Shown: piece after piece, positions 1 through 57,566 of the stretch
Layout of the letters: the number at the start of each line of letters is the position of its first letter
Position numbering within the stretch: position 1 is the first letter of the stretch
IMG/VR virus record: IMGVR_UViG_3300042197_001533
Strand: one strand, 5' to 3'
Length of the DNA stretch: 57,566 nucleotides
DNA from: an uncultured virus (IMG/VR IMGVR_UViG_3300042197_001533)
Taxonomy: Duplodnaviria > Heunggongvirae > Uroviricota > Caudoviricetes
The notes under the pieces: model-generated
What the model saw: the letters and a program-made list of their open reading frames with translations, nothing else
Database searches by the model: none
What the model was told of the DNA's origin: nothing
Made by a program: the position numbers and the translations under genes

Positions 1-338
1 TGTCCTTAATGATAGAGACTTGCACCGGAACATCCTTGCGGTCACAGTCACATGACCACGGATGGGCCTCTGCCTCATACTTCCATGTGGCACACTTGGT
101 GCATCGCCAACCGAGATAACCGCTGGAGTATTCTTGTATGACGTTGGGGTTCATGGGGTTACTTGGTTTTACCCGAGTATTTCTTCCGTTTAGCCTTCTG
201 ACGGTCTTGATTTTGATGTTTTGACGTTCGGGGTTGACGAAAACCGTTGCGGACCACGGGATTAATCCAAGGCGTCACTTTATCGTTGTAACCTTCATAA
301 CCTCTGGTGATTTCTATTTTGTTCATAAGGTGTTGAAG

Positions 339-572
339 TTAAATGAATTCCGGCTTAAAACCTTGGATACCGTCAAGATAAGCGAGGATGTTGGTTTGGA
401 GCGGTGTCATCGTAGCGATAGACATGATACCACCCTTCCTTTCAGCCGTGTATTCCTTCTTGGATGCGGTCAACATCCTCTTCGCCAACGGTTTACCGAT
501 TTTCTTTACAATCTCCTTGTCAGTGAGGAGAAGTTGAATGGTGGAGTGAGCTTGGCCAGTGTTCAATTTCAT
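339..572 (-). CDS. Hypothetical protein (77 aa)
   Basis: ORF track; - strand TTGACT..TATACT promoter immediately upstream (~581-609). Confidence 0.7.
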   Translation of the reverse strand: MKLNTGQAHSTIQLLLTDKEIVKKIGKPLAKRMLTASKKEYTAERKGGIMSIATMTPLQTNILAYLDGIQGFKPEFI

Positions 573-614
573 TGTGGTAAGAGTATAGACTTATTTTAAT
601 GAAAGTCAAGCCTC

Positions 615-926
615 TTACCAACCGAAGGTGGCCGGCGTGAGGACGTTCCGTTTGACGTTCTTCTTCGTCACCTTAACTACCTCAGTGTAAGTGGTTTCCT
701 CCAGTGTGAGAGCATCCATTGGGATCACGTCGTCAATACCATGTCCAAACACGACAATAAATCCTTCCTTTCGGATAGGCCATCCTCGACGAACACGTTC
801 GCCTGTGAACCGTTCACGATAGACAACACGACCCTTCGTATAGACCGTATCCATCATCAGCTTCACCGTGCGGTTGAGAGTGATGGTTTTCTCGGTGACT
901 CGTTTGATGGTGTTCTTTGTTTTCAT
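615..926 (-). CDS. Hypothetical protein (MKTKNTIKRV...)
   Basis: Internal ATG of track ORF 615..1001 lies just downstream of a - strand promoter (~935-961). Confidence 0.7.
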   Translation of the reverse strand: MKTKNTIKRVTEKTITLNRTVKLMMDTVYTKGRVVYRERFTGERVRRGWPIRKEGFIVVFGHGIDDVIPMDALTLEETTYTEVVKVTKKNVKRNVLTPATFGW

Positions 927-1014
927 GGTTAAAGAATACTGGATATTTAATAAGAAATCAAGCCTTATTTTATCTATTGACTTTCTATAAAAAGGGTTCA
1001 TACTGTCCTCACAA

Positions 1015-4000
1015 ATGAAAAAGAACTACAGCCACGGTTTCAAGGTCGGTGACAAGGTTTATACCTACCACAATTCTTCGTGGGGAATGGAACCGATGAA
1101 GGTGGTGCACGTCACTGAGGATGGTATCAGCTGCAAACACAAGGATTTCTCAGGTGTTGGGTGGTTTGCGGCGAAGGAGTGTCAGTTGGCCACGTCTGGC
1201 CGTAAGTTGGCCCTTGTTGAGTTGCAGGCTAAGCTGGACGAGGTTGACCGCTTGAAGAAAAGTCTGTTTAAGGATTGACATTCGATAAAAACCAGATAAA
1301 CTATTTCCACAATGAATCTTATCTCTGCAAACCGCCGGCCGCTCTGTCTCGTTCTTCTCTGTGGTTGTGTCGGATACTTCTTCGGTGCATTCGTCACCGG
1401 ACTGGTTATCGGTGCAACCATCGTGGCTCTGGCGACCCTCCTCTTTTAATCTTATGCCACGTCACCGCGAGAAATTCATGTTGCCCGACAGCCCCTTAAA
1501 GGTTCGGTTGAAGGTGGTGGACAAACGCTTCGAGTCCGGTTGGTTGTGGGACACTTACACCGTGGTTTTGCAGCCGGATGACGTGTGCATCAAAGGCAAC
1601 CAAATTATCAGCGTGGAGGTTCCCGTTGCTCAGTATTACAATTTGAACATCGGAGAGACGTATTTGGTCAAGATGTATCTCCATTCTGACGGACGGTTGT
1701 ATTTGAAGCCCGAGGACGAGGACTGTGGATTTGTGCCATTTGCTGATTGACATTCTCGTAGATTTAGATAAACTGTCCGCACAATGAAACCGCGTTCAGA
1801 GAAGAAGATTGAGGCCTTGATTCGTGGGGCGTTCCCCAATGCAAAGTGTTTTCGTGACCAAGCTTACGATGACGTTCTCCGAAGTTACTCCAAAGCCCGT
1901 GATGTGTGGGAACGGTATCGTGATTCGATTTGTCCGGCAACTCGTTGCACTGGACGGACTTGTATCTGTGCCACCGACCCTCGGTTGAAGGACCATCCTC
2001 TCCGAACCAATTTTCAGTCTCTTGTCAACGAGGTTAATCGACTTGACCGAGAGGCCTACGACAAGTTGGTGGTTGCTCAAGACAATCTCCGTGGTATGTA
2101 TCGTCAGGTCAACGTGTTAAAGAACAAGTTCCACAATGGACGGTAATAATATCAACGTAAAACACTGTGACTATTCACTCCAGGCAACAATGGATGAACT
2201 CCGTCGTTCCGTTGACTACACCGGACAAAACGATGCATCGTCATTGTTTAGACAACCACCGTTTCGGATTGAGCAGGTTCTACCAAGCATCGGACATATC
2301 CACGAAATAATATCTGATTGACTTTCTATAAAAACAGTCTAAACTTGTCCCACATGAAGACCTACATCTTTCTCGGTTCGATTGACCATGCGTGGTTAAA
2401 CTGTATTGATACCATCGAAGTCTTTCCGTTCAAACTCTCGGTTGGTGACGAGGTTTCGACCCGAAAGTTCTCCGTGACGACCGTTAAGCGGGTAGTGCTT
2501 GTTCTCGGTGAAACCAACACACAACTGGTGGTAATCTAACAATGAAAATCAGAGCCTTCGACATTCGGTGGGACACGGATGGTTTCAGAACGAAACTTCC
2601 GTCGGAAATGGTTCTCAACGTGGGTTTGGTTGACAAAGACCAGGTCCACTCCGGCGAACTGGACGACATTGTTGGTGATAAGCTCACCGCTGAAACCGGT
2701 TGGTGTCACTTTGGGTTTGAATACGAAATCTTAGACTAACAAAATTATGGGATACTGCACACGATACAAACTGAACTGGGACTGTAAAAAGTCGAAAACC
2801 ACTTGGGATGACATTTCCGACGAGATTGCTCTCCGTCAGAAAGCTGGCACCGATTTCTTCTATGCGGTGGACGAGAATGGTGATTCTTCCGATTCGTGCA
2901 AGTGGTATGACCACGAGACGGACGTTGCACAGTTCTCCAAGATTTACCCCGACGTGCTCTTTGAACTGAGTGGTGAGGGCGAGGAGTCAGGTGACATTTG
3001 GAAGAAATACTTCCTCAACGGAAAGATGCAGCTCTGTCAGGTCAAGATGACTTTCGACCCGTTTGACGAGTCGAAGCTCAAAACCGTCAGAGCTTGACTT
3101 TCTATAAAACCTCGGTTAGACTCTTGCCACGATGAACAAACAATGGAAAGACAACAAGATTCAGTTCCCGCGTCTGATTGCGGAACTTGAGGCCGCTGGG
3201 GCGTTCACCAATCAAGTCACGCAAGAACTGTGTGAGAACATGGATTTGACCGTTGATGAAATTTCAGAGATTGTTGACCGTGCTCAAGACGAGTGGGAAG
3301 TCATCAAGGATAGAACGGTGCCGGTCAAACGAAAGTAAAATTATGGGTTATACACAATACTGGGATCACAAGGGCTTCACGGATGAACAATGGAATCGGC
3401 TTGTTGTTGCTGCTCGGATTTTGATTGCCGACACCAAGGTTCCGATTGTCAACGGTTCTGGTGATGAAGGGACTTCCCCTGAAATCAATGACCGGCGTAT
3501 CTTTCTCAACGGGGAGGGCGACGAGTCGTGTGAGACGTTCAACCTGACCAAGGCTGCACAGGACTTTGAGTTCTGCAAGACCCGTCAGTTTCCTTATGAC
3601 GAGGTTGTGGTCGCCATCATGCGTGAGGCAATGGAAATCAATCCTACGTTCAACCCCCGTTCGGATGGAGGTTGGGCGGTGTTTGGGGATGAATAGTAAC
3701 GCCAAATTAACGAAGGAGTTGCACTACTACGCTGAGAAGCTTGAACGGAATTGTGCATCATATCCCATGGCGTCTATAGAGTGGTGGACCGTGAGAGACA
3801 GTACACTTGTGACCACCCCCGGCAGCATGACATGGGAATCAATGCCGTGGCATGATGTGGAGGATCATCCGTGAACTTACCATCGTCAGCCACTCGCGAC
3901 CAAATGTGGGACATTGCATTTGGTGGAATTGAAGATAAAATCAATCATTCGGACGTAGATAAGTCAATTGTTAGGGCGGGCACCAGAACCGTTAGAAGTG

Positions 4001-5492
4001 GTGTCGCCAACAGTTTCGATGACGTAAGGATTGACCTTGCTCAAAAAAGAAACGGTTGACTTTCTATAAAAACCCTCTACACTGGTTGAACGTATGAAAC
4101 GTCCTGACCAAAACTTTCTGTGTTCCTTCAAGTGTCCCTTCTGTGGGGATCGGGTAGAAGTCACGACTGAACGCTACGAGGACAATTGGTCCAATGTCCG
4201 TGGCTTCTGTGACTCACAGACCGAGAAAATCTGTGGGATGGATTTTAACTTCGGCATCTTCGGTCAAGGTTTCACTCGTCAGGAAATGAAAGAATCGGTC
4301 ATGGAAGTGGTTGGCATTAACTTCATCAACTAACACAATGAGCACGTTTCTAAACAAAAAGTGGGTGACTACGGTTCGGGTTCCATTCTTCGGTTCAACG
4401 GGAACTCTGGAATATCTCAAGTTCCTCTCGTTTAAGGACCCGAAAGACACCAAACGTGAGTGTGGCAACGGTCAACGTGAGGTTACGTTCGAGTTTGTCC
4501 ACGAGTATCAAGCCAACAACTTCACGGTGGCCTTGGTCAAAACTTTCAATTCAGACTTCATTGAATTCGCTACTGAGTGTGTGCCGATATTTGACAGTTC
4601 ATGGGAACATTTGAAAGCGATGTGCAAAGCTCACGACTTTCACCACGAAATGTCCGACGACCATCGGGTGTGGCAGAGCGGTCAATGGGAACTTCAACAA
4701 ATCAAGAATCTGGCCGACAAGTTGGCGACCGTTGACAAGTCGGGAGTTCAACAGATTGTGAAGGGAATTTACAAGTTAAAATAACTGGTTGACTTTCATT
4801 AAAATAAGTCTATACTGGTTCCACAATGAATCGACCGATTTACCACGAAACCAAATCCGCTGTCTACTTCGATAACTGTGATGGGAGTCTGACGGTCAAA
4901 CGGAAACAGAAAACAAAGGTTACTCAAACCCTCGCGGTGTTCAAGAACGACCCTCAAGGTCACGCAGCATATCGTCGGTTTCGTAGAGCCTTGGTGGATA
5001 ACGGAAACCGTGTCTATACGATGTATCGGTGTCCGAACGACGGACGGAGTTATGACGAAATCGCTCGGAATGGTATTCAAAGTAAGTGGTTTCTGTCTCG
5101 TCGTGGTCACGTTCCCAAGAAGTTTGCGAAGGTTCTGACGGTTCTCCGTTCCAACTATCCTCGTTAAAATAACTGGTTGACTTTCTGTAAAATTAGTCTA
5201 TACTGGTTCCACAATGAAACGTAACAAAGACAGTGTGGTGAAGTTGGACAGGGTTGAAATCCGCCGGGCGGTTCGGACCCTCTATCTCAACTCGTATGAG
5301 GGATTCGGAATCGGTTCCATCCCCCTCAGCAAAATCCAAATCTCCGACCGAGATTACACCACGAAGATTAACGGTAAAGTGGTTCTCCGTTACGACCGTC
5401 ACTGTCACTACACCAACGAGCTTGACCACCAGGTCGCCGTGTATCTCTATCTCAGTGCTATTGAACAAGTTTTGAGTCTTCCAGAGGAATAA
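1015..5492 (+). other. Block of ~15 short hypothetical phage genes (e.g. 1015-1278, 1784-2146, 2542-2739, 2747-3097, 3132-3338, 3343-3696, 4094-4333, 4826-5167, 5214-5492)
   Basis: Tightly tiled + strand ORFs, most starting just after a promoter copy. Confidence 0.75.
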
Positions 5493-5579
5493 AGATCCTC
5501 GGAAACATCTTCGGAATGTGAACCAAAGTTGGTGTAAGTGGTTCATATCGTGTTGGTTGAGTCGGTTTTGACATTTTCG

Positions 5580-5738
5580 GAAACTTAAAATTGGGCTAAA
5601 CGGGCAGACACTAATTTTAACTGCCCTACGAAAACCCTCATAGTTGTCGGGAAACCGAGCGGATTTCATGCCCGTGTCCTTTCGTGAGTCGTGTTGTGGG
5701 TGAAAACTGTTCGACTTGTTAGCCCAATTTTAAGTTTC
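5580..5738. repeat. Non-coding element bounded by perfect 20-bp inverted repeats
   Basis: GAAACTTAAAATTGGGCTAA (5580-5599) and its reverse complement TTAGCCCAATTTTAAGTTTC (5719-5738). Confidence 0.85.
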
Positions 5739-5795
5739 TGGTTGACTTTCAATAATAATCCTCTAAACTGTCCACAGTTAAAACAAAGAAATCAC

Positions 5796-6707
5796 ATGGG
5801 CTACCTACACATTGACAATCTCTACCGTCCTGAAGCGCAGAACATCCTCCAGTTCAAGGAACTGTTCGCTTTGGAGAAGATCCACGGCACGAGCACGCAC
5901 ATCACGTTCCGACCTTCTGATGGTTCTATCCGTTACTTCTCGGGTGGGACAAAGGCAGAGGCTTTCCGGGCCATCTTCAACGAGGATGACTTGGTTGCCA
6001 AGTTCAAGGCGTTGGCTCTCCCTGTGGACAAGGACATCACTGTCTTTGGTGAGGGTTATGGCGGCAAGGAACAGGGAATGTCTGCCACCTACGGCAAGGT
6101 TCTCAAGTTCGTGGCATTCGACGTCCAGATTGGTGACTCGTGGTTAGACGTGCCTTCGGCTGAAAAGGTGGTTCTTAGCCTCGGGTTGGAATTTGTATAT
6201 TACAAGAAGGTGTCCACTCTCAACGTCGTGGAAAAGGATGGCATCAAGCACTTTGTGGAGTTGGATGCTGAACGTGATGCGCCAAGCACGCAGGGTAAGC
6301 GGAATGGTGTCTTGGAAGACAAGTTCCGCGAAGGCGTGGTTCTCCGCCCTCTCTTTGAAGTCACGTTGAACAACGGTAAGCGGTTGATTGTCAAGCACAA
6401 GCGAGACGAGTTCCGTGAAACGGCGTCGCCTCGTAACATTCTGGTAGATCCCGCTCAGTTGGCGGTTCTCTCCAATGCCGATGCGGTCGCAAACGAGTGG
6501 TGCACCAACGAACGTCTTCGACACGTCTTGGACAAGATGCCTGGACACACGATGGCTTCGATTCCTTTGCTCATCAAGAACATGACGGAAGACGTTCTCC
6601 GTGAAGGTGCGGGGGAAGTCGTTGATTCCAAGGAAGTTCGGAAGGCGATTGGTTCCAAGGCGGTTGCTCTCTACAAGGGAATGTTGAACGCGAACATCGG
6701 GAAGTAA
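5796..6707 (+). CDS. RNA ligase, Rnl2 family
   Basis: Nucleotidyltransferase motifs EKIHGTS, FGEGYGG, FVAFDV, REGVVLRP, KHKRDEF; start moved to ATG 5796 after the promoter at ~5742. Confidence 0.85.
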   Translation: MGYLHIDNLYRPEAQNILQFKELFALEKIHGTSTHITFRPSDGSIRYFSGGTKAEAFRAIFNEDDLVAKFKALALPVDKDITVFGEGYGGKEQGMSATYGKVLKFVAFDVQIGDSWLDVPSAEKVVLSLGLEFVYYKKVSTLNVVEKDGIKHFVELDAERDAPSTQGKRNGVLEDKFREGVVLRPLFEVTLNNGKRLIVKHKRDEFRETASPRNILVDPAQLAVLSNADAVANEWCTNERLRHVLDKMPGHTMASIPLLIKNMTEDVLREGAGEVVDSKEVRKAIGSKAVALYKGMLNANIGK

Positions 6708-6711
6708 TTTT

Positions 6712-6981
6712 ATGAAAGTCAAAGCTGAATGTGGGTCGTGCGATGGCACCGGATTGTATTGTGGATTCGCTGAACCGAAGGGCACAGCGGTCATCTGCCT
6801 AAATTGTGGTGGAACTGGCTGTGACGAGATAGGTTACATCCGGTTCACCGGCCGTAAAGAGAGGCGAGACGTGCATACTGTGAAACGGTCTGCTGGCAGC
6901 TTCATCTTCACCGGCGTCGGACCCGTTGGCAAATCAGTGACTTACGAGGAATTCTGCCGTGGCAAGATGCCGAAGGCTTGA
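6712..6981 (+). CDS. Small DnaJ-type zinc-finger protein
   Basis: CGSCDGTG and CLNCGGTG repeats. Confidence 0.7.
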   Translation: MKVKAECGSCDGTGLYCGFAEPKGTAVICLNCGGTGCDEIGYIRFTGRKERRDVHTVKRSAGSFIFTGVGPVGKSVTYEEFCRGKMPKA

Positions 6982-7014
6982 CTTTCTATAAAACTGGTCT
7001 AAACTGGTTTCACG

Positions 7015-10000
7015 ATGAAATACGAAATCGAGGTTTTGATTCCCTCCAAGGGCGACGAGTCTGATAGTTACCTGATGACCCGTGAGTTGGACATGACTCG
7101 TTCCGATGTGCTGGAGAACGTCTTTGGGTGGTTCAACAACGGCTCTGGCGAAGAGTGTGACGAATTCACAAAGCGACAAGGTAGGTCATTGTCAGTCAAC
7201 GACTTCGTTCGGTTGAATGACGAGTGGTTCCAGTGTCGTTCAATGGGATGGGATAAGGTTGACGATTCGTTGGTGAGGAATCAGATCGAAGAGGCAAAGG
7301 CTCTGTGCGGTCAGGGGAACGGCCAGGTTTCGATGTGGTCCGCTCTCTACACGTTGAACCAACGTGGCCCCTCCTATAAGTTTGAGGGCAGTTTCAAGGA
7401 GTAAGGTGAAACTAAAAGTTAATTTTCTTAGACCTCCCGTTGTTTTTCTTAACCGGCGGACGATCCGTGCGTTTGCTGCCGTTCGGAACCGTGTAAAAGC
7501 AACCGTGGCAGCGCAAACGCGTCATGTGTCGTTGACGGAAGCCTTGGTTCAATGTCAGAAATTTCGTGACGGTAAATAATAGTTGACTTTCGATAAAAAC
7601 CCTCTACACTGATCGCACAATGAAAATCAAGTTCAAGCAAGACGTTGAGTTACAAATCGTGGTTGATTTCGACCAGGCGACCGATGAACCGACCTATGAA
7701 TCTATTACCTTCTACCGAGACGATGAATCCGATATTGACATCTGTGATGCAGCCAATCCTCCTCTCGCACGAGAGATTCAATTCGGCGATGGCTCGGTTG
7801 CTTTCGTCACCCCGGAGTTTTGGGATGTGGTGGAAGTTCTGTAAGTTTCTCTCCCTTTTCGTATGAAAGACATCTTAACATTCATGGGAGAACATCCTTG
7901 GCAGACATTCTTCCTCGTTCTGATGGTCTGCCAGACTATGATTTGCGTGGCAGCATCCGTTGCTTCCATCTTCACCAAAAAGTAATCTATGAAAATCGAA
8001 AATCTACTCACCGCACAACGTCTCGCTAAACAGCTCAAGGAACTCGACGAAGCCCTGGCTGAATTGGGGAAAACCGACAAGTTCATCAAAAACTCTCCTG
8101 GATGGGGAGTGCCCGATGAAAACGGATTGTATCAGCTACACGTCACACAATACAAGGACGGCAGCGGTTTTAACGTCGATATGACCGGTCTGGATGTCGG
8201 TGTTCAACTTCTCAAGTATGCCAAACAACTTCTCGAAGCGAAGCGGTCTGACATCCTTCGGGAGATTGCTGACCTATGAGCCCCGAGGAACGTCAGCGGT
8301 TGTTCGACACCCGGCTTGCTCCTCTCACTGATAGGCAGCTGAAGGGATTGGACCCGATTGTGAAGAATGCGGTCAGTTGTGGCATCTGTGGAAGTCCTGC
8401 CGACCGATACATCCACACATTTGAGTGCCAGACGAATCCGAGTCACGTAGGCGACTTGATGGTTGGAATCTTTTCGGATTTGACGTATCCAAAGGCTTGA
8501 CTTTCTATAAAATCAGTTCATACTGTACCCACGATGAAACTGTTCACCAAAGAAATCAACGAGAAGTTGTCAAAGTGTGGTTACAACCATACCCGTCCGG
8601 TCCTCAAACTGTTTGTGCCGTGGGGTGCTGGAACGTGGTTGGTCACGGGTGAGGAAGATGGGATTCTCTACGGTTGGGGCGACCTTGGGATGGGTTGTGT
8701 CGAGTGGGGCGGTCTGTTCTCCCGTGAGGAAGTGGAAGCCATTCGTGGCCCGTTCGGTTTGAAGATTGAACGTGACCTTCACTTTAAGGATGACGGTGTG
8801 AAGAATTACGGTGAGTTGGAAACCCTTGCTGGGATTTAAGTTATGAATGAGGCACCGAACTACAAGATCGCATCCATCATCTATTTCAAGGATGATGTTG
8901 AGATGGAACGGGTTATGAAGTGGATTAACGCTCTTAAAGAGAAGGGCGTTATCGCTGGACACGACACCCGTGAATACATCAGCGATTATGGCGACCCTTG
9001 TTGGTATATTCCTTGACTTTCAATAAAAACTCGGTCATACTGTCCGCACAATGAAAGAAATCCGAATCGCCTACGTTCCACGTTTGAACACCTACGAGTA
9101 TCAGTTGGTTAAGGTCACACCGTCAGGGAAGGTTTTTCCAATGACGGGTTGGGTTGCTGGCGGCAGAACGGTGGAAGCTGCAAAGACTTCCGCGCTTGCA
9201 CGGTTCGGTGAACTGACTATTTCGGTCAACTAACGATATGAACCTCAAAGAGTTACGACTTGAATTGCACGACCTCGCAGACGAGCTTGATGCCGTCGTC
9301 TATGACAACGGACCAATGGGCGAATCTGCGCCGTTCAGGGACAAAGCCCGGAGGCTCCGTGAACTTGCCCGTGGTGTTAAGGGGATGGGTAATACTGGCC
9401 GTGCGGATACTGGCACCGGCGACTTTCGTGATGAACCGTGGGAGCCGAGGTAAAGGCTTGACTTTGTATAAAAACTCGGTCATACTGTCCGCACAATGAA
9501 ATTCATCAAAGAGATAATCGTCGGAAATTCTGAGTGTCCAATGGATCCTGAGACTGTTGCGGAACAGATTGTCTCGGCTCGGCGTCGAGCTGACGAAGAT
9601 AATGAACATTTCGACTGGAACATCAAATACTTTTCGGTTGGAATCTTCGATGGAAAACTCTGGCTTGTTGGTTACGAGGCTTGACTTTCTATAAAAACAA
9701 TCTACACTGGTTTCAGTCAATTAAACACTAAAACATCCTATGCCTTGTCGTGATGACCGTGATTCGTGCCGAGTTGAAACCGTGAAGGTGGAGAACCCGG
9801 AAACCAAGCGAAAGTTGGCTCTTACTGAGTCGCTGTTGTGTTCGGCCTGCCGGACGTTGGAGGTCCTCGTGAGCCGTGGTGTGGAGTTTGATTTCGACAC
9901 CAATCCCGCTCTAAGTGAGTGGTGGGCAGACCATAAGGCGGAAGACGGCCGGAGGTTGGTCGCCGAAGCCAAACATCGTCTGGAGTTTGGGCGGGCAACC

Positions 10001-12354
10001 ATGATTGCGGAGAAACAGTTCAAGGATCTCACCAAGGAAGACAAGAAACTGCTCAAGAAGCACGGATTTCTTGATTGACTTCTTATCGGTTTAGGTTAGT
10101 CTAGTCCGACAGTGAACGCATGGAACCAACAAGAGATGGATTCAGACTCATCGGGTCTACTTGAGTCGTGCGACTGCTGCAACCGACTGATTACCAACTG
10201 GAATTGGATGCACATGAGCTTCCTCGACTTCAACGGAAAGATTCGGTGTATTTGGTGCAAATCAGAGTTTGTCAAGGAGTGTGTGGTCAGTAAAGAATTT
10301 GATAAAATCGGTTGCACAGAGCTTGACTTTGTATAAAAATCCTCTACACTGTCCCTACATGAAACCTATCTGTAAAGACGAATCCAATCTGTTCTACCGT
10401 TACCTCCACTTCGTCTTCGCTCCGAAATTGACGGAGGATTTTCCTGATTTCTCCCAAGACCCGATGTCGGGTTCCATTTCGTTGAATCGGAAAGGATTGT
10501 TCAAGGGGAAGCCGTTTGACGTTGTGTATTGTTCTCCGATGTGGGAAGGTGAGTTAAACGTCATTACGTGTGAATTTTACAATGAAGGCGATTACGTTGA
10601 CAGAGCCGACACACAATTTCCAATTAACGGTTGGACTATGAATGTCGAAGATGATGTCAAAGAGTATGTTTGTGAAGTCTATCGCTTTCTAAAAGACACG
10701 CGAGTTTAGTCATTGACATTTTTCTAAAAGTCAACTACTATTTATTAAAGCGTATGGGAAAAACATATCGAGGCGAACAGAGGGACCAGTTCAAAGGTCG
10801 TAACAAGAACAAACCTAAGAACAAGGGTCATCAAAAGAAATCGTGGAAGGACGAGAAGCCCGAGGATGACGTTCAGACCAACGAGAGTTGGGATCGGTAA
10901 AATGAAGGCTTGACTCCTGACCGATTTATTATACACTTTTGATATGAAAGTCACCAAAGCGTATAAGTCGGTTCGTCGGTCTTGGGGTGAACTGAACCCC
11001 GTCACTCGCGTCGTCTCTTCCAAGAAGGGTTATCGTCGCCACGACAAACACAAGAATTCCAACCGAGAGGATTAACCACTATGGCAAACACTAAAGCAAA
11101 AGACGGTCAACGATACGAACTGGCCAGCACCTTCCTCCTCAGCAAGCTCCCCCATTGGAAGCGAGAAGCGGTCAAAGAGGACCGTGCTAACGGAAACCTC
11201 AACAGCCGAATCATGGACGAATTCGCCAAGGACGTGGTAACTCTGGCGGAGAGCGATAAAGAAATCTTCGTCACCACAGAATAAAACTAATCGTTTCGGC
11301 AGACCTGTCCACTAATTATCGGACAGTTAGTTCACTCCGTTCACGATTAGGAGTGAAGTAACGCTTCGCTTTGCTCCGCTAAACTTCACAAAAATACGCT
11401 TCCGCTAGGGAGCGACTCAATGAATAAGCATTGCGCAACAGAGAACTCTGCCCTACAAAGTGAAATAAGTATTGACTTCTTTTAATTTTCAGATAAACTC
11501 CCAGAACTATGAAATGGTTTCGTTACGGACAGAATAACTCAGGCGGTCACATGGAACGTAATTCACGCGTTGCTGACTACGTTTTCATTGAGGCTCAAAA
11601 CGGCGTTTCTGCTGACATGATTGCTGAGGATCTCGGCATCTACTTTAACGGTGTAGAAGACGGCAATGATTGTGAGTGTTGTGGCGACCGGTGGAATTCT
11701 TGTCGTTGGGACAAGGGCGTCAACACCCCTGATAAATATGCTCTTGAATATGGGGAGAATGGGGTCCGAATTTATCCCTATGGAGCACGAAATCCGGTAA
11801 GCATTGCTGACTTTCAAAAGAATCCTCCGATGGTGATCGAACCGTCTTAATCTATGAGAACTCCTGAAGAATGGGCAGATAGTAAGACTGACGTGATTCT
11901 CTTAACCTGTGATGGCAAGGGAGTTAAAGCTAAACGGGAAGCACTAATCAAGCTTATCCGTGATGTTCAGTTGGATTGTTTCCGCCAAGTTATTGAGGAT
12001 GAGAAGGTTAGGCAGGAATCAATGAACAAGTTCCTCACCTTCATCGAACCCCGTGATCGTTCCAAAGAATTTGACCGTGGTTACGATAAATCCGATTTCC
12101 AGGATTATTGATTAAAAACCAGTTGACTTCCATCAGAGTTTAGTTACACTTCCAGAATGAAAGTTCCTCAAGCGGATATTGATTTTTGTTTGAAAGTGGA
12201 AGCGTCGGTCAAGCCGCACGAGAAATCCCTTTTTGATGAGTGTATGAATGGGGTGTCGTTGACCACACGGATTAAGTCTCCCCGTTCCGATAGAGATGTT
12301 TATGACGGTTGCATCTTGATGGGGGTCTTTCTCCGTAGTCGGATCAACAAGTAA
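7015..12354 (+). other. Block of ~18 short hypothetical genes
   Basis: Tiled ORFs with individual promoters (7015-7404, 7620-7844, 7989-8279, 8276-8500, 9051-9233, 9740-10078, 10359-10709, 11509-11850 etc.). Confidence 0.7.
8534..8839 (+). CDS. DUF2958-like protein
   Basis: PVLKLFVPWGAGTWLVT...GWGDLGMGCVEWG...IERDLHF pattern. Confidence 0.75.
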   Translation: MKLFTKEINEKLSKCGYNHTRPVLKLFVPWGAGTWLVTGEEDGILYGWGDLGMGCVEWGGLFSREEVEAIRGPFGLKIERDLHFKDDGVKNYGELETLAGI

Positions 12355-12412
12355 TAATAATTTGCCTAAATCTGGTTGACTTTTTCTAAAAAGAAAGTAT
12401 TCTGTCCACTCA

Positions 12413-13504
12413 ATGAATTACGACCTTTCAACCATCGACCAGAACCAATTCAACGTGGTTCCTCACCTGATTGCTGGTGATACTTGTTTCCTCGTTTCCC
12501 CTCAGCGCATGGGTGTTGAGTGGAATCAGGTCAACAAGGTTCTCCGTTCTTCGGTCTGGAACTCCAAGGGCGAGTTGGTGTCTGCTGGCTTTCCTAAGTT
12601 CGTGAACTGGGGTGAGAAGCCCGAAGTTTTCCCCCTTCCTCATTCGTTGCACGGTTGCACTGTCGTTGAGAAGTTGGATGGTTCTCTGCTCATCGTTTCC
12701 AAGTATAAGGGCCAGTTCATCCTCCGCACCCGTGGCACCGTTGACGCATACAAGCTCGACAATGGTTACGAGTTGGATTTGTTCAAGCAACAGCACTCCC
12801 TCGTCTTGAATCACGATATGTCCGAGACTTGGGATCACTCAGTTCTTTTCGAGTGGACCACTCCGACTAATCGGATTGTTATTGACTACGGTGCTGAGCC
12901 GGCGTGGAAGTTGATTGGTTTGATTCACCACGACGATTATTCTCTCGCTGGTCAAGACACTTTGGATTTCGTGGCGAACAAGTTGAACCTTGAGCGTCCG
13001 GAGACTTTCACCTTCCGTTCTACCGAGGAGCTTATCGCTTCCGTTGAACAGTGGAAGGGTAAGGAAGGCGTTTGTGTCTATTCCAAGGGTGGTCAGGAAA
13101 TCCACAAGGTTAAGGGTGCCGACTACCTTCTCAAGCACCGTTTCAAGGAGAATGCGACCTTGGAGAACACCTTGGATTTGTTCGTGGCCTACGGGTATCC
13201 GAACTATCAGGACTTCGAGGCGAAGCTTGTGGAACAGTTTGATTACGAGTGCTTTGGGATGGTTCGTGGTTTCGCTTCCACTGTGGTTGACGCCTTCAAG
13301 ACCGTGAAGGAGATTGAGGCTGGTATGCAACGGTTTGTGGATGAGAAGCTTAAGCCGCTTCCGACCCGTGGATTGCAGGCGGTTGTGGTCAAGCAGTCGT
13401 ATGGTCAAACCAACCGTGCTTCATTCATCTTTACTTTACTCGATGGTAAGCCCTTCGGTGGTAAGGAATACACCAAGTTGATGTGGCAGGTCCTTAAAAA
13501 GTAA
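12413..13504 (+). CDS. RNA ligase, T4 Rnl1-like family
   Basis: GFPKFVNWGE, motif I EKLDGSL, TRGT, LFEW, NRIV, EGVCV, KVKGADY. Confidence 0.85.
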   Translation: MNYDLSTIDQNQFNVVPHLIAGDTCFLVSPQRMGVEWNQVNKVLRSSVWNSKGELVSAGFPKFVNWGEKPEVFPLPHSLHGCTVVEKLDGSLLIVSKYKGQFILRTRGTVDAYKLDNGYELDLFKQQHSLVLNHDMSETWDHSVLFEWTTPTNRIVIDYGAEPAWKLIGLIHHDDYSLAGQDTLDFVANKLNLERPETFTFRSTEELIASVEQWKGKEGVCVYSKGGQEIHKVKGADYLLKHRFKENATLENTLDLFVAYGYPNYQDFEAKLVEQFDYECFGMVRGFASTVVDAFKTVKEIEAGMQRFVDEKLKPLPTRGLQAVVVKQSYGQTNRASFIFTLLDGKPFGGKEYTKLMWQVLKK

Positions 13505-14299
13505 TGATTTATGTGTGTAACTGCTGAAATGTCAGAGACAACCGTCTGGCGGAGAAATAATCCAGAAAAAGCGCGGGCGCAACAGAATAAGGATATAGCT
13601 AACAAAAAGAAACGTGACCGAGACGTTGGGATTCCTTCATCCCGACAAACAAAATGCGTTGAATGTGGGATGGTTTACGATAGAATGGGGGCTCATATGT
13701 TAGGATTCAAGTTTTTAACGGGGTGCAGAGGAACGAGGTGTATCTGTAATGTCTGTAACTGATAATTGATGGCTCAGGAAGGGGCCAGGTTCGCTTAGGA
13801 TTAAGTTCCAAGGTCTGAACCTGGTCCAAGGTCGGGAAGGATTGTGGACAAATAACTGTTTGAGGCTTGACTTTCTATAAAAACAATCTAAACTTCTTTT
13901 ACGATGAAAGTAGAAACCAGATTGGTTAAGGCGTTTAACTCGTGGAAACGGTGGAAGGGTTCCAAACGTAAAAAGGATATGCTGGCCGTGAAGTATGTTA
14001 AACTTCTTCATCTGGCTGACAGTTTGGCTTGACTTTCTATAAAAAACCCTCTACACTAGTCCCACAATGAAATCGAAAAAGGTTTGTAAGAAGTGTGAAG
14101 GAAAGGGTGAGCGTAATACTCGCCCGTTCTGGATTATCGCCCAATTCCCATGCGAACACTGTAACGCTACGGGGTTCCATGTTCCGAAGTCTAAACGGAA
14201 TGACGTGGAGATGTGGAAGAATTTTAATTCACCTACTCCGAAATTTATTTAAAGAAATAACGTGACATCTTTTAATCTTCGTGGTATTATCTTTTCTGT

Positions 14300-14384
14300 G
14301 GTTGGGTAGCATACAGGTAATGCAACGGCTAGAGTAGGCCACTCTATGTTCTGTCCAGTGGGTTCAAGTCCCACACCAACTACA
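14300..14384 (+). ncRNA. tRNA-like RNA with elongated anticodon arm
   Basis: Acceptor GGTTGG/CCAACT, D-arm GCAT/ATGC, T-arm GTGGG-TTCAAGT-CCCAC; anticodon arm replaced by ACGG..TAGAGT-AGGCC-ACTCTA..CTGT; promoter at ~14262-14290. Confidence 0.7.
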
Positions 14385-14483
14385 AAACTTTCTTGTCGTA
14401 AAGCGTGGTCGCAGGCTGTGCACTGGCCGAGCCCGTTCAATTCGTGGCTGTTACGATACTTTCGGTTGTCAGCGATGGAACCG

Positions 14484-14552
14484 CAGACTGTAGCTCAACG
14501 GGAAGAGCAGACGTATTAACGTCGAGATTTGGGTTCGAGTCCCAGTGGGATG
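14484..14552 (+). pseudogene. Pseudo-tRNA with 4-nt anticodon loop
   Basis: TAGCTC..GAGC D-arm, GACGT-ATTA-ACGTC, TTGGG-TTCGAGT-CCCAG; poorly paired acceptor stem. Confidence 0.6.
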
Positions 14553-14575
14553 TGTATAGTTGTTGACAACCTAAC

Positions 14576-14637
14576 TGGCGGGTAGCTCAATGGCAGAGCC
14601 GAGTGTCTTGTGGGTTCGAGTCCCACCCCGTCAACCA
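14576..14637 (+). ncRNA. 62-nt tRNA mimic with no anticodon arm (G3:U70, A73, encoded CCA)
   Basis: TGGCGGG/CCCGTCA-A-CCA, GCTC-AATGGCA-GAGC, 10-nt linker, GTGGG-TTCGAGT-CCCAC. Confidence 0.8.
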
Positions 14638-15835
14638 ACTTTATGAAACGAGCAGAGAAAATTGAATTTCGGATTGAACGTCGTGCTGAACGTGCGGCAA
14701 AGAAGGGACTCCGTAGCAAACAGTCTTGGATGGATCGTCAACATCCGGACAAGCGGTGCCATGATTGTGGTGGAATGATGCAGTGGTGCACAATTTGCGA
14801 CTGTTACACACAGACTTGTTGTGTTGACTGGGGAACCTGTATGTGTTCTTAAATTATGAAAAAGATCCTTGTTTTCGTTGGTATGCAATACTATCCGACG
14901 GGCGGCATGGGAGATTTCTTTGAGAGTTTCGATTCTGTGACCGAGGCTAAGGACGCCCTACTAAAGATGGAAGGAATTGATTGGGCTGATGGTGTCAACA
15001 CTGAAACCGGTGAGATTTATAGATTCAAATGTTGACTTCTTATCGGTCATGTGATATTCTTATTACGAACAATGAAACCAACTACTGAAATGGTCTTCCA
15101 GGTCGCTGGATACACCGATAAAATCCACGAGGCAACCGGCCAGGTGTTCGTTACCCGGCCTTGGTTGACCTTCACCCGTAAGCAGCTAACCTCGGACATC
15201 ATCCGCAGTCTGCCTTGGTTGAATGGGAAGGTCCTCACTGCCGGTCAAACCACCGTCTTGAACCATATCATTTCAACCGGCATTCGACTCTTGATTCAAC
15301 GTGGCGCCATCAAGAAGGTAAAGGGTCCAACCACGGTTGAACCCGAGTGGCAGGCAGTGGCAGGCATCAACGTGGAAGTCTATAAAAACATCACGGGTAA
15401 CGATTGTGTTGCCAAAGACCCGACCAAGGTTGGCAATCGTGCGTTGAACCTCAAGCAGTTGAGGGCGTTAAACATTGAACCGCACTATTTCGACTTGCAG
15501 CCAACGAATTAATTTATGACATCACACTTCCGAATCGTCTTCGACGCATACAAGGAACGGTTCTTTATCGAAAAGAAACACCTTGGGTTTCTCTGGCTCC
15601 GTGACCATACCAGAGTGGTCATGGACAGGATTCACAATTTCTATCCAAACAGATATGGATTTGCTTTGGAAGAGGGGGCTTTGATCTACCTCAACACGGT
15701 CCGTCGGGAAAACGAGATCTTTAAAAAAGACCAGGTTCAGGAGAAAGCCAAAGACAGATTCCGGGTGGTCCAGTCGTTGGATTTCAAAGATTAACTAGTT
15801 GACTTTCTGTAAAACTCGTCTATACTGGTTCCACG

Positions 15836-16435
15836 ATGATTATTCTGAGTGATGTCCATTCCGATTGGAATCGGGTCGAGCAGGTCTGCCGACTCTATCC
15901 GGACCAGACGATTGTCCAACTTGGCGACCTCGGCATCGGTTTCCTCCGCACCGAGTTTGTCCTTGGAAACACTCCGAAGAACTTCCGTTTCTTCGTTGGC
16001 AACCACGATAACCGCACCCTTGCCAACACGATGCCCGCCTGTCTCGGTGACTTTGGCGAGTTTGAGAACATCTTTTTCGTCAGCGGTGCACGTTCCATTG
16101 ACGCTTACGATAGGATTGAGGGTAAGACTTGGTGGGCCAACGAGGAGCTTTCTTACGGCCAGGCATCGGCCTGCCTTGACGCATGGGAGAAGAGCGACAA
16201 GGACATCATCGTCAGTCACGACACCACTCAGAGTTTCGTGGAGAAGTTCTGTCTGATTTACGACCGTTCAATCACTCGTTCTCTGCTTCAATCCATGATT
16301 GAGGCGAGGAAGCCGAAGATGGTTATTTTTGGACACCATCATTATCGGTATGAGATTGACCACGCTGGCATTCAATATCGTGGTCTGGCTATCAACGCCA
16401 CTTTCGTCCTTGACTCTGATAAGAAGTCGGTGTAA
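15836..16435 (+). CDS. Calcineurin-like metallophosphoesterase
   Basis: SDVH, LGD, GNHD, SHD, FGHHH motifs. Confidence 0.9.
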   Translation: MIILSDVHSDWNRVEQVCRLYPDQTIVQLGDLGIGFLRTEFVLGNTPKNFRFFVGNHDNRTLANTMPACLGDFGEFENIFFVSGARSIDAYDRIEGKTWWANEELSYGQASACLDAWEKSDKDIIVSHDTTQSFVEKFCLIYDRSITRSLLQSMIEARKPKMVIFGHHHYRYEIDHAGIQYRGLAINATFVLDSDKKSV

Positions 16436-16446
16436 TCTATCATCCT

Positions 16447-17153
16447 ATGTTTAAGAAACTTTGTGGTTCAATTTTAATGGTCATCGGTGCCATTGTGTTG
16501 GCCGCCATCGCCCTCGTCACACTGTTGTCTGTAATCGTAATCGTGGCAACAGCTCTCATTGTGGCTCTCATTATCTTTGGTGTATCTACACCATTCATTG
16601 CGATGACGCTTTACGGTGTCGGTCTGTATAAAGACGGTGCTCGGTAAAAAACAAAACAACCTATGGCAAAACTAATCGGTTACACACTTGCAACACTCAT
16701 CCTCTCCGGCATTTTCTGTTGGTATAACTACATCTGGTGGGCGACATCCATTCCCTTTCTGGCACTTCTGCTGATTGCCGCTTTGGCAATCTGGGTGGTG
16801 CAGGAACAGAAGCCCATTGGAGTGTTGTTTGGTTGTTTGTTTTTCGTGTCGTTCGCCCTTCAAATTCTGAAGTGGTTCTCAGTGGTTTCTTTTCCGATTT
16901 TCAAGTAAAACGTCGGGCAACTCATAAAACTATGTTCACAAAGTTCCTCGGTTATGTTGTTATTGGTATCGGTTTCGCCGCCCTCGTCATCGGCCTCAGC
17001 GCCCTCTTCGCATTGCCCTTCATGTGGCTGTGGAACGCATTGATGCCAGACATCTTTGGTTTGAAGGTTTTGAGCTTCCTCCAGGCGTGGGGATTGCTCG
17101 TCCTCTCAAGTTTCTTGTTTAAGAATTCTTCGATTTCTTCAAATAAGGATTGA
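16447..17153 (+). other. Three small membrane proteins (16447-16647, 16663-16908, 16932-17153)
   Basis: Long hydrophobic stretches in each ORF. Confidence 0.7.
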
Positions 17154-17184
17154 CGAATCGGGTCGGTTGTAGTATTCTTTTAAC

Positions 17185-17500
17185 AGTTCTTTGATTGAAT
17201 TTTCAGTTGGGTCGCTCCCACTGACTAACGGTATTTGGTGAGTTACCGTGAGAGAGACGTGAATAGCTTATTACTAGTAAAAGCGCTGGGAGAGTCCCGG
17301 AGAAGTGGATGCGAATTCCACAACGGAACAACACATTATCCTCGTGGATAATTCGTGTGAGTGAAATCCTCAAAAGAATCATCAAACTCGGAAGTAATTA
17401 CTCCGACGAGGCCTATGACCGGACGGGCGTTACGCTCGGCCTAGTGAAAGAAATCATACGTCCCAGTAGGGATATGTTGGTTAAGCCTCCAATTTCGCGG
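17185..17500 (+). ncRNA. Putative ~310-nt structured non-coding RNA
   Basis: Own promoter (TTGACG..TATTCT, ~17150-17178), no ATG at the usual position, about 10 hairpins. Confidence 0.65.
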
Positions 17501-18807
17501 TTGACATCTTTTAATCTTCGTGGTATTGTAGTTGCACAATGAAACTAAACATTCGAGATTTCTCTCTGAGGCATCTGATGATGATGCGTAATTCTATCCT
17601 CCACGAAAATTGGAAGACTCGGTTCACCGTCCAAGAAATCAACGCTGAGTGTGACCGCCGTGCCCGGATGAACACTCCTCTCTCCGTCCGTAAAGATCCT
17701 TCAATTTACACGCCGTAATTTGTTGACTTTCTATAAAATCTAGCCCATACTGTCCGCACAATGAAAGGTATCCCTACAGTTCGTGATTGGAAAGTGACCG
17801 ACAAGGAAACTGGCCGGTCTGTCATCGTCACCACCATCAACAAGCGTTTCGCTCGTTGGGAAGCAAGTGACCAAGGCATTAACGGTAACGTGTCGGTGTC
17901 TCTCGTTCGTAGCCCGAAGTTGGTTCGCCGAGATGGAGTTTTTGGAATCGTAAATTAAACAAATTAAACAAATGAAAACTAAAACGATGTATGGGTGTTT
18001 GTGTGATGGAGACATTCGTGTGTTTTCCACCAAAAAGAAGATGCTTTGTTGGTATATGTCACGATACAACTGTTCTAAACGATTTGCAACGGACTTAATG
18101 GCAGCGGGAATGCAAGAAATTTATTTGGATTAAGGCTTGACTTCTTATCGCTTCTGAGATATTCTATTTACACAATGAACAACGAAACTAACGGTTCCAC
18201 TGTCACCTCCACCTCGAAGCCCGAAATGAACTACGCGGAGAAGGTCGCCTTCCTCGCCGCCGTCCGCAAGGAGTGTGGTCTGGACAAGGTTGAGACTGAC
18301 CTTCACACCGACGAGTCGCCTGCTGGCAAGTATGTGACGGAATACACCTTCGGCACGATTTAACCAAAACAAAACAATGCCTACAACATACACAAGCAAA
18401 CTCGGTCGTAGTGAACCCGCGTGGTTTCTTCGTGATAACAGAGTCGTGAACCTTCCCATCGGTTCCGTCACAGTCAAATCGGTATCCAATCAGGACGGAT
18501 CGCCCAACTACGAATCCGTGGTCTATGGTTTTCGGATTTTCACCTCGAACGGCCGGGACTTTAAGGAGTGGTTAGAACTTGACGAACGGACTGTTTTCGG
18601 CACCAAAGAGGAACTTTTAGCCTCGTTGTAAAATGAGCGGTCGCCCTTACCCCGAATCGTATCAGAGCACCGAGTGGGATATTCTCGGTAGAGCAGTTTG
18701 GTTCTGTTTAGGGGCGACCGCAGGTGGGATTCTGGTGGTGACGATTATTTACAGAATCGGCCTTTGAGGGTTGACAATCGGAACGGTTTGCGGTATTCTT
18801 TTAACTC

Positions 18808-18883
18808 ATTGGTGATGGATTGATGATGAGTCGTTCATCCCTCCGTAAAATCGGACGTCTGGGGCGCGATAGGCTCCACCAAT
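18808..18883 (+). ncRNA. Degenerate cloverleaf RNA
   Basis: ATTGGT/ACCAAT closing stem, GGGGC-GCGATAG-GCTCC T-arm-like hairpin; first element after the promoter at 18771. Confidence 0.45.
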
Positions 18884-18887
18884 TTAT

Positions 18888-19006
18888 TGCTCCCTCTTGG
18901 GATACGGATTGAGTGTTAGGTCGGTGTTCAGACCGATAATCTGCGAACCTAATAACAAGTGCCTCATCAGCTGCCGTAGTTGGATCGATGCCAACGGGAG
19001 CAACCA
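18888..19006 (+). ncRNA. 119-nt RNA with tRNA acceptor/T-arm and a large inserted domain
   Basis: TGCTCCC/GGGAGCA-A-CCA, GTTGG-ATCGATG-CCAAC, nested stems TACGG/CCGTA, TGTTAGG/CCTAATA, TCGGT/ACCGA. Confidence 0.7.
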
Positions 19007-19009
19007 TTT

Positions 19010-19128
19010 GAAAGTGTGGCGGAAGATAACCGCACTCAGTAAGTAGCTGCAACTTAGACACACGAAGGCCAAGTGTGAGGCGGAGTTACCGAGAGACAAT
19101 GCAGGTCCGAACCCTGCCACTTTCACCA
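19010..19128 (+). ncRNA. 119-nt tRNA-like RNA with branched anticodon-arm insertion
   Basis: GAAAGTG/CACTTTC-A-CCA, D-arm GCGG/CCGC, T-arm GCAGG-TCCGAAC-CCTGC; internal hairpins TAAGT/ACTTA and CACAC/GTGTG. Confidence 0.7.
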
Positions 19129-20488
19129 GAAGTAGGGATTGATGTGCTGTGTCAGTCTTAAAACGCTAACCTACTTCGTTTAATTTATGAATGCTACTCA
19201 AATATCTTTAATCGTAATGTTGTGGGCGTCCACCGCCATCGTGTGGATTCTGGACTATCTCGATAAACGTCCGTTAGGCTCCACTGCGATGTGTAGTCGT
19301 GGAGCATTGATGTTCACGATCACCATCACCATCCACATTGGTCTGGCTGTGTTATCTGAACACTCTAAATGAAAACCGCTCAAGAATTAGTAGAAGGACT
19401 CGAAAGAGTCGAACGTCAGGAACATCCTTCAGATAAAGTTGCTGCATGGGAAGCGTTTGTTGACGAGATTCAACTTGATGCCTGTCAATCACAAGCTGAA
19501 CGGATTCTGACGCTGATTGCTGCTCGTGGAATTGACGTGACCGATTGTGATGGCGATGATGACACAGCAGTGATTCTCGCAAATTGGATTGTCGGGCGTA
19601 TTGAAGAAGCAGATGAACGCCACGCAAATTTGGTGAACCAATTTTAATTATGATCGATGAACCACTATTGAAAGAATCGGAACTGTTGAATTACATCGCA
19701 AAAATGCCGATGGCAATTCAACGGCAGTTTGACAACCGCCACAAAGTCACCAAGGCACATTTTATCTGGGAAGGATATTCCGAGGACCAGGTCAATCTTG
19801 CGATGTCGAGGATGGTTAAGATAGAAGCAGACGTGAACACGGGACCGACGGTCACTCATATCAGTTCTGACACATCATTCATCGAATCTGTCGGGTATAT
19901 GTTCGTGTTGGATTCCTCATATCCATCTCTGTTTAACCGATTTGTTCGTCAGCACATCCTTTCTTCCATCTACAAACCAAAAATCTTGCCCGTGGATCAG
20001 GATAAAGCTCTGAATCAGGAACTTGACCGTCTCTGTGCAACTGAGAACCGGACTACAGCTGGTGTTGCACAACCGCCTCCACTTCCCAAACCATTGAAAA
20101 TTAAGTGTCTGGACAGTGGACTGTTCTCTGGCAACCTCTCCGGCAACCTCTCTCTGTTCGAGACAGCAACACTGTTGTTTTTCGGGTTCATCGTCATTTG
20201 TCTCTGTGCCAAATTTCTATAAAAAGGTGTTGACTCCCTGACCCGGTGGTGTAATCTGTCCGTATGAAAAATAAAGGCAAATACATGGCTCAGAGGCAGG
20301 GTATGTTTGGTCTTAACATCGGATTCGGTCCAACCATCAAGGCGGCTTTGAAGAAAGCGGACGTTGACATCAAAAATGACGGATTTGGATTGTTCACCGT
20401 CAAGGGTGGTGAGATTGTCAGAATTAAAGCCAACGGCCAGCCCGAATGAGGCTTGACTTTATTTAATTTTACTGTAATCTGTCCCTAC

Positions 20489-21124
20489 ATGAAACTGCTT
20501 CCTCAAAAATTCGTTAAGAACTACGACAAGATGGGCGACAACACCTTCATTCAGTTGAAGATGGTTCCCACCGTTACCCTTAACGCTTACATCTACCGTC
20601 GTGAGCGCATGGACGGTTCTTTCGTCGCGTTTGAAGTCTTCGTGGCCAAGCAACGGTTCAAGGGTCAACCTCTGCCGGGTGGAGTCGTGGAGGCGGAGGA
20701 TCGTGAGCAGTATCCTACGGCCAACAACTTCGGGTTCACCGCGAAGGAGTCGAAGTCCATCGAACAGGCCGAAAGGTTCCTCGCCGAGTTTGTCGAGAAG
20801 ATGCAGTCGAAGGAAGACAAGAAGAACGGTGTGAAGCCTGTTGAGGATGAAGGGTTTATGGAGGCTCTCTCCGCGAAGATGAACCTTCCCAAGAAGCAAC
20901 GTGGCCGGAAGCGTAAGGAACGGCCTGCCATCGTCTATCCGACTGGGAAGCAGTGGCTTATGAAGGATCTTCTGGCCATCAACCCCGTGTGGAACCAACC
21001 TCTGGCCTACATTCAGGTCCAAAAGGATATGGAAGCTGGTCTGGTTGTGGAGGTTGCACGAGTCAAGTCGGCTAGTGGTAAGGGTCGGGCAGCAGTCGCC
21101 TACAAGGCGGTCAAGACGGTTTAA
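20489..21124 (+). CDS. Putative DNA-binding protein
   Basis: Basic KKQRGRKRK patch and C-terminal SGKGRAAVAY wing-like motif; start moved to the post-promoter ATG. Confidence 0.45.
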   Translation: MKLLPQKFVKNYDKMGDNTFIQLKMVPTVTLNAYIYRRERMDGSFVAFEVFVAKQRFKGQPLPGGVVEAEDREQYPTANNFGFTAKESKSIEQAERFLAEFVEKMQSKEDKKNGVKPVEDEGFMEALSAKMNLPKKQRGRKRKERPAIVYPTGKQWLMKDLLAINPVWNQPLAYIQVQKDMEAGLVVEVARVKSASGKGRAAVAYKAVKTV

Positions 21125-22490
21125 TAGGAAGGCCAGGGATGGCCAGGGTTCGCTTAGGATAAGTGGACCAGGTTTCGACCTGGTCCACAGACCACAGAGG
21201 GTTAAAACGATTTCTATTCAAAGGGCTTGACTTTCTATAAAATCTAGCCCATACTGTCCGCACAATGACAATCGTTCAACACAATCGGTCGGGGTCAGAA
21301 ACTCTCCTTCGGGACGACAACGACATCCTCCACATTCAGCGGGTCGGAGAGGTTATGACTAACGTAATCCCATACAACCACGCCGTTCGTCTCAACGAGG
21401 AAACGGATTCTTTCGAGGATATTGGTCGGGTCTTCCACTCCATTCTTTCCTAAAATGAACCTTACTTCTCTCCAATCCGTAGCTGATTTGATTCTCTCGT
21501 CGGGCTGTAAGCCTAACGCCAGGTATCGTCGGGCACTTCGGGCGTTGACCAAACTCGAACAGCTCAACAACCAACCGTATGTCCCTCCACAGGGAACCGA
21601 TTACAACGTGGTGTTGGTCAACGGTCGGGAGGTTAAGTTGTTCGTTCCCAAGGGAATGAACGTGTTCCAAGTGGCCCAAAAGAACGGGTATCAGGTCCAA
21701 TCGGTGATGAAGGCTTGACATTCTATAAAAACCAGATAGACTATTCCCACAATGAAAACAAAGAAAGCACTCGTCTCCAAAGTCGTCTCCATCGGTGATC
21801 TCCGCCAACGGGCCGCGAAGGACCCTCGCTACCTCCAGCTGGCCATGATTTCCGCAAGCAACCTCGGGGGGTCCCCGAAGAATCTGGATGACGCCATCAA
21901 CTGGCTGAACACTAACGCCATGGAGACTGACGAGGATGGTGTGGTCGGTGAAATCAACTTCTGTCGGGACTTGGTGAAGTAATTGGTTGACTTTCTATAA
22001 CCACCAAGGTATTCTTTAATCACACAACATGAAATACACATACAGAATCGACACCCAAGGCCTCAGCAAAGACACCACCTACCTGGTCTTCAAGTTTGAC
22101 CGAAATCTTTCAGCTCAAAGCGTGTATCTTTCAACGAAGAATGACCAAGTTCCAAAGGACGTTCAAGCACTGTTGGCGGGAGTGAACCGCGTCAAGGGAG
22201 TGATTTCCGGCTCCGCTGGAGAATTCAATTCCTCGGGTCTGATTCAGGTGGATGGAAACGAACTTATGGTGCAAATCATCGCGGTGGACACCAAGGAGAT
22301 TCCGAACATCGCTGACCGGATTGTGAAGCGTGTTCAACGCCGTTACGCCAAGGGAGAACCCCGTCAACGGATGAACCTCGTGAAGCTTCATGCTGAGCTG
22401 GTTCGGCTGAACAAAGCTGCCGATGAGCTGGCACTCCTCACCGGAATTTAAGTTGACTTCCGGAGACGGATTTGGTATTCTTTTAACACG

Positions 22491-22937
22491 ATGAACGACG
22501 ACGTTGAACAAGTTGAACTTGCGAAGAAAATCGCCAGCATGGCCCACGAGGGCCAGTTCCGCCGAGACGGCGAGGAACCTTACATCGTCCATCCGGCTCG
22601 GGTAGCCAAACGGGTGGCGAAGGAATTTGACAATCACATCGAAGACTCGGAGTTTTTCGTGGCGGTGGCTTGGTTGCACGATTCCATCGAAGACTCTGAC
22701 GGAAAGGTTCACGCGAACTGGCTTCTTCATAAAGGCGTCGACCCGGCGATTGTGGATGGTGTCGTGGCTATCACGAAGGTTGACGGCGAGGAATACGAAA
22801 AGTATCTGGCTCGTGTGAAGGCGAACAAGTATGCTCGGACGGTCAAGATTCAGGATATGCTGGATAACCTCTCCAGTTCACCTTCTCAACGTCAGATTGT
22901 GAAGTATGCGAAGGGTTTGCAGTTTCTTCTCTCCTAA
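22491..22937 (+). CDS. HD-domain hydrolase, SpoT/MESH1 ((p)ppGpp hydrolase)-like
   Basis: AHEGQFRRDGEEPYIVHP, AWLHDSIED, VKIQDMLDNL. Confidence 0.85.
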   Translation: MNDDVEQVELAKKIASMAHEGQFRRDGEEPYIVHPARVAKRVAKEFDNHIEDSEFFVAVAWLHDSIEDSDGKVHANWLLHKGVDPAIVDGVVAITKVDGEEYEKYLARVKANKYARTVKIQDMLDNLSSSPSQRQIVKYAKGLQFLLS

Positions 22938-24894
22938 TGAATACAGACCGATTTCGTTTAGACACTTGGAACGGCCGGAACTGGATTGTTTCAAGCGGTT
23001 GGTTGACCAAAGATGAAGTGTTTGCGAAGCTTCTTCAATCTTCCAATGACGGGCGGATGTGTCGGATTGTTGAAAGTTGCATGCCATGATTAATAACAGT
23101 CACCAAATAGTTCACCGAGTTGCGGTCAATGGTGCCACCTGGTTCTTAAACCTTGACGATGATTTCGCTGACGGTGGAGAAAATTGGCACGGCAACTTGG
23201 AAGGTCTGCACGAACGTCTTGAGGAGATCTTCGGCCCAACGTGGAAAGAACGAGTCGAAATCCAGAAGTGGGAGTTGTCCGAGAAACGAATCGAGGCTTG
23301 ACTTCTTATCATTTCTGGGATAATCTAGTCCCACAATGAACAACGTGATTCCAGTCGTAACCCTCCGTGACCTCAACTACTCCAAAGTTCCGCAGGATGC
23401 CATCAACATCCCCGCCGGCACCCACTTGGAGATCTTCTTCAGCGAGAAGAACCACGCCAAGGCAGTCTTCGTCCACAACGGCATCCGCCGGGCCCTCTTG
23501 GTGTCTAACCTCCACGCGAGCGTGAAGGCGACCAATGGTGTCAAGTTTCGGAAGTCGCCGAGTCTGGCTGCTCTCGAACGTCAGTCGAACGATGGCGTCT
23601 GCACGACTGTCACTGGCCACCGCGTGGAGCCGGATGGCTTCGGTCCGGATGGTTCTCCGTCGTGGTTGTTGGTCATGGGCGTAATTTAACTCTCAACTCT
23701 ATGAAAGAATACAAACTCCTCAAGTCGTTGGATGTCAATGGTGTCCGTGTGAACGTCTTCGTTGACGGCACCATCAAAATTTACGGAAAGAACAAGGCTG
23801 CTTCCGACGTGATTATGCGTTACATGGAAGCCGAGGGAATCTTGGACAACATCTTCAATGCAGCGGATTTTAAGTGCAAACGAAACTAAATTATGAACCT
23901 AAGCACCTTCTTCAAGTCACGATTCAAGACCTATCGCGTCATCCTCCGTTCTGGAAACGAGTTCCGAATCTCCGCTTCGGATGTGAAGATTTCTTTCAAT
24001 TCCGCCAGCAACCAAATCACCAAGTATGAATTTGTGGAACCGAAGGGTGAGGTCCCTTTCCATTGTTCTCCGTTGGAGATTGTTGCGATTGTTCGTGTGA
24101 AGGCTTGACTTTCTATAAAAACCATCTACACTGGTTACACAATGAATCTAACGATTAACAAAGTCTCCCATCACCGTAACGGCGTCTGTGGCGTTCCGTT
24201 CACCGTCATTCTTTTCACCGACAATGAAATCGGTGGTGGACCAATGGTGGCCACAATTTCTGATGATGATACTCTGGCGTGTCACGTCTTGAACATCGGT
24301 GAGTTGAACCGAGGCAACATTGAGTTTGCGAACGGAAACAGCTGGCGGGGTGACCGTTATGCCGGACCTCTCCTTGAGTTGGTGGAATCTTTTGAGAAGC
24401 GGAATTGAATGAACGAGATTAACAAACTCGCTATTGGTGCTGCACTGGCGGCGTCCAACGATTCCGTTGTGGTTGATGACACACCGAAGCCGAAACTCAG
24501 CCAGATGCTCGCAGCTGCAGCAATGCTGTATGTCAACACGAGCAACATTGGTCCTCTCCCAGACTTTGGCGGTGGAAAATATGAACGCGGCACCCGACTT
24601 GGTTTGTGTAAAAAGGACGGAGAAGTGTTCACTGATTCTCGTGGTCGCAAATACGTCTATAAAAACGGAACAATCAAACGAGTCAAGTAAAATATGAAAA
24701 CTCTTACCGTGAATGGCCGCGAGGTTACTATCCATGACGACCTACGCATTTCAGTCAAATGTTCTGGTCAAGAAGAATACATTAAAATTGTGAAATACCT
24801 TCAAAAAGAGGGATTCATTAACATTGAAGATTACAAACCGAAATCTGAGTGAAGGCTTGACTTTCTATAAAATCTAGCCTATACTGTTCACACA

Positions 24895-25407
24895 ATGAAA
24901 ACAGCATCAATCAAACGCGGTTCAATCGTCACCAACGTCGTTCCCATCAAGGAATGCAACAACCTCAATCCCGTCGGCACCCTCGGCCAGGTCACTCGGG
25001 TTCTCCGCAAGAAGGGCCAGGTCGTGGTCAAGTTCCGTGATGGTTACGGTTACATCGTTCCACTGGAGAACGTTGCGTTGTCTCCGGTGAACAACCAGAA
25101 GGTGCCCAAGGTCGGTGATTTGTTCTGCTCCAGTTGGGGTTACGACCAGACCAACATTGATTTCTATCAGGTGACCGCTGCAATCAGCGCAAACACCGTC
25201 GAGGTCCGCCGTTGTGGTAGTAAGCAGACCGACTATCAGAACCTCAGCGGCCACGTCAAGGCGGACAAAGGCAACCTCCAAGGCGAGCCTAAGAAGCATC
25301 GGGTTCTTTACGATATGCAGGGTAACCCGTCGTTCAAGGTGGCTTCCTACGCTCGGGCCTGGCCAACGGACGAGAATGCTGAACACTTTTTCTCAGAATG
25401 GCATTGA
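24895..25407 (+). CDS. Hypothetical phage protein
   Basis: 170-aa ORF after a promoter; SSWGYDQTNIDFYQV motif. Confidence 0.7.
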   Translation: MKTASIKRGSIVTNVVPIKECNNLNPVGTLGQVTRVLRKKGQVVVKFRDGYGYIVPLENVALSPVNNQKVPKVGDLFCSSWGYDQTNIDFYQVTAAISANTVEVRRCGSKQTDYQNLSGHVKADKGNLQGEPKKHRVLYDMQGNPSFKVASYARAWPTDENAEHFFSEWH

Positions 25408-25440
25408 CATTTCGGTGAACACGGTTTAACCTCTATCTAC

Positions 25441-25743
25441 ATGAATCCTAGAAAATACCTCTTTACAAAACCAGAAGCAGTCGCAATGGTGGCAACTATT
25501 GCACTATCTCTCGTTCTCCTCGTCGGTTGCACAGAGAATCAACGGGCAAAGAGTTTCGGCGGCACGGCGAATGTTAATCTGCCTGCCAGTCAGAAGTTGG
25601 TCAATGTGACTTGGAAGAACGAACAGCTGTGGTTCCTCACCAAACCAATGGCAACCAACGACGTGGCAGAGACTTACACGTTCAAGGAGAATTCGAGTTT
25701 CGGTTTGGTTCAGGGAACGGTGGTCATCGTGGAGAAGAAATAA
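25441..25743 (+). CDS. Putative lipoprotein
   Basis: Hydrophobic signal ending in lipobox-like LLVGC. Confidence 0.65.
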   Translation: MNPRKYLFTKPEAVAMVATIALSLVLLVGCTENQRAKSFGGTANVNLPASQKLVNVTWKNEQLWFLTKPMATNDVAETYTFKENSSFGLVQGTVVIVEKK

Positions 25744-28700
25744 TTTTATGGAACCCATCTCTTGGCCGCAAGCATTTGTTTTAGTATCTCTCGTCATCGG
25801 CGCAACATTGGTTCTGTTGAACATGGGTGGCTGCAGGATGCCGTGGGAGAAGTAAAAGAGAACCTCGGACTATGGGAGTCTAACTCCTGAATTCATTGTC
25901 CCCGAAAAAGCACGGGGGTCCAGTTGCTTAAGAAAAGACCGGCGACTTAATTGTTGTCGGTTTCTTCTTTTCAAGGCTTGACTTCTTATCATTCTTGGGA
26001 TATTCTTTTAACACGATGAACGCACAACTTGACCCACAGAACGAAGCCCACGAACTGGCGAAGGAATCTTTCGAGGAACACGTCCGGCTCTCGCATGACG
26101 AATCGGAGGTTCCGGAATATCCTTCACAGGAAACCGACGTTGAGGCCCGGCGGGAGGAAAAGGAACTTCGTGAGGAAATGCACGGAGGCTGGCCCGGTGA
26201 TGGTTCCGGTGAGGATGACTTCGCGGACATGAATCAGAACGAAGCGATGGATTACTGCAACGAATAACTCTATGAACGAAATCAACTGGTCGGAAATTTA
26301 CGAAGGTGGGAAGTGTCCGGATTGTGGTGATGTTATTCCCACTGAGAAGCTTGGTGGTGACTCGTGCGACAACTGTGGTCACGTCTTCTTTACGTTCTCT
26401 GAATCGGAGGCTTGACTTTCGATAAAAATCCCATACACTTGTCCTACATGAAAACCATTCCATTGAAGACGGCACACGAGTTGATTGAGAACGCGGCGGC
26501 CATCATCGCCGACCACGACGCGCTCATGTATCCCTCGGTTTCTGAACTGACCGGAGAAGCTGATAACGAGTTTCTCTTTATCAGTTGGGTGGATGCTGAT
26601 GGTCTTGAATTTCAAATCCGAGCCAACGAAGGGGAGAATCAAACCGTCAGGGTCACTGACCAAGGCGACCTTCTATTGGTTGACTACGAGGGAAACGTGT
26701 TTGAAATCACCCTCCTCAAAATGGACGTGGTCCGAGTTGCTTAAGATTTTATGAAACGATCAGAACGTCTAACGTTAGTGTTGTTGTTGTGTGGAATAAG
26801 TTTTATCTTTTTTACGGCCGGGACAGCCGCCACAGCAAGCCGAATGAAACGTGAATCGCTTGCCGGTTACGTCGCTGAAGCGACCTACTCAACCAACGAG
26901 TTCGGAGAGGTTTCTATCAAGACCTTGGTTTGGGAAAAGAAGTAAATTATGAACAACACTAAAGTTGGAGAAACCGTCGCTATTGTTTTGGTCGTGACTA
27001 TGACCGTGATTGTTACGATGTGTTTGGCGGAAATTATGGTGGTGAAACGAATGTCCCGCCAATCCCTTGAAGGATACAAGGGGCACGCCATCTACAAAAC
27101 CAATTCGGTTGGCGAAGTCACGATTGACAAGTTGAGTTGGGAAAAGAAGTAAGGCTTGACTTCTTATCATTTCTGGGATATTCTATTCCCACAATGAACA
27201 CTACATCTGCCACCGAGTCGCTCGTCGAGTTCTACCATCTGCCTGGCCTTGGGGTCAAGGAGACTGCCACGCTTCTCCACACCGGCACCCACGACAGCTG
27301 CCATGAGATGTATTCCCATCTCCGTAAGGTCAACCTGGCCACAGGGGACACCGAGGGTTATCGTTACAGCATCCTCCCTACCGCAGAGGCTGGTCGTGTG
27401 GTGAAGGCGACCAATGAGGAGTCTGCCCGTGACCTCGCCGAGTGGCGTCATCGTGTGTATGGTGAGCCGTTGCCGGTTTAAGTTGTTGACTTATGAAGAC
27501 TTACATCGTGTTTGATGCAACCGGACGTGAACTCGCCCGCGTCAAGACGATAAGCCGTATAGGAGCTAAGAATAAAGCCAAGAAACTCTATGGTAAGTAT
27601 GTGTTTGTGACCTGCACCGAGATTTGATTTATGAACCAAGACCCGAACTTTGACGGCCACGAACAACGTGGGAACGACTCTGCCTTGACGCAGGCGGGCC
27701 TGATACTTCTCGGCATGGTCCTAACCGCAGTCATCGTGGTTACGGTGCTTGTGGACAATTCTGACGCTTCGTGGGAAACGAAGGCAGGCTGTGTTAGTGT
27801 CGCACTGACGGGGTTGGTCATTCTTCTCAGGTGGATAGATTGACGTTGACTTTCTTTAACCGCCGAGGTATTCTTTTACCACAATGAACACTAAACAGTT
27901 TGTCACCGACAAGAATCCGAACGGCCACCGAGCGAGAGTGTCGTATCACGATGCACAGCATGCGCTGCTGCATAACCTCACAGTCATCATCGGTGGCAAC
28001 GTCCGTCACTTCGCCATTCTCGACATTGGTTTAGGCGTCTATGAAGTCGGCCTCCAACCGAAAGATTGCTTTAACGGCACGACCCTTGTGAAGAATTTCA
28101 TCCCTGCGTTGAAGGAAGACGGCACCAGGATGTTCCCAGATATTTAACATGAAATCTCCTATCAAACTCCCCGCGATTTACCGTCCTTCGTCCGATAGCT
28201 TGGTTGAAGTTAATGGAATCACCTTCCGGATGGTGACGATGATTCAGCTTACATACGACGGCACATGGGAAGACGCAGGATTCTATCTTTACGTCGCAAA
28301 CGAGCTGTTCGCTCATTTCTGGGGATACCCGTCTAAGACACAAATCCTCTCGGCGTTTCAAACCTACATGGCAACCAAACCGTGTGATTACGGCATCAAG
28401 GCTAAAGATTTAATCAAATGAAAAGAACATTCAACTTTCGTTATTATCAAAATAAGTTTGGGGATTGGATTGCCGAACGCCAGTATTTGTTCTTCGGATT
28501 CATTCCTGTGTGGATGGATTACAAACAGTTTTCCCGACACGATTTCACTCCATGTGAAAACCGAGAAGTTTACGTCTTGAAGTTTATCTCGGACACCATT
28601 GATTACGAACGGAAGTTAATGGAACACAAAGTCTGTTACAGAACTGTGAACGAGAATTCTTTTAAGAAAAACAGTTGACTTTTTATCGAATCCGAGTTAA

Positions 28701-28866
28701 TCTCTTCCCGTAATGAACGACGGCGGCAGTCGATAACTGCCAGTGAGGCGATCAAACGCCAACGATTGGGGGACCGGAGAGAGCGCACATCCCTTTATCG
28801 TTATCTATCATTTCCATTAAATAAAGGCTTGAGGTCCGACCTTGTTGCTGATATTCTATTTCCACA

Positions 28867-29265
28867 ATGAACAACGACAAGAAACACCTCTTCAAGTATA
28901 TGAAGGTCACCCAGGCGCAGATTCGGTCATTCCTCAAGAAGCAGCTTTCCACGAATGAGGCGTGGGCCCTTCGGGCGCTCGTGAAGATTCACGAGTTCCA
29001 GACGATGGACGAGCAGGCCGCTGGTGTCACCCGCGAGGCGAATTCGGTCGGGTTCAGTGGGTGCGACGCAGAGTTTCTGACCAGCCTCACCCGCCAATAC
29101 CTGACTCGGGGTTCGCTTAGCCCGAAGCAGATGGGTTTCGTCTTCAAGAAGATGCCTCGTTACTGGGGACAAATCAAGGGGCTCATTCCGGCGGACCAGT
29201 TGGTTGCCTTGATTCTCGCTGACCGGGCCAAGGCAGCGACGCCTACGCCGCTGGTGACGGCTTAA
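28867..29265 (+). CDS. Hypothetical phage protein
   Basis: 132-aa ORF after a promoter. Confidence 0.7.
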   Translation: MNNDKKHLFKYMKVTQAQIRSFLKKQLSTNEAWALRALVKIHEFQTMDEQAAGVTREANSVGFSGCDAEFLTSLTRQYLTRGSLSPKQMGFVFKKMPRYWGQIKGLIPADQLVALILADRAKAATPTPLVTA

Positions 29266-29307
29266 GATTTTACTTGCTTTAACTGTTAATTAGATTAAAA
29301 TAAACCT

Positions 29308-30051
29308 ATGGAAATACTCGGCATCGACACTAACGCGAAAACCGTAAAAGGGTCAGAGTTTGGTTATTTGACCGGAATCTCATACCTTGCACCATCCGAC
29401 GAATCCGGAGTTGCAAACACTTGCCCGGACGCATCTTCGGGATGTAGGGAGGCGTGTCTGTTCACCGCTGGTCGCGGCGCGATGGATAACGTAAAGTCGG
29501 CTCGGGTCAACAAGACTTTGGCCTTTTTTAAGAATAAAAACGTCTGGATGAAGCAATTGGCCGTTGAGATTACCCGACTCATTAAAAAGGCAAAGAAAGA
29601 CGGCAAACTCCCCTGTATCCGTTTGAACGGCACGAGCGACCTTCCCTGGGAACGTGTGAAGTTGGATGGTAAGAACATCATGGAACACTTCCCGACCGTG
29701 CAGTTTTACGACTACACGAAGTCTATCAGCCGGATGAGGGATTTCCTTTCGGGTGGTTTGCCTTCAAATTACCATTTGACCTTCTCCCGTAGTGAAGACA
29801 ATGATGCGGATGTTAATGAAGTGCTTGCTAATGGAGGCAACGTCGCAGTGGTGTTCAGGGGTTCGCTTCCCGAGACGTTCAAGGGATTCAAGGTAGTTGA
29901 TGGGGATTTGACCGATCTCCGATTTGCGGACGAGAAGAACGTGGTGGTTGGCTTGACCCAGAAGGGCAAGGCTAAAAAAGACGAGTCTGGGTTCGTAGTG
30001 GAACCACTGGGGGTACCCCTCCCGAAGGAGGTTGACTTAATCGCAGTTTAG
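29308..30051 (+). CDS. GP88-family phage protein
   Basis: CPDASSGCREACL...GRG, IRLNGTSD, QFYDYTK, YHLTFS, VDGDLTDLRF. Confidence 0.8.
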   Translation: MEILGIDTNAKTVKGSEFGYLTGISYLAPSDESGVANTCPDASSGCREACLFTAGRGAMDNVKSARVNKTLAFFKNKNVWMKQLAVEITRLIKKAKKDGKLPCIRLNGTSDLPWERVKLDGKNIMEHFPTVQFYDYTKSISRMRDFLSGGLPSNYHLTFSRSEDNDADVNEVLANGGNVAVVFRGSLPETFKGFKVVDGDLTDLRFADEKNVVVGLTQKGKAKKDESGFVVEPLGVPLPKEVDLIAV

Positions 30052-30073
30052 AATATACTTATAGAAGATTGAT

Positions 30074-30149
30074 GCCCTCGTAGCTCAATTGGCAGAGCAC
30101 GGTTTTTGTAAAGCCGATGTTACAGGTTCAACTCCTGTCGAGGGCTCCA
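30074..30149 (+). tRNA. tRNA-Thr(UGU)
   Basis: Cloverleaf, CGGTT-TTTGTAA-AGCCG, CCA end. Confidence 0.95.
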
Positions 30150-30396
30150 GACTTTACTTTAACAGTTGAACGATAACGTAAGATATGAAAGCTAAGTTTC
30201 TAAAAGATACGTCAGTTGATATACTGGATGCTAACGACGAACTTTACAACAAGTTCTTTCGTAAGGATGATGAGGTCCAAGTCGCGGACGGTGACGATCA
30301 CCGCCTCGTGAGCCTCGGCAGCCAATTCGTCAACATCCTTTTAATGAACGGTGAACTTCTCCTTGACGTTCCCCGTAATAGTGTTATCATTCTTAA

Positions 30397-30684
30397 ATGA
30401 GTGCTAACAACATCCTTCAATTTCCTGGTGCAGCTGCACCGCAACCACGTCCTACCAGCATCACCCTCAAAGACACCGCGAGTGTAGAGTGTGATGAATG
30501 TAAAAATACCACCTTCAACGAGGCGATGATCATGCGTAAGGTCTCCCGACTCCTCACTGGAGCTCCAAAGGATTCTTATGTGCCCGTCCCTGTATTTCTT
30601 TGTTCAGCGTGCGGACATCTCAATGACGAGTTCCTCCCAGCGGAGTTGAAGTCTGGTCCGGCACCCAGTCTCGTCAAGGCCTAA
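30397..30684 (+). CDS. Zinc-ribbon protein
   Basis: CDECKN...CSACGH. Confidence 0.65.
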   Translation: MSANNILQFPGAAAPQPRPTSITLKDTASVECDECKNTTFNEAMIMRKVSRLLTGAPKDSYVPVPVFLCSACGHLNDEFLPAELKSGPAPSLVKA

Positions 30685-31480
30685 GGTCTGGTGGTACCCC
30701 TCCCAGACGGGGTGTTTATGACAATCTCTTTAACGGATTCTTTTCAAAGAAAAACCGAGTTAAGTTCTCGGAAAGAAATGGAATTTCTTATCCGTAATGC
30801 TCCAGAGATGGGATATGTAGAGAGGATTTTTTCTGATTTGTATGTCCAAACTGGACTGGATGAATCAGTTCCTTCCACCAGAGATTTTGTTGGGCAAGAG
30901 AAACGTATGTTGGAAGAGATGTGACAATCGAACTTAAAACCTACGAGGCGACCGCTGCTGAAGTGTTTGATTTAACTTATTGGTCCTGCGAACACTCAAT
31001 TGAAGTCAAAGATTTCATTGACACCCTTATGCCAGACACCGATAACACGTTCAGCACAAGACACTTCTGCGGAGATCCTTTCGCAGAAATTATCGAAGAA
31101 TTATTTATTTGACTTCTTCTAAGACCTGCGGTATTATATTAACAATGAAAACACACTTCACCATGACGGTTGCAGAAGCTGAACATCGTCTCGCCGGGCT
31201 GATGTTCGACGAACTCCCGTATTCCGACAACGAGATTTCGGTCAAGATTAATGTCCCCGAGGTTGGCAGCGATAACCTTCCCATCGGCCAGGTGTCCAAG
31301 ATTGCGTTGATTAAGTTGGTCCGCACTCTGGCTGAAGACGTTCTTCAGAACCGTGTGAAGGTGACGACCCGTGAAGCAGGAAACTCATACGCCGGAGAGA
31401 AGTATTTCGGTCTGGGTGACGCGAAGGAATACGTTGAGAAGTATCTCAAAGCCAATTCTCCACAGGTTTAATTTTACAAT

Positions 31481-31566
31481 GGGCACGTGGCGTAATGGCA
31501 GCCGCATCGGACTTAAAATCCGCTGGTAGTGATACCGTGTCGGTTCGAGTCCGACCGTGCCCACCA
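31481..31566 (+). tRNA. tRNA-Leu(UAA)
   Basis: Anticodon loop CTTAAAA, long variable arm, CCA. Confidence 0.95.
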
Positions 31567-31799
31567 CTTTATGAACAGATTCGATTACGATGGCCAGGCT
31601 GACCTAAACCGTTACCGGCTTCATTCACGATACGGGTCCACGTTCATCACTCTCTGTGACCGACAGATTGTTGACTCGGTTGACCATTACAATAGTCCCG
31701 ACATCTGGATTCAGAACCGAAACGAACTTCATACCACTTTGTCGGATTTGAGTCGGTTTTGGGCATTTCATCGGAACACAGTTGGCACCAGACACTAAC

Positions 31800-32042
31800 A
31801 TGATCCTAGCTGCTGCAATCCTCAAAGATGGTGTGATTTACACGGGCAAACGTCACTGTAACATCATCCGAGATACACCTAAACACCTTCGGGTGGGCAA
31901 AGGACCGCACGTTCAGGGTTTCGTTGACCACGAGGGTAATTTTTTAAATCGGGAGGAGGGGGCTAAGCACGCTAAACTCTGGGGGCAGATAGAGAAACTC
32001 AAGTTCAATTCAAAAGAACTATTTAGCGAAGATTTGTGGTAA
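31800..32042 (+). CDS. Conserved-type hypothetical phage protein
   Basis: AAAI..GKRH..QGFVD..FLNR..ELFSEDLW. Confidence 0.65.
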   Translation: MILAAAILKDGVIYTGKRHCNIIRDTPKHLRVGKGPHVQGFVDHEGNFLNREEGAKHAKLWGQIEKLKFNSKELFSEDLW

Positions 32043-32640
32043 GGCTTGACGATAAAAACTTTTAGTGTAAGATTAGAACCGTTAGAGAAACAACAAATAA
32101 AACAATACAATGAACCGAGTCCATTCGCTCCGCAAGTCAGGCAACAAGGTTAGTGTTACGCACCGTCGTCGTTACTTCGACCCCGTGAATCGTCGCTGGT
32201 CGGTGCTTTCACGTTACGAGCGTGCTCTCGCTCCTCTCCCCGATTTCGTCACCGCTGACGTTCGTGGTGGTGAGACGGAGGTTTCGCTTCGCACGAAGGA
32301 GGGCCGTGAGCTGACTGCTGTGGCGAAGTGTTCAAAGAAGGACATCTACGTGCGGTCGGTGGGATTGAATACTGCCTTGGATGGTCTGGTGTTCGAGGCG
32401 ACCAAGCCTACGGTCGTCATCTCTCAGTTTGTTACTGACCCGTGTGCATACACTCAGATGACTATCAATTTGGCTCCCGAGACAGCCGCAGGTAAGTAAG
32501 TTCTCGGTTGGAAGGAAATCCAATCAAAACCAATTAGATAATACATAATAGAAAAGTTCGTGAGCAGCTATAAAAGCTCTCTGGTGGAGGCGGTGAAAAG
32601 GAGCAGCAGCAATGTTGCTCCTTTTCCATGTCCACGGACA

Positions 32641-32666
32641 CAAAAAAACCGACTTCAAGAGTCGGT
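32641..32666 (-). terminator. Intrinsic terminator ending the tRNA array
   Basis: ACCGACT-CTTGA-AGTCGGT followed by a U run on the - strand. Confidence 0.8.
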
Positions 32667-32671
32667 GAATC

Positions 32672-32745
32672 TGGAGCCCGAGGTTGGAGTCGAACCAACG
32701 TATCTTGTTTACGAAACAAGAGTAATACCGTTATACGACTCGGGC
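32672..32745 (-). tRNA. tRNA-Thr(CGU)
   Basis: CTTGT-TTCGTAA-ACAAG, CCA. Confidence 0.9.
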
Positions 32746-32750
32746 GAAAC

Positions 32751-32824
32751 GGAGCTCCTTATTGGAATCGAACCAATGTTCCCGCATTACCAATGCGGAG
32801 TAATAGCCATTATACTAAAGGAGC
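32751..32824 (-). tRNA. tRNA-Thr(GGU)
   Basis: CCGCA-TTGGTAA-TGCGG. Confidence 0.9.
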
Positions 32825-32830
32825 AGACTG

Positions 32831-32906
32831 CTACGGTTGGCGGGCTCGAACCACCGACTCCGGCATTTATACGTCGCCGGCTATGTTACCGCTACACCAA
32901 ACCGTA
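32831..32906 (-). ncRNA. tRNA-like RNA with 11-nt anticodon loop
   Basis: TACGGTT/AACCGTA acceptor, normal D and T arms, CCGGC-GACGTATAAAT-GCCGG. Confidence 0.7.
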
Positions 32907-32914
32907 AGAAAATT

Positions 32915-32992
32915 GATGCGGATTTCACGCGGCCCCACGGGCCGTTTTGTTGTTCCCATCTGGGGGTACCTCCCAGTCAGGTCTATCGCATT
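32915..32992 (-). ncRNA. GAUAGAY..GUGAAAUCC motif RNA, copy 2
   Basis: ATGCG-ATAGACCTGA..two hairpins..GTGAAATC-CGCAT. Confidence 0.6.
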
Positions 32993-33022
32993 CTTGTGAA
33001 CTTAGTTACTACATTTGCAACA

Positions 33023-33093
33023 TTAATCGTATGGAATCGAACCATATCCTTTAGGCCTAGCTGGCCTCTGTGCATCCACTACACCACAATCAA
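33023..33093 (-). pseudogene. Atypical tRNA (loop CAGCUAG; nominal GCU, A33, no Ser variable arm)
   Basis: TTGATTG/CGATTAA, GAGGC-CAGCTAG-GCCTA, TATGG-TTCGATT-CCATA. Confidence 0.6.
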
Positions 33094-33120
33094 TGTCACA
33101 ACCTTCTTCTCATCACAAAC

Positions 33121-33196
33121 TGGTAGGTCCGTAGGGATTTGAACCCTAAACACGACGTTCGAAGCGTCGGATGATATCCAGTTTCACCACGAACCC
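33121..33196 (-). tRNA. tRNA-Arg(UCG)
   Basis: CGACG-CTTCGAA-CGTCG, CCA. Confidence 0.92.
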
Positions 33197-33599
33197 ATTA
33201 AATCAAATCCAGAAGGTATGAATGTCTTTGTCCTCATCGTGAGTGACCTGAACACTACCAAACTTAAATTCATTACCGTTCTCTTCCACCTGTCGGGCAA
33301 ACTCTGACACCGAACCGAAGATTTCTTCGATCAGATTCTCGTTTGTGCAGTTTCCCAATCTATCCATGTTTTTCATAAAATCAATTTCCGCCCATCAACT
33401 GAGCAAGTTCGTGTTGCCAAATGTGTTCCGCTTGTTTTACTTTCTGCGGTTCACCTTTATCGTTCACCCAGATGTGGGTCCAAACAATCATACTCACCGT
33501 TCCACCGTCAATCTTTCCGGTGCCCTTTAAGTAAGTATCTTCATTGCCAGTGATAATCACGGGTACAATTTACCACGATTTTTTATATTGTCAAGGGGA

Positions 33600-33675
33600 T
33601 GGTTGCAGCCGTGGGAGTCGAACCCACCTATTCTGTCTTATGAGGACAGCGCCTAATCCGCTCAGCCAGACTGCA
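33600..33675 (-). tRNA. tRNA(CAU), Met or Ile2
   Basis: CTGTC-CTCATAA-GACAG, CCA. Confidence 0.88.
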
Positions 33676-33734
33676 ATGAAATGTTACGGGAAGACTTATG
33701 CCGTAGCTGCTCCTTGAGGCCACCGTATTGGCAC

Positions 33735-33815
33735 TGGTTGGCCCGACCAGCACTCGTCCTGGCTCTCTTCCGCTTATGAGGCGGGCGCTTATACAAAGAT
33801 TTAAGCTTCGGGCCA
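33735..33815 (-). tRNA. tRNA(CAU) with atypical T-loop
   Basis: CCCGC-CTCATAA-GCGGA; T-loop GACGAGTG; CCA. Confidence 0.75.
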
Positions 33816-34342
33816 ATTCAAATCAAAGTTTCTCAATCTTCAAATCCGTCGGAGGATACACCTTCGAGATAAGTGTGACCTTTCCAACGAAAAACGGGCC
33901 AGACTCTTCGCCGTCGGCCTTGTAAATACGTCGAATGTCATTCAACGCACTATTTTCCTCCCGGTAAAAACACGGCGTGTCACTTGTCGAACCGTTTTCA
34001 TCGGTGATCTCGTGGTCTTCGTTGAGAATGACGTAAGGGAATTCCATTTTGTCTGAGTTCATAGGAGACAATCTTACACCACTTCTTTTAGATTACAAGC
34101 CCCTTCTTCTTCAAAGTGCGCTTGAAAACGGTTGCATCACCAATCTCGTTCCAACTTGATTTCCGACCAAGAATGTGTCGGATGGCGTTGAGTGCGTCGA
34201 AGTTGGTCAAACTCTTGCCCTTTGTTCCACCGGGAATAGAATCAGCGGTGTCAAGGACTTTGTTGATGGTTTCTACAAGTTCAGCGGGATGTTTCATGTA
34301 GGACAACTCTACCACTTTTTATCGAATTGTCAACCGATTTTC

Positions 34343-34433
34343 TGTAGTCCTATCCAGAATCGAACTGGCCAGTACCCCAATCTAGGGATTATACGTGTTA
34401 TAAGCACGCCCATGCACCTTACATCTTAGGACC
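34343..34433 (-). tRNA. tRNA(UAU), nominal Ile, with long variable arm
   Basis: GCGTG-CTTATAA-CACGT; V-arm ATCCC-TAGATT-GGGGT. Confidence 0.75.
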
Positions 34434-34835
34434 ATTCTAAATTAAAATTCTGTAAGTGAAGTCTTTCATCGGCCATGCACCGCTGGTCAACCAATACTTT
34501 CGGTTTTTCCAATCACCGACATCTCCACTCAACTGTTTAAGGATACTATCAATCTGAGGTTTGTCAATGTTGATTGTATTGACGTAAATCTTTCCTTGGC
34601 GGTTTCTCACCTTGACCATGAAAGCACCTGAGATTTCAGTGCAGTCAACCATTGACACGATGCGTTTACGGAGTTCTTCGGTGGTCATTTGAATTAAATA
34701 GAGTAAGATTGGTAAATTGACGCCACATCCATTTTCTTGCGGTATTCATCTTTGTAGAGAGTGTCGGGAGCCAGTTTATAAAGCTCATACCAATAACACC
34801 ACTCCAAGTAATACCAATATCTTTTTTTCATAAAA

Positions 34836-34910
34836 TGGTTGTCATGGGGAATTTTGAAATCCCGGCCCTTCCCTTATCAAGAGAACGCTCTGCCTCTGAG
34901 CTACATGACA
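34836..34910 (-). tRNA. tRNA-Ile(GAU)
   Basis: TTCTC-TTGATAA-GGGAA, CCA. Confidence 0.88.
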
Positions 34911-35022
34911 ATAAAACCATGACGGAATAACACTGCCGTAGTTGGCTACGGATCCAATAGGTAATCGTGCACGGTAACAAACCGTTGAAAACCACGCCTA
35001 CGTTACAGTTACACCGTCAAGA

Positions 35023-35098
35023 TGGTGCGCCCGGCGAGACTCGAACTCGCGACCAAGTGGTTAAAAGCCACCTGCTCTACCAACTGAGCTACAAGCGC
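35023..35098 (-). tRNA. tRNA-Lys(UUU)
   Basis: GGTGG-CTTTTAA-CCACT, CCA. Confidence 0.95.
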
Positions 35099-35325
35099 AT
35101 GAACTAAATGTTGTCGGGAGCAGTCTCATACCCTTCCGTGTATCCCTTGATGTAATGGTTCCGTTCTGCGAGGGACCATTCTTTTGGGAAGGGGAATGTG
35201 CTTTTGGCTTTCAAACCGTGATAACTATCGTTCCAACCGTCTTCAAGACCCGACTGCCACGCTTCAAGGTTTGCTTTCATCTGGGACAACTTTACCTTAA
35301 AACGATAAAAAGTCAACTACTAAAT

Positions 35326-35401
35326 TGGAGCACCGTGTAGGAGTCGAACCTACTTGAAACTCTTTTGCAGAGAGTTGCCTTGCCGTCCAGACCCACGATG
35401 C
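35326..35401 (-). tRNA. tRNA-Cys(GCA)
   Basis: ACTCT-CTGCAAA-AGAGT, U73, CCA. Confidence 0.92.
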
Positions 35402-35407
35402 ATTAAA

Positions 35408-35626
35408 TTACTTCTTTTTCTTCTTCAACCCCTCACCACGATAGTTCCACGCGTCAAGTGCCTTCAAAAAGTTTCGGTCATCTGACTCATAGACACCGGG
35501 GCCAGAAGCACCACAGTTCACACAAATCGCTTGTGTCGGAACGCCTTCACGGTCTTTCGTTCCTCGTTGGAATTCAACTTCTTCTTCGTTGCCACAGAAT
35601 GGGCAAGGTTTAACGTCGAGTTTCAT
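35408..35626 (-). CDS. Lar-family restriction alleviation-like zinc-finger protein
   Basis: KPCPFCG...CVNCGASGP...AWNYR. Confidence 0.75.
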   Translation of the reverse strand: MKLDVKPCPFCGNEEEVEFQRGTKDREGVPTQAICVNCGASGPGVYESDDRNFLKALDAWNYRGEGLKKKKK

Positions 35627-35665
35627 TTGTAGGACAACTCTACCACACTTCTTTTAATTGTCAAG

Positions 35666-35739
35666 TGGCAGTCCCTGATGGAATCGAACCACCATCGTAG
35701 CTTTCAGAGAGCTCCGTAATACCACTATACCAAGGGACT
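35666..35739 (-). tRNA. tRNA-Gln(CUG)
   Basis: Loop CTCTGAA, G73, CCA. Confidence 0.88.
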
Positions 35740-35744
35740 ATAAC

Positions 35745-35818
35745 TGGCTGGGACGGAGGGACTTGAACCCCCAATCTTCTCGTTCAAAGCGAGGTGCAAT
35801 ACATTATGCTACATCCCA
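35745..35818 (-). tRNA. tRNA-Gln(UUG)
   Basis: Loop CTTTGAA, TGGGATG acceptor, CCA. Confidence 0.9.
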
Positions 35819-35827
35819 ATAAAGGCC

Positions 35828-35957
35828 GACGGGATTTCACTGGTTTACATCTTGTAGTTTCCACCTTTGCAGCCGGCGGTGGTCGCAACTACTAATGCTT
35901 ATCAACCTATTCTGTTACTCATCCCACTTAGAAGAGGGCCTTTCACATCTATCCGTC
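35828..35957 (-). ncRNA. GAUAGAY..GUGAAAUCC motif RNA, copy 3
   Basis: GACGG-ATAGATGTGAA..hairpins..GTGAAATC-CCGTC. Confidence 0.6.
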
Positions 35958-35963
35958 TAAAGT

Positions 35964-36040
35964 TGGTGGGCCGGATGGGACTCGAACCCATATCGCAACG
36001 CTTAAGAGGCGCGCATCTAATCCAGTTGAACTACCGACCC
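35964..36040 (-). tRNA. tRNA-Lys(CUU)
   Basis: Loop CTCTTAA, CCA. Confidence 0.88.
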
Positions 36041-36142
36041 ATATTCCGTTGTTGGACTTTTACCAACGTCAGTGGCCTCATGGCGGACGGAAAAGAAGAC
36101 CTAACAGATTAAGCATTATTAAGAGGCTTGTTAGGTATGATA

Positions 36143-36217
36143 TGGTGCATCCACCCGGACTCGAACCGAGATCGCAAGGTTTAAAAGACCCGCATCTTCC
36201 ATTTGAATTATGGATGC
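36143..36217 (-). tRNA. tRNA-Lys(UUU)
   Basis: Loop CTTTTAA, CCA. Confidence 0.88.
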
Positions 36218-36226
36218 ATAACCGAC

Positions 36227-36300
36227 TGAGCTCCTTCCCGGAATCGAACCGAGTTGTCAAGTTTACAAAACTCGTGCATCACCATTTATGCTTAAGGAGC
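36227..36300 (-). tRNA. tRNA-Thr(UGU)
   Basis: CGAGT-TTTGTAA-ACTTG. Confidence 0.9.
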
Positions 36301-36309
36301 GAACTGAAA

Positions 36310-36384
36310 TGGGGTGATATACGGGAATTGAACCCGCGCTGACTTCTTCACAGGAAGTGATGCTACCATTACAACAATATCACC
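36310..36384 (-). tRNA. tRNA-His(GUG)
   Basis: ACTTC-CTGTGAA-GAAGT, G-1:C73, CCA. Confidence 0.92.
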
Positions 36385-36404
36385 ATTCTACTAAAATCGG
36401 CATC

Positions 36405-36489
36405 GAGATTAAGGATTTCACATTATTCCAACCAGTTGACCCCAGCGGGGTTCTTGGTTACTGATCAAGTTTTACGTCTATCTTCTCTC
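36405..36489 (-). ncRNA. GAUAGAY..GUGAAAUCC motif RNA, copy 4
   Basis: GAGAGAAG-ATAGACGTAAA..hairpins..GTGAAATC-CTTAATCTC. Confidence 0.55.
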
Positions 36490-36494
36490 CGCAC

Positions 36495-36570
36495 TGGTGC
36501 CTTTACATGGACTCGAACCAAGAATTTCACTTTCGTAGAGTGACGTGATTTCCAATTTCACTATATAGGC
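36495..36570 (-). tRNA. tRNA-Arg(ACG)
   Basis: TCACT-CTACGAA-AGTGA, CCA. Confidence 0.9.
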
Positions 36571-36579
36571 AAACTAAAC

Positions 36580-36654
36580 TGGCTCCCAAGGAAGGACTAT
36601 GCACCCTCTCGTCACGGTTAACAGCCGCGCATGCTACTTTAACATTACTCGGGA
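36580..36654 (-). tRNA. tRNA-Asn(GUU), atypical T-loop
   Basis: CGCGG-CTGTTAA-CCGTG; T-loop TGCATAGT; CCA. Confidence 0.8.
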
Positions 36655-36674
36655 ATAAAAACTAAATCACACTC

Positions 36675-36758
36675 TGGCTCGGGCGGCACGACTTGAACGT
36701 GCAGTTGCTTTCGCGGCGCATTAACAGTGCGCTGGGTTTACCATTCTCCTACACCCGA
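36675..36758 (-). tRNA. tRNA-Asn(GUU) with extended variable arm
   Basis: GCGCA-CTGTTAA-TGCGC; V-arm GC-GAAA-GC; G73, CCA. Confidence 0.85.
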
Positions 36759-36770
36759 ATTAAACCAACA

Positions 36771-36842
36771 GGTCCTCACGGCAGGATTTGAACCCGCAAG
36801 ACGCGCTAATCAGGCACGTATGTTACATTACATCACATGAGG
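36771..36842 (-). tRNA. tRNA(GAU), nominal Ile, with U37
   Basis: CGTGC-CTGATTA-GCGCG; 5' end overlaps the stop of the HNH gene. Confidence 0.7.
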
Positions 36843-37403
36843 ATTTTTATGGTAAATCTTTTTTACTAACTCGAAAAATCTTTCTTGGGATAAATCCCAC
36901 TTCATAGTATTGACATTTTTAGTCACCCATTGAACATTGTTTTCTGTATATCCAAAGGAACTGTCTATTCTATCTAAAGAAGTGGTTCGGTCGTTAACCC
37001 CCTTAGTTCCTGACCCGAAGGTTATATCCTCACCCGATAAAGCACATTTTTTGTTTTGTTTAAGAAACAGTTCCCATAGAAACTCGATTGTCACATCGAA
37101 TGTCAATCCCCTCTTTACTGAGTCGGATTTTATTTTGTTAAAATAGGATAAACTAATATCTTCATATCCTTTCCAACGACGGTTTCTCTTTCCTCTTTGT
37201 CGATTATTACAACCACAGCTTGTTCGAGAACCATCTTTCAAATAACGAGATTCAGCTGTCGTTGAATTTCCACATTCACATTGACATTTCCATAAAGCAT
37301 GACGACTTTTTGTTAAGTCATAAAACTCTATAACTGTCAATTTTCCAAACTTTTGGTTTTTAATGTCTATCATATTATTCCAATAAGTAGTAATGATAGA
37401 CAC
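36828..37403 (-). CDS. HNH-type homing endonuclease inserted in the tRNA array
   Basis: N-terminal KFGKLTV..WKCQCECGN..SCGC module, C-terminal CALSG..SLDRIDSSFGY..NVQWV..VNTMK; visibly AT-richer than its flanks. Confidence 0.85.
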   Translation of the reverse strand: MSIITTYWNNMIDIKNQKFGKLTVIEFYDLTKSRHALWKCQCECGNSTTAESRYLKDGSRTSCGCNNRQRGKRNRRWKGYEDISLSYFNKIKSDSVKRGLTFDVTIEFLWELFLKQNKKCALSGEDITFGSGTKGVNDRTTSLDRIDSSFGYTENNVQWVTKNVNTMKWDLSQERFFELVKKIYHKNPHVM

Positions 37404-37422
37404 TAAACGATTACTTATTTAT

Positions 37423-37497
37423 GCGGGATATACGGGACTTGAACCCGTTCTTGCGCCGTGACAGGACGCTGTTGCTAAACCCTTACACTAATATCCC
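37423..37497 (-). tRNA. tRNA-Asp(GUC)
   Basis: GCGTC-CTGTCAC-GGCGC. Confidence 0.9.
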
Positions 37498-37506
37498 ATA
37501 AACTAA

Positions 37507-37580
37507 GGTCCCGATGGTCAGACTTGAACTGACAACGCGTCGCTCTTCAGGCGACCGCTCTACATTGGAGCTACATCGGG
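37507..37580 (-). tRNA. tRNA-Phe(GAA)
   Basis: GTCGC-CTGAAGA-GCGAC. Confidence 0.9.
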
Positions 37581-37701
37581 TTAAGATTTTTGACCTTTCG
37601 TTGGTAGCAAGAATTTCTCAACTCTTACCGGCGACTCCGTTCACTGGACCGCCTCTACGGTCTGACATTTTTTTATGGGAAACAGACTAAAAACCCAAAG
37701 C

Positions 37702-37734
37702 AAAAAACCGTCAACTACTTTCGGAGGTTGACGG
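37702..37734 (-). terminator. Attenuator-type intrinsic terminator upstream of the tRNA array
   Basis: CCGTCAAC-CTCCGAAAGTA-GTTGACGG-TTTTTT on the - strand. Confidence 0.85.
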
Positions 37735-37775
37735 CGACATTCGGAACTTTACACGAAATATCAGCCGTTGCCTCC
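37723..37775 (-). promoter_or_regulatory. Antiterminator hairpin overlapping the leader-peptide end and the terminator 5' arm
   Basis: GGAGG-CA-ACGGC-T-GATATT (37775-37757) pairs with AATGTC-GCCGT-CAA-CCTCC (37741-37723). Confidence 0.8.
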
Positions 37776-37817
37776 TTGGCAATCGCGCTTAATAAAATTG
37801 TGTTTGGTTGTCATCAT
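37761..37817 (-). CDS. 18-aa leader peptide MMTTKHNFIKRDCQGGNG
   Basis: Translated by hand (below the ORF-track cutoff); ATG 10 nt downstream of TATACT, like the other leaderless genes. Confidence 0.8.
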   Translation of the reverse strand: MMTTKHNFIKRDCQGGNG

Positions 37818-37827
37818 TACGTCAATA

Positions 37828-37855
37828 AGTATAGACCGAGTTTTCTAAAAGTCAA
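37828..37855 (-). promoter_or_regulatory. Promoter of the leader/tRNA array
   Basis: TTGACT-N16-TATACT. Confidence 0.9.
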
Positions 37856-37878
37856 ATTTTTTCTTCTTTTTTCTTTTC

Positions 37879-37960
37879 TGTAGCAGGCGTGGAAGTCGAA
37901 TCCACCATAGCTTTCGCAGAGGTTATGAGCCTCTCTAGCATCCCACGGCTTGTGCCTGCA
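37879..37960 (-). tRNA. tRNA(CAU), initiator-like 1:72 mismatch, extended variable arm
   Basis: AGAGG-CTCATAA-CCTCT; V-arm GC-GAAA-GC. Confidence 0.75.
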
Positions 37961-38047
37961 ATTGTTTAGGTGTGTTACAAGTATCTGTATCAGGAACTTT
38001 TACGGGTATTATTCCGACCTGTTAGTTTCATGCTTACATGCACCAAA

Positions 38048-38124
38048 TGGTATCGCCGATGGGAGTCGAACCCACATCATCCTGATTGAAAATCAAGTAT
38101 CCTAATCCATTAGACGACAGCGAC
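38048..38124 (-). tRNA. tRNA-Glu(UUC)
   Basis: CTTGA-TTTTCAA-TCAGG, CCA. Confidence 0.9.
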
Positions 38125-38192
38125 ATTAAACTTACAAAGAACAACCAACTTCATCTACTCTACACTACTTTCTAAATCCGTCAACTACTTTC

Positions 38193-38299
38193 GGGACGAA
38201 TGGGCGGGACTCGAACCCGCCGGCCTGTCTGTTTATCCCATTTTTACGGCATCTTTTACCATCATAGGGCAGACCGATCTACCACTGAACTACATCCGT
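38193..38299 (-). ncRNA. tRNA-like RNA with ~38-nt nested-stem insert replacing the anticodon loop
   Basis: ACGGATG/CATTCGT, D-arm, GTCTG..CAGAC enclosing CCCTAT/ATGGG and ATGGTA/TGCCGT, GCGGG-TTCGAGT-CCCGC. Confidence 0.75.
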
Positions 38300-38300
38300 T

Positions 38301-38374
38301 TGGAGCGAGATATGGGAATCGAACCCATGCGCCAAGTTTGGAAAACTCGAAGGCTACCATTACATCAATCTCGC
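38301..38374 (-). tRNA. tRNA-Gly(UCC)
   Basis: CGAGT-TTTCCAA-ACTTG, U73, CCA. Confidence 0.92.
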
Positions 38375-38377
38375 ATT

Positions 38378-38470
38378 TGGTGCTGTCGGCAGGAGTCGAA
38401 CCTGCAGCGTTTGATATTATCTCAATCGGGATAGAAGCCCGAGCCGATCATCCATTCCGGTCACGACAGC
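38378..38470 (-). tRNA. tRNA(UCU), nominal Arg, on a class II (Leu-like) body
   Basis: TCGGG-CTTCTAT-CCCGA; V-arm TTGA..TCAA; A73, CCA. Confidence 0.78.
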
Positions 38471-39038
38471 AATTTAAAGAACAACACCAATATATAGTAG
38501 GAAATTCAGAAAGTCAACCACTTTTTTAACCACCACATTGAAATTCTATGACTGCGTGAACACTTCCATCCTTTATCGAAAACGTCGCGTCGTCAACCTT
38601 TGCGACAATATCCGTGGGTTTATAATCCATCAACCACGAATCACAAACGCTTTCGTCAAACTCTACATACGGAGGAAAAATTAATGCATCAATTCCAGCG
38701 GTCGTTGTGGCAGCCAACTTCCGCATATCCATGTAATCGTAAGACCGTTGGATTGCGTCACTCATTTCACTGAATGAAAATGCCGGTAGCGATTAACACC
38801 ACCGGCATCTTCACGATTTTTATCCGTTAATTGTAGAGCAGCCCGTAAAGAGCTCCCTTGCCAGAACCGACTCGGCGGCCGTTGGCGTCGGTCACATAGT
38901 CACCTGACTTGTAGTAATACCCACAGTTGCCGCTGCCCATCTTTCGTGCTTGAGCATTCCCATTGGATTCAGTGTGAATGAATCCAACAATCTGATTACG
39001 CCCGTCTCTTACCGTTTCTTCGTTCATGGTTTGTTTTG

Positions 39039-39353
39039 TTAGTCGCGGACGTTACGCAACTCAGCAGGAGTATATTCGACCTGCTTGATGACCTTGTAGG
39101 TTCCCGTAGGAATCTCAATGGTTGAATGCTCTTGGTGAGTCAAGTCAGCGGAAGGGCCGGTGACTTCGACATACTCCACGAGCGCATCCACATCGGAAGC
39201 GTAGCCGGTGGCTCCAGCATGAATCGTGTGGTGGTGGCCGGTGACTTCACCGAGGGCCAACGTGACACGCTTGGTCTGCTTGAGTCCGGTTGGGATTGAG
39301 GTTACAGGGACGACGAGAACATCGCCTTGACGATAGATTTTGTTTGATTTCAT
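39039..39353 (-). CDS. Conserved phage protein (RQGDV / GEVTGHHH / HQEH family)
   Basis: Motifs YRQGDVL, LGEVTGHHH, HQEH, QVEYTP. Confidence 0.7.
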   Translation of the reverse strand: MKSNKIYRQGDVLVVPVTSIPTGLKQTKRVTLALGEVTGHHHTIHAGATGYASDVDALVEYVEVTGPSADLTHQEHSTIEIPTGTYKVIKQVEYTPAELRNVRD

Positions 39354-39403
39354 AATGTGTTTGGTTCTACTGTTAAATATACTACCGCAGATGATTCCAT
39401 CTG

Positions 39404-39784
39404 TCAACCGTTAAATTTACGATTGCAGACCGTTAGGTGTAGGCCCCAATAGTTAGGACCGTCGTCCACGCCGAGGAGCTTTTTGATGGCGTCACCATAC
39501 TCACACTCGACCGGAATCCAATAGTTAACCCGGCTCTCGTAAGTCTTCTCAGGGTAACAGGTGAACTCCACGGTCCGACCATGATACTTCCGAGCATCCT
39601 CCCACTTTACTTTATGGAGCTTAGGGTTGACTAAAGTAACGTGACAACCGTGAGCAGGGAGTTGGAGCTTCTCCGTCCGGTAGTTGTGGAAGTCAATCAA
39701 CCGATGGTAGTAACGAATCAGGTCGAGGTCGCCGATGATTCGGATACCGTCCTGAACTTGAATTTTACCAATGGTCTTGAACAC
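39404..39784 (-). CDS. Putative 2H phosphoesterase
   Basis: Two HxT motifs (CHVTLV, LHLTV) about 70 aa apart. Confidence 0.65.
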   Translation of the reverse strand: MFKTIGKIQVQDGIRIIGDLDLIRYYHRLIDFHNYRTEKLQLPAHGCHVTLVNPKLHKVKWEDARKYHGRTVEFTCYPEKTYESRVNYWIPVECEYGDAIKKLLGVDDGPNYWGLHLTVCNRKFNG

Positions 39785-40822
39785 GGACTTAATTTACCAC
39801 CATTTTATAGAAAGTCAACCCGCAACACAGTCTTCGAGTGCATCTCTCGTAAAATCATCCACTACCAGCGAAAGTTGGTCGGTTGCTGGATTAAATTCAT
39901 GTCGGATTTCGAGGTGAATTCGTTGGGTGGTGTCTGTGTCAGCATCCCAAGCAGGATTCTCTGTCTCACTACCTACAGTTTCCCACTTGAAAAGACCTTC
40001 CATATAGTTGTTTATTAAGGCCAGGGATAGGCCAGGAACCGCTTAGACGGTCAGTTTGACCTTGGACAGTAGGGGATGGTAGGAGATTTCCTTCTTGCAG
40101 TAGGATGTTTCGCTGTCCCGTTCCACCAAATACGTCTTGTCACCGTATGCAACCACCAGATAGTCAACGTCTTTCGGACCATCGTGGAAGAGGAGTTTGA
40201 TGATGGTTTCCTTGATCTTTGAGGTATCCTCAAGGTCAATGACGGCTGCCTTTGACGCAGGGCAGAAGTCTCCTTTAACGGTATCGAAGTAACCGGTCTG
40301 GCGGATGGGGAGGATTTTAGCAACGATGGTCATAATTCTACACTTGGTCTAACGGCACACGGTGTTCAGGTTTTCGTTTGTCGATAATCTCGTTCGGGTC
40401 CAATGAAATTTCCATCCGATTTGAATGCCAGTCAGCAACCCCAAGCGGGTCGTAGATTTCACTGATATGAAAGGATATATCGTCAAATTGTCTCCGCATT
40501 TTAGAGGTGATTGGACCACCGCGTTCTGTGGCTCGCCGAGTATTCCCTCGGACGGCTCTCATTACGTTAGGCTTCTTCATTGAGGAATTATCTTACCACT
40601 GTTTTATAGAAAGTCAACGACTAAATGTCCGACGTTGAATCCCGTGCTGCATCTTCAATTACATTCCACGATCCCACCGCTTGAGCTGCCCTCGCGAACC
40701 CCGGTACGGATTCCGTTCCAACCCATACTTCAGTCCGCGTTTCACTCGATATTGAATGCTGGGCTATATCCACCCTCACATTCGTCGCAGCGGTCCACAT
40801 TGCATTCTCCGTTGAAGTCATG

Positions 40823-42202
40823 TTAGGCGAAGAGTCGGATACCACTGAGCAAGTCATTGTCGTTCAGAGTGGAGAGGTTGTCAAGCCGTCCCTGCACCCT
40901 CTCGGCAGCCCTCTCCTCAATGGTGTCAGCACTGAACACAATCTTCTGTAGGCAACGGGTCAATCCACCCTGACGGGCGATACGTCCGAGACATTGAAGG
41001 AGGTTGACTGCGCTGAAGGATGGAACCACCAACGAATTTCGAGGAAACTTTCCGTTCAGGTCGTGAAGGTTGACCCCCGAGCTTCCGGCTGCGAGGTTGA
41101 CCAACATGATACGCTTCGTATCCGCGTTGAATTCGTTGATGTCCTTCTCACGAGCCTTATCAGTTTGACCACCGACAATCTTGGCGATAGTCTTGTCCAA
41201 CCGCTTGTCAGCCTTCAACCGATTCTCCAAAGCCTGAATGCTGTCGGTGAAGTTGAGGAACACCACGGGGGAGATACCCTCGTCGTAGAGGTCTGTGACC
41301 GTATCCACGAAGGAAGGAATCTTCAACAGTTCGGCCCGGCGACGAGCCTCCATGATGATGGCGAAGACGTGGGCCTTGTAGTTAGCAGCACGCCCGTCCA
41401 ATCGGTCAAGCTCATACTGCATCACTTCATAGACACGATTAATCTTGGCCGTATTCTGGCCCATGTCGAAAGTCTCGGCGGTGATATGGTTCTCAGGGAA
41501 GATACCATCGAACATATCCACAGTCATGCGACTCGTGGATTTCTGTAGATTGAAGAGAGCGTTGTGAACTTGTTGCATCCCTTGTTTCGCCTTCGGAGAA
41601 GACATATCAATAGTCATACCACCGAATTGATTTAATTCAGCTCCACCCTCTTTGCAGAACTTGCTGAAGTTGTAACCAAGGTGAAGGTTGGTGGCGAAAC
41701 CGAGGGCCTTCAACTCAAGGGGATTGGTCGCCGCCGTGGCGCTCATCATCAAGAGTTTGTAACCATGATTCTTACAGGCCACGAGGAAGTCGCTGTTGAG
41801 GCTGGTGTATCCCTTACACTTGTGAACCTCGTCGGTGATGACCAAGCTCGTCTTGGGGAAGTGAAGGTGAACGCCGACGGATTCCCACTTCTTCTTATTG
41901 CGGTGAGCCTTCTTGTCGTAGGTCAACCACTTGGTATTTCCACGGCAGAGCTTCTCGTAGTTAATCACGAGAGGTTGGTTGATTCCAAACGAAGCGAGAA
42001 CTTTCTTCCACGCGGGGATGACCACCTTCGGGCAGACCACCACGACGGGGACGTTCAACTCCTTGGCCACCGCACAGGCCACGTAAGTCTTGCCGGTGCC
42101 AGTGTCGGAGAGGTCGGCAGCGTAACCATTCAAATAGATGGAATCCAACAGCGTTCTGGCATGGTCACGTTGGGGTTCGAGCAATTGAGCAGAGTTAGTC
42201 AT
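40823..42202 (-). CDS. SF2 (SNF2-like) helicase
   Basis: DTGTGKT, DEVH, MSAT, GVNLHD, QCLGRIAR. Confidence 0.9.
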   Translation of the reverse strand: MTNSAQLLEPQRDHARTLLDSIYLNGYAADLSDTGTGKTYVACAVAKELNVPVVVVCPKVVIPAWKKVLASFGINQPLVINYEKLCRGNTKWLTYDKKAHRNKKKWESVGVHLHFPKTSLVITDEVHKCKGYTSLNSDFLVACKNHGYKLLMMSATAATNPLELKALGFATNLHLGYNFSKFCKEGGAELNQFGGMTIDMSSPKAKQGMQQVHNALFNLQKSTSRMTVDMFDGIFPENHITAETFDMGQNTAKINRVYEVMQYELDRLDGRAANYKAHVFAIIMEARRRAELLKIPSFVDTVTDLYDEGISPVVFLNFTDSIQALENRLKADKRLDKTIAKIVGGQTDKAREKDINEFNADTKRIMLVNLAAGSSGVNLHDLNGKFPRNSLVVPSFSAVNLLQCLGRIARQGGLTRCLQKIVFSADTIEERAAERVQGRLDNLSTLNDNDLLSGIRLFA

Positions 42203-43336
42203 GTCTAAAGAGAATACCACGGAATTATAAAATGTCCACAACTATCTTAGGAACTTGGGCGAAGTTTAAATCTGTCTTTCACAGACCGAGGGTCCAACTG
42301 CGGAGCCACACTGGAACATTTCTCACCGACGGGGTGGAAATTACCTTGACACTCATCCATTGTTGCTTCATGGATTAAAGAAGTTATCAACTGTAAATGT
42401 CTGGTTTCGACCATACCAATATCGACGGTTTTGAATTTATTATTAGTCATAAATGGGATAGGAGTAAAGACGTTTGACACGTTTACGTTTGGTGGCACCA
42501 TTCTTGAGCAGCCACTCACGAAATTCCTTGACAGTCAACCGAGTGCGAAACTGAAGTTCATCAGCACCGATGTTGAAGTATGCACCGCCGAAGTGGTGCC
42601 ACTTGTCTTGAAGGGTGATCCGATTTGGGGTAGCGGAACAGATTTCCACATACTTTACCTCGGAGAACTTGACTCCACAGGTAAACCAGTCGGCGAGGAG
42701 TTTGACGTTCTTCTTATCTTGTGCGTTCATCGTTGAACCAGATTACCACCGATTTATAAAAAGTCAACTGGTTTCAGCAAAATCCCTCGTTGCAGCATCT
42801 ATTGTATCCGCCCTTAAAACCCACGCTGTAGCATGCATTTCAGACTGCGTTGAAATCCTCGTTGCAAGCGACGTTGAATCCTCCGTTAAAACCCACGTTG
42901 TATCCCGCGTTGCAACCTCTGTTGCAGACCGCGTTACAGACCGCGTTGCATTCCCCGATTTAGATTGTGTTTTAGTCGTTATAAATCAAAAATCTGTAGT
43001 TCTTCAACTTGGGATGGCGTTGAACGTCATCGAAGCTGGGAGTGAACAGCCAGTTGATCACTTCACCCTCATCGTCACGAGTTTCTTTAAATAAGGTCAC
43101 GAGAATGGTCTGACCGGTGCCGGGGTTGCAAACCATGAACCCAACATCACACGCGTCATCGTAAATCCGCTGAAACAGTTGTGCGTCACCAATATCAGAC
43201 GCTTCCGCGATGAACAATTGTTTGCTGGAATCGTGGGTGAAGATTTGAAGTCTGACCGGCGTTTTAAGACGAAGATTCATGTAGGACAATCCTATCAGAC
43301 TTTTTATCGAAGTCAACCAGTTTCTCTAAAATAAGA

Positions 43337-43368
43337 CTCCGTGGAGCAGGTTTAGCCACTCCACGGAG
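43337..43368 (-). terminator. Probable terminator hairpin
   Basis: CTCCGTGGAG..CTCCACGGAG inverted repeat, T-rich downstream on the - strand. Confidence 0.6.
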
Positions 43369-43410
43369 GTTTCCCCTAATTTGACCCTCTCAAGGCGTCA
43401 TCAGCAAATC

Positions 43411-43764
43411 TTAGGCCTCGACGGCCGGAGCCGGAACAGCAACGGAGGTCGCCGGAAGGTTCACGAGCTTACGATACTTCGCGATGTCAACCCGCTTGAT
43501 GGCGAGCTTGAACTGGGAGAGGCCAGCGCGATACTTGGTGCCGGTGCCGTGAACGGTGGCGTCGAAGGTCTGGTCCACGGGGATAAACACAACGGTGCGG
43601 TCGGCCTTGCCGTCCTTGTTCGGGCGACCACGACCAACGGGCTGGCCGTTGAGGAGGACGACACGCTTCAGAGTGACCTTGGTGCGAGGACGACCAGGGC
43701 CGCGCTTCTCAGCGACGGGGGTTTCAACGGTGGCGGTGGGGGCGGTTTCGGTGATGTTCTTCAT
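43411..43764 (-). CDS. Basic AT-hook-like DNA-binding protein
   Basis: KRGPGRPR and GRGRP motifs. Confidence 0.6.
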   Translation of the reverse strand: MKNITETAPTATVETPVAEKRGPGRPRTKVTLKRVVLLNGQPVGRGRPNKDGKADRTVVFIPVDQTFDATVHGTGTKYRAGLSQFKLAIKRVDIAKYRKLVNLPATSVAVPAPAVEA

Positions 43765-44408
43765 GGTTTGTTTTTGTTTGTTGACTTTTTACTTTTGGAG
43801 GTTTGTTGACCTCCGACACTGTTAACTCTACCACTTCTTTTAATTTTGTCAACCGACTTTCGGCAATTACTTTTTCCGTGCACCGAGATTCTCCGCGAGC
43901 ACCTTGCCATTATCGGTCAAACTGTAAGAGGGATTGCCGTCTTCATCATACGAAGCAACTTCGATCAATCCTTGTTCCACGAGATTTGCACATACACGGG
44001 TGATTTCCTCGTGTTTGATTTCATTTAAAATATCCGTGGCCTCTTCATTAGAAACATTGGCTTCAGCCATAATCATGGCAATCGCCTCGGGATCAGTCAA
44101 GATGTAATTCTCGTTCTGTTTAATGACGACCCGTTCGACCTGGTCGACATCCACCTTGTCCATGTTCTTGAGAAGGTCATCAACTGTCCCTGTGAAGGGA
44201 GTGAACGCGGGGTTTCTTTTATTTGGGTTATTCATTGGAGACAAGTTCTTTCAACTGAGCGTCAATGGGTGATACCACCGGCATAACTGGACACTCGCCA
44301 CAGTATTGTTTTGAACCGATAAAATCCCAACCAGCCATCCATGCTGATTTGTGGTCTTCGTAAGTGTTTTCCTCACCACACTTCACACATTTGCATTTAA
44401 TCATAGGA

Positions 44409-44996
44409 TTACTTGTTGACCGTGAAGACCTTGGATTCTCCGCCGACGATTTTATCAACGAGGAACCGCTTGAACTTCTTCCCCTCGTTCAGGTCGTAAC
44501 CAGTGATGTAAGCTCCGTCTCGGCTTGTCACTTGGATTTTACGCCAGATGTTCTTCGATGTGACGCCGTATCCACCGAAATTATCTCTGGCCGGATAGAG
44601 AAACTCAACCACAGGCTCCGTCACGCCGCCTACAGTATCTTTTGGGAGAAGAACACCTTGTTCATCTGGTCCATCATAAGAGAGCGTCACTTCACCATCA
44701 ACCAATTCAATCGTATAATTGAACTCTTCATCCAAAGCATCCGATGGGTAGAGATAAATAGAACCAACACCTGTTTTGAAGTGTGCTACCAACTGAGCAG
44801 CGAGACACTCGATCCCATTTGCACTTTTCTCGGGCTGGTTTCCAAGAGTGATTCCATTGGTGATAACCATTCCTTCGAGGAAGGCCACAAGTTCATCACC
44901 ATGTCCACCTTCGACATAACCATCCATCTGCCGATACATTGTCAAGATGATGTTACCCGCATCATCCTTAACCCGCGTCAAGCTTCGTGTGCCCAT
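44409..44996 (-). CDS. Hypothetical phage protein, possible WYL-like C-terminus
   Basis: N-terminal MGTRS..YRQMDGY; C-terminal YITGYDLNEGKKFKRFLVDKI. Confidence 0.5.
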   Translation of the reverse strand: MGTRSLTRVKDDAGNIILTMYRQMDGYVEGGHGDELVAFLEGMVITNGITLGNQPEKSANGIECLAAQLVAHFKTGVGSIYLYPSDALDEEFNYTIELVDGEVTLSYDGPDEQGVLLPKDTVGGVTEPVVEFLYPARDNFGGYGVTSKNIWRKIQVTSRDGAYITGYDLNEGKKFKRFLVDKIVGGESKVFTVNK

Positions 44997-45041
44997 ATAA
45001 CAGTTTTTCCTTTTTAGTTGTTTATTTTTGATTTAACTTAC

Positions 45042-45115
45042 GGAGCGGGTGGAAGGCATCGAACCTCCCCTTCCGAGCTGGTCGCCCGGCGTGCTCCCCA
45101 CGACACTACACCCGC
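45042..45115 (-). tRNA. Gly-bodied tRNA with ACC anticodon and G33
   Basis: GCGGGTG/CACCCGC-U73; CCGGG-CGACCAG-CTCGG. Confidence 0.7.
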
Positions 45116-45130
45116 TTTAGATTCTACTTC

Positions 45131-46030
45131 TTAGTTGGCACCACACGCACACTCGTTAGGGTGGTCGCCGCTTCCACAATACTGGCATTCACACCCACAG
45201 TCTCCAACAGTGTCACCACACTCAACACACGGGTCAAGGTCGCCCTCACTAAAACCCTCGTCGCCGTCATCTCCACAACCAGCATTGGGATTCGGAATGT
45301 AAGTGTCAGGCATTGGTGCCCGGTCCTTAATCTCATCCACCACGACGTAACGAGACGTGCGGAGCTTCTGACCGTCACAGTCGAACGGAACGGAAACCAC
45401 GTCCGCCGGGTCAATCTCAACCACCATCAAGTGGCCATCAGCACCAGCGTAGTCGGTGGCATACTTCAAACTGCCAGCGTGGAAACCATTGGAACAAGCC
45501 TGACGAGCATCGTCGTCAACCTGATTCCGAAGCATCGTCGGAGAAGCACCGATATGGTGAGAAACCGTTCCAGTGTATTTGTCCATGTAATCAGAACGGA
45601 CACCCTTGTAAGCACGGAACTTGCCATCGTGCGTGAGCGGCATATTCTTATGGACGAGGAACCGATAGAGTTCATCCACAGAACGCTTTGACGGATTCGC
45701 CATCAAACGGTCAAGGAAGTTGATGATGGGAGAAACCGGCAGACCGAGCTCCATAAACTGGAGAATCTTCTCAGTGGTGTAGTTGTGGACCGGAACGCCG
45801 TCGAACAAGACAGCACCATTCGCAACTGTGACACGGCCGCTACCAACGTAGTCACGGATGGGCTTCGCGAGGTCAAAAAGAGCCTCAAGGACCTTGACTT
45901 CACCAAGCGGGTCGCCGAGCAACTTGATGATGTCCTTAAACTTCGGATGGTCAGCCTTCGCGGTGAGGGTCTTGCCCGGAAGCATGATGGTCACTGTCTG
46001 ACCGGGGATAATACAGGTGGGGATGTTCAT
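45131..46030 (-). CDS. rIIB: rIIB-like protein
   Basis: NPSKRSV..MPLTHDGKFRAYKGV..CSNGFH..DPADVVSVP..KLRTSRY; adjacent to rIIA-like gene. Confidence 0.85.
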   Translation of the reverse strand: MNIPTCIIPGQTVTIMLPGKTLTAKADHPKFKDIIKLLGDPLGEVKVLEALFDLAKPIRDYVGSGRVTVANGAVLFDGVPVHNYTTEKILQFMELGLPVSPIINFLDRLMANPSKRSVDELYRFLVHKNMPLTHDGKFRAYKGVRSDYMDKYTGTVSHHIGASPTMLRNQVDDDARQACSNGFHAGSLKYATDYAGADGHLMVVEIDPADVVSVPFDCDGQKLRTSRYVVVDEIKDRAPMPDTYIPNPNAGCGDDGDEGFSEGDLDPCVECGDTVGDCGCECQYCGSGDHPNECACGAN

Positions 46031-46093
46031 TTGTTTTACTGTTGTTCTTTGTTGTTACTCTATAACTATACCAGCACTAATTGTTTTGTCAAC

Positions 46094-48370
46094 CTACTTT
46101 GTGGAACTATCCACTAATTTGACGTAATCTCCGATTTCCTTAACCACAGTGGGCTTTGAAGAATATCCGAAGTTATAGCTGTCAATCAGCTTCACCATCG
46201 GATAGGTTTTATAGAAACTCTCAAGCCCACTACGGAAGTCCTGTGCGAGAGTCTTGACACGTCCGGCGACCTTGCTCTCAAAGGTTTTCTGACCTTTGAT
46301 GATAGACGCCACAACACATCCTTTGTCTAAGACGATGGCGGTCTTCGGAAGAACCACGAGCTTTTCGATTTCATTATATTTGACGAGAATCGAATGAAAG
46401 AGTTTGGTCGGGTCAAATTGAGACTCGTCACCCTTGAACGTGGTGAAGATGCGATTGTCAATCTGCAATCCATCGCAGACGGTGATATAACGGTTTCCGC
46501 TGTTGGTCATGCACCCGAACTCCGCTCGAAGTTCAAGTGTAACCATGCGGTCAATAAACTCTCCGTTGGATTTGAGTTGAACCGCCAGAGCTTCCCAAAG
46601 GGGAATATAGTGAGGATTGGTTTCCAATCTCTCAGCCGAACCCTTCTTCACCGCGACAATAGCATCGGGGAGTTTAACCTTGAACTCCTTGACCAGATTG
46701 TTAAGGTGAGAGATTACATTGGACGGAGCGACTTCACCGCTCGGCGTGACGACCTGATAACGGTCAATCACGATATACGGAATACGATTCACCGGCTTCT
46801 TCGGCACCGTTCCGGCCTTGAAGAAGTCAGAGTCTTCTCCATCCTTACACGCCATGTCAAGGATAAGAAACTTCTTCGAGTTCTTATCAGCGTTGATAGA
46901 ACGTGTGGACGGCTTCCGAGTGTTCGGATAGATGTCCGAGAACTTATACACCGGCAGAGAAATAAGGTCAACGTGTTGGAAGTCAAACCCAGCAGAAACC
47001 TTCCACAGATTAAACTTAGTCACGTCAGCGATATTGAGGACGTGGACGGTGCCGAAGGACTTCTTAAAGAAATTGTCCTGACGTTCAATCAGAGCGAGAA
47101 CCCGATTACGGATCGCACTGTCGGCAAGAGTCGGGTCGGTGTTGATGATGACTGCCGTGTTCTCACTGGCTTCGATGCTCCAAGGAGCGTAAGCTGTGCA
47201 ACGAACACGGCGCTTTCCACGCCGAGCGCGGGAGAAGGTCAACGTCTTGAAGCCACAGTCATCGGAGATACGAATGGAAGTCCCCAAATCATGCAGAGCC
47301 CTCGGTAGAAACATCGAGTATTGAGCGAGCGGAGAACTGTAAGCACTGAACTTCTGACGGAGGCAACGCTTATCCCACAGAGTAGGAAGCACATCAAAGT
47401 TCTTCTGGAGTTCTGCACCAATCTCAACCCGAACCTTTTTCAAGATTTCCCAAAGAGTCTTGATGGTCTTGTCTGTCATCTGCAACGCTTCACGGTTTGC
47501 AGCAATGTCAACGGAACCGATAGGAGCCTTGAGAACAAGGTTGGCCTCAAGGAGTTTGCGATAGGCATATTCCTCATTGTCACTAATACCGTTCTCCGTC
47601 GCCTTCATCGTAACCATGTTACCAACGGAATACGCGATGTCACCCATCAAAAGCTTCGCACCCTTGTTGCTGTAACCACGAGAATCCTCCTTGGCCATAT
47701 ACCAACCTTCGCCTTCAAAGAGACGTTCAGCCTTGGTAATATCCAATGTCGCACCCTCGAATGTCGGCGTCACTTCCCAGTGAGCGAAGAACTTCGCCGA
47801 ACGGTCAATGAAAGACTGAATATCAGCCACCGAAATAGGAATCTGAATCTCAAGGCCGTCGGCCTCGGTGGTAACTTCCTCAGCGAGTTGAACGAGCTCG
47901 CCCTCCGCGCATCCGCCCTTGTGACAGACGAAGCTCTTCTTCACGCCGTTACGGATAGAGACGACGGTGAACGACTTACACTCAGGGTAAGCGAAAGCGC
48001 TCTTGGAACCAATTCCAAGCATACCGACCTGTTCATTGCTGCCGCGCTTCGTGGAAGAACCGTAGTTACAGAAGACGTTCCAGATGCGGTCGTCATCCAT
48101 ACCGATACCGAAGTCACGGACGGCAAACACCGGCGAGAAACGATTGGGGAGCTTGACAAGGATGGGGAGAAGGGGCTTGCCAGCTTCACGGTGAGCATCC
48201 ATCGCATTCGTGGAATACTCTCGGATTGGAGCCAGAATCTTGTCAGTGTAGAGAGTGTCTTGGAGAATGTTGGCAATATGGGAAATGCCCTCATTCGTGA
48301 TACTCAACTTCTTCGTGTTGAGAACACCGGAAGTCGTTGTGCCTTCGATAGAACTGATGGAAGCAATCAT
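46094..48370 (-). CDS. rIIA: rIIA-like protein (GHKL/HSP90-like ATPase N-terminus)
   Basis: LYTDKILAPIREYSTNAMDAH, RDFGIGM, YGSSTKRGSNEQVGMLGIGSKS, NREAL. Confidence 0.88.
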   Translation of the reverse strand: MIASISSIEGTTTSGVLNTKKLSITNEGISHIANILQDTLYTDKILAPIREYSTNAMDAHREAGKPLLPILVKLPNRFSPVFAVRDFGIGMDDDRIWNVFCNYGSSTKRGSNEQVGMLGIGSKSAFAYPECKSFTVVSIRNGVKKSFVCHKGGCAEGELVQLAEEVTTEADGLEIQIPISVADIQSFIDRSAKFFAHWEVTPTFEGATLDITKAERLFEGEGWYMAKEDSRGYSNKGAKLLMGDIAYSVGNMVTMKATENGISDNEEYAYRKLLEANLVLKAPIGSVDIAANREALQMTDKTIKTLWEILKKVRVEIGAELQKNFDVLPTLWDKRCLRQKFSAYSSPLAQYSMFLPRALHDLGTSIRISDDCGFKTLTFSRARRGKRRVRCTAYAPWSIEASENTAVIINTDPTLADSAIRNRVLALIERQDNFFKKSFGTVHVLNIADVTKFNLWKVSAGFDFQHVDLISLPVYKFSDIYPNTRKPSTRSINADKNSKKFLILDMACKDGEDSDFFKAGTVPKKPVNRIPYIVIDRYQVVTPSGEVAPSNVISHLNNLVKEFKVKLPDAIVAVKKGSAERLETNPHYIPLWEALAVQLKSNGEFIDRMVTLELRAEFGCMTNSGNRYITVCDGLQIDNRIFTTFKGDESQFDPTKLFHSILVKYNEIEKLVVLPKTAIVLDKGCVVASIIKGQKTFESKVAGRVKTLAQDFRSGLESFYKTYPMVKLIDSYNFGYSSKPTVVKEIGDYVKLVDSSTK

Positions 48371-48744
48371 TGTTTTAACTTTCGTGAACCGCGTTTAACT
48401 GTGGACAATCTTATCAGACTTCTTATCAAAGTCAACTGGTTATTTTAGGAAACGATGGAACAACCAACCACACTGGGGAAGAACCCGCGGGTTGAACCGT
48501 CAGCGAACTTAACGTAAACCCGACCAGTGCTTGAGGGTTTATGAGGGGCCGTAAAATCGAGGATTTCCACCAGTTCACCCCTAAAGGTGAAGACCAGCTG
48601 TCCGATACGAACTTCCGAACCGTTTTCTTTGATGAGTTTCATTTGTAGGGACATCCTATCACGGTTCTAAAAGAAGTCAACTGGTTATTTTAAATGAACA
48701 GAACCGGCATTTGTTTCACTGCCGGAACTGTGTTGGTTGGTGTC

Positions 48745-49842
48745 TTACGACTCGATCTCACACACGTATTCCTCGGGTGTGGCAAAAAGCATTGAACCGT
48801 CTTCCTTACGCCAAGTCGAGGCGACTGCGGCGTGAGCCGTCTTCAAACCACCGTAGGCGTTCGGGTCCACGCGAATGAAGTAATCCTTGAAGGAACCATC
48901 GGGCTCCGGTGTCGAATTGACCACCTTAACCATCATAAGCGGTTCATCATCCACGAGATCCTTCCGATAGAGCACACCGAAGTCATCGGAGTGAACCACC
49001 TTGCTGTTGGAGTCAAGGATGAACTTCTCACGCCCGTAGGCGTCAATCATCACACGGCGGACCTCAAGGTTGGTTTCCTTCTCAATCTGGTCAGCGGTCA
49101 TCTTCTCCGGCGACTCAACGACGTGGGCCGGAACTCGGACACCATTCACAGAGTAGAGGGAAGAACCGTCACGCCACCGGCAGAACGGGCCCTTGTCAGC
49201 ATGGGGCTGATTACGGGGGTTCACCGACAAAACCTCCGGGCGGTCAGAAAGGATACAAAACTTCTCATGGACCACACGAGGACCGGAGAGTTCAGCCAAC
49301 TTCTCGTAACAATCCCAGTTGGAATAGTCAATGTCGAGCTTGGCCACATGGCGGAAGAAACTGAGGTAGCTCACCCAACCTGACCACTGATTGCCACCGT
49401 TCCACATATTGTGGACGTGGCGAACACACTCCACACCGAAGTCGCCTAGGCCGAACTTCTCGGAAAGGGCCTTGATGTTGTAAGGGGAAACATACCACTT
49501 GTTATACGTAAGTGGCGAAAGACACGAGACATCATCGTTAAGGGCCTTCACCATGTCGGGGATGGTAATGGTGGCCTCGGCACCCTTCTCGGCGATGGCA
49601 GCAGCGAAACCACCGGCAACCACGAGGGCGAACGGAGACTTCACAAACAAGACGTGTTCAGGCTCGGCCAACTTGGCGACACGATACAAAGTCTTGACGT
49701 GGGTAATGCAATCGAGCTTGTCATCGGCGGTCATCGCCTTACATGACATTGCATTCGCAATCCACTTGTCGGCCCACGGCTTAAGCTGGGCTCGGTGTTC
49801 TGGGGTGAGGGTGTATTTTGGCTTTTGTGTGGTATCACTCAT
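48745..49842 (-). CDS. DUF6745-domain protein
   Basis: CILSDRPE..HADKGP..WRDG..Y..NGVRVP..ETNLEVRRVM..VVNSTPEPDGS..YFIRV. Confidence 0.75.
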   Translation of the reverse strand: MSDTTQKPKYTLTPEHRAQLKPWADKWIANAMSCKAMTADDKLDCITHVKTLYRVAKLAEPEHVLFVKSPFALVVAGGFAAAIAEKGAEATITIPDMVKALNDDVSCLSPLTYNKWYVSPYNIKALSEKFGLGDFGVECVRHVHNMWNGGNQWSGWVSYLSFFRHVAKLDIDYSNWDCYEKLAELSGPRVVHEKFCILSDRPEVLSVNPRNQPHADKGPFCRWRDGSSLYSVNGVRVPAHVVESPEKMTADQIEKETNLEVRRVMIDAYGREKFILDSNSKVVHSDDFGVLYRKDLVDDEPLMMVKVVNSTPEPDGSFKDYFIRVDPNAYGGLKTAHAAVASTWRKEDGSMLFATPEEYVCEIES

Positions 49843-51054
49843 AATTAAGTTGTAGAACAAGGTTACTCTGCTTTTGAAAAAAGTCAATCAGATTTCTTCG
49901 GCTCGGTGAGGATTGTTGTCAAACCTATCAATTGCTTCCTCGGTCATCGTTGAAATCACCATCACCGCTCCATTAAAACTATCCACGGTATTCCTTAGAA
50001 CCTCGTCCATGAGTCGGTATTCGGTCAACCCATTCACTTCCTTGTGGACGTCATCACCAAGTCTACAATCGCCAGCGACCTTTCCCATCTTCCGTGCAAT
50101 GTCTCGTTCAGTCATATTCATAAGTAAATCAATCAAGTAAGTTAAGATACTGAAGTTCAAACCCAATTCCGCCCGGATGTTCCATCTCATTATCGAATGA
50201 GTTTTGGATAAGAAGTTCCACTTCCTCTTCCATGTCATAGACTTGAAACATCAAGGGCGGAGGACAAAATGTATCGGAAGATACTGTCCATTCATCGCCT
50301 CTTGAGGCACCTATCCAATGTCTGACGGCAGCGTTCTTTAACCTCTTCTCCAGTTCAACGGAAGACTTGATGGTGTCAATCTTCATAACTAAATTGGTCA
50401 ATCGAATCTCGGAACTCTACTCGGACACGTTGAATATCTATCGGTTCCATCACTGCTATGACCGCATCGTGCCGAGTCAATACAAATTGGGGTCCACCGC
50501 ACAGATTCTCTATCTGTTTCACAATCTCCATATCAGCTATATGAGTCCGTCTTTCAGTGTCCAAGTTCATTTATAAATTCTGTAATTGCACCCGACCAAT
50601 CCATCAAGAGCCTTGCTCCGACCCCGTTCATCGGATGAAGCGTGTCATCAACCACATCCCTATCATGTCCAAGCTGTAACGAAATGGTCATCTTTAGGTA
50701 GCCCACCTGACGTTCATGCTTACTTAATGGGTCGTGTCCACTCATTCAATCTCGTTAAACGAACGGACATCCGAAAACAACATCATATTGGCAAACTGCC
50801 TAGAAAACAGAGAGGTTTTCCGCGCCGTTGACTCCGCATCACAATCAACGTTCTCATAGACCGCCTCTATGATGTCACTAGAGATACACCTAAGCCGTTC
50901 AGGCGACACGGAATTATCAAAGGGTTTCGATTTCACTCCCACAACTCTACCATACATCGAAAACAAGTCAACCACTCTTTCTAACCAGTTGATATTCAAC
51001 CAGATCAATCTTATAATAAGTGTTGACCTTTCACCCAGGCATGGTATTCTGTAC

Positions 51055-51175
51055 CTGTAAGTGACGGATAGCACAGAAGCGAATGGGTTGGCGGCGACAC
51101 CCGAACAAAAGCCAGGCGAGACAGACCGAAAGGCGTCCGGAGTAGGGGACCGGAGCCTGCGCACATACCGTTAAC
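51055..51175 (+). ncRNA. Putative ~120-nt structured RNA
   Basis: Promoter TTGACC..TATTCT (~51023-51049); closing stem GTGACGG/CCGTTAAC; hairpins GGGT/ACCC, CAGGC/GCCTG, CC-GAAA-GG, TCCGG/CCGGA. Confidence 0.55.
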
Positions 51176-51957
51176 GATACATATTATAAAGTTACTTTAA
51201 TTGGACGACCATGCCCGGCATCCATTAACTGGCCTAATCCCACGATTTTCGATTTCCCCAGCATAAGAGCCTCTTACCCTGTCCGAAGGTCATAAGTTGA
51301 GCGAATACCAGTCGAATCGCTATAAGTTGTTCTAATTCAACGGTTTATAAGTTATCCTAATGATGACCATAAGTTTGTCTCATTTTCACGGCGCCGACCC
51401 ATAAATAGACGAAAATACCCCTCGGTGCGCTCGCGCAAATAAACGAGGGCGCACGTCGTGCGCTGCGCAAAATACCCAATAAATACAGGGGTATGCGCAA
51501 AACCATATTTGACGCTATTAGACCCCCTTCACGATAAAAAAGCGGTCAACCTGCCAATGATGCAAGCACCGTAGGCACGCGGGCGAGGAAGCGGACCAAG
51601 CAAAAAGCAAAAATGCCTGCATAAAAAAACAAACCCGTGTGTAAAACACGCAATATGCAGGCCTTCTTGTTGTAGTTATGTGGCCTGCTTAGCTTTATCC
51701 CCTCTTGAGGTCAACAAACCCCTTATTATACCCATCTCCCATCGTTGTCTAACTCCCCCTGCCTATTTTAAGATAATGGACATTCTATATAAACTATCAT
51801 GTGAGTGGGTCAGTGTGGGGGAGAATGGGGTCAAAGGGAGAACGGGTAGGAGGTCTGGTTCTGGTCTATTTAGCCTCTGGGGGTACCCCCCGACTGGGAG
51901 GTATAAATGATTCTTTTTGACTTTCTATTGGTATTGATGTTATAGTGTTGTGGATAG

Positions 51958-54900
51958 ATGAAAAAGACAGAGAAAATGAAAGCAACCCTTTTCAAAAGAT
52001 GGTCGAATATGTCCATGAGTGTTGACCCTGGCATATCTATGTGTCAATCCCTTATACCTCGTGCACCGCGAGAAAATCTGGATACCTTGAGGTGGCGAAC
52101 CGAATGTGAAGTTGACCGGAACATCTTCATACCATCTCTATTCAGTATAGATAATAAGACCGTGAGACTGGTTCCCTTAGACCTTAATGATAACTAACCG
52201 GATACCCATGAAAGCTGACCGCAATACTTACAACCGTATATTAAAGAGATGGGGATATGTCCGTAACCGTCTCTATGGTGATTATATGCCCATTGCTTCT
52301 TTTGCACTTGGATTACCGCCGGAAGATTATGCGGTCACACGGGAACTTCTTGAAACTGTGGTTGACCGGCGGAGTTACCGGTTACTTGACCCACTCCTTA
52401 CGAATGTAGGGGAAGAGGTTTAGACCTTAATAACTGATATGGACACCGCAGGATTATTTAGAGACTGGGAGACACGCAGGGATGACATTATGCGTGCAAT
52501 TGGGGTGGATGTGTATTTCCTCTTGGATACCCGTGAGAACAGTCACATAGCGGCAGAACTTAGGGTAAGCCGACCAATTGGGTCAGCTCCTTTTAGATTC
52601 AATATACAAGACTTCCACCCTTCTGCAATACCCTTTGATTTATGACCGCTAAATCTTCCGAAAGACTGTTCAGTGAAACCGTCCAAACCAAAACTCTTCC
52701 TGACGACCGACAACTCAGGTCGTTTGCCTTTGCGACACCTGAAGACTTGGATGACCTTGACGATGGCCTTGAAGGAGAATGTCAGCAGCGAATCTGTATC
52801 CCTGAGATATTCTACATGAATCATCAACTTGACATCGTTGCACTTGGTTATGAATAGACTAACCAACTTACCTCCAGAAAGCCTAGCTGAACAACTCATG
52901 CCTCTACCTTATATTGGCGGAATAGTATCTTTTAGTGATTTTAACACCGTTTGCGATGCCACCAATTTTAGTAACCGCGTTGTGCATTTTCCATTTGATG
53001 ACTGGAATTTTTCTGGTCCACTGGGATTAGAGGAAGAATCTTTATGACCGAGGGACTAATTGATAAATGGAGGGATACCTGCGATAAACTCCGCCAAGAC
53101 TTTGCAACCGGTCAGATTGTGAGTTATGGAGATGCGGATACCATTTCTAACGAGACGATTGGTAATCGGATTGTTATACCTTCACCGTTTAGAGTTGGAT
53201 TTGAGATTATATTGATTCCTCTGGGAATAGAACCGGAAGATGACCTTCCATCATGGGCAAACACCGACGTTATCACATGAACCACGACTACAATACAGAC
53301 TTAGGCGACAAGTGGGCGAGAAACTGCCGGAAATTAATACCCAGACTCTCCGCAGAACTACTCTATGGTATTACGAATAAAGATGTGGATTCTGTTTCAG
53401 CAGTTGTCTGGCACCCAATTTCAAGCATAAACATAATATCCGTCTTCAACCACGACAGCGGAATTTCTCAAATAGTTCCACTTTCTCCTTTTGGAATAGA
53501 TGACTGACACCCATTATGAAGAAATATCCACTCCGAATTCATGTAGCATCTAAAATGATGTATGTCCCTATTAACGAATTTTCAAATAACGTCTTCGTGG
53601 TGGGATTGTTGTCAAGGGAACGGAAATATGAAGAAATCAGAGAAGAAACCGGCGACCTACACCGAACGATTGATGCCATAGATTTTGTTTTGTGGGGAAA
53701 CCACTTTGACGTGCACGAGATGTGTTCTAACCTAACTCGTTAAATTTGTGAAAGAATCAAATATATCACTTGACATTACCACGTCTATAAAACCGGACAC
53801 TTATTGGGAAGTGAGGAATGCAATAGATGTCAACGATTTTAGGCCTATCGTAAGCACTGATAGTTTCTTTGTTCTTACCAATGACCATAAAATGATTCCA
53901 TTCGGTTTGGAGGATTAACAATATATGAATGCTAACATGAACGGCGACACACAAAGGCAGGCGATGCCTAGTATGACCATACCAAAAGAAACGGATTACG
54001 TAACCGGCAGCGAAGTGTCGGATAAAATTTGGCACCCGGTATCAAGTTTATGTGGAGGGGTTGACTTCTCATTCATTAACATGAGATTCCCTATCGGTTT
54101 AGATGATTGATTCATTATGGATGACTTAACCGAAAATTGGTTTAAAATAGAACGTAAAACCGCACGAACATCGTGCATTTACGTTTCAATACTCGGCGCT
54201 GCCGGCGAGGATACAATTTCTTCAATAAACGTCCCAAACGAGTTTTTCAGCATTTCTCCATTTGATGTCACCAATGCACCAACTCCACTGGGTCTGGAGG
54301 ATATATGAAATCATTTGACCACGAGTTTCTTGGAACGGTAAAAGATAAAATGGATAAGGCTCTTTGTGACTTTCGCCAGAATCATGGGTTGCCGTGGGAA
54401 GCCAATGAGGTTTATAGAAAATGCACCTTAATTGAAAGAACCGCAGTTAAACCAAGTGTTTTTGAATTTCAAGCCGATGAAGAGACGCAAGTTCTTAACG
54501 CAATACCTATAGGATTTTATGATTGAACCATGTTACGATTTTGAAGAATACCCTCGATGGAGGGATAATCCGAACAAAAAGATCGGAGTCACATGGAACG
54601 CGAGGTGCTCTTTTTGTGGGATTAAAACCGAGAACAAATCCATTTCCGGTGGAGGATTCTACGGAATTGAATCAGATGGAAGAAAGTTTGGATTCGTTTC
54701 AGAAGCAATGTTTATTAACGGACAATGGTTTAAATCAGAACAACGAAAAATAGCCTGTTCAAAATGCTGTCCAGTGTTATTGAATGAATCAAAGGATTGA
54801 TTATGAGCGACGCATCAATTACAATATATACTTTGTCCGTGACCGACCCGATAGTCGCTGTATACAACGCGGTCAATCATACATACCAAGATTTCAGTTG

Positions 54901-56948
54901 TCTTGCGTCCCTGCCATTACGTGAGGAAACCTTTCCCCTAAATCCATTTAGAGACGGTATGATGGAGTTTATAGAAACCTCAAACTGATATGCAAATTGA
55001 ACCATCCATTAAAGAAATGCAGAAGAAGAAGATACACGCTGCGTTAGAACCAGACAAGGAACTACACGATATTCTTCATATAGGCGGAGAATTACCGGCA
55101 GTTTTTCCAGTAAATCCTTGGCGCGAAGGGTGGTATAGTGTAATCTGGCAGGAAAGAACTATATGACCGACAAATCTTCACATAGCGAAGCCAACCGTGT
55201 AATGAATAAGTTCTATATGTTTGAGAACTTTTCACATAGAGGAACGGTGGAGGCCACTGACAACGAAAGCACAAATACCATAGTCACACCCATTTTAACC
55301 TCACCGTCAGTTTGGAATTTCATTCAATATCCGATATTCACCATAGAACAAGTATATGAATGATTACAATAGATACCGATTCTCAACAGCAAAAGATGTC
55401 ATAGGTGATGTCTTAAAATCTGAGTATGAAATCAATTTCTGTAGAAGCCCGTTGTTGAGTGGCGCTGGCTCTCCCGAAGCGGGGATGGAACGGGTCTTGT
55501 TGAGTGACATGACGACGGTAAGCGTATTTGAGTTTGATAACTTTCTTCACTACGTCCCACTCGGAATTCTTCCAACCGACTAATGAAAATTGACATTAAT
55601 ATCGGAAACCATTACAAGAAGACACAGATGGAGACTCTGTATGATTTAAGAAACCGAATGAACTTGATGTCTGATATTTCGTCGGTGGTTCCGGTTATAA
55701 ATCATACTCTGTTTTTAGATTCAAAACGACAAACTTTTGATTCAGTTGAATTTTTACAAACACGTTTAGGCATCCACGAGGTTATTGACCAATGAAAAAA
55801 CCAGATAAAAGTAGTTTACATCCAGATAGATGTCCACTCGATGCGATGAAGATGGGTCAATTCAAAGTGGAAGAATGGCGGAGAGAAATAAACTTGACTC
55901 TTTTTTCTCCTAAAATAAGTGGAGATTATTCGCCAGAGGCAGTCGATAGACTGTTAAATGACCCGAGATTAGCCTCGGAGTTAGAAGCAGTGAAAATTCT
56001 TACAGAGATAGATGACAACTGATACAATCGAACTTCATCCAGGCACAGGATCCATTTCAAACATAATGGCAAGAAATACATCCTACGCGTTGTTTGACCA
56101 AATTATAGACCGAGTGGATGGGTGGGGTTACATAAAATCAAAAATGCCAGAAATTCCAAACGGATTGGGCACGGATAGATTTTACCAAATACTGTATGAT
56201 GAAACCTAAATTTCCTGCCTGCGACGAACGGGTTTATACTCACATTATTGTCGATGAACTAATTGAACGGGAGACCTATCCGGTGTTCCAAGATTTCTTT
56301 TACGGTGTGAATCTACCGACAGCCTTGCAAAATATAGAATCTTCCTTTGGTTGGACAACTGTTGTAGAGTGGAGTCGTGAAAGATGAGTGCTTACGACAC
56401 AATAAGAAATAAGTCCCTAGAATATCTGTATCAGACAGAAAATTCCTTGAATGTAGATACCTCAGACGAAACGTGGGAGTTTTTATCTCCGGAATATCTA
56501 GTGGATATGACTCTAAGAAACAGAGATGTAGGCACGATTTGGTTGGATTTATTTTTATGAAAAACGAAGCAGAGAAGACTTTAGCAACCGCGCACGATAT
56601 TCTACAGACCATATCTGAGGCAGTCACAGCTGCTTCCGGGTGTGACATATCAGATATTACATTACCGATTGATGCAGTCTGTATCGCATTACACGACTCA
56701 ACCAGAGATTCAGCGGAAACTTTCGTCCCGCTTGCAATTCAAGGAAGTGTGACGGTATGAATGAGTTAAGACAAAAATACCCACAATTTGAATTCAGCGA
56801 AGAGGTGTATTTCATCAAAGACCGAACCTACATTCGTGCAGAATACAAAGACGAGGCTCTCGCAGAAGCCGTCGGAGACTATTACTACTGTTTTGAGGAT
56901 GGTAACTTCTTATTGGTTGAAGATTTTAATGACTTAATGGCGGACTGA
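51958..56948 (+). other. Tandem array of ~22 small (55-95 aa) ORFs, many ending in P-[LIF]-G-[ILF]-[DE]
   Basis: Abutting or overlapping ORFs after one promoter (~51917-51945). Confidence 0.7.
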
Positions 56949-56949
56949 T

Positions 56950-57566
56950 ATGAAAACTATACAAAAAATAAAATCAACTAAAATCGAAATCGGTGAAATC
57001 TACAAAGGACTTCGTGAAAAGGAATACTTAAACGAATTTTCTAAATATGTGAAGGTAACGTGTGAAGATAGAAAAAATAAAGACCTCTACAACAAAGATG
57101 CAGTTTTTAAACAAAAATTTTCCGGATTTTCAAGCGAAGCGTCTGAATCTTTCGTGTTGTATCTTTTAAGTAAAAATCTTTTGTTAAAAGAACTTGGCAA
57201 AAAAGAGTGTATCCTCACAGGCAGAACCAAGTCGGGAAGCAATGACATCCTTATAAACGAAAAACACTCGGTTGAGGTGAAGGCAACCAGTTCGGATTCT
57301 GGTCTTATCACCGTGTCAAAAAACAACCTTAAATGTTACGCGTGGATTTGGATGGATCTTAGATTGCTTTTAAACGGTAAATCAAATATCATCAATATCC
57401 ATGTAGTCAAGAATCCTAAAGAGCACATCTTTACGTGGGTTATTGACACAAACAAAGAACATAAAATGGATATAAAAACTATGGTAACAGGAATATCAAA
57501 TGCCAAAGACTACGAGTTGTTAGAATTAGATATGAAATCGTTGGAGATAAATCCAGAAACCGTCAG
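56950..57566 (+). CDS. PD-(D/E)xK-like nuclease, truncated by the window end
   Basis: Hand-translated MKTIQKIKS...GSNDILINEKHSVEVKATSS; AT-rich; absent from the track, presumably because there is no stop in the window. Confidence 0.55.
   Translation, partial: MKTIQKIKSTKIEIGEIYKGLREKEYLNEFSKYVKVTCEDRKNKDLYNKDAVFKQKFSGFSSEASESFVLYLLSKNLLLKELGKKECILTGRTKSGSNDILINEKHSVEVKATSSDSGLITVSKNNLKCYAWIWMDLRLLLNGKSNIINIHVVKNPKEHIFTWVIDTNKEHKMDIKTMVTGISNAKDYELLELDMKSLEINPETV

Follow-up and report, generated by a model that had tools for sequence, protein, structure and literature searches.

A previously uncatalogued, strongly conserved folded RNA with exchangeable interior modules in uncultured phages

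Introduction

Do four similar segments in the genome of an uncultured phage, three of them in a tRNA array, represent a genuine RNA family, and if so, what might such an RNA do? The window analysed here is a 57,566-base stretch of phage DNA. From its sequence, an unrecognised non-coding RNA family had been proposed, to be checked with a covariance model and by searching Rfam and phage databases. These searches revealed many homologues with strong covariation in two helices, P1 and P2, and no identity with any Rfam 15 family. The motif is a folded RNA under very strong conservation that had not been catalogued before and that many uncultured phages carry, often between tRNA genes.

Results

Four copies of the motif in the window

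The exact string GTGAAATCC occurs four times in the window, at 17361(+), 32920(-), 35832(-) and 36413(-), against a chance expectation of ~0.44 for both strands by our arithmetic. The only four zero-mismatch matches to GAKAGAYSTRA, at 17252, 32977, 35943 and 36472, each lie 66-120 nt upstream of a GTGAAATCC string on the same strand. These matches and the P1 coordinates agree with the four copies of the original prediction, in the transcribed orientation (Table 1). The predicted closing stems TGAG/CTCA, ATGCG/CGCAT, GACGG/CCGTC and AAG/CTT are all present, the last with an extra outer helix, GAGA/TCTC. The block described as GA(U/G)AGAYSURA is conserved, but it is composed of a G, the strand A(U/G)AGA and the first bases of helix P2. 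The conserved strands that had been listed were likewise recovered, but a third, GAAC or GAAU, was absent from that list.

Table 1. Positions of the four motif copies in the window and of their parts
Feature	Position	Strand	Remarks
Copy 1, whole RNA including P1	17249-17372	+	rare AGAGA variant; cloverleaf-like module in P2
Copy 1, P1	UGAG 17249-17252 with CUCA 17369-17372	+	
Copy 1, P2	CGU 17258-17260 with ACG 17323-17325	+	
Copy 1, P3 hairpin	17335-17352	+	
Copy 1, J1/2 junction strand AGAGA	17253-17257	+	
Copy 1, GAAC strand	17326-17329	+	
Copy 1, GUGAAAUC strand	17361-17368	+	
Copy 2, whole RNA	32916-32991	-	between tRNA-Ser(gct) and tRNA-Ile(tat)
Copy 2, P1	AUGCG 32991-32987 with CGCAU 32920-32916	-	
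Copy 2, AUAGA strand	32982-32986	-	
Copy 2, GAAC strand	32952-32955	-	
Copy 2, GUGAAAUC strand	32921-32928	-	
Copy 3, whole RNA, long P3 domain	35828-35957	-	between tRNA-Lys(ctt) and tRNA-Gln(ttg)
Copy 3, P1	GACGG 35957-35953 with CCGUC 35832-35828	-	
Copy 3, P2	UGU 35947-35945 with ACA 35915-35913	-	
Copy 3, AUAGA strand	35948-35952	-	
Copy 3, GAAU strand	35909-35912	-	
Copy 3, GUGAAAUC strand	35833-35840	-	
Copy 4, whole RNA	36411-36484; 36405-36489 with outer pairs	-	between tRNA-Arg(acg) and tRNA-His(gtg)
Copy 4, P1	AAG 36484-36482 with CUU 36413-36411	-	
Copy 4, outer helix	GAGA 36489-36486 with UCUC 36408-36405	-	
Copy 4, AUAGA strand	36477-36481	-	
Copy 4, GAAU strand	36425-36428	-	
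Copy 4, GUGAAAUC strand	36414-36421	-	

Copy 1 is intergenic and surrounded by + strand ORFs. Its interior includes a T-arm-like hairpin, GUGGA-UGCGAAU-UCCAC, read from the sequence and present in the computed fold. In a relative (run X11), the segment 17260-17371 is missing and both flanks are kept. Copies 2, 3 and 4 lie between tRNA genes, as had been noted. These genes all share the strand of the copy they flank, at distances of 6-29 nt on its upstream side and 9-27 nt on its downstream side. Copy 2, a covariance-model match of 23.9 bits, has orthologues with P1 helices of AUCCG/CGGAU (G001) and AUGUG/CACAU (G011). In copy 3, the inner P3 helix shows a compensatory change (CCACC/GGUGG versus CUGCC/GGCAG), and P2 of a paralogue, G001_d, is CGU/AUG. 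Copy 4 has a 3-nt linker, AAU, instead of P3, and its orthologue in G001 retains both ends around a different interior. No RNA run was found to contain the stretch.

A family with covarying helices and an invariant junction

Copies were counted when P1 had at least 4 pairs with at least 2 in P2, or at least 3 with at least 3 in P2. By these criteria, IMG/VR phage contigs contain 68 distinct copies, in many cases more than one in the same genome. From 5' to 3', the order of parts is P1, AUAGA, P2, GAAC or GAAU, a linker of 3-8 nt or a P3 hairpin, GUGAAAUC and P1'. From the invariant first G to the last C, copies span 41-159 nt; nine are of 60 nt or less, and a cargo-free copy is 45 nt long (L132:2879-2923). 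P1 of at least 4 pairs was found in 61 of the 79 loci of the type-B scan, compared with ~5% by chance according to our arithmetic.

Pairing in P1 and P2 was quantified for 38 copies aligned with the covariance model. Paired cells made up 94.3% compared with 60.4% in shuffled alignments, none of 500 of which reached 94.3%, and 34-51% when partners were slid. Pairs 2-4 of P1 each occur as four or five standard pair types, and the helices also include G-U pairs. To close P2, 59 of the 68 copies have a C-G pair, eight a U-A and one a U-G. The innermost G-C of P1 is constant in 38/38 copies, which leaves more than one G as a candidate partner of the last C.

The junction strands hardly vary. The base after GAUAGA is C in 58 copies and U in nine, and GAGAGA occurs once. 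GAAC or GAAU is present in 68/68 copies and also in all 41 copies retrieved without requiring it. When 125 kb were scanned with relaxed criteria, no near-variant turned up repeatedly. Altogether ~19 junction bases are invariant across phage loci of 29-64% G+C, an invariance that is partly built in, since the collection scans demanded exact conserved blocks.

The motif has no counterpart in Rfam 15. At gathering thresholds, the whole window gave only tRNAs and one abiF elsewhere, with no match on any copy. At E ≤ 10 over 32600-36700 and 17100-17500, no family matched copies 2-4, and the sole overlap was an antisense match to a miRNA model (E 1.1) touching the first bases of copy 1. Related loci searched at E ≤ 1 yielded only tRNA matches inside P2, with no family matching the motif. 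A literature search found no published description of it. Among 120 bacterial genome matches listed, one was genuine and was located in a probable phage contig; the motif is essentially absent from the bacterial genome matches inspected.

P2 and P3 carry exchangeable cargo

The original prediction of variable interior hairpins was borne out, as the contents of P2 differ widely among copies. P2 is an exchangeable slot that holds short hairpins, T-arm- or D-arm-like modules, or whole tRNA-like bodies. ARAGORN detected a tRNA within P2 at L121:4492-4568, and Rfam tRNA matches were obtained at L124:1157-1227 (28.1 bits) and L121:9823-9883 (39.4 bits). The latter spans model positions 6-65, so that the conserved part of the motif, the handle, takes the place of the acceptor end. 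Interiors backed in this way by ARAGORN or Rfam are a minority of three copies, and 6/68 have a canonical GUUCRANYC loop within P2. Some subfamilies have a T-arm accompanied by a D-like hairpin, others a UGACGA hexaloop whose stems covary. Constraint also acts on the cargo: three orthologues (copy 2, G001 and G011) share exactly the same P2 hairpin, CUGGGAGGUACCCCCAG, despite their differing P1 and P3.

Genomic context

A tRNA gene lies within 60 nt of 15 of 33 copies, and such neighbours are on the same strand in 20/20 cases. It is plausible that tRNA processing frees the array copies. This cannot be the whole story, since the motif also occurs in two small phage records that have no tRNA genes (one complete, one estimated to be 76% complete), which also makes it independent of tRNA arrays. 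The neighbouring genes in two small phages are unrelated. No protein family co-occurs with the motif; TROVE/Ro60 is encoded in 1/16 records and in none of the four that are at least 90% complete. In that one record (G008), Ro60, a YrlA-like RNA and the motif share one tRNA array.

The least probable reading of this context is that the motif acts as DNA, for example as a recombination or homing site bounding mobile cassettes. Close relatives do swap interiors while retaining the ends, and HNH endonuclease genes are found at 36828-37403 in the window and directly upstream of a copy in L121. However, the consistently transcribed orientation, the strand agreement with adjacent tRNAs and the use of G-U pairs argue for an RNA, and the end blocks are not mutual inverted repeats.

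It is also quite improbable that the motif is an aptamer, acting as a sensor or sponge for a small, probably planar, metabolite. The invariant junction and covarying helices would suit one, T-loops in TPP riboswitches bind planar ligands by intercalation, and one copy in G008 sits 37 nt upstream of an ORF. Most copies, however, lie between tRNA genes or between unrelated genes, with no conserved expression platform and no recurrent gene downstream, where tRNAs or unrelated ORFs are found. Several copies per genome would be unusual for a riboswitch, and the near-absence of genuine bacterial matches among those listed also argues against this reading.

Discussion

A possible docking handle or cutting element

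We tentatively favour, at a probability of about 0.35, a self-folding T-loop-type handle that docks onto a ubiquitous partner and presents cargo. The RNA would be transcribed along with a phage tRNA array or early operon, and its two ends pair to form P1. The AUAGA, GAA(C/U) and GUGAAAUC strands converge at the junction of P1, P2 and the optional P3, which would be the working part. GUGAAAUCC probably folds into a T-loop pocket that stacks against P1 and takes up purines from the other two strands. The result would be a compact knot, resembling the corner of a tRNA, by which all copies could dock onto a single ubiquitous partner, most likely a component of the tRNA-handling machinery. The cargo in the P2 and P3 slots ranges from plain or anticodon-arm-like hairpins through "elbow" modules of a T-arm and a D-arm to whole tRNA bodies. 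Within arrays, maturation of the neighbouring tRNAs would free the RNAs, which would then serve as stable, tRNA-sized decoys or adaptors.

GUGAAAUCC fits the tRNA-type T-loop pattern G-U-N-N-R-A-N-Y-C; the Rfam tRNA consensus T-arm, for comparison, is GG-UUCgAaU-CC. The assignment rests on a nine-base pattern in which positions 55/56 are G/A rather than the U/C of tRNA. In addition, such strict invariance of ~19 junction bases would be expected of the core of a ribozyme or aptamer rather than of a protein site, and several cargo-free cis copies per genome in polycistronic transcripts suit a processing element equally well or better.

The main rival, which we consider rather unlikely, is that a new small self-cleaving ribozyme or an obligate nuclease site would cut polycistronic phage transcripts, from tRNA arrays and early operons, in cis, and the variable helices would merely hold the core together and might be released as products. 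The ~19 invariant bases, covarying helices, optional P3, tolerance of large insertions and minimum of 45 nt are consistent with this, as are several sense-oriented intergenic copies per genome in arrays and operons and the lack of any associated gene, whether for a protein partner or under regulation. Moreover, P2 can enclose a tRNA-like body whose acceptor helix is extended to 13 bp and which would need excision. Hammerhead, twister, pistol, hatchet and HDV-like ribozymes have a similar phage distribution. However, most ribozyme-like orphan motifs do not cleave once tested. In line with the earlier judgement by eye on the hammerhead, hairpin and HDV/theta cores, no Rfam ribozyme family matches at E ≤ 10. 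Circularly permuted forms numbered 0 in 430 kb of related loci; in a permuted-form scan of IMG/VR, 5/99 loci had an intervening stem of at least 4 bp, and those inspected resembled tandem copies. For the flanking tRNAs, RNase P and 3' nucleases already provide the processing, and cargo loops conserved among orthologues suggest a trans-acting RNA over a mere cutter.

A bolder but unlikely reading makes the AUAGA/GAAY/GUGAAAUC junction the catalytic core of small RNAs of a new class, self-cleaving or with some other catalytic activity. If it were, phages would punctuate tRNA arrays and early operons with it, releasing RNA cargo that includes tRNA-like decoys. The local string GA-helix-GAAA recalls hammerhead G8 A9-stem II-G12 A13 A14. 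The hammerhead was rejected as a candidate, since the junctions of the window copies contain no CUGANGA and no hammerhead model matches at E ≤ 10.

Other readings of the T-loop-like strand

Two further readings start from the same 3' strand as the T-loop handle. In the first, which is very improbable, two interdigitated T-loops, the first AGNNA and the second UGNNA, would stack on the tRNA elbow. Lehmann et al. (PMC3664808) give UGNNA as a conserved T-loop pentad, and in the published pattern position 2 of the first T-loop, AGNNA, has to be G. In 68/68 copies the 3' pentad is UGAAA, in agreement with UGNNA, though the searches required UGAAA. The Rfam RNase P class A model has ACAGAAA, a helix and GGGUGAAA in the same 5'-to-3' order, E. 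coli RNase P has AGAGA at the place of ACAGAAA, and the motif resides among tRNAs with some cargo that is tRNA-elbow-like. Yet position 2 is U (AUAGA) in 67/68 distinct copies, with AGAGA in one. The would-be docking-platform residue, two before the first T-loop, belongs to the second pair of P1; this pair forms in 38/38 copies and uses four pair types. The phages without tRNA genes also argue against an elbow-binding role.

In the second, which is more remote, the 3' half would mimic a 16S rRNA site (the helix 21 internal loop or the helix 23 '690' hairpin) and titrate a ribosomal protein or ribosome-binding factor. E. coli 16S rRNA has GTGAAATCC at 604-612 and GGAAC at 627-631, the two strands of one internal loop, and its helix 23 contains GGTGAAATGCGTAGAG. 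However, the Rfam SSU consensus pairs G604-G606 and leaves only AAAU/AC looped, whereas in the motif no conserved partner exists for GUG, the two strings come in the opposite order and there is an additional third strand. The match was, moreover, noticed after the fact.

Significance

A 45-nt core with ~19 invariant junction bases, present in many unrelated uncultured phages and absent from RNA catalogues, is a strong candidate for a new ribozyme, aptamer or RNA-protein handle. The tRNA-like bodies and elbow mimics in its slots bear on why phages carry tRNA arrays. The motif also bears on phage answers to tRNA-targeting host defences and on how arrays yield extra small RNAs.

Comparison with known systems

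The favoured T-loop handle finds its closest comparison in the T-loop family, which includes the tRNA T-arm loop and the T-loops of RNase P, T-box leaders and the L1 stalk. GUGAAAUCC fits both G53-U54-N-N-R57-A58-N-Y60-C61 and the pentad UGNNA, and the strand adjoins the helix bearing the RNA ends, like the tRNA T-arm. In contrast, the motif has no T-stem, its positions 55/56 are G/A and its partner strand is AUAGA, not AGNNA. With E. coli 16S helices 21/23 it shares the identical strings GUGAAAUCC and GGAAC, but pairing context and strand order differ.

Phage self-cleaving ribozymes share with the motif their size, an invariant junction and helices that covary or are optional. In both, a genome may hold several sense copies, frequently close to tRNAs. 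The motif differs in having no CUGANGA box, no Rfam match and no permuted forms in the loci scanned. The orphan phage RNAs manA, GOLLD and ROOL, reported as structured RNAs of unknown function beside or inside tRNA arrays (PMC12286853), are likewise phage-borne and share the tRNA-array setting. There is no sequence or model match to them, and the motif is far smaller and modular.

Bacterial Y RNAs are similar in plan. As described in PMC4201824, a stem formed by the RNA ends carries a conserved site, and a variable interior module can mimic tRNA. The motif also combines an end-formed stem, a conserved site and a variable interior, which is tRNA-like in a minority of copies. In contrast, the YrlA model (RF02553) matched no copy. 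Its sole match lies in a distinct RNA, at L441:2201-2316, and at 37.8 bits does not reach the gathering score of 69. The conserved strands lack the Rsr motif GNCGAAN0-1G, Ro60 is rare among motif records, and the tRNA body is joined through its acceptor end rather than the anticodon stem.

Motif copies in the window

The window appears to come from a large lytic phage. ARAGORN called 29 tRNAs in it, mostly on the minus strand at 32.6-38.5 kb, and it also encodes a helicase and rIIA/rIIB homologues. Two RNA ligase genes (see the table) suggest, from their family assignments, that cleaved tRNAs are mended by the phage. Four exact copies of the nine-mer GTGAAATCC are present in the window, and the only four exact matches to GAKAGAYSTRA lie 66-120 nt upstream of a GTGAAATCC, each on the same strand. 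All complementary closing stems named in the original prediction of a four-copy RNA motif are present at these copies. Three copies had been placed between tRNA genes, and they do occupy tRNA-sized slots with tRNA neighbours on the same strand; copy 1, at 17.2 kb, lies between plus-strand ORFs.

Several other features were observed around the copies. Two hairpins separate copy 1 from a weak promoter-like site upstream of it, and the excess of promoter-like sites on the array strand raises the possibility that the tRNA array may have several internal promoters. At one place in the array, two tRNA calls overlap on opposite strands. A 72-aa ORF within the array belongs by its match to a Lar-like restriction-alleviation family. 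The spacer that separates tRNA-Lys(ttt) from tRNA-Lys(ctt) contains a full-length abiF RNA motif match (RF03085), and a wetland relative (run X9) has two letters in place of the segment spanning this match. abiF RNAs are otherwise known from sites upstream of abortive-infection genes; the phage copy could be an anti-defence decoy. The array also contains an HNH/endonuclease VII-like ORF, and in the carrier record G004 an HNH ORF stops 3 nt ahead of a motif copy. Such ORFs may encode homing endonucleases by which cassettes of the array are moved.

Positions of motif copies and associated features in the window and in related or compared loci
Sequence	Feature	Position	Strand	Evidence
Window	RNA ligase genes, two	5691-6707; 12413-13504	+; +	Pfam RNA_ligase and RNA_lig_T4_1; PHROG 548 and 562
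Window	Weak promoter-like site	17150-17178		
Window	Hairpins cagttgggtcgctcccactg and ggtatttggtgagttacc	17203-17248	+	
Window	Motif copy 1	17249-17372	+	
Window	Promoter-like sites TTGACA-16-TAGAGT	32500-38700	-	19 found; 9.9 expected from shuffles
Window	Motif copy 2	32916-32991	-	
Window	Overlapping tRNA calls	33108-33180; 33121-33196	+; -	ARAGORN; Rfam backs the minus-strand call only
Window	Lar-like ORF	35408-35626	-	PHROG 599, E 8.5e-09
Window	Motif copy 3	35828-35957	-	
Window	Segment replaced in wetland relative	36042-36141		
Window	abiF RNA motif	36099-36135	-	40.8 bits; gathering score 37
Window	Motif copy 4	36405-36489	-	
Window	HNH/endonuclease VII-like ORF	36828-37403	-	
L121 (locus of G004)	HNH ORF	3967-4470	+	
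L121	tRNA call within motif copy 4473-4596	4492-4568		ARAGORN
L121	Degenerate or variant copy	4771-4839	+	
L121	3' block GTGAAATCT	9779-9787	+	
L121	tRNA model match	9823-9883		Rfam, 39.4 bits; model positions 6-65 only
L124 (locus of G011)	tRNA model match	1157-1227		Rfam, 28.1 bits
L132	Smallest complete RNA	2879-2923		45 nt
L441 (G008:45500-52991)	YrlA-like RNA	2201-2316		37.8 bits, under gathering score
L441	Ro60/TROVE gene	2660-4156		
E. coli 16S rRNA (L133)	GTGAAATCC; GGAAC	604-612; 627-631		

The motif recurs in diverse uncultured phages

A first pattern scan of IMG/VR returned 20 loci, mostly coding-sequence noise, with two true relatives. These were a 25-kb fragment (G001) from close kin of the window, in which six copies fit the first pattern and a seventh, longer copy was found later, and an unrelated 172-kb phage (G002), in which a whole-record search found three copies. 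Scanning IMG/VR for copies that have a P3 hairpin yielded 89 loci, 13 of them with a closing stem P1 of at least four pairs, and scanning for the short-linker type gave 79, 61 of them with such a stem; by our own arithmetic about 5% would be expected by chance, with the G-C pair fixed by the pattern. When 17 whole records were searched, the forward pattern matched in all 17, and a control pattern read backwards gave one match. The homologues on which the predicted RNA family depended were thus found: the IMG/VR loci collected by the pattern scans hold 68 distinct copies (P1 of at least four pairs with P2 of at least two, or P1 of at least three with P2 of at least three). This number still includes L076 from record G017, rejected as a probable false copy because a 629-aa ORF encloses it. 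The contigs that carry the motif are 36-354 kb long, and several have 3-8 copies.

DNA resembling the window tRNA array, at about half or more of the sampled words, was present in freshwater, drinking-water, river and wetland runs from six further studies. No RNA run was listed among the carriers of such DNA; two runs marked as possible RNA consist of contigs and are probably DNA, and four runs aligned to the window revealed no transcript ends. When the array and three related loci were compared by megablast with 50,697 named phage records, nothing matched, and the motif is not known from a cultured phage. Bacterial and archaeal genomes gave at least 120 pattern matches. Among the matches listed, the only true copy was on an 18-kb contig (L142) of a Planctomycetota MAG and is identical to the copy in the related record G011; nine other candidates checked were rejected, lying inside frames open over 472-697 nt of the 660-700-nt loci.

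A constant junction closed by covarying helices

The order of elements is the same in every copy: the 5' strand of P1 with a terminal G, AUAGA, helix P2, GAAC or GAAU, a linker of 3-8 nt or a P3 hairpin plus flanks, GUGAAAUC, and finally C with the 3' strand of P1. In a covariance-model alignment of 38 copies, 94.3% of pair cells held standard pairs, compared to 60.4% in column shuffles (0 of 500 reaching the observed value) and 34-51% with slid partners. P1 pairs 2, 3 and 4 each showed four or five standard pair types in this alignment, and the innermost G-C of P1 was constant in 38/38. The P2 closing pair across the 68 copies was C-G in 59, U-A in eight and U-G in one. Orthologues of copy 2 carry compensatory changes in P1, which reads AUGCG/CGCAU in the window, AUCCG/CGGAU in G001 and AUGUG/CACAU in G011, and the inner P3 helix likewise changes among orthologues from CCACC/GGUGG to CUGCC/GGCAG. 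P1 and P2 therefore covary, as a conserved RNA structure of the kind originally proposed should. A site acting at the DNA level is a less likely explanation of the motif. The covariance model (R1) is crude and weak, having been built from one six-row alignment with a hand-set structure, and later work used the alignments that R1 itself produced; the variable interiors could not be aligned by MAFFT, and R1 misses window copy 1.

The three junction strands are constant across copies, a constancy partly built in, since the collection scans demanded exact blocks. GAAY was nonetheless found in 41/41 copies collected without requiring it. A relaxed scan of 125 kb of carrier DNA (NANAGA ... NNGAAANN with P1 and P2) gave 24 hits with AUAGA or AGAGA and GUGAAAUC, the sole recurrent combination; the other 19 hits were singletons, and reversed controls gave 5. 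If the AC of GAAC paired with the GU of GUGAAAUC to close P3, the next bases would be pairable in 21 of the 50 copies with linkers of at least 5 nt (37.5% expected), a count that speaks neither for nor against such a closure. Two degenerate or variant copies were noted in L121, one with AUAAA replacing AUAGA and only two pairs in P1, the other a 3' block after GGAAC for which a 5' partner was not found.

P2 is a slot for variable contents

P2 is a slot for differing contents. Its smallest form is a five-pair hairpin, which gives a complete RNA of 45 nt, and 9 of the 68 copies are no longer than 60 nt. Others resemble tRNAs. One copy in L121 contains a tRNA call whose acceptor stem is, in the predicted fold, lengthened to 13 pairs by leader-trailer pairing. 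The partial tRNA model match in the same locus is a tRNA body with the handle of the motif in place of its acceptor end, and a weaker match lies in L124. The canonical string GUUCRANYC occurs within P2 in 6/68 copies; one subfamily combines such a T-arm with a D-arm-like hairpin, and in another, covarying stems are capped by a UGACGA hexaloop. Window copy 1 contains, in its interior, a T-arm-like hairpin whose loop is UGCGAAU. The apparent counterpart of this copy in G011 keeps the same UGAG/CUCA P1 core around a different, tRNA-like interior, and in a river-water relative the interior of copy 1 is missing entirely. The cargo itself can also be under constraint: three orthologues that differ in P1 and P3 have the same hairpin CUGGGAGGUACCCCCAG. 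Because the helices only covary, the junction is constant and cargo-free copies exist, we consider the junction to be the functional unit.

Genomic context and a possible mode of action

Of the 33 copies whose flanks reach 1 kb or more, 15 are no further than 60 nt from a tRNA on one or both sides (five on both). These 20 neighbouring tRNAs all share the strand of the motif, and the downstream tRNA often starts just 7-14 nt past P1. The motif is nevertheless independent of tRNAs, since a complete 49-kb phage (G006, two copies) and a 63-kb record estimated to be 76% complete (G016, one copy) carry it without tRNA genes. Their copies lie between genes that run in the same direction, with exonuclease and SbcC-like genes nearby, and in G008 a copy precedes by 37 nt an ORF whose family is unknown. 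No recurrent downstream gene was found among the motif neighbourhoods examined, and an aptamer is one of the less likely readings. According to PHROG and Pfam assignments in the window, G004, G006, G008 and G016, the only neighbour proteins shared were HNH endonucleases, a group widespread among phages.

Beyond the secondary structure, each step that follows is our inference. The junction would be compact, of T-loop type and stacked on P1, and would give all copies the same handle for engaging a ubiquitous partner. P2 and P3 would display exchangeable cargo, often imitating parts of tRNAs, and array copies would be freed by processing of the flanking tRNAs. We give this reading a probability of about 0.35. 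The main rival, a new processing element that either cleaves itself or directs a nuclease, seems to us somewhat less likely: the degree of invariance, small size, optional helix, several cis copies per genome and lack of an associated gene fit it well, whereas it sits less easily with the conservation of cargo loops and with the lack of permuted forms. Circular permutations were absent from 430 kb of collected loci, and an IMG/VR scan for permuted forms gave 99 loci, only five with an intervening stem of at least 4 bp; those inspected resembled tandem neighbours.

Comparison with known RNAs

No Rfam 15 family matches the motif copies, and no description of the motif was found in the literature searched, in keeping with the proposal that the family was unrecognised. 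Identity with YrlA was rejected, since its model gives no hit on the copies and the GNCGAAN0-1G motif described for YrlA (PMC4201824) is not in the conserved strands. Moreover, TROVE, the mark of Ro60, occurs in only 1/16 records, and there a separate YrlA-like RNA adjoins the Ro60 gene. This RNA, in the phage tRNA array of L441, lies ahead of the gene and has clear T, acceptor-like and D arms.

In E. coli 16S rRNA, the internal loop of helix 21 has GTGAAATCC on one strand and GGAAC on the other, and GGTGAAATGCGTAGAG, in the hairpin of helix 23, likewise has GUGAAAU followed by UAGA. Clear 16S mimicry was rejected because GUG is paired in the SSU consensus and the strand order is reversed relative to the phage motif. 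The string match may be coincidence or reflect a common local fold, and an rRNA mimic is a less likely reading of the motif.

The double T-loop, with the pattern AGNNA...UGNNA, is described as the tRNA-elbow docking module of RNase P, T-boxes and the L1 stalk (PMC3664808). The second pentad of the motif fits UGNNA (PMC3664808), but identity was rejected because U occupies the critical second position of the first pentad in 67/68 copies and the would-be docking-platform residue is paired in P1. A receptor for the tRNA elbow is accordingly among the less likely readings. A likeness to the single T-loop of tRNA is seen in GUGAAAUCC, which shows the T-loop pattern with a closing G-C, including the UGNNA pentad (PMC3664808). 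T-loops are described as pockets occupied by a purine from another strand (PMC4810234), and the other two conserved strands of the motif are purine-rich. For these reasons we favour a T-loop-type junction.

What the first reader, a model, noticed from the sequence alone, without database searches (positions are those of the whole stretch)
37702..37855. Ribosome-sensing attenuator whose leader peptide spells out the amino acids of the downstream phage tRNA array
Seen (- strand): promoter TTGACT-N16-TATACT, then an 18-codon ORF ATG ATG ACA ACC AAA CAC AAT TTT ATT AAG CGC GAT TGC CAA GGA GGC AAC GGC TGA (MMTTKHNFIKRDCQGGNG), then an intrinsic terminator, then ~20 tRNA genes. The last codons plus stop (GGAGGCAACGGCTGATATT) are complementary to the terminator 5' arm (AATGTCGCCGTCAACCTCC), forming a mutually exclusive antiterminator. 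Codons 1-14 use the set M,T,K,H,N,F,I,R,D,C,Q, which is exactly the nominal amino-acid set of the canonical tRNAs downstream (Phe, Asp, Ile, Asn, Arg, His, Thr, Lys, Gln, Cys, Met). Both Lys codons and two Thr codons are sampled, matching the UUU/CUU and UGU/GGU genes; A, E, L, P, S, V, W and Y are absent from both lists. Established: his/trp-type attenuation logic; host anticodon nucleases such as PrrC deplete tRNAs during infection. Inference: full translation covers the antiterminator and terminates, while stalling on any depleted tRNA permits read-through, giving an inducible multi-tRNA sensor for counter-defence. I know of no described case. Caveats: stalls at late codons may partly mask the antiterminator, and internal promoters (~35660, 35312, 34330, 33590) could transcribe distal tRNAs independently.
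Basis: partly seen in the sequence, partly recalled or inferred. Interest (0 to 1): 0.97.

Follow-up and report, generated by a model that had tools for sequence, protein, structure and literature searches.

The report
Translation-gated terminator inside phage tRNA array
An uncultured giant phage keeps a tiny, probably translated 18-codon gene wired to a stop/go RNA switch in front of eleven promoter-less tRNA genes, so it probably makes those tRNAs on demand when ribosomes read slowly; this has not been shown by experiment, and I found no published case for tRNA genes.

Summary
The promoter, 18-codon ORF, intrinsic terminator and competing hairpin are all present at 37855-37702 (- strand). 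They are conserved in 6 related uncultured-phage contigs. The promoter hexamers are kept while the spacer diverges. The ORF is 55-57 of 57 bases identical. The post-stop hairpin and the terminator show compensatory changes. The start codon lies 10 nt after the -10 box with no Shine-Dalgarno, as in 45 other genes of the window, so translation is plausible. Folding with a ribosome mask gives trp-like behaviour. An untranslated leader or a ribosome at codons 12-19 favours the terminator. A ribosome stalled at codons 2-11 favours the antiterminator. Only 0-1 of 300 ORF shuffles reproduce this. The next 11 tRNA genes have no promoter of their own.

- The element sits inside the array, not at its head. 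Arg, Gly, Glu and Met tRNAs lie upstream.
- The exact match between peptide and tRNA set is statistically rare in this window but does not co-vary. It holds in 2 of the 6 arrays long enough to judge, while the leader stays almost unchanged.
- Synonymous sites are frozen, so the RNA sequence itself is constrained.
- A conserved structured RNA follows the terminator.

This scan has noted similar cassettes on other phage DNA. I found no published description. There is no expression data.

The parts
37828..37855 (-). Sigma-70-type early promoter: -35 TTGACT (37855-37850), 16-nt spacer, -10 TATACT (37833-37828), A-rich tract upstream. The predicted start is about 37822.
   Evidence: The hexamers are kept in 7 of 7 homologues while the spacer diverges (10/16 in L022, 8/16 in L017). 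It belongs to the same class as about 70 promoters in the window.
37761..37817 (-). Leader ORF of 18 codons plus TGA. The ATG lies 10 nt after the -10 box, with no Shine-Dalgarno (near-leaderless).
   Evidence: It is 55-57 of 57 nt identical in 6 homologues, with no indel and the stop kept in 7 of 7. Its geometry matches 45 promoter-proximal ORFs of at least 30 aa. Only 1 of 15 conserved-aa codons differs synonymously from L017, against 289 of 498 in 5 neighbouring genes.
37763..37789 (-). P1 hairpin (anti-antiterminator, possible pause hairpin): codons 10-18, 10 bp with two bulges and an AAGGA loop.
   Evidence: RNAalifold consensus and single folds. The sequence is invariant apart from a bulge base (L006) and one broken pair (L017), so there is no covariation.
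37736..37762 (-). P2 hairpin, starting in the stop codon. Its sequence is variable but the pairing is kept.
   Evidence: The segment is 18-23 of 26-28 nt identical. L017 has an entirely different 9-bp helix at the same place, which is compensatory.
37723..37775 (-). Antiterminator: GGAGG/CCUCC and ACGGC/GCCGU stacked on P2. It excludes both P1 and the terminator.
   Evidence: In 0, 1 and 0 of 300 ORF shuffles the terminator is displaced as strongly. These specific pairs are invariant, so there is no covariation for them.
37702..37734 (-). Intrinsic terminator T1: 8-bp stem, 11-nt loop, U6.
   Evidence: -11.6 kcal/mol. In L017 one base is lost from each arm and the helix stays perfect.
37592..37700 (-). 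Conserved structured RNA between T1 and tRNA-Phe. It comprises a GGG/CCC hairpin or possible pseudoknot with GUCUG/CAGAC (37696-37660) and a three-way junction (37662-37592). Five of 7 relatives also carry an extra 7-bp hairpin just after T1.
   Evidence: RNAalifold: 12 of 27 pairs have compensatory changes, and the G-U pairs fit the - strand. There is one copy per record. No Rfam family matches. Its function is unknown.
35666..37580 (-). The gated block: 11 tRNA genes (Phe, Asp, Ile, Asn, Arg-ACG, His, Thr-UGU, Lys-UUU, Lys-CUU, Gln-UUG, Gln-CUG). It also holds an HNH endonuclease ORF (36828-37403) and an abiF-RNA motif. There is no strong promoter until 35664.
   Evidence: The leader samples 10 of these 11 anticodon species.
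37880..38517 (-). Upstream part of the same array: promoters at 38517 and 38184, tRNA-Arg(TCT), Gly(TCC), a tRNA-like stretch, Glu(TTC) and Met(CAT). Their transcripts also run into T1.

Best explanation
This is a ribosome-mediated (leader-peptide type) transcription attenuator in the middle of a jumbo phage's tRNA array.

Shown by sequence and comparison:
- There is a strong early promoter, a conserved 18-codon ORF, three successive hairpins (P1, P2, T1), and an alternative long hairpin that uses the ORF's last codons and the terminator's 5' arm.

Inferred:
- The transcript starts 3-5 nt before the ATG and is translated like the phage's other near-leaderless early genes.
- If no ribosome is present, or the ribosome runs to the stop codon, P1 or the ribosome keeps the ORF end away from the terminator arm. 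T1 then forms and transcription stops, from this promoter and from the two upstream tRNA promoters alike.
- If a ribosome lingers with its A site at codons 2 to about 11 (Met, Thr, Thr, Lys, His, Asn, Phe, Ile, Lys, Arg), it covers the 5' arm of P1. The ORF end then pairs with the terminator arm, and RNA polymerase reads on through a conserved structured RNA into 11 promoter-less tRNA genes.
- The output is therefore a demand signal: slow decoding gives more phage tRNA, and restored decoding gives less.

Whether the codon choice is tuned to the gated tRNAs is open. The terminated RNA of about 115 nt may have a second role, because its sequence is frozen even at synonymous sites.
For: - Promoter: the hexamers are invariant in 7 of 7 sequences while the spacer diverges.
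- Translation is plausible. The -10 to ATG distance of 10 nt without a Shine-Dalgarno is the rule in this phage: 45 ORFs of at least 30 aa sit behind promoters of the same class, including a Lar-family gene.
- Conservation begins at the ATG and ends at the TGA. Against L017 the 5'UTR is 8 of 13 identical, the ORF 55 of 57 and the post-stop segment 18 of 28.
- The terminator has a compensatory double deletion, and P2 is fully re-paired in L017.
- Ribosome-mask folding gives mean P(T1) of 0.15, 0.22 and 0.36 for stalls at codons 4, 6, 8 and 10. It gives 0.99-1.00 at the stop codon and 0.42, 0.97 and 1.00 with no ribosome.
- The three-state behaviour appears in 0 of 300 shuffles for each of window, L004 and L017.
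- There is no promoter with more than 9 of 12 consensus matches between T1 and 35664, so 11 tRNAs depend on read-through.
- The leader covers 10 of the 11 anticodon species of that block. None of 45 real N-termini reaches 10, and 130 of 56,033 six-frame windows do.
Against: - There is no expression, end-mapping or ribosome data, and the host is unknown.
- Translation of an mRNA with a 3-5 nt leader is inferred from the phage's gene layout only.
- The antiterminator-specific pairs and P1 are invariant, so covariation supports only P2, T1 and the downstream RNA.
- The three homologues tested share these invariant arms and are not independent.
- In the window itself the untranslated leader gives only P(T1) 0.42.
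- There is no run of one regulatory codon, as classical attenuators have.
- Five of 7 relatives carry a second hairpin right after T1. If it terminates, it would blunt the switch. It is AU-rich and separated from the U-run by GGGG, so I think it does not.
- Synonymous sites are frozen (1 of 15 codons against an expected 58%; P about 5e-5). Neither the peptide nor tRNA identity explains this, which points to an extra or different RNA-level function.
- In L017 and L002 HNH endonuclease genes sit between the cassette and the tRNAs.
- The family is small: 7 sequences in about 3-4 lineages.
Confidence: 0.5

Rival explanations
1. The leader was built as a multi-tRNA sensor whose codons deliberately match the tRNAs it gates, and it serves as inducible counter-defence against host anticodon nucleases. 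This is a special case of the best explanation, not exclusive of it.
For: - Codons 1-14 are a subset of, and equal to, the downstream amino-acid set. Among six-frame windows, 6 of 56,033 are subsets and 1 is equal.
- None of 45 real N-termini is a subset.
- The family-wise rate is 6 of 60,000 shuffles for equality and 0.0025 for subset.
- Ten of the 11 anticodon species of the promoter-less block are sampled.
- The stall position that best favours read-through is the AAG Lys codon 10 (P(T1) 0.01-0.19).
- The window encodes two RNA ligases of the kind phages use to repair cleaved tRNA (the repair role is established knowledge for T4 Rnl1, recalled).
Against: - There is no co-variation. The leader stays almost fixed while arrays gain Glu(CTC) (L019, L022, L017), Ala (L019) and Val (L017). 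L021 lacks His, and the held 12 kb of L017 lacks Phe, His and Cys.
- Equality holds in 2 of 6 arrays.
- L006 replaces the Asp codon with Gly although tRNA-Asp is present.
- One low-depth metagenome contig reads two changes in codon 4 that would give Pro, for which no tRNA is encoded here.
- Codons 12-14 (Asp, Cys, Gln), which the equality needs, lie outside the predicted sensitive window.
- The cut at codon 14, the dropping of the Ser call and the use of only downstream tRNAs are post hoc choices, and the finding was selected from a scan of very many windows.
- A/C-rich unstructured 5' coding sequence favours these amino acids anyway. The subset rate rises from 6e-4 to 5e-3 when dinucleotides are kept.
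Confidence: 0.3
2. A stand-alone unit. The promoter, an 18-aa micropeptide gene and/or a small RNA of about 115 nt, and a plain terminator that insulates two parts of the array. On this view the alternative pairing has no regulatory role, and the downstream tRNAs are made by constitutive leak-through.
For: - The unit has its own promoter and a strong terminator.
- Nucleotide-level invariance of the 5' 40 nt, beyond coding needs, is typical of a base-pairing or protein-binding RNA.
- T4's tRNA cluster also carries stable small RNAs of unknown function (recalled, not checked here).
- An extra hairpin follows T1 in 5 of 7 relatives.
Against: - The ORF end is complementary to the terminator arm far beyond chance.
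- Conservation coincides with the ORF boundaries.
- In L004 and L017 the 5' region is paired in the untranslated fold, so it is not a free seed.
- No complementary target longer than 12 nt was found in the window.
- Eleven tRNA genes would be left without a promoter.
Confidence: 0.2
3. An untranslated RNA switch, or part of one long structured RNA. Leader, terminator region, pseudoknot-like element and three-way junction (about 240 nt) would form one processed non-coding RNA cut off tRNA-Phe by RNase P. Alternatively the T1/antiterminator choice is set by a protein, small RNA or tRNA rather than by a ribosome.
For: - A conserved, covarying structured RNA directly follows T1 (12 of 27 pairs compensatory). 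It always travels with the leader, one copy per record.
- Synonymous sites in the ORF are frozen.
Against: - The ATG stands at the position used by 45 genes of the phage. I estimate the chance of an ATG in that 3-nt window at about 5% (my arithmetic, not a tool result).
- The frame and stop are kept in 7 of 7 sequences, with no indel in 57 nt, while indels occur on both sides.
- No Rfam family, T-box or riboswitch matches.
- No complementarity to the phage's tRNAs was found.
Confidence: 0.12

Closest known systems
Leader-peptide transcription attenuators of enterobacterial amino-acid operons (trpL, hisL, thrL, ilv and leu leaders). Mechanism recalled from textbook knowledge.
   Same: A short ORF sits just after the promoter. 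There are four pairing regions (1:2, 2:3, 3:4) and an intrinsic terminator. The stop codon is placed so that a finishing ribosome blocks the antiterminator. The untranslated leader is predicted to terminate.
   Different: There is no run of one amino acid's codons: 11 different amino acids occupy 14 codons. It gates tRNA genes, not biosynthetic enzymes. It is phage-borne, uses a near-leaderless mRNA without a Shine-Dalgarno, lies inside an operon-like array that also receives upstream transcription, and has no sequence similarity or Rfam match.
whiB7 / wblC uORF attenuator of Actinobacteria (PMC10274678; I read the abstract only).
   Same: Stalling in a uORF gives antitermination. By that abstract, the uORF is activated by inhibition of many amino-acid, tRNA and tRNA-synthetase genes. 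It is thus a broad translation-stress sensor whose response depends on uORF coding content.
   Different: It controls a transcription factor in a bacterium. That uORF is Ala-enriched. No homology was tested or is expected. Here the output is the tRNA supply itself, which would close a direct feedback loop.
T-box riboswitches.
   Same: A terminator/antiterminator choice reports on tRNA status and controls translation-apparatus genes.
   Different: A T-box binds uncharged tRNA directly and needs no ORF. No T-box match was found here.
Attenuator-derived small RNAs such as rnTrpL of Sinorhizobium (PMC6614838; seen only in a search listing with the start of its abstract).
   Same: The terminated leader transcript is itself a trans-acting RNA. 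This would explain the frozen synonymous sites here.
   Different: No target is known here. This is speculation from conservation only.
Stable small RNAs (species 1 and 2) in the phage T4 tRNA cluster.
   Same: Non-tRNA structured RNAs are embedded in a phage tRNA array that also holds homing endonuclease genes.
   Different: No sequence similarity to any record of the phage collection apart from a tRNA. The T4 RNAs have no known ORF/terminator switch.

Membership tests
Leader-peptide (ribosome-mediated) transcription attenuator | Short ORF just downstream of the promoter with a credible translation start | tested here: met
   An 18-codon ORF is kept in 7 of 7 sequences. The ATG lies 10 nt after the -10 box, as in 45 other ORFs of at least 30 aa in the window. 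Translation itself has not been observed.
Leader-peptide (ribosome-mediated) transcription attenuator | Intrinsic terminator between the ORF and the regulated genes | tested here: met
   An 8-bp stem plus U6, -11.6 kcal/mol. L017 shows a compensatory loss of one base on each arm.
Leader-peptide (ribosome-mediated) transcription attenuator | Antiterminator mutually exclusive with the terminator and overlapping the ORF end | tested here: met
   In 0, 1 and 0 of 300 ORF shuffles the terminator is displaced as strongly. There is no covariation in these particular pairs.
Leader-peptide (ribosome-mediated) transcription attenuator | Anti-antiterminator, so that the untranslated leader terminates | tested here: inconclusive
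   The P1 hairpin appears in the consensus fold. Equilibrium P(T1) without a ribosome is 0.42 (window), 0.97 (L004) and 1.00 (L017).
Leader-peptide (ribosome-mediated) transcription attenuator | Ribosome position decides the fold (stall early gives read-through, reaching the stop gives termination) | tested here: met
   In silico only. P(T1) is 0.01-0.55 for A-site codons 2-10 in most cases, with two higher values (0.69 at L017 codon 7, 0.76 at L004 codon 9). It is at least 0.86 for codons 12-19.
Leader-peptide (ribosome-mediated) transcription attenuator | Run or enrichment of codons for the one amino acid that is sensed | tested here: not met
   Eleven different amino acids occupy codons 1-14, and no sense codon is used more than twice. 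It would be a broad sensor, not a classical single-amino-acid one.
Leader-peptide (ribosome-mediated) transcription attenuator | Regulated genes depend on read-through (no promoter of their own) | tested here: met
   No promoter of the phage's class lies between 37700 and 35664, only two overlapping 9-of-12 consensus matches. Eleven tRNA genes are affected.
Leader-peptide (ribosome-mediated) transcription attenuator | Read-through responds to ribosome stalling in vivo or in vitro | not testable with these tools
   No RNA data could be used. This needs reporter, Term-seq or coupled in-vitro assays.
whiB7/wblC-type broad uORF attenuator | uORF whose stalling under many different amino-acid or tRNA shortages gives antitermination | not testable with these tools
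   The architecture is compatible. The defining response is experimental (PMC10274678, abstract only).
T-box riboswitch | Match to the T-box leader model (specifier loop, T-box bulge) | tested here: not met
   No Rfam match at E up to 1 over 28000-47000, nor at E up to 10 over 37570-37880.
Stand-alone trans-acting small RNA | Own promoter and terminator, with a conserved accessible seed that has a complementary target | tested here: inconclusive
   The promoter and terminator criteria are met. The 5' 40 nt are invariant, but they are paired in the untranslated fold of L004 and L017. The longest complement in the window is 12 nt. Host targets could not be searched.

The most novel reading that the evidence does not exclude
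The cassette is a closed-loop gauge of tRNA supply. The ten codons in its stall-sensitive window are each read by a tRNA species encoded in the array downstream of the terminator. Most of these lie in the eleven-gene block that the terminator gates. A shortage of any of them, whether from phage codon demand or from a host anticodon nuclease cutting Lys, His, Asn or similar tRNAs, switches on transcription of their replacements and shuts off again once decoding recovers. The terminated leader RNA has a second, sequence-specific job in trans, which would explain its frozen synonymous sites. Similar cassettes noted by this scan in unrelated phages would then make this a widespread, undescribed way of regulating tRNA genes.
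Probability: 0.3. Interest if true: 0.88.

Novelty: new variant of a known kind. Interest (0 to 1): 0.62.

Why it matters
Phage tRNA genes are now seen as counter-measures to codon mismatch and to tRNA-cleaving host defences, but how their expression is controlled is almost unknown. A leader-peptide attenuator gating a tRNA block would extend a classical mechanism from amino-acid supply to decoding supply. It would give the phage a self-limiting, demand-driven tRNA response.

It also offers a compact, testable element of about 150 nt for reporter assays with defined tRNA depletion. The window further shows a phage whose early genes are almost all near-leaderless, which bears on how such mRNAs are translated in its unknown host.

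Tried and rejected
- RNA evidence: the look-up of sequencing runs listed no RNA holder. The only run (X1, small share, probably DNA contigs) was laid. It shows related variants but says nothing on transcripts.
- Known RNA families: nothing at the element. The only hit is a GA-cis match at E 1.4 and 15 bits against a cut-off of 34.7, which I rejected as chance.
- Cultured relatives: the phage collection has no similar DNA apart from one tRNA-sized match. The best rIIA relatives are 25-35% identical, so no annotated genome could be used.
- More homologues:
  - Five DNA-pattern scans and two protein-based scans of viral contigs always gave the same 5 contigs.
  - One metagenome scan gave 1 new contig.
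  - Two genome-contig scans gave 0.
  - A whole genome for the window is not held.
- + strand ORF 37728-37883 (51 aa): rejected. The one frequent substitution is non-synonymous in that frame (my reading).
- T1's 3' arm as the -35 of a promoter for tRNA-Phe, suggested by a 17-mer shared with the promoter at 38184: rejected. The spacer to any -10-like hexamer is 19 nt, and relatives have a 20-nt insertion there.
- AAGGAGG as a Shine-Dalgarno for a downstream gene: no start codon lies at a usable distance.
- CsrA-type sponge (GGA in loops): inconsistent between homologues.
- Hammerhead or other ribozyme reading of the three-way junction: the junction strands do not fit the hammerhead core as I recall it, and no Rfam match was found.
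- Extra copies of the downstream RNA: none.
- Complex prediction and the structure tools were not used, as no protein question arose.
Full report
WHAT IS THERE

On the - strand the window reads, in order:
- an A-rich tract;
- the -35 box TTGACT (37855-37850), a 16-nt spacer and the -10 box TATACT (37833-37828);
- 10 nt, then ATG ATG and 16 further codons ending in TGA (37817-37761, MMTTKHNFIKRDCQGGNG);
- a hairpin that starts in the stop codon;
- an 8-bp hairpin with an 11-nt loop (37734-37708) followed by T6.

The consensus scan lists the promoter at 10 of 12 matches. It does not list the terminator only because it accepts loops of 3-8 nt. The hairpin folds at -11.6 kcal/mol.

ARAGORN finds 29 tRNA genes in the window. 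Twenty-one lie downstream on the same strand (37580 to 32672), and Rfam confirms 18 of these 21 at its gathering score.

The element is not at the head of the array.
- tRNA-Arg(TCT), Gly(TCC), a sub-threshold tRNA-like stretch, Glu(TTC) and Met(CAT) lie directly upstream on the same strand. They sit behind promoters at 38517 and 38184, so their transcripts also run into the terminator.
- The window belongs to an uncultured giant phage. The related contigs of 17-74 kb are rated 6-21% complete.
- It carries rIIA and rIIB, two RNA ligases, a Lar-type gene and HNH endonucleases.
- The nearest cultured phages share only 25-35% identity in rIIA. No whole genome is held.

The window holds about 70 promoters of the form TTGAC(T/A), 16-17 nt, TAnnnT.
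- Forty-five of them are followed within 6-13 nt by the ATG of an ORF of at least 30 aa, with no Shine-Dalgarno sequence. Near-leaderless early mRNAs are thus the rule in this phage.
- The 18-codon ORF has exactly that geometry.
- I take this as the main argument that it is translated. An ATG at that spot by chance is about a 5% event (my arithmetic).

RELATIVES

Exact and degenerate pattern scans found the cassette in 5 IMG/VR contigs (L002-L006, with larger pieces L019-L022) and one further metagenome contig, L017. None was found in prokaryote genomes.

L017 is the informative one, because its protein genes are 68-79% identical in DNA to the window's. Segment by segment against the window:

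| Segment | L017 vs window |
|---|---|
| -35 | 6/6 |
| Spacer | 8/16 |
| -10 | 6/6 |
| 5'UTR | 8/13, with a 3-nt insertion |
| ORF plus stop | 55/57 |
| Post-stop segment | 18/28 |
| Terminator hairpin | 23/27 |
| U-run | 7/7 |

- In L022 the spacer is 10/16 identical with the hexamers kept apart from one base. This pattern argues for a working promoter.
- The terminator of L017 has lost one base from each arm and remains a perfect helix.
- The post-stop hairpin P2 of L017 has a completely different sequence that again forms a 9-bp helix.
- Across the 7 sequences the ORF has no indel and keeps its stop.
- It shows three substitutions: ACC to ACT (synonymous; L004/L021, L006, L017), GAT to GGT (D12G, L006) and AAC to CAC (N17H, L017).
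- A short low-depth contig of run X1 reads two changes in codon 4 that would give Pro. This is weak evidence.

THE RNA SWITCH

The consensus fold of the 7 leaders gives three successive hairpins:
- P1 covers codons 10-18, with 10 bp, two bulges and an AAGGA loop (37789-37763).
- P2 spans 37762-37736.
- T1 is the terminator.

The alternative fold stacks GGAGG/CCUCC and ACGGC/GCCGU on P2 (37775-37723). It excludes both P1 and T1. This is the 1:2, 2:3, 3:4 layout of the trp attenuator (mechanism recalled).

I masked the 28 nt that a ribosome would cover and computed the probability of the terminator pairs.
- With no ribosome, P(T1) is 0.42 (window), 0.97 (L004) and 1.00 (L017).
- With the A site at codons 2-10 it is mostly 0.01-0.55. 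The lowest value in all three is at codon 10 (AAG).
- At codon 11 it is 0.45-0.81.
- At codons 12-19 it is 0.86-1.00.

In dinucleotide-preserving shuffles of the ORF, the stalled-ribosome value was as low as observed in 0, 1 and 0 of 300. The full three-state pattern appeared in 0 of 300 each.

Caveats:
- These are equilibrium calculations.
- The footprint size is a textbook value.
- The antiterminator-specific pairs are invariant, so they lack covariation.
- The three homologues share them.

WHAT THE TERMINATOR GATES

Between T1 and the next promoter of the phage's class (35664) lie 11 tRNA genes: Phe, Asp, Ile, Asn, Arg-ACG, His, Thr-UGU, Lys-UUU, Lys-CUU, Gln-UUG and Gln-CUG. An HNH gene and an abiF-RNA motif lie there too. 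The only consensus matches in this stretch are two 9-of-12 sites, which lie inside an ORF and a tRNA. These tRNAs therefore seem to depend on read-through of T1.

THE 'SPELLING' CLAIM

In this window it is statistically unusual.
- The first 14 residues are a subset of the 11 downstream amino acids in 6 of 56,033 stop-free six-frame windows. They are equal to that set in 1, the leader itself.
- Composition-preserving shuffles give 6e-4 (mono) to 5e-3 (dinucleotide) for subset, and 1e-5 to 3e-4 for equality.
- Correcting over 4 definitions of the tRNA set, 9 cut-off positions and both statistics gives 6 of 60,000 for equality and 0.0025 for subset.
- None of 45 real promoter-proximal N-termini has residues 2-11 or 2-14 all in the set. 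The mean share in the set is 0.57.
- The leader samples 10 of the 11 anticodon species of the gated block. None of the 45 real N-termini reaches 10, and 130 of 56,033 windows do.
- Against the whole tRNA repertoire (15 amino acids) the whole peptide is unremarkable (about 0.02-0.03).

Comparison with the relatives speaks against design.

| Record | Downstream tRNA set relative to the window's 11 amino acids |
|---|---|
| Window, L020 | Same set |
| L019 | Adds Glu(CTC) and Ala(TGC) |
| L022 | Adds Glu(CTC) |
| L021 | His not found in 16 kb |
| L017 | Adds Glu(CTC) and Val(TAC). Phe, His, Cys and Lys(CTT) not found in the 12 of 23 kb I could hold |
| L006 | Contig too short to judge |

- The leader is the same throughout. 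L006 changes its Asp codon although tRNA-Asp is present.
- Three of the 11 amino acids needed for equality (Asp, Cys, Gln) sit at codons 12-14, outside the predicted sensitive window.
- The match was also picked from a scan of very many windows.
- I therefore treat tuning of the codons to the gated tRNAs as possible (about 0.3) but unproven. I treat exact equality as partly coincidence.

A CONSTRAINT THAT NO SIMPLE READING EXPLAINS

Between the window and L017, 289 of 498 codons with a conserved amino acid differ synonymously in five genes. In the leader the figure is 1 of 15 (P about 5e-5).
- Peptide selection cannot do this.
- tRNA identity cannot either, since C/U third positions are read by the same tRNA.
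- RNA structure explains codons 10-18. It does not explain codons 2-9, whose pairing partner changed in L017.
- The leader RNA may therefore have a sequence-specific role as well, for example as a trans-acting RNA after termination, as reported for rnTrpL (PMC6614838, listing only).

DOWNSTREAM RNA

Between T1 and tRNA-Phe lie two structures. The first is a GGG/CCC hairpin that could form a pseudoknot with GUCUG/CAGAC (37696-37660). The second is a three-way junction (37662-37592).
- Twelve of 27 predicted pairs have compensatory changes, and the G-U pairs fit the - strand.
- There is one copy per record and no Rfam match.
- Five of 7 relatives have an extra AU-rich 7-bp hairpin just after T1. 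It is separated from the next U-run by GGGG, so I doubt that it terminates, but this is untested.
- The function of this RNA is unknown.

COMPARISON AND NOVELTY

The cassette works like a leader-peptide attenuator and meets the architectural criteria. It fails the criterion of a run of one regulatory codon. In logic it is closest to broad stall sensors such as the whiB7 uORF, which responds to inhibition of many amino-acid, tRNA and synthetase genes (PMC10274678, abstract read).

Five literature searches found no paper describing leader-peptide control of tRNA genes or phage tRNA arrays. Subscription journals are largely outside that library.

This scan has noted similar cassettes on other phage DNA. 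These are unchecked AI notes, and several rejected the codon-matching claim while keeping the switch. I use them as leads only.

VERDICT

The best explanation is a translation-gated terminator controlling a tRNA block (confidence 0.5). The deliberate 'spelling' of the tRNA set is not established.

Noticed in passing
window 36099-36135 (-); L020 7914-7950 (-): An Rfam abiF RNA motif (40.8 bits, cut-off 37) is inserted between tRNA-Lys(UUU) and tRNA-Lys(CUU) in the window and its closest relative. It is absent at the gathering score in L017, L018, L019, L021 and L022, where the two Lys genes abut. A phage-borne copy of an Abi-associated RNA might act as a decoy.
   Followed up: partly
window 1-57566, e.g. 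4789, 5177, 15799, 24857 (+); 42767, 35664 (-): There are about 70 promoters of the form TTGAC(T/A), 16-17 nt, TAnnnT. Forty-five are followed within 6-13 nt by the ATG of an ORF of at least 30 aa, without a Shine-Dalgarno. This is an early region made almost wholly of near-leaderless genes. Genes inside operons also have A/C-rich, G-poor upstream regions.
   Followed up: partly
window 37592-37700 (-): A conserved structured RNA (possible pseudoknot plus three-way junction) lies between the terminator and tRNA-Phe. Twelve of 27 pairs covary. It has no Rfam family and occurs once per record.
   Followed up: partly
window 38178-38196 (-) and 37708-37724 (-): A 17-nt exact repeat is shared by the terminator's loop plus 3' arm and the -35 region of the promoter in front of tRNA-Glu. 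It looks like a degenerate second copy of the terminator after a tRNA-like stretch (38196-38299).
   Followed up: partly
window 39356-39366 (-) and 37799-37809 (-): An 11-mer from leader codons 3-7 recurs in the 5'UTR just before the start of gene 39039-39407. It may be a shared ribosome-recruiting or unstructured A/C-rich element.
   Followed up: no
window 42782-42962; L017 7248-7777, 9100-9237, 10735-11012: A stretch of about 140 nt in the window matches at least 7 places in L017 at 69-78% identity. It is a repeated unit or small paralogous gene family.
   Followed up: no
window 36828-37403 (-); L017 5117-5749 (-), 4121-4972 (+), 2788-3495 (-); L002 after 3141: HNH homing-endonuclease genes are inserted at different places in the arrays of different relatives, including directly after the cassette in L002 and L017. 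They probably drive the turnover of tRNA content.
   Followed up: partly
L021 8965-9041 (+); L022 9693-9769 (-): A tRNA with an ACG anticodon loop and an unusually long extra arm replaces the ordinary tRNA-Arg(ACG) in two relatives. ARAGORN misses it, and Rfam scores it at 36-37 bits.
   Followed up: partly
window 12413-13504 (+), 5691-6707 (+), 35408-35626 (-): Two RNA ligase genes (T4 Rnl1-type and RNA_ligase family) and a Lar-type restriction-alleviation gene suggest a counter-defence tool kit near the tRNA array.
   Followed up: no
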